A DNA stretch of 51,969 nt from Octopus sinensis (taxonomy: Eukaryota): the NCBI RefSeq assembly GCF_006345805.1, contig NW_021834289.1, positions 1-51,969 of the forward strand, written 5' to 3'. Below, piece by piece: positions 1-51,969 of this stretch. Each line of letters starts with the position of its first letter. Within the stretch, counting starts at the first letter, position 1. A program made the translations under genes and the position numbers. A model generated the notes under the pieces. That model was not told the DNA's origin. It saw only the letters and a list, made by a program, of their open reading frames with translations, and did not search any database.

Positions 1-225
1 AATACCCTCTTCCAGAATTGAGGTAGTTTCATGGCAAAGAATTCATCAAGGTATCTTTTTACATCATCCAAGGAATTGAAATTTTATCATTAAGACTATT
101 CTGCAGAGACCTGAGTAAGTGGAAATCCGAAGGCGCAATATCTGGTGAATATGGAGGGTGGGTTAACACATCCCAGCCGAGCTGTAGCAATTTTTGACTG
201 GTTCCCAAAGCATCAAGTGCCGAAA
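1..225 (-). mobile_element. mariner transposase C-terminal relic (frameshifted)
   Basis: Reverse strand reads SQKLLQLGWDVLTHPPYSPDIAPSDFHLLRSLQNSLNDK, then after a 1-nt shift FNSLDDVKRYLDEFFAMKLPQFWKKGI. HPPYSPDxAPSD is the mariner D,D34D motif. Confidence 0.92.
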
Positions 226-699
226 ATGAACTTTCTTATCTTCCATTTTAAAGGGTTACAGAATTAACACGGGTTATAGGAACACAAACCTTCTTCTATA
301 AAAAGATAGCTTAAACTGTGCTCTAAATGGAGGTGTAGTCAAATCCTATTTTATGGACTCAACCTTGTTCTAAAATAAGTCGAAAGGTAAGCTACTATAA
401 ATCGGCACGAACTTTCCGGACAACCCAATATTAAGGTGGAGTGCCAGCAGAATTGTTACAACATCAGACAAAATCTTTAGCAGATTTTCTACTGGATCTT
501 TGTATTCTAAGTTTAAATTCTGCCATAGTTATTTATATTTTCTTCCTTTCTTTAATCTTCTTTATAACTTAATCCTTTAATATATCTTTTATTTTTTACT
601 TGTTTCAGTCATTAGACTGCAGCCATACTGGGGTTCTTCCTTGAAGAATTTTTAATCAAATAAATCAACCCTAATACTTTTTTTTAGTTTTTCTTAGTT

Positions 700-810
700 T
701 TTCTCTCTTGGTACTTATTCTGGGATTGATTTGTTCAACTAAAACCCTTCAAGGTGGTGCCCCAGCATGGCCACAGTCCAAAGACTGAAACAAGTAAAAG
801 ATAAAAAAAA
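700..810 (+). mobile_element. SINE family A, 3' tail fragment
   Basis: ggtgccccagcatggccacagtccaaagactgaaacaagtaaaagataaaa matches the tail of the full-length copies at 23510-23925 and 32425-32860. Confidence 0.8.
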
Positions 811-844
811 ATTAAGGAATTAAGTTGTAAGGAAGATTAGACAC

Positions 845-1000
845 ATACAGCGTTCAGGCTAAATTTCATGATTTTTTTTACATGCCCCCTTTTTTTCTTT
901 TTTTCAAGAACAGCTTGCTGCATTGGTGAACAGCCCTTGGCACTGGAGAGCATAAAGATTAAAGATGTAGATGGGAAAAATTTTAGTTGCAATGTTGATA
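845..1000 (+). mobile_element. 5' end fragment of a Tc1/mariner (maT-like) DNA transposon
   Basis: About 150 bp similar to 1683-1830, both starting (c/g)gttcaggctaaattt...ttcaagaacag...cattggtgaacag...ggagagcataaa. Confidence 0.65.
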
Positions 1001-1641
1001 TCACCTTTTCATTCTTTGATTGAAAATACAAAGAAAAACAGGAGAAAACTGGATCCCATTGGTCTTGTTTAGATGTGCCTAGAGAGTTGTTTACCTGAAG
1101 GTGATTATCCATGATCATGAAGATAGGATGCACTTATATTGATGCAGTTACACAGACACACACACACTCATGAATACACAATCATGTATATTTATATGGA
1201 TCAATTTTCTCTATCTACTGAATATTAATGAACTTTCAAATACTTGCAGTAGAAGTGTTTGAATGTTGTCAACTAACAATGGCAAAGTTGAGTTATGAGA
1301 ATGTTTGATATCTCATGAAATGAATTTAAAGTGAATTTAATAGCTTTACGTGGTATTAAGTGGGCTAGTGTGTGAGTGTATATATATATATATTATATAT
1401 ATATATATATATGTAGGGTGTGTGGTGTGGTGTGTGTGTGTATGTGTGCTTGTGTGTGTATTGGTTCAGATTTTGGCACAAAGTCAGGATTTCGGCCAGG
1501 ATTGATCCCAGTGCTCAACTGGTACTTCTTTTAACAACCCTGAAAAGCAAAGTCAATCTCAGCAGAATTCAGAATATCAAGATGGATGAAATTAGATGAA
1601 ATATCCAATGTCCTAACAATCCTGCTAGCTTGCTTTACACA

Positions 1642-1679
<38 letters not shown>

Positions 1680-1682
<3 letters not shown>

Positions 1683-2822
1683 GGTGTTCAGGCTAAATTT
1701 GATGATGTTTTTCATGTCTACGTTTATTTATTATTTTTTTTTCAAGAACAGTTTGATTCATTGGTGAACAGTCAATGGCGTTGGAGAGCATAAATACTAA
1801 AATTGTAGTCGGGAAAAAGCTAGTTGACATAGAGGATTGAAAGCCATCTGAATATTAGAAAAAGGTTACTTGTATCATGATGAGTCATGCCAGGTGTTAA
1901 AATGCCAATATCATGACTGCTGTTCAATGCTCTATAAACACTGTAAAGCCTGTAAGTTGCAATAAGGACATCACATAAACCAAATTCTCCCAAACTGTAA
2001 TGGTCTTTGGATGTGTCTCCACTGAAGGTGACATCAGGCCATCCCACAATTCTGAACAGGTTCTTAGGATCAACAACTCAGACGGCTATGTAAAACTGCT
2101 GCAGACTGTAGTCAGAGTCTGACTACAGCTTCTGGACAGTCACATGTGTGGCAACATGACTGGTTCTTTGTCATACATCCAAGAGTCAAATGTGGTTGTA
2201 AGAGACTTCCTATGACTTCACCCCAGGTTCAATTTCTGGCCTCCTAATTCCCTCAGTTGTCATCCAATGGATTACAATGTATAAAAATAAAAAAAACGAT
2301 TTTTTCCGTGGCCATTGCCATTACTGCCTGACTGGCCCTTATGCCAGTGACACGTAAAAGCACCCACTACACTCTCGGAGTGGTTGGTGTTAGGAAGGGC
2401 ATCCAGCTGTAAAAACCATGCCAGATCAAGATTGGAGACTGGTGCAACCGTCTGGTTCACCAGTCCTCAGTCAAATCGTCCAACCCATGCTAGCATGGAA
2501 AGTGGATGTTAAACGATGATTATGATGATGATGATGATGATGATGATGATAGAGTGTGGCTGAAAAAGACACCAACCACTCTGCTTCCAACACCAAAACC
2601 AAGAAGGTGGCCACCATCACGGAAGTGTTTGAAGATCTTCACAGGGACACTAAGAAACACATATGCAAGGTTCCAGAATCATCTTCAGGCTATGTTGGAA
2701 GCTGAAGGTAGCTACTTTGAGTAAATTATCTGCTAATCATAATCCAGTTGATATTTTTTGTTGGATAGGATAGTGTGTTTTCTTAACTTTTATGCAAACT
2801 GTGAAGTTTAGCCCAACACACA
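1680..2822 (+). mobile_element. degenerate Tc1/mariner-superfamily (maT/DD37D-like) transposon interrupted by a repeat
   Basis: From 1982: KFSQTVMVFGCVSTEGDIRPSHNSEQVLRINNSDGYVKLLQTVV. C-terminus ...ARFQNHLQAMLEAEGSYFE* ends at 2724. Imperfect TIRs gtgttcaggctaaattt / aagtttagcccaacac. Confidence 0.8.
2315..2550 (+). mobile_element. repeat family D (ggaagggcatcc core, (GAT)n tail)
   Basis: cacgtaaaagcacccactacactctcggagtggttggtgttaggaagggcatccagctgta...ccaacccatgctagcatggaaag...gttaaacgatgat; about 10 copies in the window. Confidence 0.85.
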
Positions 2823-3281
2823 CATATATACACATGCACTTAACCTTGCCCCTACATATTATTGTAACTGAAATGAGGGAGCCTCTACACCAGCAGTTCA
2901 CAACTGTGGGTTCTAGGGATGCATGTGGCCCTCAACGGTCTTCCCTTTATAAATGAAATAAATTTTTCTTTGATTTTTTTTTTTGCTTTATTTCTTATGG
3001 CCTCCTAAAAAAATAATTCAGGTTTTGGATATGGCCCAAATATTAAAAAGATTGAGAACAACTCAACTATAGCTCCATGCAGTTGCTTAGTCAGTAAGAA
3101 ATACCAGCCAATTGCCAATATATATATGCAAGCCCTTTACTCAGAAAATAATGCCCTACAATCTAAAAATAAAAAAAAATAAAAGATACTTGAATAGTCT
3201 AATAAAAAAAATGACAAGGTCAGGACTGAAAAGCCTGTACTCGTAGGTCCTTTCGACCAGAACTAAACAACAATAATATCT

Positions 3282-4310
3282 TTAACCATTTAGCATTTGC
3301 CGAAATGTCCTACACATTCTATGTTGAAACTGGCAAGATCCAGCCCTTCACGCCTTCCCTAAAATATCTTTGTGCAAATAAATAATCATATCATTAAAAC
3401 CTCAAAGCTATAAGATAATATATGATTTATTCAAAACAGTGAATAAATAAGAATTACATTTGGCAGAATAATCTGAATGCTAAAGGGGTTAATGCAGCCA
3501 TACAAAAACGTTGCCCTTTTCAAACCTAGCCAGGCTCATGGGCCCGGTTTCCCGGTTTCTATGGCATATGTGTTCCCCCCCAGCTGCAGAGGATGCCAGT
3601 CCATCACAGTGTTACTCCAAGAAACAAGAAGAGAGAGTGAGAGAAAGTTGTGGCGAAAGAGTACAACAGGGATGCCCCCCCCCCTGCTGGAGCCTCGTGG
3701 AGCTTTTAGGTGTTTTCACTCAATAAACACACACAATGCATGGTCTGGGAATCGAAACCGTGATCCTCCGACCGCAAGTCCGCTGCCCTAACCACTGGGC
3801 CATTGCGCCTCCATTAAGGCAGCCATATCCAGCTGAAATATTTTGCCTGTTCTGTATTCAAGCCAGCCAGATCTGGTTTTCCATACCTATCCTACAATGT
3901 CACCAAAGTCATTCTAGAACTATACAAACACATCATTGAAATCTCACAGTTACAGGATTCAAAACAAGGTGAATAAATAAACATTATATTTGACAAGTGT
4001 AATCTGAGGACTAAAGGGTTAATACAGAAATAATAATCTCATGGCTTATTTCAAGACTGTAAACATCTAATGTGTACTTTCAACCTTTTAGAACTTAAAC
4101 CAGTCGTATCCAACTCAAATATCCTATTTATTTTATGTTAAAACTGGCAGGATCTTGCCTCTCATATTTACCCAGTAATGTCATTCTAGAAATAAACAGT
4201 CACATCATTGAAATTTCAAAGCTATGAGATAATGCATAATTAATTTAAAACAATGTGAATAATAAATAAGCATTACCTTAGACATAGTAATCTGAATGCT
4301 CAAGGATTAA
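3282..4310. mobile_element. three tandem TTAA-flanked (piggyBac-type) MITEs, ~200 bp each
   Basis: Copies at ~3286-3488, ~3815-4018 and ~4084-4306. Ends are TTAA-cc(a/c)tttagcatt ... taatctgaatgctaaaggg-TTAA, with a shared body (cacatcattgaaat.tcaaagcta..agataat). Confidence 0.75.
3505..3813 (-). mobile_element. tRNA-derived SINE family C (tail type C1)
   Basis: Minus-strand head ggaggcgcaatggcccagtggttagggcagcggacttgcggtcggaggatcacggtttcgattcc has A/B-box-like motifs; same body as 17070-17363 and 28319-28625. Confidence 0.88.
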
Positions 4311-4519
4311 TGTTTTATCTAACAACACTTCTGTTCTTTCTTTAGTTTTTCAACCAAAATCTATCATTAGCATCCTTGTTGATGCAATTATTCTTTTAGC
4401 AATCCTGTCTTTAAATTCTACCTGGATGATACAGTCAAAAGATGCCAATGCAGAGTGATTTGTGGTCTTCAGGCACCTTTATCGTCCTCAGCAGGGGTAC
4501 TTCCTACTCATTTGTTGAT

Positions 4520-4727
4520 ATCTTATCTTTTATTTGTTGCAGTCATTAGACTGTGGCCATGCTGGGGCACCACTTTGAAGAAGTTTTAGTCAAATGAAAT
4601 GCCCCTACAACTTATTTTTCCTTTAAGCCTGGTACTTATTCAATCAGTCTTTTTTGCTGAACCAGGAATATAAACAAACCAACAATGATCATGAAGTGGT
4701 GGTGGGAACAAGCACAGACACAATAAT

Positions 4728-4762
<35 letters not shown>

Positions 4763-4765
4763 CAT

Positions 4766-4804
<39 letters not shown>

Positions 4805-4993
4805 CACACACACACAAACACACACACACACACATATGACAGGTTTCTTTTCATTTCTGTCTACCAAATCAACTCACAAGATGTTGGTCAGTACAAGGCT
4901 ATTTTAGAAGACACTTGCCTATGGTGCTCTGCAGTGGGATTGATCTTGGAACCATGTGGTTAGGAAGCAAGCTTCTTACCATACAGCCATACC
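4520..4993 (-). mobile_element. SINE family A (tRNA head, CORE-like centre, internal microsatellite)
   Basis: Head, core (ggcaagtgtcttct) and tail (ccagcatggccacagtc) all present on the minus strand, diverged. Confidence 0.8.
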
Positions 4994-5629
4994 TTCTTTT
5001 CTTTGTATTATATCAATTATTCTTTTTTTTTGTTGCATTATTAATCTGTATTTTATGTTTTTAGCCACTTCATTTACTGTATTAGTGTGGGTGTATGTGT
5101 GTGTATATATATACATAAACACATATACATACACATGCATATATGTACATACATATACATACATTATATATATATATACACATACACGCACATGCATATA
5201 TAAACATATGTATATATATTCATGCATATACATACATTATATATATATAGTCTTTTATTTGTTTCAGTCATTTGACTCTAGCCAAGCTGAAAATCAAATT
5301 GTCTAAAGCATTGAATCTTCCACATGCCAAACAAGTTCACTGTACTCTTTGTCATCCTCATCATCGATTTAATATCAACTTTACCTATGCCTACACAGGT
5401 TGCACGGAGCTTACCAAAGCAATTCTCTACAGATTGTAGCCTTTCCTGTTGCCAACTCTTAGCTGTTTCCGAGTAAGGCAATATTTCCCCCATGGCCTTA
5501 ATGTTTACACAGAATACTGGAAATGAATGACAATCATTTACAACACTCAAATGATCAAGATTAGGACACGCACACACATTGTGTGTGTGTGTATACAAAC
5601 AATCACAATAAGCTACTTTTGGTTTTTTC

Positions 5630-6025
5630 ATTTGCTTACCAACCACATGGTTCTGGGTTCAGTCCTACAGCATGGCACCTTGGGCAAGTGTCTTCTACTA
5701 TAGCCTTGGGCCGACCAATGCCTTGTGACTGGATTTGGTAGACGGAAACTGAAACAAGCCCGTCATATGTATATATATATACATACATATATGTATGTGT
5801 GTATATATGTTTGTGTGTTTGAGTTTGTGCCCCCCAACATTGCTTGACAACCAATGCTGGTGTGTTTACATCCCTGTAACTTAGCTCTTTGGCAAAAGGG
5901 ACCAATAAAATAAGTACCAGGCTTACAAAGAATAAGTCCTGGGGTCGATTTGCTTGATTAAAGGCAGTGCTCCAGCATGGCCACAGTTAAATGACTGAAA
6001 CAAGTAAAAGAGTAAAAGAGAGAGT
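5630..6025 (+). mobile_element. SINE family A
   Basis: cttaccaaccacatggttctgggttcagtcc...ccttgggcaagtgtcttctactatagcc...ccagcatggccacagttaaatgactgaaacaagtaaaagagtaaaag. Confidence 0.88.
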
Positions 6026-6529
6026 AAAAGTCTTTGGCCAGTCCATGGCTACAGTAGATGACCTGCAGTGAGACTGAACCTGAAACTATTTGGTTCAGAA
6101 GCAAACTTTCCAGCCACACATCCATGCTGCTTATATATTTTCTTTTTTGTTTCCTTTTCAGACATGCTGTACTCAGACCAGTGTCCATTCTTGACTGGTT
6201 CTAGTAACATCAGTTTTTCTATGAGAAGAGGCTATTGTCTATTCTTCAAGATAGAAAATTCTGCAAGTGGTTCACTCAAAAATTCCTCTCACAGAGTAAT
6301 GTAGCTGATCTGAGAGAGAGAGAGAGAGAGGGAGAGAGAGAGAGTGAGAGAGAGAGTGAGAGAGAGTGAGAGAGAGAGAGGGAAATGAGAAGGAACCTCC
6401 ATAAGGATTGCTCATAGAGCAATTCGAACTCAAAGTGCAGAGAACCAGGTCAAATCACATGAAATTCTATCTTTCACTGTTACAACTGTACTATTTTACT
6501 TGTTTTGCATGTATCTATATATGTATTGC

Positions 6530-6735
6530 CTGACTGGCGTCGATGCTGGTGGCACGTAAAAAGCACCCACTACACTCTCAAAGTGGTTGGCATTAGGAAG
6601 GGCATCCAGTTGTAGAAACATTACCAGATCGGATTTGAGCTTGGTGCAGCTGCTGGCTTTCCAGTGCTCAGTCAAATCATCCAACCCATGCCAGCATGGA
6701 AAGCAGATGTTAAACAATGATGATGATGATGATGA
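6530..6735 (+). mobile_element. repeat family D
   Basis: ggcacgtaaaaagcacccactacactctc...ggaagggcatccag...gttaaacaatgatgatgat. Confidence 0.85.
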
Positions 6736-7354
6736 GTCTTTTATTCTTAAAGAACACTGTTTTAGAGGGTTCGTTTTTAGTCAAAGAATCAACCTTAGGA
6801 CTCATTCTTTGTAAGTCTAGTACTTATTCTATTGGTCTCCTTTGCCAAAATACCAAGTTATGGGTACATAACTATACTAACATTGGTTGTCAAGTGATCG
6901 AAGTGGGGACAATCACAGACACACATACATACATATAATATATATATATATATAATTACAAATTGAGATAGGGGTTGTGAGTTGCAAACCCACCATGGGA
7001 TAACATATATCCATATACTGCCAGTAAAGCACCCAAACAAAGTTAATACATAAATGTTAAGAATTGCGAGGCAATTAATTCATTTACTGTATTACATGGG
7101 CAAAGGTTAAAATGTTTTACCGCAAATTAATAATACAAAATAAGAAAATGGAGCAAGGTCAAATATATATGTTTGACCTTGATGTTCATATGTAATTGGT
7201 TAATAAATTATATGAATGGGATTATTGGTAGTTGATTATTGATTAAGGTGTATTTCTCCATTTTCTTATTTTGTATATATATACATATATATATATATGC
7301 ATATACATATATATATATATATATATATGTATGTGTATATATATATATATACAC

Positions 7355-7516
7355 AGAATGGGATTCTTTCAGTTTTCATAACCAAACCTGCTTACAAGGC
7401 TTTGGTCAGACTGAGGCTACAGTAGAAGACACTTCCCCATAGTGCCATGCAGTGGGGCTGAACCTGGAACCATGTGGTTGGGAAACAAGCTTCTTACCAC
7501 ACAGCCATGCCTGCAC
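7355..7516 (-). mobile_element. SINE family A, head and core fragment
   Basis: Reverse complement of the head/core; a second, similar fragment lies at ~8075-8225. Confidence 0.75.
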
Positions 7517-7521
7517 CAGTG

Positions 7522-7554
<33 letters not shown>

Positions 7555-7654
7555 ATAAATTTAAAATAATAATAGTAGGAATATAATACCAAGGAAAAAT
7601 TCAATTTAGCAATTCTAAATCAAATTTCACAATATACAATATATGTAGATATTA

Positions 7655-7890
7655 AGAGGAATAACCACTATTAAGCAATTCAATAGTGAAAGATATCATC
7701 TATATTATATAGAAAAAATTTTAATATATTATAATAAATATTATTCAAAAAATCAATAAATTAAATAAACATGTTTATTTAATTTATTGATTTTTTAAAA
7801 TAATATTTATTATAGTATGTTTAATTTTTTTCTATTTAATATAGATAATGTCTTTCACTATTGAATTGTTTAATAGAGGTTATTTCTCCT
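7655..7890. repeat. AT-rich spacerless imperfect palindrome (~235 bp)
   Basis: Centre at 7771/7772 (aataaattaaataaaca|tgtttatttaatttatt). Arms continue to ...ttcaatagtgaaaga / tctttcactattgaa... Confidence 0.85.
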
Positions 7891-8395
7891 AATTATATAT
7901 ATATATACACACACACATATTATGTGTGTGTGTCTACTTGCAGAACCATGTTTGTAACAATTTGTATAAACATTATGTATTTTATGCAGTTGGCCCATGT
8001 GGTCAATAAAGGAACTATTATTTTTTTTATAGTAGAGACAAAGACAGAACTTATAGTATGGACTAGAGAGAATGGGTCTCTTTCAGTCTCTGTCAACTAA
8101 ATCTACTCACGAGGCTTTTGGTCAGTCTATGGCTACAGTAGAAGATACTTGCCCAAAATGCTACTGAGTGGTACTGAACCTGAAACCATGTGGTTGGGAA
8201 GTAAACTTCTCAACAATACGTCCACACATATGTACATTGTTACCTTTTCAGTCACTGCTGTATTCAGATCAACGTCCATTCTTGAATGGTTCCAGTAAAA
8301 TATCGGTTTGAATATATATATATATATACACAATATCATGCATTCTTTCTTTATCCTCTTAATATAAATCTGCATGCAGCCTCATAAAACAAATC

Positions 8396-8427
<32 letters not shown>

Positions 8428-8857
8428 TAATAATAAGCAGTTATTTTTATTGCCACAACGGTGACAGATGAGGGAGATAATACAAGAACAACTTACAAAA
8501 ATTTATATCAAAATCGAATGAAATGAAATGAAAAATTATGGTACATAATACAGTTTACAAAATATGATAATGTTGTATGACAAAGGGTGCCACATAGGCC
8601 AAGAGAAAGGACCATAAAGGTTCAAGATTACCCAGACTTTGAAGGATAGACACTCTCTCCTAGTCGTCATTTCGAAGCAAACAATGCAAAGAGTGTACTT
8701 GTTAACTCAAGCTATATTTGCCTTCTTCACTCAACACTCAAAGCACAGCGCTCTCTCTCTCTATCTCTAAAGGCATTTTCGTACAGCATTTGTTAACCTT
8801 AAGAATATTTGTTAACCCAGCACATGCTCATTAACCTAGAAAACATCTGAATGTTTC

Positions 8858-9086
8858 TAACCCTTTAGCATTAAAACTAGCCACCATAACTGGCCCAAAT
8901 ATTTTGCCCGTTTCACATTTCAAACTAAACCAAATCTGGGCAGTCACACCTGCCTGACAATGTCATTCTAAAAACATACAATCGCATCATTGAAATCTCG
9001 ATGCTACGAGATAACAAGTGATTAATCCAAGACAGTGTGAATAAACAAGCATTACAATTGCTAGAATAATCTGAATGCCAAAAGGG
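8858..9086. mobile_element. piggyBac-type MITE, same family as 3282-4310
   Basis: taaccctttagcatt ... taatctgaatgccaaaaggg. Confidence 0.75.
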
Positions 9087-10129
9087 CGAAGCATGGTTCA
9101 TGGGAACATTTTTTTGTTAAGGTGAACACTTTAGGTTAACCTTGAACATTTTCGTTAACTGTGAACATCCTCGTAAATAGTGAACATTTCTATGCATGTT
9201 TACCAAGATGTACCATGAATAATATGTAATAAAAGTAGTAGCATATTTATCATTGTCATCATCATCATCATTCATCATCATCATTATTATATATTATTAT
9301 TATTATTACATATTTTTATTCATTCATTTTTTGAATGATTTTTTTTTTCCCTCTTGTCCAATTTGATGTTGCTGCAGAGGTTGTTGCTACACTTTGCAAT
9401 AGTTGTTGTTATTCTTTAAATTCGGGTTGTTGTGATTATGATTTTTACCATTTTTTTTTTGTTTTTGTTTGTTTCGTTTTTGTTTTTGTTATGTTCTACC
9501 TGTTTTAGCTGCTATTGATATTGTTAATTGTTACAAATTGTTGTCGTTGTTATTGTTGTTGTTGTGGCTTTTATCATTTGTTAATATTGCAGTTATGATG
9601 CAACAACAGCAACAACAACAAAAAAACTGCAAAATATTGATTTCTAGAGGGTTGTAAATATTGAGGCAAGGGGAGAGGAAAGAAAAGAGTACGTTGCGTA
9701 ACCACCACCACCACATAGACACTAGAACAGTCTTGACGTACTTAACAGTAACAACCCTGGAAGGAAGAAAGGAAAAGCCAACTTTAGCAGATTTTGAACT
9801 CAAACTCTAGCAGTTTAATTGGCTACCATAAAGTATTAATAATTATTTATTTATTTTTTTGCTAAATAATGATGACAATAAAAAAAAAATTTCTTACATA
9901 GGTACAAGATAAGAAATTTGAGTGGAAGGCAGCGGATAAATTATCAACCCTCCTCAAACTCATACTTGACCAGTAACATTTTATTTATCCAAAAAGATGA
10001 AAAAAGGGCTGGTTGACCTTAAAAGGGATTTGAAGTTAACTGCAAAAAACAAAAGGCTCATAAAAATATTACAAGGATATTATCTACTGTTCCAATGATT
10101 CAACCACCTAATTTTAATAATAATAATAA

Positions 10130-10328
10130 TGGTTCAAAATTTTGGCACAATGCCAGCAAGTTCGGGAGATTACATCAACACCAGTACTGAACTGGTACTT
10201 GTTTTATCAGCCCTGAAAGGATGAAAGGCAAAGTCAACCTCGGCAGAATTTGAACTCAGAACGTGATGACAGACGAAATGCCGCTAAGCATTCTGCCCAG
10301 TGCGCTAACGATTCTGTCAGCTCGCTGC

Positions 10329-10330
<2 letters not shown>
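10130..10330 (-). mobile_element. SINE family B
   Basis: Contains ctgaaaggatgaaaggcaaagtcaacctcggcagaatttgaactcagaacg, the reverse of the family B head and central domain. Confidence 0.85.
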
Positions 10331-10363
<33 letters not shown>

Positions 10364-10624
10364 TATAATGACAAACAAAGAATAACAAATGAACAAATAT
10401 GTGCTTTTTTTAAACATAGTGTTTATAATAGATTAAAAAAATTCAGTTGTTGACATTCAAACAGTTCAAAGCAGGTAAAAAAAAAGAAAAAAAAAGGGGG
10501 AGACTGCAAGTTTTACTTCTATTTCGATGGTTTAGAAAAATGATGAATATTGCGCAATTTCCTATCTGTCTGAGGCATGGGCATGTATGCAAGCATGTGA
10601 ATGCATATATCTGTATGTGTTGAT

Positions 10625-10672
<48 letters not shown>

Positions 10673-10852
10673 TTATGTGTTCTATCGAAAAATATTTATG
10701 CTGTTCGAAATTAATATCCCTTTCATTTAACGCATGCTGTTTTTTTATTAGCCCTATTTTATTTATGAATGCATTACATTTCTACCTATGTGCACATGAA
10801 TTTGTGTGAGTATGTATGTATGTATGTATAAAGTTATAAACAACAGAAATAA

Positions 10853-11170
10853 TTTAATGAGAATTTATTTAACAATAAGAAAATTCAAATGTCATAACCA
10901 ATTGTTTCGTAACTTAAAGCAAGTAAAAGATAATTTATATTATTGTATTCAATAATAAATAAATTGCATGTCTGCATTAATGCAAAATACAAAAACAAAA
11001 TTTTTTAACAATACAGAAATGTGATCTTTTGCATTTTTCATTAATACATACATGTAAGTAATTTATTTATCATTAAATATAATACTATAAATTATCTCTG
11101 CATGCTTTAAGTTACGAAACAATTTGTCATGTTATTTAAATTTTCTTAGTGTTAAATAAATTTTCATCAA
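10853..11170. repeat. AT-rich foldback / imperfect palindrome (~320 bp, MITE-like)
   Basis: caattgtttcgtaacttaaagca (left) versus tgctttaagttacgaaacaatttg (right); the flanking arms also pair. Confidence 0.8.
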
Positions 11171-12301
11171 AGTATTTCTCTTTTATTTATGATTTTATAC
11201 ACTCCCTGTTTTCTCTTGTATCGTACTGTATATTCTCTATGTCTTGTAGAATGCTACATAAAGAAGCCTTTTTATGAGTACTACCGGATTACTCGAATCC
11301 ATATAGTGTCAAATTGATGTGTGTATATAGTTTATTGAAACTAAAATTTCATTTCACAACTTGAGTTTCATGCCTCTACAATTTTCAAGCAAAAACATGT
11401 ATATACATACATACACACAACATACATATATACATATAGATATATATATATATATATAATATATATATATATACCCACGTATATATTAATGCACATAAAT
11501 ATATGTATTCTTATAAAAATAATATATATATATATACATACATATATATAAACATACACAACACCTATATATATATATATAATATTATATAATATATATA
11601 TATATTATATATAATATATGCAATGTATATTACAAAACACATTGAAGACAGACTGAAGTTTACAGCCCAATAAAACTGGGGCTAATTGGGCTGATAGTAT
11701 AAGTCTTCCTTCTAGATGGGACATCATTTAGCTGCATGGTTAACTCGCAGCTGCTGGTGATCAAGTCAACTGAGAAAAAAAGCAGCAATGCATATATCTA
11801 AAAAATGCATACACACACACATATATATATGATTGTGTGTGTATAGTATGTATGTTGTATATGTATGTGTATATAAATTTGTGTGTGTGTGTGCTGTGTG
11901 TGTGTTGTGTGTGTACTTATACACAGACATATGGATATATATGAAAATACATGCATGCAAACATCTGTATATAAAATCAAATAACTATCTATATATTTAA
12001 TATCCTTATCTATGCATTTACTTGTGTTATTAGAAACGTGGCACTGCTTGTGTGTATGTATAGAATGTATTACAATTGTATTACGGATGTGATGACAAGC
12101 ATACATGAGTGTATGTAAATGTGTGCAAGTGTGTTGGCATCTGTGTTTTATGTATATAGAAAGCAAGTAAGAATTATATAGATAAAACATCTATATAATT
12201 TAATATTTTTTATTCATTTTTTGTTTATTATTTATATTATTTTTTTTTCATCTTTTTACATATCCACACCAGCAGGTTATGTAAATTACTTCAATTGTAA
12301 T

Positions 12302-12307
12302 TTTATT
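12302..12307 (-). promoter_or_regulatory. candidate polyadenylation signal AATAAA
   Basis: Plus-strand tttatt about 80 nt past the TGA of the minus-strand gene. The background is very AT-rich, so this is weak. Confidence 0.3.
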
Positions 12308-12385
12308 AATAAAACCTTACCAAAGCTGATATTAGCATATTTTTAGCTGAAAATATATTATATACACCAAAAAGTGTGTATATAA

Positions 12386-13116
12386 TCATTCGAGAACATG
12401 TAGCAAAGACTTCATGTATGCTGCTGCAACAAGCGCTGCATATGGTTGCCAGCCTTTCTTCCCAGTTCCATCAATGTAATCTGCCATTCCTCGAATTACT
12501 AGGAAACTGCAGTTTCTACTTCCTTCCAGCGAGTCAAGAACGGCGTCAAATTCTGAATCGAAAGCCTTGATGCCATTCAGCTGGGAAAAATCCTTGCGCA
12601 TCTTTTCATTTTGGGTTACCATTTTGCCAGAGCCAATAACTCCATATCTAATGGTCACCTGTCCCTCTGTGTAGGACTGATAATGACTACCAGATGGTTT
12701 CGGATGCTCGTATTGAACAACAGTACCATTAGGTTGGGTTGCAAAGAGCTTATCACGCATAATAGATGGACGGTTAAAATCTGATTCTTCACTTTCAAGG
12801 AGATCTCTCCCTTCTTCAATGTAGGGATCCCATGGTTTTGCAATGGTGGGATTCCGTTCAACAGTGCACTTGAGGTTCTCAACAGCTTTCTGAAGGCTGT
12901 GATTGGTTGATGCCCATGACTGTGTCACATAACTGTAGCCAATGGAATTAGGTATATTCTCAGCTCGTTGGCAATGAACATAGAGTGAACCACTTCTGTC
13001 AACAGGCGTAGATACTACCACATCTCCAAGTCGAACATGTTTGTTGAAGTCTGAGAAGTGAGGAACAGCACCACCAACACCAACAAGAATAACATGTTCA
13101 ACATAACTAAAAACGC
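12386..13116 (-). CDS. terminal coding exon of a nucleoside phosphorylase/nucleosidase-domain (PNP_UDP_1/MTAN fold) protein
   Basis: Acceptor ttattttttcag|GC. The frame extends 31 codons above the tracked ORF: VFSYVEHVILVGVGGAVPHFSDFNKHVRLGDVVVSTP...GVIGSG...KAFDSEFDAVL...FLVIRGMADYIDGTGKKGWQPYAALVAAAYMKSLLHVLE*. LxGxGG, RLGDVVVS and IRGxxDY...WQPYAAxxAAAY are hallmark family motifs. 242 full codons plus TGA. Confidence 0.95.
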
Positions 13117-13295
13117 CTGAAAAAATAAAAGAAAAATAAAAAGAAAAAAATTATTAGTATTCTTTCCACACGAAAGAAAAATTAAAAGCTTAACAAAACA
13201 TAGATATTTTTTTTAAAAGAAAACTATTGAAAGAGGAACGATTTCAGATGGTTGATTTAAGAGAGTATAAGAAAATTTAAGAACTTCTGAAATTA

Positions 13296-13640
13296 TTGGC
13301 TCATCCATAAATAATGCAGGTTTTTTTCAATTGCATGAACTAAAAGTCAGAGAGGGATGGGATAAACTACCTGCATCAACTTGCTATAAAAGCATGTAGT
13401 AATTTTACCTTGTACTTATTCTTAGTGCAAGTTTTGAAGAATGCAATTCGATTTTAACAGTTAATTTTTTTTTCAAAGCTATAATGGAAGTGACAAAGGA
13501 GCATTTTCAGCATATTTTGCTTTATGAGATCAATAAAGGCAACAAGGCAACGGAAAGTGTGAGGAATATTAATGCAGTATATGGGGATCGGCCAATAAGC
13601 ATAAGCCAGAATCAACAGTGGTTGCAGAAATTCCAAGTAA
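13296..13640 (+). mobile_element. mariner 5' end (TIR plus N-terminal HTH of transposase), truncated
   Basis: TA then ttggctcatccataaataatgcagg (TIR-like). ORF from 13484, MEVTKEHFQHILLYEINKGNKATESVRNINAVYGDRPISISQNQQWLQKFQ, resembles the mariner HTH. Confidence 0.88.
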
Positions 13641-13703
13641 GACAGAGGAAAAAAAAAATCACCAACGATTCACATGTGGTTACATTTTGGAAAAAAAACA
13701 ATG

Positions 13704-13734
<31 letters not shown>

Positions 13735-13769
13735 GCTACAATAAATAGAGCAAACATTAAACAGTTGTC

Positions 13770-13836
13770 ATTATTAGTACTCAGAAGTTTGAATGTCAGA
13801 GCAAAGAGCTACTGTACATTTTCATCACCTATTAAT
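13770..13836 (-). ncRNA. type I hammerhead ribozyme-like motif (degenerate)
   Basis: Minus strand: stem I attaatag/ctaataat, core gTGATGA, extended stem II aatgt..cag.agc/gct.ctg.acatt, cAAA, stem III ACU/AGU, GUA triplet. C3 is changed and G12 is missing. Confidence 0.55.
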
Positions 13837-14199
13837 GGTAACAGACGCTACAAAGGAAAAAAAAAGAACTATTAAATTTAAGGGAAGTAACTCTAATAGA
13901 TGGAAAAAGAGAAAAAGAAAAAAAGATAAAAATATATAAAAAAGTTATAGAAACATGAAACACCTGCGTTCATAGCATCTACATACATACACATACACAA
14001 AAAGCATGTATATGCACACACACACGCACACACACATATATATATATATATATAAACATATGCAGTACGTACTCATGCATACATACATACATACCCACAC
14101 ACATGTATATATATATACGTACGCAACCTCATCTTCATTACACATAGGTGCTTACATGCATACGTGTAACATAACATATTTATACATATAAATATATGT

Positions 14200-14535
14200 G
14201 TGTGTGTGTGAGTGTATATATATAGACAGACATTCACATCCACCCCACACACACACTCCCATCACACACATACACTTGCACATATACAAACATATACATA
14301 TATATATATACATATATATATATACACATATACATATATATACATATACATATATACATACACATACATACATACATACACACATACATATACATATATA
14401 CATACATATGTACATACATATATATATATACATATATCGACATACATATGTACATACATATATACATACATATATATATATACATACATACATATACATA
14501 GACATACGTATATACATATATATACATACATATAT
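14200..14535. repeat. compound (TA)n/(CA)n/(TACA)n microsatellite block
   Basis: Direct reading. Similar blocks at ~14930-15150, 15480-15900, 25680-26240 and 49000-50030. Confidence 0.95.
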
Positions 14536-14934
14536 AAATAATATGTCAGGCATTATGACAACATAACTCCGTTGTCTGTGTGACTGGTCCGAACAGCGTA
14601 CCTTGCTGACTGACAATACATACCAAGTCTGTCCATTATTTATTAGTAGTGGAGCAGCCCGCTTCTCACCTGAGGGTATCCGCCACAACCCCTGCCCCCT
14701 TTGAAACTTTTTCATTTCATTTTCAGAATTATTTTTCACTTTAGATTTTTTTTCTTGTTCTACACAGAATTTTATTTTTTCTTTGCTCTATCTACACAAC
14801 ATTATTTTTTTTCTACTAACTAAAATTATTTTTATCTTATTTAGACTTTTTTTTCAAAATGCTGCAGCTAGTACCAGTCTACATTGTTTACCGGTAGCAC
14901 TATTAATATATAGCAACTATATATAGTCTGTGTG

Positions 14935-14966
<32 letters not shown>

Positions 14967-15078
14967 ATGTCTATATATCTATATATATGTATACATATTA
15001 TACAAAATATATATACATATATACATACATACACATCATAATAATATCTATATATTATATACATATATATATATACAT

Positions 15079-15141
<63 letters not shown>

Positions 15142-15149
15142 CCACACAC

Positions 15150-15475
15150 ACAAAAGGTATTGTCTACTCCTTATGTAGAGTTTGACCATCCCCTGTACCT
15201 ACACCTTATTACCATCATGGCATCTCCAGACAATGTTTTGAAAAGACACCCCACATACATTGCATATCCAATTTGGACCACAAAGAGTTGCAGTTAAGCC
15301 CTGATCTTTGTGGATCTTAAAATGTCTTTTGAGGTCTCTGTTAAAATTGCAGACCTTATGACATACATGGCATTGAAAAAAGGTGCACAGACATATAGGC
15401 AGAATAGTTGGTAGAGGTTTGTTTTCCATGAGTTCGAAAATGAGATTTTAGCCCAGCAAAAGAAAGGTATGGTCT
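15150..15475 (-). mobile_element. frameshifted multi-C2H2 zinc-finger relic, probably the 3' end of a LINE ORF
   Basis: [18 protein letters not shown], frameshift, CHVCHKVCNFNRDLKRHFKIH (C-x2-C-x12-H-x3-H), then CNVCGVS/FKTLSG with another shift. The LINE origin is inference. Confidence 0.6.
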
Positions 15476-15724
15476 GTCACATACATATATATATACTTAT
15501 ACATATATAGACATATATATATCAATACATATATATATATACATATATATACATTTATATACATATACATGTATGTATGTGTATATATATATATACACAC
15601 ACATATATCCATTTATATACATATACATGTTTGTATGTGTATATTATATATATATATTACACCATATATCCATACATATACATTTATATTCATATACATG
15701 TATATACATACATATACATGTATG

Positions 15725-15759
<35 letters not shown>

Positions 15760-15816
15760 TATATCCATACATATACATTAATATCATATACATGTATATA
15801 CATACATATACATGTA

Positions 15817-15859
<43 letters not shown>

Positions 15860-15863
15860 TATA

Positions 15864-15901
<38 letters not shown>

Positions 15902-16293
15902 CACAGGTTAAAATAGAAAGAAAAGGACAACAATTTGGCTACACTTGACAAAGACATTTAATTTAATTTTTGGCTATACAATAAAAGGTAGAGATATTAT
16001 ATAGCTAAATTGAATTAATCATCAATGTTAAGTCTTGCCAAATTGTTTGCATTTCCTTTCTTCCTTAACCTGTTCCTACCAACTCAAGGGAAAGCTAATT
16101 CTAGCTGTTTAGGATGAGGCAGTCGCAAAATCCTAATTTCAAATGCAGTTCAAACCGGAATTTTAGTGGCACACTCAATTTGAGCACTCAGCACTCATAC
16201 CTATTAGTTTGAGTCACCCTGACAAAAACTCCTCATATCTTTTATATATATACATAATATCTTCTTGTTTCTCTCCTTGCTTTTTTCTGTGTA

Positions 16294-16331
16294 TCTTTCT
16301 GTCGAAGAGCGTAGGCTCGAAACGTAAAAGA
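16294..16331 (+). ncRNA. minimal hammerhead-like motif
   Basis: tcttt CTGTCGA a gagc gtag gctc GAAA cGTA aaaga. Stem I is 5 bp, stem II is 4 bp, with an ACGU palindrome; A6 is replaced by U. Confidence 0.6.
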
Positions 16332-16886
16332 CTTTTTCTATTTCTATTCCTGAGTGCTATACTAATACATTTGTTTGTTTGTACTCCACCTGCCTTCGTC
16401 TTTTGTTTATTTTTGTAAACTTTCCCGTTACATACATATATATATATGCATACATACATATACATATGTATACATTCATATACAGACATATACGCATATA
16501 TACATACTAAGTATATTAAAATATATATATTAAATATATTAAAGTATTTAATATATATATTAATTTCATTTTCCATAAAAATTTTTTTGTTCATTATTTT
16601 TCATTATGTTTTGAAAGACATCAAGGCAACTAAGCATATTTACAAGTATAGCTACAAATATTGCATAGATTTTTCAAATAAATTTTTTTTTTGTGGGTGG
16701 GGAGGTTAAATGATCAGAAGTGTGTCTGGTTTGAGTAACTCCTAATGACTTTGCATATAACATCATATAATCAAAAGTGTGTGTGTGTGTGTGTGTGTAT
16801 ACATTTCAAAATGTAATTACAAGAAGATCGTTGGTGATTTTTTACCCCCTCCATCTTCCTTTTCTCTTGGACTTTCCTCTGTCTCC

Positions 16887-16923
16887 AGATTCTGAAGAAG
16901 AGCTTTGCTCAAAACGTAAAACT
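16887..16923 (+). ncRNA. minimal hammerhead-like motif
   Basis: agatt CTGAAGA a gagc ttt gctc aAAA cGTA aaact. G12 is replaced by A; stem I has one mismatch. Confidence 0.6.
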
Positions 16924-17069
16924 ACCTTTCTTTCCTTCCTTGAGCGTCTTTTAATACTGTGTACGTACCACGTCCTCATGTTGTTTTTTCTCATGATTTT
17001 TCTTTGTTTTATATATATACATACATATATATACATGCATACATGTATATACATGCATACATATATTAC

Positions 17070-17363
17070 GTGGAGGCACATGGCCTAGTGGCTAGGGCAG
17101 TGGACTTGCAGTTGAGGGATCACGGGTTCGAATCTCAGACCGGGCGATGTGTGTATTTATGAGCGAAACACCTAAGCTCCACGTGCTCCAGCTGAAGGTA
17201 ATGGTGAACTTCTGCAGACTCTTTCACCACAACTTTTCTCTCACTCTTCCTCCTGCATTTTGCAGCTCACCTGTGACGGACCGGCGTCCCATACAGATGG
17301 GGAACCTATACGCCAAGGAAACCAGGAAACAGGCCCTATGAGCCAGGCGTGGCTCAAGAAAGA
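17070..17363 (+). mobile_element. tRNA-derived SINE family C (tail C1)
   Basis: gtggaggcacatggcctagtggctagggcagtggacttgcagttgagggatcacgggttcgaatctc...tgtgacggaccggcgtcccatacagatgggg...ggctcaagaaagaac. Confidence 0.9.
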
Positions 17364-17556
17364 ACAAAATCTACTTAGAGACATGTGTGTGTGTACTGTT
17401 CTATATATGTGTGTGGCCGCACACACATTATCCGCACCAACGCACGGTTGCAACACCATATGGTTGTACCTCCAACCGTGCTGTCTTCTGCTGTGAAATG
17501 CGGCCACACACATATATAGAACAGTACACACACACATGTCTCTAAGTAGATTTTGT
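17364..17556. repeat. perfect 58-bp inverted repeat with a 77-nt spacer
   Basis: 17364-17421 is the exact reverse complement of 17499-17556. Spacer bases 17427-17496 are identical to 17962-18031. Confidence 0.95.
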
Positions 17557-18333
17557 CTCGCCCCATATAATACACCTAATATTCTTTAAATAGTCAGAAC
17601 TTTAGTCTCGGTCACAAAGAACATCTACGCACACCCGTGCCCTCACCCACCGGAATGAACGTGCCTGACCCGTTAAAATCCTCAACGCACCCACCACCCG
17701 TTTCAACATACATTGATAAACAGTTTGGCCATTGGCTCTTAGGAGCCTCGTTCGATTTGTTTTGCTCCGCCTCTGTTCTGTTTTTGTTTATTCCAACGGA
17801 TCTTCTTATTTCCTTGAGAAGAGAAAGACACAATATGGTCTCAGTATTCAATCGGAATTGGTAAATTGTGCCTTTCGAAACACGTGTAGAATGCAATAAA
17901 ACGATTTCTGTTCAATTCGTTCAACTCCATTTCTTCAATTCACTAATAATATTAAAATTCAATTATCCGCACCAACGCACGGTTGCAACACCATATGGTT
18001 GTACCTCCAACCGTGCTGTCTTCTGCTGTGATTTTGCTACCAAGGTATCGGTTTAAACTTTTGATTAACCTGCAACAAGATTATTCATCTTTCTATTTCA
18101 CAAAATATATATATATATATATTTTCTATGTGATTTCAAAGTCATTTATTGTTAAAAACTATTGTCACATGACAATAATACTGTCAACTGTAGCAACAAA
18201 TAGCAATGGGAGGAGGAGGAGGAGGAGAAGCAAAAGGGGCAGGGTTGAGGTAGAATAGAAGCAAGGGCAAACTATCACTAGCATTATTTTGTTTAGAACA
18301 TGATGGAGAATAAACGCAATTGAGTTTACTTAC

Positions 18334-18456
18334 CTAAAAGTCTTGTGATGGTGTTTTCGGCTGAAATCATCTTCTGCTCTGCTGCACCTTTTGAGAGCTT
18401 TGTCGAAACCACAATATGTTTGCCAATCTGTCCCAGTGTATATACTTGAGATTCAC
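18334..18456 (-). CDS. internal coding exon (123 nt, phase 1-1) of the nucleosidase-domain gene
   Basis: atcttcag|GT GAA TCT ... CTT TTA G|gtaagt. Encodes (G)ESQVYTLGQIGKHIVVSTKLSKGAAEQKMISAENTITRLL(G), in frame with both neighbouring exons. Confidence 0.93.
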
Positions 18457-18530
18457 CTGAAGATATCAAGGACATAAACATCAACCACATTATTAACCAA
18501 ACTCACATGGTTCTAACGATCATGTCAAAT

Positions 18531-18569
<39 letters not shown>

Positions 18570-18644
18570 TATATACACATTCTTGCGGTGCTCCAGCATG
18601 GCCGCAGTCAAATGACTGAAACAAGTAAAAGAGCAAAGAGTAAC

Positions 18645-18815
18645 AAAATGGGTTAAACAGATCTAAATTAAAACCTTCCCTCAAAATTTCATGTTGTGTT
18701 CCAAATACCAACTTAATAACGACAAAGTTATTTTACTAAATTCTTTGTTATTTCCAAAATTTATTGAAATAAATGCAGTGTATTTCAACAGAAATATGGT
18801 AACAAAAGGGTTAAA
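18645..18815. mobile_element. second TTAA-flanked MITE family
   Basis: Ends gtatttcaacagaaatatggtaacaaaagggTTAA; a partial body repeat follows at ~18860-18905. Confidence 0.5.
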
Positions 18816-19615
18816 ATGATCTGAATCAAAACCTTCGATACTGACTTAATAATGAACCAAAAACCTCTATCAAACTTTCATGTTAATTTAGGTTCCAAAC
18901 ATAAGTTAACAATATAGCAACAAAAAGTATAAGTTTACTATTAACATGAAAGTGTTGTGACTGATATTTATTGCATACAACTAGTTTTACACCAAAGAAC
19001 ACTACTTCAAAAGACATTCAACAATTTTTCCTGAAGTTCGCAAAGGTCCACTATCGTAAGAAAACAAAAACAAAACAAACAATAGTCTTAAAGTACATCT
19101 GAATATTTCATTATAATTCATTTTATGTTCTGACATTTTCAGACATTTTTCTCTGAAAATATGTTAATATATCAAAAAATAATTTTTAAAAAACACTTGA
19201 CATAAAAAAAACAAAATGTTGCATAAAATATAAGCTACTAAAAATTCTCTTGTGTAGGCGAAAACATAAAGGACACCAACAGAATCACATGCCTGAGTAA
19301 TATATTTAATATAATGAGCTCCTAGCACCCAAAAGCTAATAGGAAAATTTAGTCAGATGAATAACCATAAAGAATGTATTGCAGGCTTAGACCATCCAGT
19401 GTTACATCCATTTCCTAATGACACGCTACCAAAGAATCAGGTTGGTGCAGAAGAGCATTACTGATAAATATCTGTAACCAGCGAGTTATGTAAAGTGGTA
19501 GATAAAAATTTATATGTGCATTTAAAATCAAGAAAACAAAAATCTAAGAAATGAAGGCCAATACATCAGGAAAATTAGTTTACATTATATATAATATGGA
19601 AAATCAGCTTCAAAG

Positions 19616-19655
<40 letters not shown>

Positions 19656-19710
19656 TTCACAGATGAGATTCAGATATTCTCAGTTTAGAAGACACTTAAT
19701 AGTGCTCAAA

Positions 19711-19755
<45 letters not shown>

Positions 19756-19925
19756 ATGGTTTTTGATAAGCAACATCAACTTTAGTAATTCTGTAAATAA
19801 TAATAATAGTATTTTATGAATTACGGAGATGTACTTGCTTAGCAAGTGACTTGATTTGAGATCGTTTGCTGGAACGAAAACAACTGCAGCGTGGAAGGTG
19901 TTTGTATGTGCATACAAACACACAT

Positions 19926-20031
19926 ATATTTTCGTCGCTTTGAGATCGCGACCTGTTCACTGACAAGACTTTGTGATGCATCACAAAGTCTTGTCAGTGA
20001 ACAGGTCGCGGTCTGAAAGCGACGAAAATAT
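19926..20031. repeat. 106-bp spacerless palindrome (53-bp arms, 2 mismatches)
   Basis: atattttcgtcgctttgagatcgcgacctgttcactgacaagactttgtgatg|catcacaaagtcttgtcagtgaacaggtcgcggtctgaaagcgacgaaaatat. Confidence 0.95.
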
Positions 20032-20939
20032 TTTGACAAATTAAATTTAAATGTTGAAGTGAATCTAACGGTTTTTGTGTGTTTCTTAAATGGCTTACAA
20101 ACACCTTCCACACTGCAAGTGTTTTATGAGCTTGAAGCTTATAAGCAATCACAGTGCAATGACTAAAGAAAATAGTCTAATAACGGGGCAAATAAGCCCT
20201 CAACGGAAATACACGTATGGGAATATTTGTCTTTTGTGTATTTGCAATAGATTTGTTTCAGTCATTAAGTAATGGAATGCAACGCATCCTGGCTTTTATT
20301 AACTGTAAAGTTATTTATATATCAGTGTGACTATTTCTAGCCTTTCCTCTTTGTCTTTTTTCTTCTTTCATCTCTTTCCTTCTCTCTCCCTCTCACACAC
20401 ACACACTTACTTCTATTTCTAGCCTTTCTTCTTTCTCTTTTTTGCCACCTTCATCCCTTGATTTCCCTATGTTGCGCTCACTCTCTCATGTCCTCTTTCT
20501 CCTCTGCCTGTTGATGACACATGACCCATGGCCATTTTGTCTTTCATACTCTCCCTTTTACACACCAGTCACATAGCTGACTGGTCCTAAATTCTCTGTG
20601 TTCCAATAGCACAAATCTTGCTATTTCTTGTTTTTCTTATCCTTTTGGATAGCCTTCAAGTGACACATGAAGGGCACCCATGCAGGTGACACATAACAGA
20701 CAACCATGCCAGTGACATGCGAAGAGCACCCACTACACTCTTGGAATGGTTGACATTAGGAAGGTCATCCAGCCATAGAAATCAGGTGAAATCAGACTGG
20801 AACCTAGTGCAGCTCTCCGGCTTATCAGTTTTCAGTCAAACCATCCAACCCATGCCAGCATTGAAAATGGATGCTAAATGATGACGACGATGATATACGT
20901 ATTTATATATAATATATAGCACCATACAAGTGTGATTGT

Positions 20940-21400
20940 TGACAGAGCGGCTAACCGGCTTCCGTGCCAGTGGCACATAAAAGGCACCATTCAAGTGTGA
21001 TCATTACCAGCGTCGCCTTACTGGCACTCGAGCCCCGTGCTAGTAAGGTACCAAGAGCACCATCCAAGCATGATCATTGCCAGAGCAGCCAACTGGCTTC
21101 CGTACCTGTGGCATGTAAAAGGGCACCATTCGAGCGTGATCGTTACCAACGTCACCTTACTGGCAACTGTGCTGATGGCATGTGTAAAAAGATTCGAGTG
21201 AGGTTGTTGCCAGTACCGCCTAACTGGCCCTCGTGCAGGTAGCACGTAAAAAGCACCCACTACACTCTCGGAGTGGTTGGTGTTAGGAAGGGCATCCAGC
21301 TGTAGAAACTTTGCCAGATCAAGATTGGAGCCTGGTGCAGCCATCTGGTTCGCCAACCCATGCTAGCATTGAAAGCAGACGTTAAACGATGATGATGATA
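20940..21400 (+). mobile_element. repeat family D, long form with tandem subrepeats
   Basis: Several gtgcc.gtggcac.taaaa.gcacc units precede the ggaagggcatcc core and (GAT)n tail. An older copy lies at ~20690-20890. Confidence 0.85.
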
Positions 21401-22229
21401 TATATATATGCAAATCTAGCCAGTTAAGTAGTGAATCAAAACAGTAGAAAGTAGCCATACATTAAGACCCATGTTTCTATTCATTGTTATTAGTTTGCTG
21501 TATGTTTATTTTATATAATTTGCCTAAACAGTCTGCTACAACAAAATTGAGGCAGTAACACATTTTTTTTATTTGCTCTTTTTATTTATTTCCTTTTAAA
21601 TGTATTTCTTTATTGCTTCAATTTATTTTTTTTTATTCTCCAAAATTTAAATAGCTTCAAATTATAATGGTTACATTTTTACAAATAATATACAGCCATT
21701 CAAATCAAGAGGGTTACAAAAATTAACATCAACAACATCAATTGTTATCTTGTATTTTAATTAATTAATTAATTAATTTAACAACTATAGGGCCATCAAT
21801 AATATTGTTCAATTATAATAGTATTTTAAATAATGAATCTATGTTTATAATATTTTATCTAATTTTGTAGTATGTATTTAAAATATAGATCAATGACATT
21901 TAAAGATATATTATAAGTGTAACAGATATATATAATAGTGTACAAATGTAACCATACGTTTAATCACACACAAGGTTTGGAGATATATTATATGAGTTCA
22001 TACAACAGCAAGTGAAACAATGATTGCAGATAATATTATTAAAGGAACTTTATTTGGCTGTTAAAATTAGCATTCAAATGCTTGTTTATAAATATGTAAA
22101 TCCAAGGAGACATTGCACGCGTACGTGCACATCATATGACTGCATATCCTCGGGAGTGTCCGACCAAAAATATATTATATGTATGCATATATCGCTACAT
22201 GATAAACTATGTCCATATTAATGACTAAA

Positions 22230-22470
22230 ACAAACACACATCCGTTTTCCGTGCTAGCATGGGTTGGACGGCCAGATGGCTGCACCAGGCTCCATTCTGA
22301 TCTGGCAGTGTTTCTACAGCTGGATGCCCTTCCTAACACCAACCACTCCGAGAGTGTAGTGGGTGATTTGGTACGTGCCACCGGCACAGGTGCCAGGGAG
22401 GCGGCAGTGGCCATGATCAGTTGGCGCTTTTTACATGCCACCGGCACAGAAGCCAGTCAAGGCGGCACTG
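22230..22470 (-). mobile_element. repeat family D
   Basis: gctagcatgggttggacgg...ggatgcccttcctaacaccaaccactccgagagtgtagtgggtg...gtgccaccggcac. Confidence 0.85.
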
Positions 22471-22485
22471 GCATATACATATATA

Positions 22486-22524
<39 letters not shown>

Positions 22525-22639
22525 AATGTATGTTTACAAGTGTGCATATCATGAACACACCAAAACGAACATACACAAGCATAAATGCAAGTTTCTCTGC
22601 TCTCTCTCTCTCTCTAAATATATATATATATATATATAA

Positions 22640-22938
22640 TCACGTGACCGACCAGACCATCAGATGTTGTTACACATCGCTGGTCACAATGTGTTCGCAT
22701 TGTTTTAGCCTTCAAATGACGCCACCCCGCTGGCTAAGCGAGCTGGCCAACAGAAGAAAGAGTGGTGAAAGAGTACAGCAGGGATCACCACACCCTGCCG
22801 GAGTCTCGTGGTACTTTTAGGTGTTTTCGCTCAATAAACACACACAACGCCCGGTCTGGGAATCGAAACCGCGATCCTGCGACCGCGATCCTGCGACCGC
22901 GAGTCCGCTGCCCTAACCACTAGGCCATTGCGCCTCCA
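22640..22938 (-). mobile_element. tRNA-derived SINE, family C head with alternative tail (C2)
   Basis: Head is like family C. The 3' part is ...ggctaaaacaatgcgaacacattgtgaccagcgatgtgtaacaacatctgatggtctggtcggtcacgtgat. The head has a 14-bp tandem duplication (ccgcgatcctgcga x2). Confidence 0.88.
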
Positions 22939-23509
22939 TATATATATAATATATATATTATATATATAAATATACATACACCACAAGTGCACACATACTA
23001 AATATCAAAATCATGTGGGTTGGGGTTATATTGTGTATCATGGACACATCACACAAATACTAGCATGCGAATGTAGGCATACTTCAGCATCATGTACATA
23101 CAAGGATATATCATATATACACACACTTACTTTCACACACACACAAATGTTTGCCAGAACATTCACTCTATGCTTAAGTACATCTTACACATGCATGCAT
23201 AACTGAAAGCTGGTGTATGGCTGTATGTGCATACAAACACACATATACGTGCACTTGTACATACAGAATCCGTCCATTCATCTTCATAAGGTTAAACCTG
23301 CTTATGGGTTCATGGTTTATGGTGATTACATACGTTGATGTTGCATGATTATCTTTATCTTTATCTTTATCTAGTTTCAGCTCACGAGCTGTGGCCATGC
23401 TGGGGCACCGCATGTCTTCATAGGTAATCTTATTATTCTACAGTAATACTTAATATCTTCTAGTTTAGGGAGTTTCAATGACATATACATATATACACAC
23501 AAACATACA

Positions 23510-23925
23510 TAGGCGCAGGAGTGGCTGTGTGGTCAGTAGCTTGCTTACCAACCACATGGTTCCAGGTTCAGTCCCACTGCGTGGCATCTTGGGCAAGTGT
23601 CTTCTGCTATAGCCCCGGGCCGACCAATGTCTTGTGAGTGGATCTGGTAGACGGAAACTGAAAGATGCCTGTCGTATATATGTATATATATGTATGTGTG
23701 TGTATATGTATGTGTGTCTGAGTTCGTCCCCCTAGCATTGCTTGACAACCGATGCTTGTATGTTTACGTCCCGTCACTTAGCAGTTCGGCAAAAGAGACT
23801 TATAGAATCAGTACTAGGCTTACAAAAATAAGTCCTGGGGTCGATTTGCTCGACTAAAGTCCGTGCTCCAGCATGGCTGCAGTCAAATGACTGAAACAAG
23901 TAAAAGAGTAAAAAGAGAAAGAGTA
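23510..23925 (+). mobile_element. full-length SINE family A
   Basis: ggcgcaggagtggctgtgtgg (A-box-like) ... ggttcagtccc (B-box-like) ... cttgggcaagtgtcttc ... ccagcatggctgcagtcaaatgactgaaacaagtaaaagag. Confidence 0.9.
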
Positions 23926-24069
23926 ATACATATATATACTCATACATTACACAGCTCGCATACTCACAAACATACAAATCTATAAGTACACTTATTCACA
24001 CATACTTATAGATATACACCCATATGTATAGATATACAGAATTGTATGTGTGCTTGTGTATGTGTATAT

Positions 24070-24345
24070 ACTCTTTTACTTGTTTCAGTCATTTTGACTG
24101 TGGCCATGCTGGAGGACTGCCTCTAGTCGAGCAAATCGACCCCAGGACTTATTCTTTGGAAGCCTAGCACTTATTCTATCGGTCTCTTTTGCTGAACCGC
24201 TAAGTTACGAGGACATAAACACACCAGCATCAGTTATCAAGCGATCTTGGGGGACAAACACAGACACACAGACACACAAATATACAATGGGCTTCTTTCA
24301 GTTTCCATCTACCAAATCCACTCACAAGGCTTTGGTCAGCCCGAG
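24070..24345 (-). mobile_element. SINE family A, 5'-truncated
   Basis: ctcttttacttgtttcagtcattttgactgtggccatgctgga...taccaaatccactcacaaggctttggtcagcccgag. Confidence 0.88.
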
Positions 24346-25089
24346 ATACAACATATAGACTGGTCCAGCCAGTGGTGGTGTTCACAAAGTGACGCCAAAA
24401 AGTGAGAGAATCGAATCGGGTTTTCCCTTTATTTATAGTTTTCTATCATGTGCCTCGTTGTGATCTCACACATGGCAAATGGAATGCAGGTGAGGTCTCG
24501 CTCCAGTCTCAGAGATGGCAATGGCTGCCGCGAGATCTCATCCAATATGGCGCTGACTGCTTGCACCGCTACATAAATACCAGTTACGCACTGGGGTCAA
24601 AGTAATTAACTAGCCTCTGCCCCAAATTTCAGGCCTTTTGCCTATAGTAGAAAGGATTATTATTATTATTATAATTATTATTATTATTATGTTTCCTCTT
24701 CTCTATTCTTTTGTCCCCCTATTTTTCTATGTACTGATAAATTCTACAAACTATAAATTGCAATTTCATCCAAGTAATATTATAATAGTTGTTAATCTTT
24801 GCCTAAGGAATTACACATAGGAGATTCCATAATGTCTTCTATTATGAATTTTCTAATATTTATATTATTATTATTATTATTTCATTTTTGCATCTGGCAG
24901 CTCCAATAACAGACAGAGTCAACATCCATTGACAAAGTTGCAAAAGCAACGAAAATTTTCGAAGAAAAAATATAAATAATAAATGAGTGGAAATCAAACC
25001 AGTGAGTGTGTTTGATTATAAGGTATTAAGACAATATGACTATCCCAAGGTACAACATAAGTATTATTATTATTACTATTATTATTACT

Positions 25090-25250
25090 TAAGGCAGCGA
25101 GCTGGCAGAATCGTTAGCATGCTAGATGAAATGCTTAGCAGTATTTCGCCTGTCACTATGTTCTGAGTTCAAATTCTGCCGAGGTTGGTTTTTGCCTTTC
25201 ATCCTTTCAGGGTCAATTAAATAACTACCAGTTATGTACTAGGTCTGATG
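25090..25250 (+). mobile_element. SINE family B
   Basis: aaggcagcgagctggcagaatcgttagca...gagttcaaattctgccgagg...gcctttcatcctttcagggtc. Confidence 0.85.
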
Positions 25251-25675
25251 TGATATGTTCCAGTGGACCGAACTCTCATCACCACTGATATATCCTATGA
25301 TGACAAAAGTATTTTGTTGTCTCTATGGGACTAGTCCAAACTGCATACCTTCGCCAACCAACTCTACTGACTGTGTCAGTCCACTATTTATTAGTCTTGG
25401 ACCAGCCCACTTCTTGCCTGGGGGAGCATCCACCAACACACTGTGGTGTGTATGTTTATTTACACAAATGCATACATGCATAGGCATTCAAGATTTCATG
25501 TCCATGGTTTTCGAACAAGTTGTTTACCCAGCAGAACATGTGAAGCTCAGAATTGTTATTCAAGAAACTTTGACAACATCTATTAATGAAAAAATGGACA
25601 TTCTATTCTATGTATTAAATACTTTCTTCACCATCTGTGCACACAAGCTTTTGGCAATCTACATTTCTATAAATA

Positions 25676-25714
<39 letters not shown>

Positions 25715-25772
25715 TATGTATATAGATATACGTGTATATGTATGTATGCATACATGTGCATATATATATATG

Positions 25773-25840
<68 letters not shown>

Positions 25841-25986
25841 TATATATATGTGTATGTATGTATGTATGTATGTATGTATGTATGTATGTATGTATGTATG
25901 CATTCATGCATACATATGTATATATAATGAATTTTTCATTTATGGAATAATTGAACACCACGCATACTGACTTTTGCTAACAGTAA

Positions 25987-26032
<46 letters not shown>

Positions 26033-26699
26033 ATGTATGTATGTATGTATGTATGTGTGTGTGTAGATAGATAGACAGACAGACATATATATGCATATAC
26101 AGACATATACACATGTGGGGATGGTATGTATGCACGTCTGTGTGTGTGTGTGTATGACTGCATGTATGTTGACAGACAGACATATAGGCTGATATATGGA
26201 TGTGTATAACCGGAGACTAACAGTTGTAACATATTCCCTTAAATGTTGGGAGTAATAACAGACGAGGCAATGTATGGCAAAGTAATGGAACACGATGATT
26301 AGTTTTCATTGACTGACTCTAGAATTCTTGCCCACAATAAAAAAAAAAAACAAAGAAGAAATAAAATAAATGAAACCAAAGAAGAATAAAAATGAATATT
26401 ATTAAATGGTAAAAAAATTTGAAGAAAAAGACTTAATCGCATATCTGAATAGATGTAACAATTATTATTGCGATGTGATTTAGTTCTTTACTTTATGGTC
26501 ACGGTTACTAATAGTAGATGATAGTGATGATGCTCAAGATTGCAGTGATTGTAATTTTGATGACAATGAAGAAGTGGATGAAGAGGAGGATGTGGAATTC
26601 CCTTGAGAGTTAAGTAATCAGACAGAAGGTCCCTACGTTTCAATAAGCACACATGCACTCACAGAGTATATGTATGGATGGATATATATATATATCATC

Positions 26700-27020
26700 A
26701 TCATCGTTTAACGTCTGTTTTCCGCGCTAGCACGGGTTGGACGGTTCGACCGGGGTCTGGGAAGCCAGGGGTTGCACCAGGCTCCAGTCTGATCTGGCAG
26801 TGTTTCTACAGCTGGATGCCCTTCCTAACACCAACCACTCCGCGAGTGTAGTGGGTGCTTTTTATGTGCCACCGGCACGGGTGCCAGGGGAGTCTGGCAT
26901 CTGTCACGATCGGTTGGTGCTTTTAACGTGCCACCGGCACAGAAGCCAGCCAAGGCGGCACTGGCATCAGCCACGTTCGGATGGTGCTTTTTATGTGCCA
27001 CCGGCACAGAAGCCAGTCGA
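26700..27020 (-). mobile_element. repeat family D, long form
   Basis: catcatcgtttaacgtc...ggatgcccttcctaac, followed by three gtgccaccggcac subrepeats. Confidence 0.85.
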
Positions 27021-27124
27021 GGCATATATATATATATATATATTCAGTTGCTGGAGTTATAGAATCTAGGTATTTCAATGTGTAGGATGCCAGAGAGAGA
27101 GAGTGTGTGTGTGTGCGTGTAAAG

Positions 27125-27450
27125 TGTAAAGACCCCTTCCTTTAGTCATGAATAACCTTGGAATTGCACCACGAAAGTTCCCCTCCAAGGCGCACAAGTC
27201 CGGGTAAGATTGTTTATGGAATACCAGCAGTCACTCATGGATACCAACGTCCTCCTCTCTCCATGCCACCATGTTATCCAAGGGAAGGGTAAAGGCCGAT
27301 ACAGCTTGGCAACAGTGACAACTCATTTCTACAGCTGAGTGAACTGGAGCAACATGAAATGAAGTGTCTTGCTCAAGAATACAACACACAGCCCAGTCCA
27401 GGAATCAAACTCACTACCTCATGATTGCAAACCTGATGCTCTAATCACTG
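27125..27450 (-). mobile_element. SINE family E (tRNA head plus CORE-like domain)
   Basis: Minus strand: cttgagcaagacacttcatttcatgttgctccagttcactcagctgtagaaatgag, resembling the CORE-SINE domain. Confidence 0.8.
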
Positions 27451-27702
27451 AGCAATGCAATTTTTACCATGTGTGTGTGTGTGTGTTATGTATTTGTGTT
27501 ATATCCTTAGTTCTGACAAAAACAGACCAGAAAGTTACCATGGGTCTTGCATCTGCTATTGCAATGGGCATTTACAATACTGGAAGTGAAACCAATGGTA
27601 ACTTTTTGGCCAGCTTTTGACAACCAAGGATATATTATTTGAATACATGAATTTCTTTTAGAGTGTGTTTTTTTTTTCTGACTTTTGGACAATTTACTAA
27701 TA

Positions 27703-27925
27703 CAGTGGTTCTCAACCAAGGTCTGTATGGCCCCTGAGGGTCCATATAATATTTTGGCAGGGTCCACAGTTCAACCTACACAAACTAATGTGTGAAAAAC
27801 TAAATACGAATTTTCAAAGAAGTTTCTATAAAACTAGTTTTTAAACATCAAATGACCATGGAGGACCACCAGAATAGTATAGTAATCAAAGGAGTCTATA
27901 GATAAAAAATTGTTGAGGACCCCTA
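27703..27925. mobile_element. hAT/Charlie-type MITE
   Basis: TIRs cagtggttctcaac / gttgaggaccccta. The 8-bp flanks tactaata / aactaaaa match at 6 of 8 positions. Confidence 0.7.
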
Positions 27926-28318
27926 AACTAAAATATATATAAGTGGGATTAGGAAAGGCACCTAGCCAAGCCTCCAGCTTGCTCTTCATGTCAAACTATC
28001 CAACTCATGCTAGCATGGAAAAAAACAAGGCATTAAATGATGGTGATGATGCTGATGACGGTGGTGCTGATATAGCTGTAAAACCAAACTGTTACAAAAG
28101 GACTGAAACAACTAGTAAAGACCCACAAAGAACTAACTATATATCTGGTATAATTATGCCTGATTTTATCAAAGTCTGCAAGTCTCATTCAATTCTGAGT
28201 CATCCAACTTGATCATGATAGTAACTAAGCATAAAGAGCAGCCAACTAATATCACCACAACAAATCATTCTAAGTCAATCAGGCTCAAGAAACTGTAAGG
28301 CCAGCAATGTCTCCCAGT

Positions 28319-28625
28319 TGTTTTGTTTGTTCCTTCTCGAGTCATACCTGGCTCATAAGGGCTGGTTTCCCGGGTTTCCTTCGCATATAGATTCCCCACC
28401 TGGACACGATGCCGGTCCGTCACAGGTGAGCTGCAAGATGCAGGAGGAAAGAGTGAGAGAAAGTTGTGGCAAAAGAGTCAGCAGAAGTTCGCCATTACCT
28501 TCTGCCGGAACCACGTGGAGCTTAGGTGTTTCGCTCATAAACACATACACATCGCCCGGTCTGAGATTCGAACCCGCGATACCTCGACCGCGAGTCCACT
28601 GCTCTAACCACTAGGCCATGAGCCT
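28319..28625 (-). mobile_element. SINE family C (tail C1) with 14-bp TSD
   Basis: TSD caatgtctcccagt at 28305-28318 and 28626-28639. Confidence 0.92.
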
Positions 28626-28650
28626 CAATGTCTCCCAGTGATTCAGCATA

Positions 28651-28885
28651 TATTTCTTTACTGCCCACAAGGGGCTAAACATAAAGGGGACAAACAAGGA
28701 CAGACAAACGGATGAAGTCAATTACATCGACCCCAGTGCGAAACTGGTACTTAATTTATCGACCCCGAAAGGATGAAAGGCAAAGTCGACCTCGGCGGAA
28801 TTTGAACTCAGAACGTAACGGCAGACGAAATACCGCTAAGCATTTCGCCTGGCGCGCTAACGCTTCTGCCAGCTCGCCGCCTTAA
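28651..28885 (-). mobile_element. young SINE family B with 18-bp TSD
   Basis: TSD tcccagtgattcagcata at 28633-28650 and 28886-28903; many CpGs are intact. Confidence 0.92.
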
Positions 28886-29730
28886 TCCCAGTGATTCAGC
28901 ATAGCCATCTATTTTACTATCGGTGATTGTACATAAGGAAATGAAGAAGCTTTGAAATATCCTCTGCAATTGATGCTCAGGAGAGACTTAAAAAAAAAAT
29001 CAAGTCGGAATTTACAGCATGCATTAATCCAGAAAAAAAGTCTTTGATCATACAACAGATCTAATAACTAATCAAAACATTGTGGATGTTTAGAAAATCT
29101 GAAGCTTCCAATAAAATCAGACTGACTAGATTAAACATGCATATAATATACTTCATTAGGACTATTTCTGTTATCTATTTGTTTGTAATTGATTAAGCAG
29201 GTTATGTTATGATCTACAGAACTTACGATGTAACTAGCCAAAAGAGTTGATATGGAAATGGAAAATATTCCCATTTCAAAAATCCTCTTTGAATTTAATT
29301 TTGCTTTCTTTCAGAGAGCCAGTTACTTTTAAATTCAATTTTTCTTTAGAAGAACGGCTAACTAATAAATCAATTAGCCGTTTATAGAACTAACAATGTT
29401 AACTTTAATCATTCTTTAAAACTAGTAATAATAATTGAATTGAATTTTTTTTTTTTTTGTTTGTTTGAAGAACCAGTAAATTTATTTTAACTTAATTTTT
29501 CTTTAGAAAAATTTGTTACTGTTTACAGAGCCAATATTAGATTATAGCTAGACATCCTATTCTAATCTGGAATCTAACTTCAGAAGAAACTTGACATTTT
29601 TCACAAAAAATGTAATTAAAAATAATTTTGTGCTAAGTCTTTACTAGTTAAATAGAAACATTACTATTTCTAAATCTCTCAAAGAGAGATATACAGTAAC
29701 GCTTGTTTAAAGTAAAGATTGTTTGCTAAC

Positions 29731-29938
29731 ATAATGTGGCTGTCCAGGATGGGACGAATGTTACTGCTGTTTAGCTCCAGGAAACATAATTTCCGGCTGG
29801 ATGTACGACACAATATAGGTGTCCTTATATTTTTGAAAATATAAGGACACAGATATTGTGTCATATAGCCAGCTGAAAATGATGTTTCCTGGGGCTAAAT
29901 AGCAGTAACAATCGTCCCATCCAGGACAGTCACATTAT
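29731..29938. mobile_element. palindromic (foldback) MITE, 208 bp
   Basis: ataatgtggctgtcc.ggatgggacga.tgttactgct.tttagc.ccaggaaaca... pairs along essentially its whole length with the right half. Confidence 0.85.
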
Positions 29939-30034
29939 CTTTACTAGTTATCTGTCACTAACTCAAACCACACCATGGCTTCTGACAAACACTTTATTAA
30001 AGTCTATCAAACAACTATGAGAATATCCAGGTTT

Positions 30035-30465
30035 ATAGGCACAGGCATGGTTATGGTAAGAAGCTTGCTTCCCACCTACATGGTCCTGGGTTCAGTCTCA
30101 CTGTGTGACACCTTGAGCAAGTGTTTTCTACTATAGACTCGGGCCAACCAAAACCTTGTGAGTGGATTTGGTAGACGGAAACTGAAAGAAGCCTATCATG
30201 TATGTATGTATGTATGTATGTATATATATATATATATATGCATTTATTTATTTATGTCTGTGTGTCTGTGTTTGTCCCCCACAACCACTTGACAACTGGT
30301 GTTGCTATGTTTACATCCTTGCAACTTAGCTGTTCAGTAAAAGAAACTGATAGAATAAGTACCATGTATAAATAAAATAAATACTGGGGTTGATTTGTTT
30401 GACTAAAAAAAAACCCTTCAAAATGGTGCCCCAGTATGGCCACAGTCAATTGACCGAAACAAGTA
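30035..30465 (+). mobile_element. SINE family A
   Basis: Head, core and tail present. Confidence 0.85.
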
Positions 30466-30609
30466 GAAGACCTCATCATATAGCTTATAACAATTTAAAG
30501 GTATGAAAAAAAGAAACCTGCTCTTCAATATACAGATATTCATATATACAAATACATGGAATGTGTGAATGCATAATTTTGTTGTACACACACACACACA
30601 CAAATATAT

Positions 30610-30955
30610 ATCTCTTTTACTCTTTTACTTGTTTTAGTCATTTGACTGTGGCCATGCTGGAGCACCGCCTTTAGTCGAGCAGATCGACCCCAAGACTTAT
30701 TCTTTGTAAGCCTAGTACTTATTCTATCGTTCTCTTTTGCCAAGTTAGGGGGACATAAACACACCAGCATCGGTTGTCAACACACACACATATATATATA
30801 CATATATACGATGGGCTTCTTTCAGTTTTCGCCTACCAAATCCACTCACAAGGCTCTGGTAGAAGACACTTTCCCAATGTGCCACGCAGTGGGACTGAAC
30901 CCGGAACCATGTGGTTGGTAAGCAAGCTACTTATCACACAGCCACTCCTGCACCT
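30610..30955 (-). mobile_element. SINE family A
   Basis: Tail ctcttttacttgttttagtcatttgactgtggccatgctggagcaccgcc through head acagccactcctgcacc. Confidence 0.88.
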
Positions 30956-31509
30956 ATATATATATATATATATATATAATCAATAGAATTTTTTTAAATA
31001 TGGAAATATTAATCAAACACTCCTAAAGGGTGTATAAAGCATTGTCTTTGTGTATAAGTGTAAACAAATCACAAAAGAAATGGCATAGAAGGTGTGTAGA
31101 TTAGTGCATTGAACTTTCAAAAATGCATCCATACAATATATTTAATTTGTTGGGGGGAAAAAAAACAATAAAAATAATAAATAAATAAAAAATAACTAAA
31201 AAGTATAACACGTCATAACTTTCTCTTTCTTCAGTTCTTAAAATTTTTTTCCAACACACACACACACAAGTATACACCCATGCATTCACTTATTGTTTCT
31301 TTCTCTTCCTCCATCTCTCTCTCCCTCTCCCCACACCCTCATTGATTGTTATGTGTTTAGGAGTATTCCATTTCCTGTTTCTCTGTCTCTGTTCAGACTA
31401 CCACAAATACCAAAATGTACATATGATGAAAACAAAGTTTTATTTACAATGGAATATCATTGTGCTTCATCGCTATTTAGATTAATACAACGCAAACAAA
31501 CAACAAACC

Positions 31510-31579
<70 letters not shown>

Positions 31580-31909
31580 AATAATAGCAACAACAACAAT
31601 GATAATGAGAATAAAATATCTTTTATAATAGTAAATACAATGATAATAATCAATATCAATATAGATGAATAAATTCAAGATACACAGATTAAGTAAACAA
31701 ATTGCAATATATTTATGCTAAACAAAAAATTAAAAGCTCGACATATCATTTTTGAAGATCTTTATGTAAAATATGTTGAAAATCTATACGCAGCTGTATG
31801 TGCACATAAAAACTATATGATCGAATTGCATCCCCCCACCCCCACTCACTAATATATATACATGCATAGGCATGGTTGTGTGGTAAGAAGCGTGCTTCTT
31901 ACCACACAA

Positions 31910-32130
31910 CCATGCGAGCTGGCAGAATCGTTAGCATGCCGGGTGAAATGTTTAGTGGTATTTCGTTCCGAGTTCAAATTCTGCCAAGGTCAACTTTGCC
32001 TTTTATCCTTTCGGGATTGATTAAATAAGTACCAGTTATGCACTGGCGGGGGGGGGTCGATATAATTGACTTAATCCCTTTGTCTGTCCTTGTTTGTCCG
32101 CTCTGTGTTTAGCCCCTTGAGGGTAGTAAA
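31910..32130 (+). mobile_element. SINE family B
   Basis: gcgagctggcagaatcgttagca...gtttagccccttgagggtagtaaagaaata. Further copies lie at ~35460-35640, 38665-38885, 39555-39785 (+) and 45895-46100 (-). Confidence 0.85.
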
Positions 32131-32269
32131 GAAATAAAGGAAGCAACCTGGCAGAAACATTAGCATGCTGGGCAAAATACTTAGTGTTATTTTGTCTGCC
32201 AAGTAGTGGGACTGAACCCAAAACCATGTGGTTGGTAAGCAAGCTACTTTCTACCACATAGACATTCCT

Positions 32270-32595
32270 ACACCTATGAACCCTTTTGATTCCTATTTTA
32301 CTCAGAATGACGCTCTTTGATGTTTAAAAATCCTATATTCTATAATAATATAGGATTTTTAAACATCAAAGAGCTAACAATTATTAGGAAATGTGTAAAA
32401 GAATTTGTTGAAATACTTTAGTGTATAGGCATAGGAGTGGCTGTGTGGTAAGTAACTTGCTTACCAACCACATGGTTCCGGGCTCAGCCCCACTGCATGG
32501 CACCTTGGGAAAGTGTCTTCTACTATAGCCTCGGGCCAACCAAAGCCTTGTGAGTGAATTTGGTAGACGGAAATTGAAAGAAGTCCGTCATATAC

Positions 32596-32653
<58 letters not shown>

Positions 32654-32957
32654 ATGTGTGTGTATGTATGTTTGTGTTTGTCCCCCCAACATCACTTGAC
32701 ATCCGATGCCGGTATGTTTACGTCCCTGTAACTTAGCAGTTCGGCAAAGGAGACCAATAGAATAAGTACTAGGCTTACAAAGAATAAGTCCTGGGGTCGA
32801 CTTGCTCGACTAAAGGTGGTGCTCCAGCATGGCCACAGCCAAATGATTGAAACAAGAGAGAATATAGTAGAAGTATGACCAATTCCGTACGCATTTTAAC
32901 AACAAAATCTTATATGGAGCCCACAAGGGCCATATGGACCTTGGCTGAAAACCATTG
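32270..32957. mobile_element. hAT-type MITE interrupted by a SINE A and carrying a local inverted duplication
   Basis: Homologous to the reverse of 47900-47995 and 27703-27760. Ends ggctgaaaaccattg followed by gtctaaaa. Confidence 0.65.
32425..32860 (+). mobile_element. full-length SINE family A
   Basis: ggcataggagtggctgtgtggtaag...ccagcatggccacagccaaatgattgaaacaag. Confidence 0.9.
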
Positions 32958-34764
32958 GTCTAAAACTATAGAATCTATGATGTAAATCAAGTAAACACTC
33001 ATTAAAAACTAACGAGAGATAATTAAAAAAAAACATTTTACATAGCACCAAAAAATAAAAAATAAAAAACTAATTAGATTAAAATATATGTTGTAGCAAA
33101 CACAAATTTAAAACTAGGAGAGGAGCCTTTATCAATAGCATAAGCAATAACTTATATACAAGATAAGTGCTGATGATGAGGCAACGGATGTCTCTATGTG
33201 ACAGCTTGAAATAGCAGCCAAATCTTCCTCTAATCATGCTATAACCATCTTGAATTTAGAATATATTAGACAATGTAATCATTGACTTTTATATATATAT
33301 ATATATACCACAACTGTAGTGTATTTGCATTCAGCAATTGAAATATGTGATAAATATATTTCATTTAACCTGAATTCTGCTCATACCTAAACACTGCTTT
33401 GTGCCTATGCTCCGTTAATTAATTTGATCAGGTAATCTACAAGTGCAAATCAGTCAAAAATCAATAATGAGGTCCCTTGAAGGGACCTTTATATCTACGT
33501 CATATAACTATTTTTTTTAAAGTCCCAAGGGAAATAACCCATAGCACCTGTACAATATTTTTAAACACCCAAGGGAAATAACCCATCTCATTGTTTATGT
33601 TTGATTACTTTGAATATTGTTTTTTGTGTGACCTGTTTCTATTTTTTGCAAATAATATCACTTTTATACTTTGACACACGAGCAGAACTCATCTCTGGAA
33701 ACCTTGTGACATGGATTATTAAAAGAAATCGATGATAGGGCCCTTCCAATGGATTCTTCTATCTACTATATATTACTAATATCTTTACCCTCGGGAATTA
33801 CAAGTACACCAGTTAGTATATAATATATATATATATATATATATAATATATATATATATAACCATGAAGAGGTTTGTGACCTGAGGATAAAGAACCACAA
33901 TAGAAACAACACAGATCATAAAAAAGGCTCTATTCAGTTGCTAGATGTAGCAATTAAATTTCACACAAAATCTTCCTACGTTCATATGGTGCTTTTTGCA
34001 TGCCATCGGTATGAGTAATGTAGTCCTAGACACATTATTTAAAAATGAAGCAAACACACTGAGTAGCCATTGCTGGAATGTCTTTAATGATCATAGGTTT
34101 GCTTGGTAAATAACATGGATAACAACAACAGCATAACACACGATTCATCTAACATGAGAATCAGTCACTTTAATAAAAAGTGTCTCATAAAAATAATCAT
34201 TGCAGAGTGTGTATGAATGTGTCCACAAGACATTTGCCAACATCGTAATACATCATTGCATCATGTGTGTATTTAACATATGGCAACCCATAATGCATTT
34301 TCAAAATGACGTGACGTAGACAATATTTTAAAACAGAAGCTAATATATCACAGAAATGGAAAGATTAAAAAAAAAACCAGTATAAAATCCCACCATTAAT
34401 ATTTTAGCATCTATTTTTCTATGACAGATCTGTTGATACAGCATGTCATCTATCAAATCAGTTTGTGTTTTGTTTTTTTTTTGTTCTATCAGCTTTTCTC
34501 TTCTGAGATTTCAAGTATACTGAGATCCGACTGCATAAACACATTTTCTCCATGTCTCCTGTCATAGTTTCCTTTCACATGTATTTTCCTCAAACACAAA
34601 CACATAACAGCAAATATTACTCACAGACTTTCTAATGTTCATTGTCCATTCCAATCACAAAACTTCAGGAAAGTGGTTGTCTCCCCTGCACACTTGCATT
34701 GATGTCATTAATGCCCAGCCACAATCTCATTTTTAACTTTGATCATCATTGAAAAACACCTTTG

Positions 34765-34935
34765 CACATCAGGAGTGGCTGTGTAGTAAGTAGCTTGCTT
34801 ACGAACCACATGGTTCCAGGTTCAGTCCCACTGCATGGCACCTTGGGCAAGTGTCTTCTACTATAGCCTCGGGCCGACCAAGGCCTTGTAAGTGGATTTG
34901 GTAGACAGAAACTGAAAGAATCCCATCGTATATAT

Positions 34936-34977
<42 letters not shown>

Positions 34978-35150
34978 TAAAAAACACCCACTACACTCAC
35001 GGAGTGGTTGGTGTTAGGAAGGGCATCCAGCTGTAGAAACACTGCCAGTTCAGATTGGAGCCTGGCACAGCCTCCTGGCTTCCCAGACCCTGGTCAAACC
35101 GTCCAACCCATGCTAGCATGGCAAATGGATGTTAAACGATGATGATGATG
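34765..35150 (+). mobile_element. SINE A head/core followed after (TA)n by a family D 3' half
   Basis: caggagtggctgtgtagtaag...gaaagaatcccatcg (TA)n, then cacccactacactcacggagtggttggtgttaggaagggcatcc...gatgatgat. Confidence 0.8.
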
Positions 35151-36309
35151 ATTGTGCCTGCTTCATTTCTCTCTAACCTCTAAAATTGTATATATTTAGA
35201 ATGACAGTGTAGGGTAGGTGTGAAAGACCTGATATGGCCAGTTTGAATACTAAAGGATTTGTGATATACTGGCATACAGTTTCTCAGCTTTAGGAGCACA
35301 TTGTTTACACTGAGTACACAGTATGGACCCAACCCTTTGATAACGATCTGCCTGAGAACACTCCTGGTTCTGTGATACAAATTTCTTCTCAAGAGTTCTA
35401 AATGAAAACCCTCCATTAAAATTTCATGTTAATTTTTAAGTTCCTTAGGCAGGGAAACAGATAGGATTGTTAGCATGCTGGGCAAAATGCCAAGCAGCAT
35501 TTCATCCGACAATGTTCTGGGTTCAAATTCCACCAAGACTTACTTTGTCTTTCATCCTTCCAGGGTTGATAAAACAAGTATCAGTTAAACACAGGGCTCA
35601 ATGTAATCGACTGAACCACTCTCTTTGTGCCTATAGTAGAAATGATCAATTTTATGTCGAACCATTGGAAATTAACACCAGTAGGAAAAATGTAGATGGG
35701 TGAAATTCCAGGTTGATGCTCCAGGGAAGAAGAATTAAGCATAGTGACTTTGAGCAGAGCCAGGTGTAAATAATACAATAGGTGTGCGGCAAAAGGTGTA
35801 GTGATTAATGAGCTGGAAGTGCTTGAGTGAAGGTAGTATGATTTTAGTTTTCTCATAAACTATTCATCAGTAATTTGATAGACAAAGAAATCTTATCACA
35901 GACCTTTTCCAGATCAACAAATGAAATGAGAAAAATGAGGAATTGAAGATGTCTAATATATTATCCAAGGTGTTCAAATATGAGTTGGGAGGAGAGAGGG
36001 GTGACATGCACAATTAAATGATGTCCAGTACTTGATTGAGTGCCTTATTTCATCAACATCTGATTGATGCACCAAGGAAGTTTCTACATAGTTGCTCCCT
36101 CAGACCAAGCCCAAGCATCTTCAAAAATGGAAGCAGTCGTTGGAGGATAATATTGTCCTAGATGCACATTCTGTCTGAGAGGATCCAGTACTGCCTGCTT
36201 GAATACTTTGAATGCAGATCTGTCTGACAAAGGTTTACTAGGAGCTAAACATTACAACAACTTAGCCTAACCTTTCTAGAAGGATGAATAGTAAATTGGC
36301 ATTTGAACA

Positions 36310-36703
36310 TCTTTATATATAAAAGAGAAGTTGTGTGTCTGTCTCCTACGATTTAGATTCCTAACTACTCCCACATTTTGCGGTGCAGTTTAACCAAAAC
36401 CAGGTATTTTATAGTCGTGATTCATATCGAGCCCTTCTGGGTATTAGCGCGCATCTACGATGATTCTATGATTTAAAAAAAAAATTACCATCAATTTTTC
36501 CCATTTTTAATGCATTTTTGGCATATATAAGGGAAGTAACTCTCTAAAAATTTATTATTAAATCTCAGAACGTAAAAAGCTACAGTAACCCCCCTCCCTT
36601 TGTGGTTAGCCAAATTGAGATGGATATTATACTTTACATCTCTAAAAATGCTTATATAGTTATTTCCCTTACAAACCCGAGCAACGCCAGGCGATACTGC
36701 TAG
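36310..36703 (+). mobile_element. non-autonomous Helitron (394 bp)
   Basis: Starts TC(tttatatataaaag) after an A and ends with the hairpin cccgagcaacgccagg...CTAG before a T. These are the canonical 5'-TC, 3'-hairpin-CTAG termini and A^T target. Confidence 0.88.
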
Positions 36704-37589
36704 TAGAATATAAAAAGACATTACTAAACGCTAGAAAATATTTTGTTTTGGTGTTTTATCAATTCTGCTGCAGGGAAATCAAAACAAAAAGAAAAAAATC
36801 ATTCCATTCAGAGAACTGTGGTTAAGAAGTTTGCTTCTCAATTATGTGATGCCTTGGAGAAGTTTTTCTACAATGGCATATCGTATGAGTTGAATTCGAT
36901 GGTAATACATGGATTATATGGGAAATAATGTAGTAGCCCAGCATGTGCATATGCATAAGTGGATATCAATTCACAATGATATCAGCAAAAAATGTAAATA
37001 TTGGCAACGGAAATATGAAAATAAATAACTGCTTTACAAACTAGGTCTCATGTGATATTTGTTCTGCACTGAATAACATAAACTTCTTTGGTATGCACTC
37101 TTGCGTAAAAGAAATATAAAGCATAAGGAATTGACCAAATGAAATCCTGAAACCAACATTATTACTTCATCAATTACGATATAGAATAAAATAAATATAT
37201 GAATAAAGAGATAATAAAATCAATTGTGATATAATCAATGAATTACTGTACAAAACAGTTCAAGTAACAAGAAAAGTGTGACAATGAAGGTTGTACAACA
37301 AAAGCGGTGATGGCCGAAGGATGTGAGAGCATTCAATGACCAAGGATAAAAGCTTTGCTAACATACAACACAAAGGAGGTATACTGACCAGCATGCATTT
37401 AAAAGAGGGAAAGGAATGAGTTTTAAGAACAGTTTCAAAACAATCAAGGAAACATCGAAATAAAGAAAAATATTAAAAAAATTTTTAAACCTTAAAGTTC
37501 AGGAATTTTTCTCAGAAAAATCATAAAAATAGATGCACTTTTAGAGGGTAAGAACAAAACCGATACCTGTTGCACATAATAATTATTAT

Positions 37590-37743
37590 CTGTGTGTGTG
37601 TGTGTGTGTGTGTGTTTGTGTGTGTGTGCATGTGTTTGTGTGTGTTTGTGTGTGTGTGTGTGTGTGCGTGTGTGTTTGTGTGTGTGTTTGTGTGTGTGTT
37701 TGTTTTTTGTGTGTGTGTGTGTGTGTGTGCGTGTGTGTGTATC

Positions 37744-37774
<31 letters not shown>

Positions 37775-37850
37775 GCCTGTGTGTGTGCGTGTTTGTGTGC
37801 GTGTTTGTGTTTGTGTGTGTTTGTGTTTGTGAGGGTGTGTGTGTATTTGT
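37590..37850. repeat. long degenerate (GT)n microsatellite
   Basis: About 260 bp of interrupted GT repeats. Confidence 0.95.
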
Positions 37851-38309
37851 GAAGGTTCTTATAGGAAATAATAAAATAACAGAAATTATTTAGGATACTA
37901 AACTAATATTAACGAAATTATCAAAATAAATACAGAACAACATATGAATATAAAAAACAGATAAATAAATAAATAAATAAATACAGGTGCAGCACTGAAG
38001 TGTGAAATGTTATGACTTACCAATCCTCCGTGATTTCTCTGCCATAATGACCAAATAAGAAGAACAAGATGAAGACATATGCAGGAAGGAAGGAAGGAAG
38101 GGGAGGAGGACGACGATGACGAAGACAACAACAGTGATGATGACAAGATCATCAAAAGGAAGAATAATATATATTTCTCTTAATTGGCATCAAAATATAA
38201 TAATTAAGGTAAAGGATGACAATTAAGGATGAATGTCGTTAAGCATTTTTCCCAAACTCTGATGATTCTGCTAGCTCACCACTTTAATAATAATAACTAA
38301 TTATTCATC

Positions 38310-38640
38310 ATCATCATCATCATCATCATCATCGTTTAACTTCTGCTTTCCATGCTTGCATGGGTTGGACGATTTTGACTGAGGACTGGCGAAACCAGAT
38401 GGATGGCTGCACCAGGCTCCAATCTTGATCTGGCAGAGTTTCTACAGCTTGATGCCCTTCCTAATGCCAACCACTCCGAGAGTGTAGTGGGTGCTTTTAC
38501 GTGCCACCAGCACGAGGGCCAGTCATGCGGTACTGGCAACAGCCACGCTCAAATGGTGCTTTTTATGTGCCAACTGCACAGGAACCAGTCCAGCAGCACT
38601 GGCAACGACCTTGCTCAAATGTTTTTTCACGTGCCACCAG
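38310..38640 (-). mobile_element. repeat family D, long form
   Basis: (CAT)n gtttaac...gatgcccttcctaatgccaaccactccgagagtgtagtgggtgc plus subrepeats. A diverged plus-strand copy lies at ~39015-39245. Confidence 0.85.
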
Positions 38641-39852
38641 CACATTATTATTATTATTAATATTATTAAGGTGGTGAGCTGGTAGAATTGCTAGCATGCC
38701 AGGCAACATTCTTAGCACTATTTTGTCCATCTTTATGCTCTGAGTTCAAATTCTGCTGAGTCAATTTTGCCTTTCATCATTTTGGGGTCAATAAAATAAG
38801 TACCAGTTGCATACTGGAGTTGAGGTAATTGATTTACCCCCACCCCACCTGAACTTGCTGGCCATGTGCCAAAATTTAAAAACAATTATCATCAGTATTA
38901 TTATTATTATCATACTATTATTATTATTATTATTATTTTTGTTGTGGTACTCAAGAAGACCTGTACTCTACAGCAGAAGTGTTAAGACCAGTCCATCTGG
39001 TGGCGAAAAGCACTCCTGACAGTGCCACGTAAAAGCGCCCGTGCAGTGCCACTTAAAAACGCCCCTGCAGTGCCATGTTAAAAGCATCCAGCATGCTCTG
39101 TAAAGTGGTTGGCATTAGGGGAAGCATCCAGACATAGAAACCATATTAAATCAAACTGGAGTCTGGGGCGGCTCCCCAGCTTGCCAGCCCTGGTCAAACC
39201 ATACAACCCATGCCAGCATGGACAACAATCATTAAATGATTATTATCATTATTTATTGTTAATATTATTATTGATGTTATGAAAATGATGATGATGTCTT
39301 TTTAACATAAAACAACAATAGATTCAATGACTGCATGGATAAGATGCCAGACATCTAATCACAAGCTCATAAGCTCAAGTCTTAACTACAGCATGTTATA
39401 TATGGTCCTTTTTGGATGATGGACAGATAGAATTGTTTTGAGTGTTGGTATCGATGTTGGTATAATTCCATTTCTTTGAGGTATTGCCCATCTAGGCAAA
39501 CACCTGGAGGTAGCTAAGGAATGGATGCACTGAGGCATTGATATGAACTGATAAGGCGGCAAGCTGGCAGAAACGTTAGCACGCTAGGTGAAACACATAG
39601 CCGTATTTGGTCTGCTGTTACTTTCTGAGTTCAAATTTCCCCAAGGTCGACTTTGCCTTTCATCCTTTCGGGGTCGATAAATTAAGTACCAGTTACGCAC
39701 TGGGGTCAATATAATCGACTTAATTCATTTGTCTGTCCTTGTTTGTCCTCTCTGTGTTTAACCCCTTGTGGGTAGTAAAGAAATAGATATGCAGCATCTA
39801 ATTATCTAATAATAACTATTTGGAACTTGATGTAATTAGATTACACCAAGTT

Positions 39853-40436
39853 CCAAAATCGATAAGAGTATTGAATCACCTCTTCATATGTTATGTGGCA
39901 GCAAAAATGTAACAATCTCACACATTGTGAGTGAGTGTAGAAAACTGGCTCAAAAGGAACACAAAAGGAGGTATGATAATGTAACCAGGTATGTTCACTG
40001 GAGAATGTATGAAGAAGTACGATTTTGAAAGCTCATTGAAAAGATACACATATAAACCAGAAGGTGTCACTGAGAATAATGAGCAAAAGATCTTGTGGTA
40101 TTTTATACCATCCAGTGTGATTTGGTGATTGACGCTTGGAGACCAGACATTGTTGTAGTTGATAAAATGAAGAAAGAAACCAAGATCATAGATACTGCCA
40201 TGCCTGGAAGGGGTGTGCGAGTGGAAAATAAAGAATCGGAAAAGATTGAGAAGTACAAGCCACTAAAAAGATGAGATTGCACGAATGTGGGTAACAAATA
40301 AAATAACTGTGGTCCCAGTAGTTGTAGGGGCATCAGGTGCATTAACAACCAGGTTGGAGGAATTAGGGTAGAAATTGCTCGGAAAACTGCTTTATTGGGG
40401 ACAGAGAGGATTTTGAGACTGATACTTGAATGTTAA
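39853..40436 (+). mobile_element. non-LTR retrotransposon C-terminus (CCHC plus restriction-like endonuclease; R4/NeSL-type), pseudogenised
   Basis: KIDKSIESPL..CGSKNVTISHIVSECRKLAQKEHKRRYDNVTRYVHW, then after shifts IQCDLVIDAWRPDIVVVDKMKKETKIIDTAMPG...EKIEKYKPL. RPD..D is the RLE motif. Confidence 0.85.
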
Positions 40437-40437
40437 G

Positions 40438-40538
40438 TATGATATACCCTCCAACCCTCCAACCTTCAACAGGTGTCTTGACAAAATTTTGAACCTAGGT
40501 TCTCATTTCTAAGGTATATTTTTATGTTGTTACTACTA

Positions 40539-40574
<36 letters not shown>

Positions 40575-40860
40575 TCACAGGTATATGGCATAGTGGTTAA
40601 GAGCACGAGCTACTAACCCCAAGATTCGGAACTTGATTCCAGGCAGTGATCTGAATAATAATAATAACAACATCAAAAAATACCTTAGGAATGAGTACCC
40701 AGGTTAAAAATTTCCCCTGAGACACCTGATGAAGGCTTGGAGGGTATATCAGCCAAAACATTGTGTTAACAAAAAACAAGATGAGGGAAAATATCCGTCA
40801 AATGTAAATAATGTACATAATTCCTCATCTCTTAAATATAGAACTGAATTATCATCAGTA
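40438..40860. mobile_element. tRNA-headed element with a hammerhead-like tail, present as an inverted pair
   Basis: The plus copy (40579-40860) has an A/B-box-like head and gacac CTGATGA a ggct..agcc aAAA catt gtgtt at 40721-40767. 40438-40578 is a reverse-strand partial copy of the same tail. Confidence 0.75.
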
Positions 40861-41289
40861 TCATCATCATCACTATTACTACTGCCACCACACATTTTTG
40901 TCAATATAACAACAAACAGAATAGTAGCAGTAACAACAACAACAACAACAATTTATTTCATATTTAAAGAATTAAAAATGTTATACTCTCTTCCCCTCTA
41001 TTTTTCTGTCTCCAAGACTCCTGTAGCTGTCAGAAGACAGTTGGCAGTTTTCAAGCAATGAATTATAAATTACTTCCATTGTAGCTTTTCCAGATGCCCC
41101 CATTTCTTAATTCTTAATTGAAACATTTTAAACTACAGTTAATTTCATTTGACATGTTAACAAGCGAACTATAAGCGTCACTGTTGCTTTGTTCATTCGA
41201 CATCTTTTTGTGGAAAGACTATTGCAAATTTGGTACTGTGTTTAGCAAAAAACTTTGAATTGGTTGTTGAGACATAGGAATAAAATGTC

Positions 41290-41725
41290 TGACTAGATGG
41301 TTCATTGGTTCAAGCTGTACACTATGTCACTGGTCTTGCAAGTAGTGTTTAATCCTTGATCTTGACAAAGAGGGATATATACAGCAGAATGGGGTGCCAC
41401 TGCATGGTGCCAAAGATCCCAATATCACCATCAAAATACAGGACCAGATACTGCAACAGCTTGGGTTTCAGGGGACCACAGCTCTTCAATATCCTCCCTA
41501 AATGCCTGAGAGACCTGCATGGTGTGGATTCCTTTAAAACTAAACTGGATCTCTTCTTGTCAGAGGTTCCAGATGAACCTACCTCTCAGCAGGAAACACA
41601 GATGCAGGCAGTGGTGTCGAACTCCCTTGTTGACCAAGTGCCATGTATCAGAGATGGTTTCACATACAAGTGTAGCTCATTCAACGGTGGTGCCCCAGCA
41701 TGGCCGCAGCTTTTGGGCTGAAACA
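41290..41725 (+). mobile_element. 3' end of a CR1/L2-clade LINE
   Basis: ORF ...SLGFRGPQLFNILPKCLRDLHGVDSFKTKLDLFLSEVPDEP... is typical of CR1/L2 ORF2 ends. It ends in ggtggtgccccagcatggccgcagcttttgggctgaaaca. Confidence 0.85.
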
Positions 41726-41742
41726 TTTCTAAGGATTATACA

Positions 41743-41777
<35 letters not shown>

Positions 41778-41849
41778 GAGTTGCAGCCAGTTTTTCCAAC
41801 TGAGAGGATATAAAACCCTGTCTGTCTTTCTTCAACTTCTCTTTCTCTC

Positions 41850-41886
41850 TACCCACTGACGAAGGATTGCATCTGAAACGTTAGAT
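41850..41886 (+). ncRNA. hammerhead-like motif with complete core
   Basis: CTGACGA a ggat tgc atct GAAA cgtt. Core and GAAA are intact and stem II starts with a G-U pair, but stem I does not pair in this copy. Confidence 0.5.
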
Positions 41887-41989
41887 ATTCAACTTCTCAC
41901 GGCAAGTTCATTGTCCCCCTTTCACTTTTTTCTATATTTTTACAAGTTTTGCCGACGCAGAACTACACAAGATTCCTTGTAGTTTGCCT

Positions 41990-43545
41990 AATTATATATA
42001 TATATATATATTACATATGTTATAATTTAAAACGAACAGTAAGTTGTCATTATAGTACTAGGAGTTTTGAATGCAGAGCAAAGAGCTATGGTGCATTTTC
42101 GTCAGTTATTAATGGCAACAGAAGCTATGAAAAACGGTTGAATAGAAGGGAGGTTACTCTAATAGGTACAAAAAAGAAAAAAAGAAAAACGATAAAAAAA
42201 TACACACAACCATATTTTCACAACTCATAGATATAAAACCTCCAGTGTTCATAAAGTCTACATACATACACACTCACACAAACATGTATATGCACATGCA
42301 CATATACACACATACATATATGCGCATGTACGTACTCATACATATACACATATCTACACACACACATGTATATGGGTGTGTGTGTGTGTGTGTGTGCAAT
42401 TTCATCCTCATATACACATGGGTATCTGCATATATACATATTTATTTAGACATTTATATATATAAATACATATCTATATATATACAGGCATACAGTCACA
42501 CTCCTGCATATATGTATACACACACATATATATAAACATATATGTACATCATCATCGTCATGTGACTGTATGCCTGTATATATAGACATATATTTATATA
42601 TATATAAATGTCTAAATATATATATGTATGCATGCAGACACCTATGTGTATATGAGGATGACGTTACACATACAAACACACACATACATACATATGTGCC
42701 TGTCCTCCTATCCCAGAGATACACCCACACATATACAAATATATGCATATCCATATAAATGAAGGTGACGCATGGATGATGGTCGCACTTATGCACAAGA
42801 CACAGCCCTATACTCATATTACAAATATATACACATACACATATACACACGCACACACATATACACATAAAATATATATATACATATACTCACACACGTA
42901 CACATTCACACGCATATACATATAAAATATCTACATACATATACTCACCCACGGACACATTCACACAATTAAAAAGGAAAAAATAAAAAAATGAAAAAAT
43001 ATATACAAAAATTTAAAAATTAAAAGAAGACATAGGGAAGCTTATGCAGAAACATAGTAAAAATGTGGATTCTATCTGTGATCTTGGGGGGCCCTAAACC
43101 ATAACAGGTATTTTGTCACATACGGACATGAGCCAAAAAGTTCAGTTCTTGAATTTAGACATGTAGCAGGGTCCAAAGAACGTTTGCAGATGGGCCATCT
43201 TTCCATATTACAAAGATCGCACTTGCCACTACCATTGGTATAAGGTCTACACTTGGCCAAGATCTTCAAGTAAATCCTATAGCTGACACCTTCTTCTTTT
43301 AAGAACCATATATAACTGGATAATTTGGTAGGTCTTCGTTTATTCCAGTGTCTGAAGCTTAAGTTGTGATCGTTGAAACTTGCTTTGAAATTTCCCTCAG
43401 TGATACCCACATATCACTTTGACAAAATTGTGTTATTAGCATTCATAGAATTTATGGTGGCTTCATAAATAATAGCCTCGGAGTACTATAACGAGTATTA
43501 TAATGACAACTTACTGTTTGTTCTAAATTATAAAATATCTAAATA
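41990..43545 (-). mobile_element. 5'-truncated Penelope-like element (GIY-YIG C-terminus, 3' UTR, hammerhead, inverted terminal piece)
   Basis: 43072-43413 reads YVGITEGNFKASFNDHNLSF...TKLSSYIWFLKE...CRPYTNGSGKCDLCNME...LNSRTELFGSC, the PLE endonuclease region. Hammerhead-like motif at 42048-42113 (-). 43495-43535 is the reverse complement of 42020-42060. Confidence 0.85.
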
Positions 43546-43661
43546 ATCCTCTATTTCTCAAATATCGAGGTCTCATTTTTTGTTGTTACTTTTTATTATA
43601 TACATATATATAATAGGATATTGTAGTTCGCTGGAAGCATTGTGTATTGTTTGTGAAATGT

Positions 43662-43981
43662 AACGTGTCTTGAATGGTACAACAATACAGAGCAGACTAT
43701 AATAACTATTATAAAATAATTTAATTATTCATAGTGTAATATCATATTTTGGAATAGAAAAATTCCTTCTTGAGAGATTGCTGGGAAGTAATGGAGACAC
43801 TGTTATTGCCGGTTTTCCAATGGTTAGAAAACTGACTGTAACAGTAACTCCATTACTTCCTAGCAATCTCTGAAGAAGGAATTTTCTATTCCGAAATATT
43901 ATCTTAGACTATGAATAATTAAATTATTTATAATAGTTATTGTAGTTTACTCTGCATTGTTGTGCCATTCCAGACACGTTT
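43662..43981. mobile_element. foldback MITE-like palindrome, ~320 bp
   Basis: About 140-bp arms: aacgtgtct.gaatgg.acaacaat.cagag ... ggaatagaaaa.ttccttctt.agagattgct.ggaagtaatggag, and its reverse complement. Confidence 0.88.
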
Positions 43982-44224
43982 TATAAAAAACCAAAGAGTC
44001 CAGTGATATTGTTGTCGCTGTAGTGTTTTAGTCACTATGATAGAAGACATTCCAGTGGTGACAATCCTAGATTTTTAGACATAATCTATGTCAGACTACT
44101 TTCTAAAATCAGACTGTTCGTTTGTTGTAAAGCTGGCAAATTTGCTTGTGAAATTAATTCATAATTTCTTAAAATTATCTTCCTTGTCTCCTTAATTCTC
44201 AGCTGAGTAAACTGGAGCAATGTC

Positions 44225-44545
44225 AAATGATTAGTGACTTACAATCGTGAGTTTGTGAGTTCGGTTCCCAGACTGGGCTGCATGTTGTATTCTTGAGCAA
44301 GACACTTTATTTCACGTTGCTCCAGTTCACTCAGCTGTAGAAATGAGTTGCAACGTCACAAGTACCAAGCTGTATTGACCTTCGCCTTTCCCTTGGATAA
44401 CATTGGTGGCATGGAGAGGAGAGGCTGGTATGCATGGGTGACTGTTGGTCTTCCATAAACAACCTTGCCTGGACTTGTGCCTCAGAGGGTAATTTACTAG
44501 GTGCAATCCCATGTCATCCATGACTGAAGAGGGTCACCCTTTATA
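44225..44545 (+). mobile_element. SINE family E (CORE-like)
   Basis: cttgagcaagacactttatttcacgttgctccagttcactcagctgtagaaatgag...cttcgcctttcccttggataac. Confidence 0.85.
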
Positions 44546-44559
44546 TATATATATATAAG

Positions 44560-44870
44560 GGTAATGGTAAAGACTCCCTTCAGTCATGAATGAGCATGGA
44601 TTACACAGAAAGTTACCCTCTGAGGCACAAGTCCAGGCATCGTGATTTATGAGAGACCAGCAGTCACCCATACATACCAGCCTCCCCTCTCCATGCCACT
44701 GATGTTATCCAAGGGAAAGGTAAAGGGGCCAATAAAGTTCAGCACCAGTGACAACTCATTTCTACAGCTGAGTGAACTAGAGCAATGTGAAATAAAGTAT
44801 CTTGCTCAAGAACGCAACACACAGCCAGGCCTGTAAATTGAACTCAGTACCTCTGAGCCATGTGCCTTCA
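44560..44870 (-). mobile_element. SINE family E (CORE-like), inverted relative to the previous copy
   Basis: gttatccaagggaaagg...ctcatttctacagctgagtgaactagagcaatgtgaaataaagtatcttgctcaag. Confidence 0.85.
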
Positions 44871-45183
44871 TATATATATCTTCTTAATATAAATTTGAGT
44901 GATGTTCCTCTGTCCACTATGTTTTTATGTTCATTAAATCTTCCAAGACAGTTGTTTTTGAAGGGCTGCCTTATTGGGGCCCCACTGACGACACCCCGCC
45001 CCTATTTTTACTGCATTTACCTCTCTTCTATGCTTATTGATTAAACTATGATCAGCATCAATGCTTAGCACTTTTGCAGAAATAAGTTTCATTACACAAG
45101 GGTAGGGGGTGAAGGGATTCAAAGATGCCCTCCGCAGGAGCCATCCTGAATGCTGTCCGAAGGACAGCTTCGAGGCTAGAATA

Positions 45184-45240
<57 letters not shown>

Positions 45241-45246
<6 letters not shown>

Positions 45247-45502
45247 GGTTGTATACTGTCAACATAACATGACAGTCCCATAAAGGGAATTACACCACCG
45301 TTATTTAGCCCTAGGAAGCATTGACGCTTCCTGTTGGCTTTGACACATTTCCTGTGTCCGTATATTTGCGAAGGGGGGGCAAGCACCTCCACTAGGTAGG
45401 ATTAGCATCGACAGAAGCGTCGATGCTTCCTAGGGCTAAATAGTGGTGGTGTAATTCTCTTTACGGGACTGTCACATTATGTTGACAGTATACAACCACT
45501 CT
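45241..45502. mobile_element. MITE with ~90-bp terminal inverted repeats, related to 29731-29938
   Basis: gagtggttgtatactgtcaacataa...tatttagccctaggaagca / tgcttcctagggctaaata...ttatgttgacagtatacaaccactc. Confidence 0.88.
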
Positions 45503-45716
45503 ATCGCTCCACCACCACTCATGTCTCTTTGAGACATTTAGAAATTCAATATTTCTAATATATATATATATACACATACATATATAAGCACATGTGTCTG
45601 GTACATGTACATCTATTTACTAATGAAAGCCCTTAAATGATAGAAGAATGGTATTAAGATGCCAAAATATCAAAACAGACAAGAAACAAATTTTATAAAA
45701 ATATTTCAAAACTTAC

Positions 45717-45857
45717 CATCCGTTTTGTTCTTGAAATAAGTAGATTTGTTGTCAATCATGGCATCTACAGCCAGTTTCTCAGAGTAAAGGCTGGTGATGA
45801 TTGCAATGGTAGGCTGTTCGTGATATTGAAGGAATGGCAAGTCTTTAACCATTTTCA
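45717..45857 (-). CDS. coding exon (141 nt, phase 1-1) with the N-terminus of the nucleosidase domain
   Basis: ttttttttatactttgaacag|TG AAA ATG ... ACG GAT G|gtaagt. Encodes KMVKDLPFLQYHEQPTIAIITSLYSEKLAVDAMIDNKSTYFKNKTD(G). TIAIITSLYSE aligns with MTAN KIGIIGAMEEE, and it splices in frame to 18456. Confidence 0.92.
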
Positions 45858-46599
45858 CTGTTCAAAGTATAAAAAAAACAATAAATAAAAAAAATCAAAT
45901 TTTGGTACAAGTTTGAGAGGAGGGAGTAAATTGATTACATTGACCCCCGCCCCCTCCATATTTGATACCTGTTTTATCAACCCACAAATGATAAATGGCA
46001 AAGTTGATAGTGGCAGTATTTGAACTTAGAACCTGAAGGCAAATGAAATGCTTCTAAGTATTTTACCTGACATGTTAATGATTCTGTCCGCTCATTATCT
46101 TAAACAAGAGAATAATATTGTATGTCATAACTGAAAAGAAACGATGAAAAGTCTAAAACAAGCCTGAATATCATTGGCCTTATCATGTATATTGTGAGCC
46201 AAACCTTGCATGTTAAACTTGGTATAGAATGAGATTGAGTGTAAAGTGTCTTCATTTGAGATCTCCCACAAGACAATTTTATATTTTGTTGCTTATATCA
46301 TAAGAATTTAGAAACTCCGAGAAAACATAAAATAATTCTTTTTTTTTTTCTTGCAATGGTGGATCTCAAAGTAGATAAAGCTATAAATAATAGTCATGGC
46401 ATTCCATTTGTTATGATGACAAGAGTTCCAGTTGTCATAATAAATGTGCAATTGGCTGATACTCCACAGATACATGTACCCTTTAACGTAGTTCTCGGGG
46501 AGATTCAGCATGACACAGAGTGTGACAAGGCTGGTTGTTCAAAACACAGGCACAACAGAAATAGGAAGATAGAGTGAGAGAAAGCCATGACAAAAGAGC

Positions 46600-46820
46600 A
46601 CACCATGGACCTCTTTGAGTTCCATTTTACTCAGAAGGACCCTCAAAGATATTCTATGTTTTTAAAAAAATGCATCAAATTTTTAGAATTAAATATTGTA
46701 AAGAATTGTTTTTAAAAAATTGTGAAAATAGTTGGTATATTGTAGAAATATGAGAAATTAATTGCTCAGAAATTTTAATAAAAGAATGTTTTATGAGCCC
46801 CTAAAGGTTGAGAACCATTG
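46600..46820. mobile_element. hAT-type MITE fragment
   Basis: Ends ggttgagaaccattg; the body resembles 32275-32330. Confidence 0.55.
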
Positions 46821-47287
46821 AATTGTAGCTTTATCTGCTTCAAGTCTAACCTTAAAAATCAATTATTTATTTTATTTATTTATTTGAAAGGAAAACGTTT
46901 AATAAGTTTCATAAAATATAGTTTAGTCTGAATCAAGAGATAGTGCTCCTGGAATCTTTTGGTCTCAGAAGAATTTTGATAGCTGATGTTCTTTTTGAAT
47001 AATTGCCAATTGATGTCAGCAGGAAAAAAAACATAGGCATGGGGGAAAGACTGGGTGTAGTGGTTATTGGGGAGGGGGAGGGGAGTTCAGGAAGAGGTAG
47101 ATGTAATATGGGTGATAAGAAGAGGAAGAGGAGAGAGAGGTTTGAGTCAGATGTAACTAAATGATGGTGGTATGATGCCAACCAACTCCAAGAAGTGTAG
47201 ACCATTGTAGTAGTAGTTTAAAAAGGCAGAAAAAGGAGACAGCATGAAGAGTGATTTCATGGCAACGAATCAGGAGTTGGTCTAGAA

Positions 47288-47694
47288 CAAGAGTTACCAA
47301 ACTTTCTGGAGCTCCTGCCCCCTTGACAACCAGGCCACATTCCTAGTGCCCCCACTCCAACTAACCATCACAAATATAGATCACTTTCTGAAGCCAATTC
47401 AAAGCAACAGTCATCATCATCATCATCATCATCGTTTAACGTCCGCTTTCCATGCTAGCATGGGTTGGACAATTTGACTGAGGTCTGGCGAACCAGATAG
47501 CTGCACCAGGCTCCAATCTGATCTGGCAGAGTTTCTACAACAGTTTTTCACAAATAAAACTTCACCTAACGAACCCATTATCTTGTTGTTTTTACATGAA
47601 TTGCTACCTCATTGTTGCCCATTTTTCTTCAATGCCCGCTTGGAACTTTCCACCACTCCCAGGGCAGCAATACTACCCACTTAGGGAACCCCTG
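47288..47694. mobile_element. hAT/Charlie-type MITE (older) with a family D insertion at ~47412-47540
   Basis: Flanked by gtctagaa (47280-47287 and 47695-47702). Degenerate TIRs caagagttaccaaac / cttagggaacccctg. Confidence 0.65.
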
Positions 47695-47702
47695 GTCTAG
47701 AA

Positions 47703-48017
47703 CAAGGGTTCTCAACCAGGATCCATATAAAATTTTTGCAGGGTCCAGAGATGCAATATAGTAAATTGTGGGCCCACAGTAATTTTTCAGGGGTATGGAA
47801 AAATTCTGTTTCAGAGTAGTAAATTTTATGTATAATAAATTGGTTATATGTCCAAAATACATAAAATATTCAAGCAATTTTTTATAAAAGTCCTAATAAT
47901 ATTTAGTTATAAAAATATGATAGGGTTTTTTAAACATCAAATGGTGATGGTGGGGTCCACCCAAGTAAAATAAGAATTAAAAGGGGTCCATAGGAAAACA
48001 ATGGTTAAGAACCCTTG
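47703..48017. mobile_element. hAT/Charlie-type MITE
   Basis: TIRs caagggttctcaacca / tggttaagaacccttg (15/16). Perfect 8-bp TSD gtctagaa, matching the NTCTAGAN preference of Charlie elements. Confidence 0.9.
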
Positions 48018-48803
48018 GTCTAGAATAAGATGTAAAGTACTTGCTCTTTTCCTTTTAACTTTTTTTTTTTCACTATCTACAATTCACCAAGGAAGCACAT
48101 AAGAGACATGTGAAAACCTGACTAAAGACCTAGCAGATGTAAGCCTGGGCTTTGTGCAAGCCCACGGACTAGACCTGTGACCACAACTGATATAGATCTA
48201 TCATTTGTCCATCACGACGTCCACCACTTTCACCACTTAACAACCAGTATAGGTGTGTTTACATCCCCATAACTTAGCAGTTCAGCATAAGAGACCAATA
48301 GAATAAGTACTATGCTTTAAAAATAAAAAGCAGCAGGTTCAATTCATTTGACTAAAAAATTCTTTGAGGTGGCGCCCCAGGATGGCCACAGTCTAATGAC
48401 TGAAACAATTAAGAGAAAAAAAAAAACAAAAGAAATATATAAATAATGGTACATCTTTTTTGACAATAATCCAAAAAGGAGTTTACAGGAAACTACCAAG
48501 ATGATGCCCTCTGCACATTTGAAAACTTGATTCTTGTGCTTGCTTTACTCTTGTTGCTAAGAAGATGCTGTTTCAATCATAGTATAGAATCCCTCAAAGA
48601 ATTATCATAAGCTTAAACCGTTATTTTTCTCTCTTAGGTAAGTTTAGTGTGTAAGACAACATACACAAAATTAATATAATACTAAAGAGATGGAGTGTAT
48701 ATAAGAATGTACCATACTTTACTGTCAGTTTCTGTATATATATATATATATACATAATACATATTTCAGTGATTATACACAGGTAAGATTCTTTTTATCA
48801 CTC

Positions 48804-48840
<37 letters not shown>

Positions 48841-50769
48841 ATATATATATGAATAATTAGATGTTTGTGTAAGCATATATTTACATATATAATATATGTA
48901 TTGTCAGTAAATCAGGAATCTGACGAGACGTTGTAAAGCTAAGCGGTTACGGATGCGAACCTGGGATAACCCTACAAACCAACCATGACTATCTTCATTT
49001 AAATAAATATATGTATGTATATATGTATATGTATGTGTGTGTGTGTGTGTGTGATTTGTAATAAACATAAATCCAAAATGCGTACGCATATATATCCACA
49101 TTCACGTATTTACATGTATGTTTCACACAGATGCATGCGTATACAAACATGTATATACATTTGTGTGTGTGTGTGTGTGTGTTTATGTGTGTGCATGCAT
49201 ATACATACGTTTGTAAGTATGTGTGTACATAAGTATAGGAAACCAATACAAACCTTTTAAACACTGCATAAATTCAAAAAGAATAATCCATCAAAGCAAT
49301 TTCTATATAGACACACACACAAATGATTATAGTTGTATCATGTATACATATATATATATACGCACAAGTAACACAAATGTAGATGTAAATATCCATATAT
49401 GCACATATATAGATGGAAACGTGTACATATATGTGCACAAAGGAACAGATGTAGCTCCATGCACAAACAGACATATATATATATATATACACACAGACAC
49501 AGAAATATATATATGTATATACAAATATATATATATACACACACATATATATATATATGTATATATATATACACACACAAATATATATACATAAATATAT
49601 ATGTATACATACAAAAATATATATATCCATATACATATACAAATATATCCTTGTCTACAAAGGCATATAGTAGTAAATATCCACATACATATACACACAC
49701 AGATAACCATAGATAGATAGATAGATAGATAGACAGATAGATAGATAAGTACACGTGGACAAACAGACAGACAAATATATAGACTGACAGATAGACAAAC
49801 TAACAGAGAGACAGACATGTACACACACGAAGACCTCCAATTAACTAAACATAACATATATATGCATACACACATGAACACATGAACACACTTACGCACA
49901 TATGCATACCTATATGCAAGCATCCAGACACATAGAGACACACATATATGTAAATATACAAGCATACACACACACACATACATATATGACTGCACGCATA
50001 CATACACAAGGGCATACATCTACAAATACACACTGTTATATACGAGTAAGAATGCTTAAACTCACATTCTTGGAGAAAGGAGAAGCATTTATAGAAATGA
50101 AATAAGCTGAGATTAAGAGACAAAATCCTGTAAAGGAAGTGTTGTATGATTCCTTCATGTACTTTGTCAAACCAAATTCCTCACAATCTCCCTTTGCATT
50201 TGCAGAGACGTAAAAACACAGATGCAAGTATACAGATGTGGATTTACATGTGTGTGTGTTTGTGTATGTAAATATACATATGCAAATAAATATGTGTATA
50301 CATATATATGTAACATATATAGTCATAGATGTATGTATACACACATAAATGTTTATATATAAATAGATATATGCATATACATCCATCCATACAAGTATAT
50401 TTATATGCATACACACTTGGATATAGATATATAAGTATCTGTATCTCCATATAAAAATATAGATATACACATACACAATACACTCACATATAAGCTTATA
50501 CATACATACACACAAACATTATATATACAGAGGGGGGAGAGGAGTGGAGAGTGAGGGATGGAAATAGGGAAGAAGAGAAGAAAGAGTGAGAGAGGTGTAC
50601 ATATTGGAAGATACACATACATATTTATACATGCACACTGAAAAAATGTCATAGGTTTATGAATACATATAACTGCACAACTAAATGCATGTGTATGTAT
50701 GCATATATATATATATACATATGTATACACACATACATATATATATTTAAGTATTTGTTTTGCAAGATT

Positions 50770-51350
50770 CTTGATGTGAAATCATGTGTTGAAGCAAATA
50801 TTATATTTGGGGATGGTCATATTTTTTGCCAATTGGAGTGGCTCACAAAGGACTTGATAAGTGATGCCAAGACACCCTCAGGCCTTCTTGGCAATTTTAG
50901 CAATGTGTTTTGTCCAACGCAAATCGCTGTCGACAATTACGACAATCACGTTCCCAAGAAGATTTTTTGAGATTAGTGTTGTGGAGGGAGTAAGTAGACG
51001 CTGGGTTTTTCCTCCCAAAATGCATGGCGGTACATTTGTCCACAGCCAGCTTGAGTTGCCAGTCCATGATCCACTGCTGCATTGTGTCCAGGTCTGATTG
51101 CAATAAAGATCTATAGTGCTCAGGATCTGTCCTCCTTATTTCGAGGTACATCTTGATGTCACTTGCATATTTCAGCAATGTGGCATTCTTTAAGTTGGCA
51201 TCATATGCAACAAATAAAAGGGGGCCAAGAACAGATACCTGTGGGACACCAGATGTCACTCATAGGGCGAAGAGTGCTGTCCTAGAACTGTGCAACCTCT
51301 TTTCAGCCGATAATGAAGGACTTCACCAGAAGTTAATTCAGAACTTTTGA
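50770..51350 (-). mobile_element. CR1/L2-clade reverse transcriptase relic
   Basis: TSGVPQVSVLGPLLF...KYASDIK (degenerate YADD)...LQSDLDTMQQWIMDWQLKLAVDKCTAMHFG, then frameshifts to VDSDLRWTKHI. Confidence 0.92.
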
Positions 51351-51639
51351 AAACAAGACATTTATAATACAGAGCCAGAGGCAGTCTCAGTTGGGCTGGA
51401 TTCAAAAGCTAGAGTCAAACAAAAAAATAACCATTATATTTTATAAAGTGTTTGGTGTAAGGAAGGGATTAGCCATATAAACCATGCCAGAACAGACGAT
51501 GAAGTTTCATACAGTCTTTTGGCAACATTGGTTCTGTCATAATGTTCAACACATCCAGCATGGAAAACGGACATTGAACGATGAAGGTGTTGATAAATGT
51601 CTATAATAGCTTGTTTCAGGTTCTGCCAACCAAAATTAT

Positions 51640-51760
51640 TCACAGAGCTTTGGTTTATGAGAGACTATAGTAGCAGATACTTTCCCAGTAGGTACCATAC
51701 AGTGGGACTGAACCTGAAATCATATGGTGGGAAGCAAAATTCTTAACCACAGAGCTATAC
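51640..51760 (-). mobile_element. SINE family A head/core fragment
   Basis: gactatagtagcagatactttccc...cagtgggactgaacctgaaatcatatggtgggaagcaaaattcttaaccacaga. Confidence 0.65.
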
Positions 51761-51969
51761 TTACACATGCACATACACACAATCTCTGCACACTGTGTAT
51801 ATATGTATGTATATAATATATATATATATAGTATATAATATGCATATGTACACACACACACACACAAATATGCATATAGTGTTATATATACATACTCTAT
51901 ATATGTGCATGCTATATATACTATATAATATATTTTATGTATAGATAATATATATATGTTTTTTGGGGT

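Follow-up and report, generated by a model that had tools for sequence, protein, structure and literature searches.

An octopus MTAN-fold domain with affinity to defence-type PNPs: a candidate immune effector in a multidomain protein

We report that the window analysed here, an entire Octopus sinensis scaffold of 51,969 bp, holds the 3' part of LOC115230770, and that this part is best explained as encoding the whole effector domain at the C-terminus of a cytosolic protein of ~760 aa with several domains. As to its function, the explanation that we consider the best, and in which we place moderate confidence, is that of an MTAN-fold effector domain which would hydrolyse ATP or dATP under the control of N-terminal modules and have a role in defence or death. 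The gene is already in RefSeq, where its products (XP_036355706.1 and XP_029656765.1) are those of the gene in the window itself; in databases it is named only “uncharacterized protein” or “unnamed product”.

Three minus-strand exons, A (45717-45857), B (18334-18456) and C (12386-13116), join at canonical phase-1 splice sites into an ORF of 329 codons when counted from the ATG at 45852. An earlier note, made from the sequence alone, had put the product of three exons at about 330 aa, and the 329-aa model is indeed identical to XP_036355706.1 (isoform X2) and to the final 329 residues (432-760) of O. vulgaris CAI9734748.1; tblastn of six homologs against the window matched exactly these exons, with no other convincing match. 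Exon A is an internal coding exon (acceptor ...tttgaacag/TG, phase 1; donor G/gtaagt), with its first in-frame ATG read from the sequence at 45850-45852; its product, ...KMVKDLPFLQYHEQPTIAIITSLYSEKLAVDAMIDNKSTYFKNKTD(G), comprises strand beta-1 and Glu25 (codon 45778-45780). Since this peptide occurs verbatim, after ...NSSNM, in O. bimaculoides XP_052829688.1 and O. vulgaris CAI9734748.1, the acceptor is used and the protein extends upstream. The N-terminal exons are off the scaffold, whose end truncates the N-terminus of the O. sinensis models, and in the O. bimaculoides annotation the gene is divided between LOC106882433 and LOC106873116. An alternative cassette exon of 18 nt (AGAAATCACGGAGGATTG; 38021..38038, minus strand; acceptor tatggcag/AG, donor G/gtaagt, phase 1 on both sides) adds EKSRRI to the beta2-beta3 loop, and RefSeq isoform X1 XP_029656765.1 (335 aa) equals our model with EKSRRI following residue 45; read-through at its donor gives a tail ...EKSRRIGKS-stop, as in the O. 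bimaculoides LOC106882433 models. Exon B (123 nt; acceptor ...tcttcag/GT, donor G/gtaagt, phase 1 on both sides) encodes (G)ESQVYTLGQIGKHIVVSTKLSKGAAEQKMISAENTITRLL(G). Exon C, the last coding exon (acceptor ...ttttcag/GC; 243 codons plus the TGA at 12386-12388), holds HVRLGDVVVS, an insertion of ~120 residues, D273-S274-E275, R295 (codon 12491-12493), D299 (codon 12479-12481) and WQPYAALVAAAY; a candidate polyadenylation signal AATAAA, read off the same strand, lies at 12302..12307, 79 nt past the stop codon. The ORF of the PNP domain is intact and under purifying selection, dN/dS being 0.27 for exon C in comparison with a related octopus genomic contig. A Logan search found a single contig, which was genomic.

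Beyond the window, the winged-helix-like region that the earlier note had expected upstream was borne out: Pfam HTH_69 occurs in relatives, and exon A is joined to exons further upstream in the models of O. bimaculoides and O. vulgaris. The 760-aa O. vulgaris ortholog consists of an N-domain, a galectin-like Methyltransf_FA module (a beta-sandwich), a winged helix (HTH_69) and then the PNP domain, and this is the best explanation of the full architecture; the combination of Methyltransf_FA, winged helix and PNP is mentioned in no paper found in our literature search. The octopus domain is best explained as a member of a winged-helix+PNP family that spans the protostomes. In this family it would fall into a lophotrochozoan paralog group, with members from chiton, nemertean, bivalves, gastropods and cephalopods, that has the additional Methyltransf_FA module between N-domain and winged helix and stands apart from the canonical octopus copy LOC106873546; two paralogs are retained in octopus. 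Arthropod and nematode Zalpha+PNP relatives have been assigned to a Cap17-like clade (Rousset et al. 2023, bioRxiv 10.1101/2023.01.24.525353), among them the Zalpha-like winged-helix + PNP proteins CG12065 of D. melanogaster, H14E04.2 of C. elegans and A0A7M7MVF0 of A. mellifera. Like these, the octopus protein has an HTH_69 winged helix directly N-terminal of the PNP domain; the domains are 42-49% identical (in comparisons with members other than CG12065), have their invariant residues in common, and the insect and nematode members form one 100/100 clade with the octopus domain. Unlike these, the octopus gene lies in the paralog group with the Methyltransf_FA module, and by sequence the Zalpha-likeness of its winged helix is not significant (E ~0.5). 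The observation of the earlier note, which likened the gene to a poorly studied invertebrate family, is confirmed, but its novelty was overstated in view of the RefSeq annotation and the Cap17-like assignment: the family is already noted in the literature, and the octopus gene is a further member, new here.

The AlphaFold2 model of the domain (pLDDT 92.6, pTM 0.92) confirms an MTAN-type nucleoside phosphorylase/hydrolase fold, the top 46 Foldseek matches in the PDB all being MTA/SAH (or futalosine) nucleosidases (E ~1e-12, TM ~0.7, target-relative). The fold, which the earlier note had given as PNP_UDP_1/MTAN, is assigned here from structure and profiles and not from Pfam, since PNP_UDP_1 itself scores 17.2 bits on the octopus protein, under the gathering threshold of 25.1. 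The motifs quoted in that note were all found on the minus strand: IAIITSLYSE (45778-45807), RLGDVVVS (13010-13033), FDSE (12551-12562), IRGMAD (12479-12496) and WQPYAA (12434-12451). Two independent profile alignments, one an hmmsearch of PDB MTANs with the family profile and the other an hhalign comparison with E. coli MtnN, reproduced its residue assignments, with E25, D273-S274-E275, R295 and D299 corresponding to Glu12, Glu172-Met173-Glu174, Arg193 and Asp197 of E. coli MTAN. MtnN is the best solved-structure match, at 14-16% identity and with pairwise similarity that is not significant; the octopus domain differs from it by Met173 to Ser, Glu172 to Asp, ~70 more insertion residues, other flanking motifs and a multidomain setting. 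By alignment, the putative equivalents of the MTAN catalytic triad (E25, E275, D299) and R295 are shown to be conserved, and across 66 family members E25 and D299 occur in all, R295 in 64, D273 in 65 and E275 in 58.

This conservation bears on whether the domain might be catalytically dead or non-enzymatic (serving as a scaffold or to sense a ligand), or else a duplicate with poor expression heading to pseudogenisation. Some O. bimaculoides models do end after exon A, the introns, at 27 kb and 5 kb, are very long and contain transposable elements throughout, and the ribose site has a changed motif; however, the O. sinensis and O. vulgaris protein models show the same uninterrupted ORF, the dN/dS is low, the catalytic equivalents are all kept and (nearly) invariant in 66 members from many phyla, and the AF2 model is confident. 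We regard this as very unlikely.

In favour of an effector domain, the octopus model matched the bacterial PNPs P0132, P0122 and P0100 in phmmer at E 1e-27 to 1e-29, as compared to E 2 for E. coli MtnN and 4.8 for Udp, with no match to DeoD or Amn. The three bacterial proteins are set in defence islands (TIR/SEFIR, SIR2_2, integrases, a pAgo-associated PNP) and give E values of 1e-16 to 3e-25 with the PADLOC CBASS “Effector PN-superfamily” profile; this profile is matched by 41 of the 66 animal members, the octopus model itself having no PADLOC match at E <= 1e-3. With the animal profile, hhalign gave 2e-58 for the bacterial group, the closest non-animal relatives of the family, 6e-47 for the fungal group, 3e-28 for the assayed NLRN (the PNP domain of a Hyaloscypha variabilis fungal NLR, A0A2J6RX17; phmmer E 7e-18), 3e-8 for the assayed DDAN and 1.9e-3 for MtnN, whose probability was 14% versus 100% for the bacterial and fungal groups. 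The signature RLGDVVVS / IRGxxDY / WQPYAAxxAAAY, ascribed in the earlier note to fungal NLR PNP domains, is common to these, the octopus domain and bacterial defence-type PNPs, and is absent in E. coli MtnN, DeoD, Udp and Amn; NLRN and the octopus domain both carry (H/D)xRLGDxxVS, IRGxxDYxD and WQxYAAxxAAAY and a long insertion C-terminal to the GDVVVS strand. An insertion of ~100-125 residues with PW...RP...TD[KR]L[FY]...HP (TDxLF in the comparison with the bacterial defence-context PNPs) is common to the animal domain and defence-type PNPs, its length being 126 residues in octopus, 54 in MtnN and 66 in DtcC. Cap17 (CBASS) and DtcC (Detocs) resemble the octopus domain in fold and in the position of the catalytic Asp (D472, D353 and D299, respectively), but E. 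coli Cap17 (a partial sequence) and V. alginolyticus DtcC are very distant (hhalign E 1.6e-3 and 1e-2), score no better than MtnN in single-sequence comparisons and are without the long insertion. NLRN differs in its setting: it is the N-terminal domain of a STAND/TPR NLR, as compared to the octopus position C-terminal to a winged helix.

On the profile similarity, signature motifs and common insertion, and not on the tree, the domain is not housekeeping-like in sequence and shows a specific affinity to PNPs of bacterial defence islands and to fungal NLRN. In a small phylogeny, an approach called for in the earlier note, the stem of the animal clade is long (1.44), NLRN and the octopus domain fall in separate clades, deep nodes including the placement of Cap17/DtcC are without resolution, and the AU test gave p 0.31 for a single clade of animals + bacterial + fungal groups and p 0.33 for animals + MtnN, rejecting neither. 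The non-rejection of animals + MtnN, the MTANs as best solved-structure matches and an MTAN equivalog as the sole NCBIfam match might be read in favour of a housekeeping salvage enzyme (an MTA/SAH nucleosidase, MTAP or PNP-like) fused by chance to other domains. We consider this extremely unlikely, since that NCBIfam match reaches 24 bits where the cutoff is 169, the phmmer and hhalign values set MtnN far behind the defence-type PNPs, the insertion is longer and the ribose motif changed, the architecture is multidomain with a winged helix, and octopus retains two paralogs.

NLRN and DDAN have ATP>dATP nucleosidase activity and are toxic in E. coli (Rousset et al. 2023). Like Cap17, DtcC, NLRN and DDAN, which act on ATP/dATP, the octopus domain would hydrolyse the N-glycosidic bond of an adenine nucleotide, ATP or dATP being the most likely. 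Alternatively, it may be an active N-glycosidase from this family whose substrate is neither ATP nor dATP, a possibility that we think rather unlikely; the ground for it is that the ribose-binding E-M-E has become D-x-E in the animal family (D-S-E in octopus), where position 274 holds S, T, Q, C or A but in no member Met. E-M-E is kept by all four assayed ATP nucleosidases with sequence for that site, and is found in all housekeeping enzymes, in bacterial and fungal defence-type domains, and in DtcC, NLRN and DDAN; the long-stemmed animal clade also has its own invariant basic residues (K26, K65, H113, R115, R260). On the other hand, the adenine-side R295 and D299 and the water-activating Glu25 are unaltered, replacement of E by D is conservative, and NLRN and the bacterial group are very similar to the animal domain elsewhere. 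The substrate in such a case could be a different adenine nucleotide, a nucleotide derived from NAD or used in signalling, or a modified nucleoside, and an immune or regulatory logic could still apply.

Returning to ATP or dATP as the substrate, we propose that D299 would protonate the adenine while E25, E275 and R295 position the attacking water, and we conjecture that activity is held off until the N-terminal modules (winged helix and lectin-like sandwich) have bound a ligand or brought about oligomerisation; cellular ATP would then be depleted, resulting in a cell-autonomous defence or death response. Consistent with all of the evidence, the octopus domain would be an active nucleosidase, not a housekeeping one, and possibly an immune effector.

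We note that all of the motifs quoted in the earlier note are present on the minus strand of the window, an AT-rich stretch of animal DNA with ~35% G+C and 5% microsatellite. The three-exon model of about 330 residues proposed there also holds: exon A (45717-45857; acceptor cag/TG, donor G/gtaagt), exon B (18334-18456) and exon C (12386-13116, ending in TGA), all on the minus strand, have canonical splice sites and are separated by phase 1 introns, and the joined ORF, counted from the ATG at 45852, has 329 codons and is identical to RefSeq isoform X2 (329 aa) of the O. sinensis gene LOC115230770. Isoform X1 (335 aa) is the same model with EKSRRI inserted after residue 45. Independently of this RefSeq isoform, we located the alternative 18-nt exon that encodes EKSRRI at 38021-38038 of the minus strand, within the 27-kb intron, with a good acceptor, a gtaagt donor and phase 1 on both sides; the insertion maps to the PNP domain, in the loop between beta2 and beta3, which is modelled with low confidence. 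Truncated O. bimaculoides models that end in ...EKSRRIGKS and a stop represent read-through of the donor of this small exon. When six homologs were compared with the window by tblastn, matches were confined to exons A, B and C, with nothing convincing elsewhere, and no upstream exons were found in the ~6 kb beyond exon A (45858-51969). Scans of the window for tRNAs and Rfam families found nothing.

Mariner/Mos1-type transposase remnants lie at 13403-13741 on the plus strand (HTH_48, E 3e-15), in the intron just upstream of exon C, and at 62-235 on the minus strand, where a ...PPYSPDIAPSDFHLLRSLQ... fragment at the start of the window has no Pfam match. A reverse-transcriptase fragment upstream of exon A (50900-51259, minus strand; RVT_1, E 3e-5) and a C2H2 zinc-finger fragment in the intron between exons B and C (15202-15447, minus strand) look like decayed repeats. 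A SINE-like element of ~230 bp is represented by about eleven copies or fragments, 70-84% identical, in both orientations in introns and flanks (2313-2509, 6528-6650, 20727-21382, 22100-22520, 26711-27044, 34981-35132, 38402-38604 and 47439-47539).

The three exons encode the end of a much longer protein. The last 329 residues of the 760-aa O. vulgaris protein CAI9734748.1 are identical to our model, and the exon A peptide occurs verbatim in the O. bimaculoides LOC106882433 models, where it follows ...NSSNM, and exon A is therefore internal. The N-terminal exons are not on this scaffold; in O. sinensis, part of them is on another scaffold, of 58,187 bp (XP_029656375.2). The latter protein is misnamed [quoted passage not shown] (CPAMD8), a name that appears to derive only from its Methyltransf_FA module. 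The best protein match in our first search, O. bimaculoides LOC106873116 (96%), is a 255-aa model that begins inside exon B, and RefSeq splits the single O. bimaculoides gene into LOC106882433 (N-terminal) and LOC106873116 (C-terminal). This analysis corrects split or truncated models of the gene in the annotations of two octopus genomes. The identity of exon C to a related octopus genomic contig is 93.6%, as compared to 86% for the whole aligned stretch, with a dN/dS of 0.27; the gene is intact and constrained. A Logan contig for a 92%-identical protein, considered as a possible transcript, proved to be genomic and served for the dN/dS estimate instead.

The MTAN-type fold proposed in the earlier note is borne out by an AF2 model of the 329-aa ORF, built on an alignment of 66 family members (pLDDT 92.6, pTM 0.92), and by its Foldseek matches in the PDB. 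There are 474 such matches at E <= 1e-3, and the top 46 are all MTA/SAH nucleosidases or futalosine hydrolase (E ~1e-12, TM ~0.7 relative to the target, 14% identity); the MTAN mutants 1z5n and 1z5o (Glu12Gln, Asp197Asn) also appear among the Foldseek matches. Profile searches of the model alone with Pfam, PADLOC and NCBIfam gave only sub-threshold matches, so family-level and structural evidence is needed. For instance, PF01048 (PNP_UDP_1) scores 17.2 bits, under its gathering threshold of 25.1; many close relatives, as well as bacterial and fungal relatives, pass that threshold, and the octopus shortfall therefore reflects the limited sensitivity of the Pfam model. A phmmer search of exon C against PDB sequences matched only phospholipase A2, due to chance, and a Foldseek comparison with viral structures, which for the PNP model returned only giant-virus nucleoside phosphorylases, was uninformative.

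It is established for MTAN that Asp197 donates a proton to adenine N7, with Glu12, Glu174 and Arg193 placing the water and the ribose. The catalytic mapping given in the earlier note, including a Ser at the Met173 position, was recovered both by hmmsearch of the family profile against the PDB and by hhalign against MtnN, the E. coli enzyme: octopus E25, R295 and D299 correspond to Glu12, Arg193 and Asp197, and D273-S274-E275 to Glu172-Met173-Glu174. E25 and D299 do not vary among the 66 family members compared, which span many phyla (66/66 each); R295 is kept in 64/66, D273 in 65/66 and E275 in 58/66. At position 274 the residue is S, T, Q, C or A, and in no member Met.

With regard to the affinity of this domain, an exhaustive phmmer search returned 4010 cluster representatives at E <= 1e-3. 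They comprise three groups: animal proteins, 570-770 aa long and with a C-terminal copy of the domain, proteins of fungi, and long proteins of STAND or NLR-like type. Two of the last group were looked up and proved to be bacterial and in defence-island settings. The first of these (P0132), a PNP-STAND protein of 1450 aa, is encoded near a TIR/SEFIR gene. The second (P0122) is encoded in a bacterial defence-island-like locus on a metagenome contig (L006, 598-9869) together with a SIR2_2 gene, phage integrases and a second PNP gene, whose product is fused to the PNTD domains associated with short pAgo proteins. Every bacterial relative tested has a match to the CBASS profile “Effector PN-superfamily” of PADLOC (1e-16 to 3e-25), and one of these proteins is fused to a ThsB-like TIR; 41 of the 66 animal members match the profile too, and the octopus model does not at E <= 1e-3. 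A search of bacterial genomes for related loci with the animal alignment found none because its search patterns were animal-specific. By direct phmmer, the model matches the bacterial defence-type proteins at 1e-27 to 1e-29, as compared to E = 2 for E. coli MtnN and 4.8 for Udp, with no match to DeoD or Amn.

The sequences of four assayed ATP nucleosidases were taken from Table S8 of Rousset et al.; that of Cap17 is partial and without the C-terminal motifs. Two of the four, the fungal NLRN and the sponge DDAN, match the model by phmmer at 7e-18 and 5e-3, respectively. With hhalign, the profile of the animal winged-helix and PNP family aligned to the bacterial defence-type group at 2e-58, the fungal group at 6e-47, NLRN at 3e-28 and DDAN at 3e-8 (95% probability), as compared to 1.9e-3 and 14% probability for MtnN; similarity to partial Cap17 (1.6e-3) and to DtcC (1e-2) was not significant. 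A specific affinity to experimentally verified Cap17-like members is thereby shown for NLRN and DDAN.

Shared motifs point the same way. The motifs HVRLGDVVVS, IRGxxDYxD and WQxYAAxxAAAY, close to the signature recognised in the earlier note, occur in all three groups (animal, fungal and bacterial defence-type), and none of the E. coli housekeeping enzymes has them. Between the GDVVVS and GSG strands the octopus domain has 126 residues and the bacterial and fungal groups 97-120, as compared to 54 in MtnN, 66 in DtcC and 74 in DDAN, and the insertion carries PW...RP...TD[KR]L[FY]...HP landmarks common to the octopus, bacterial and fungal sequences. The alternative that this is a housekeeping enzyme, which the note had argued against, is further opposed by the NCBIfam equivalog NF004079 (24.4 bits, where the cutoff is 169), by the D-S-E motif, by the 126-residue insertion and by the 760-aa multidomain protein in which the domain resides.

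For the phylogeny suggested as a check, a careful IQ-TREE tree recovers the animal clade with full support (100/100) on a long stem (1.44), but neither this tree nor a quick one resolves the deep nodes. A clade uniting the animals with the bacterial and fungal groups is not rejected by the AU test (p = 0.31), and neither is one uniting the animals with MtnN (p = 0.33); since the tests do not discriminate, we claim no clade placement from our own tree. The non-housekeeping assignment rests instead on the phmmer and hhalign affinity, the motifs, the insertion and the published large tree. Membership of the animal family is supported by this animal clade and by the model having all 36 of the family's invariant columns. 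The octopus gene clusters with chiton, Littorina and Elysia proteins (100/94), within a lophotrochozoan subgroup (100/90) that also includes nemertean, scallop, Mya and Mytilus proteins and stands apart from the canonical mollusc clade with the other octopus paralog, LOC106873546. As this octopus gene shows, cephalopods keep two paralogs under purifying selection, one of them with an added lectin-like module.

The ribose-site motif is where the animal family departs from the assayed enzymes. E-M-E is found in MtnN, DeoD and Udp and in the bacterial and fungal defence-type PNPs, with D-M-E in Amn, and the assayed DtcC, NLRN and DDAN read LEMEM, VEMEA and GEMEG; the octopus domain has instead D273-S274-E275 (12551-12559, minus strand), and the animal family is D-x-E throughout. 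Because of this replacement, the substrate of the octopus PNP domain could be other than ATP or dATP.

Upstream of the PNP domain, AF2 resolves the N-terminal 478 residues into three folded modules: an N-domain, a beta-sandwich and a winged helix. The N-domain (residues 27-168, pLDDT 85-94) is a mixed beta/alpha domain, and a death-fold reading, prompted by a faint DED match, was accordingly rejected. Pfam assigns residues 191-325 of the O. vulgaris and O. bimaculoides proteins to Methyltransf_FA (78 bits), a module that in O. bimaculoides (P0287, residues 183-326) is modelled as a galectin or ConA-like beta-sandwich. Foldseek matches of the N-terminal model are mostly galectin, L-type lectin and GH16-type sandwiches (galectin CRDs at TM 0.55-0.64, E ~1e-4), and this likeness suggests that the module is a ligand-binding fold and not a methyltransferase. 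The winged-helix-like region that the first reading had placed upstream of the window was indeed found there, directly N-terminal to the PNP domain, as HTH_69 at O. vulgaris residues 368-420 (16 bits, sub-threshold, and above threshold in relatives) and as an AF2 winged helix (pLDDT 85-92). Against the PDB, its profile reaches the Zalpha domains of ZBP1 and DLM-1 at E ~0.5-0.6 only, among generic winged-helix matches. Our literature search found no paper on the combination of Methyltransf_FA, winged helix and PNP.

ATP-degrading PNP effectors are an established anti-phage strategy of bacteria. Cap17 of CBASS and DtcC of Detocs cleave ATP and dATP to adenine and a sugar triphosphate, and the PNP domains of NLRN and DDAN perform the same cleavage and are toxic in E. 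coli; the same study placed proteins of arthropods and nematodes that combine a Zalpha-like domain with PNP (CG12065, H14E04.2) within the Cap17 clade and speculated that they degrade (d)ATP upon sensing of foreign nucleic acid (Rousset et al. 2023, bioRxiv 10.1101/2023.01.24.525353). Our literature search found no later functional work on genes of this type. The observation that opened this analysis is confirmed and its interpretation supported; the octopus gene, annotated before this analysis but uncharacterised, belongs to a family flagged as Cap17-like. The novelty is modest, and no new kind of system is revealed.

We consider that the octopus protein is most likely a cytosolic sensor-effector, in which engagement of the N-terminal modules would lead the PNP domain to split ATP or dATP by hydrolysis at the N-glycosidic bond. 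The main caveat to this mechanism is the D-x-E in place of E-M-E. Alternatively, the lophotrochozoan paralog group might form a distinct sensor-effector, in which the galectin-like module and winged helix serve as ligand sensors, the PNP effector with its D-x-E site acts on a substrate other than ATP or dATP, and the 18-nt exon tunes a loop adjacent to the active site; we regard this joint reading as improbable; if it is true, animals would have a new version of immunity by nucleotide depletion. The points worth experiment are the lectin-like module and the changed ribose motif, the latter being shared by a whole animal family where the nucleoside phosphorylase and nucleosidase sequences compared are otherwise E-M-E (D-M-E in Amn). 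Only one fungal and one sponge protein have been shown to be active among the eukaryotic counterparts of these bacterial effectors, and whether the animal family, a protostome family that includes Drosophila and C. elegans genes, cleaves ATP is thus a concrete and cheap biochemical question.
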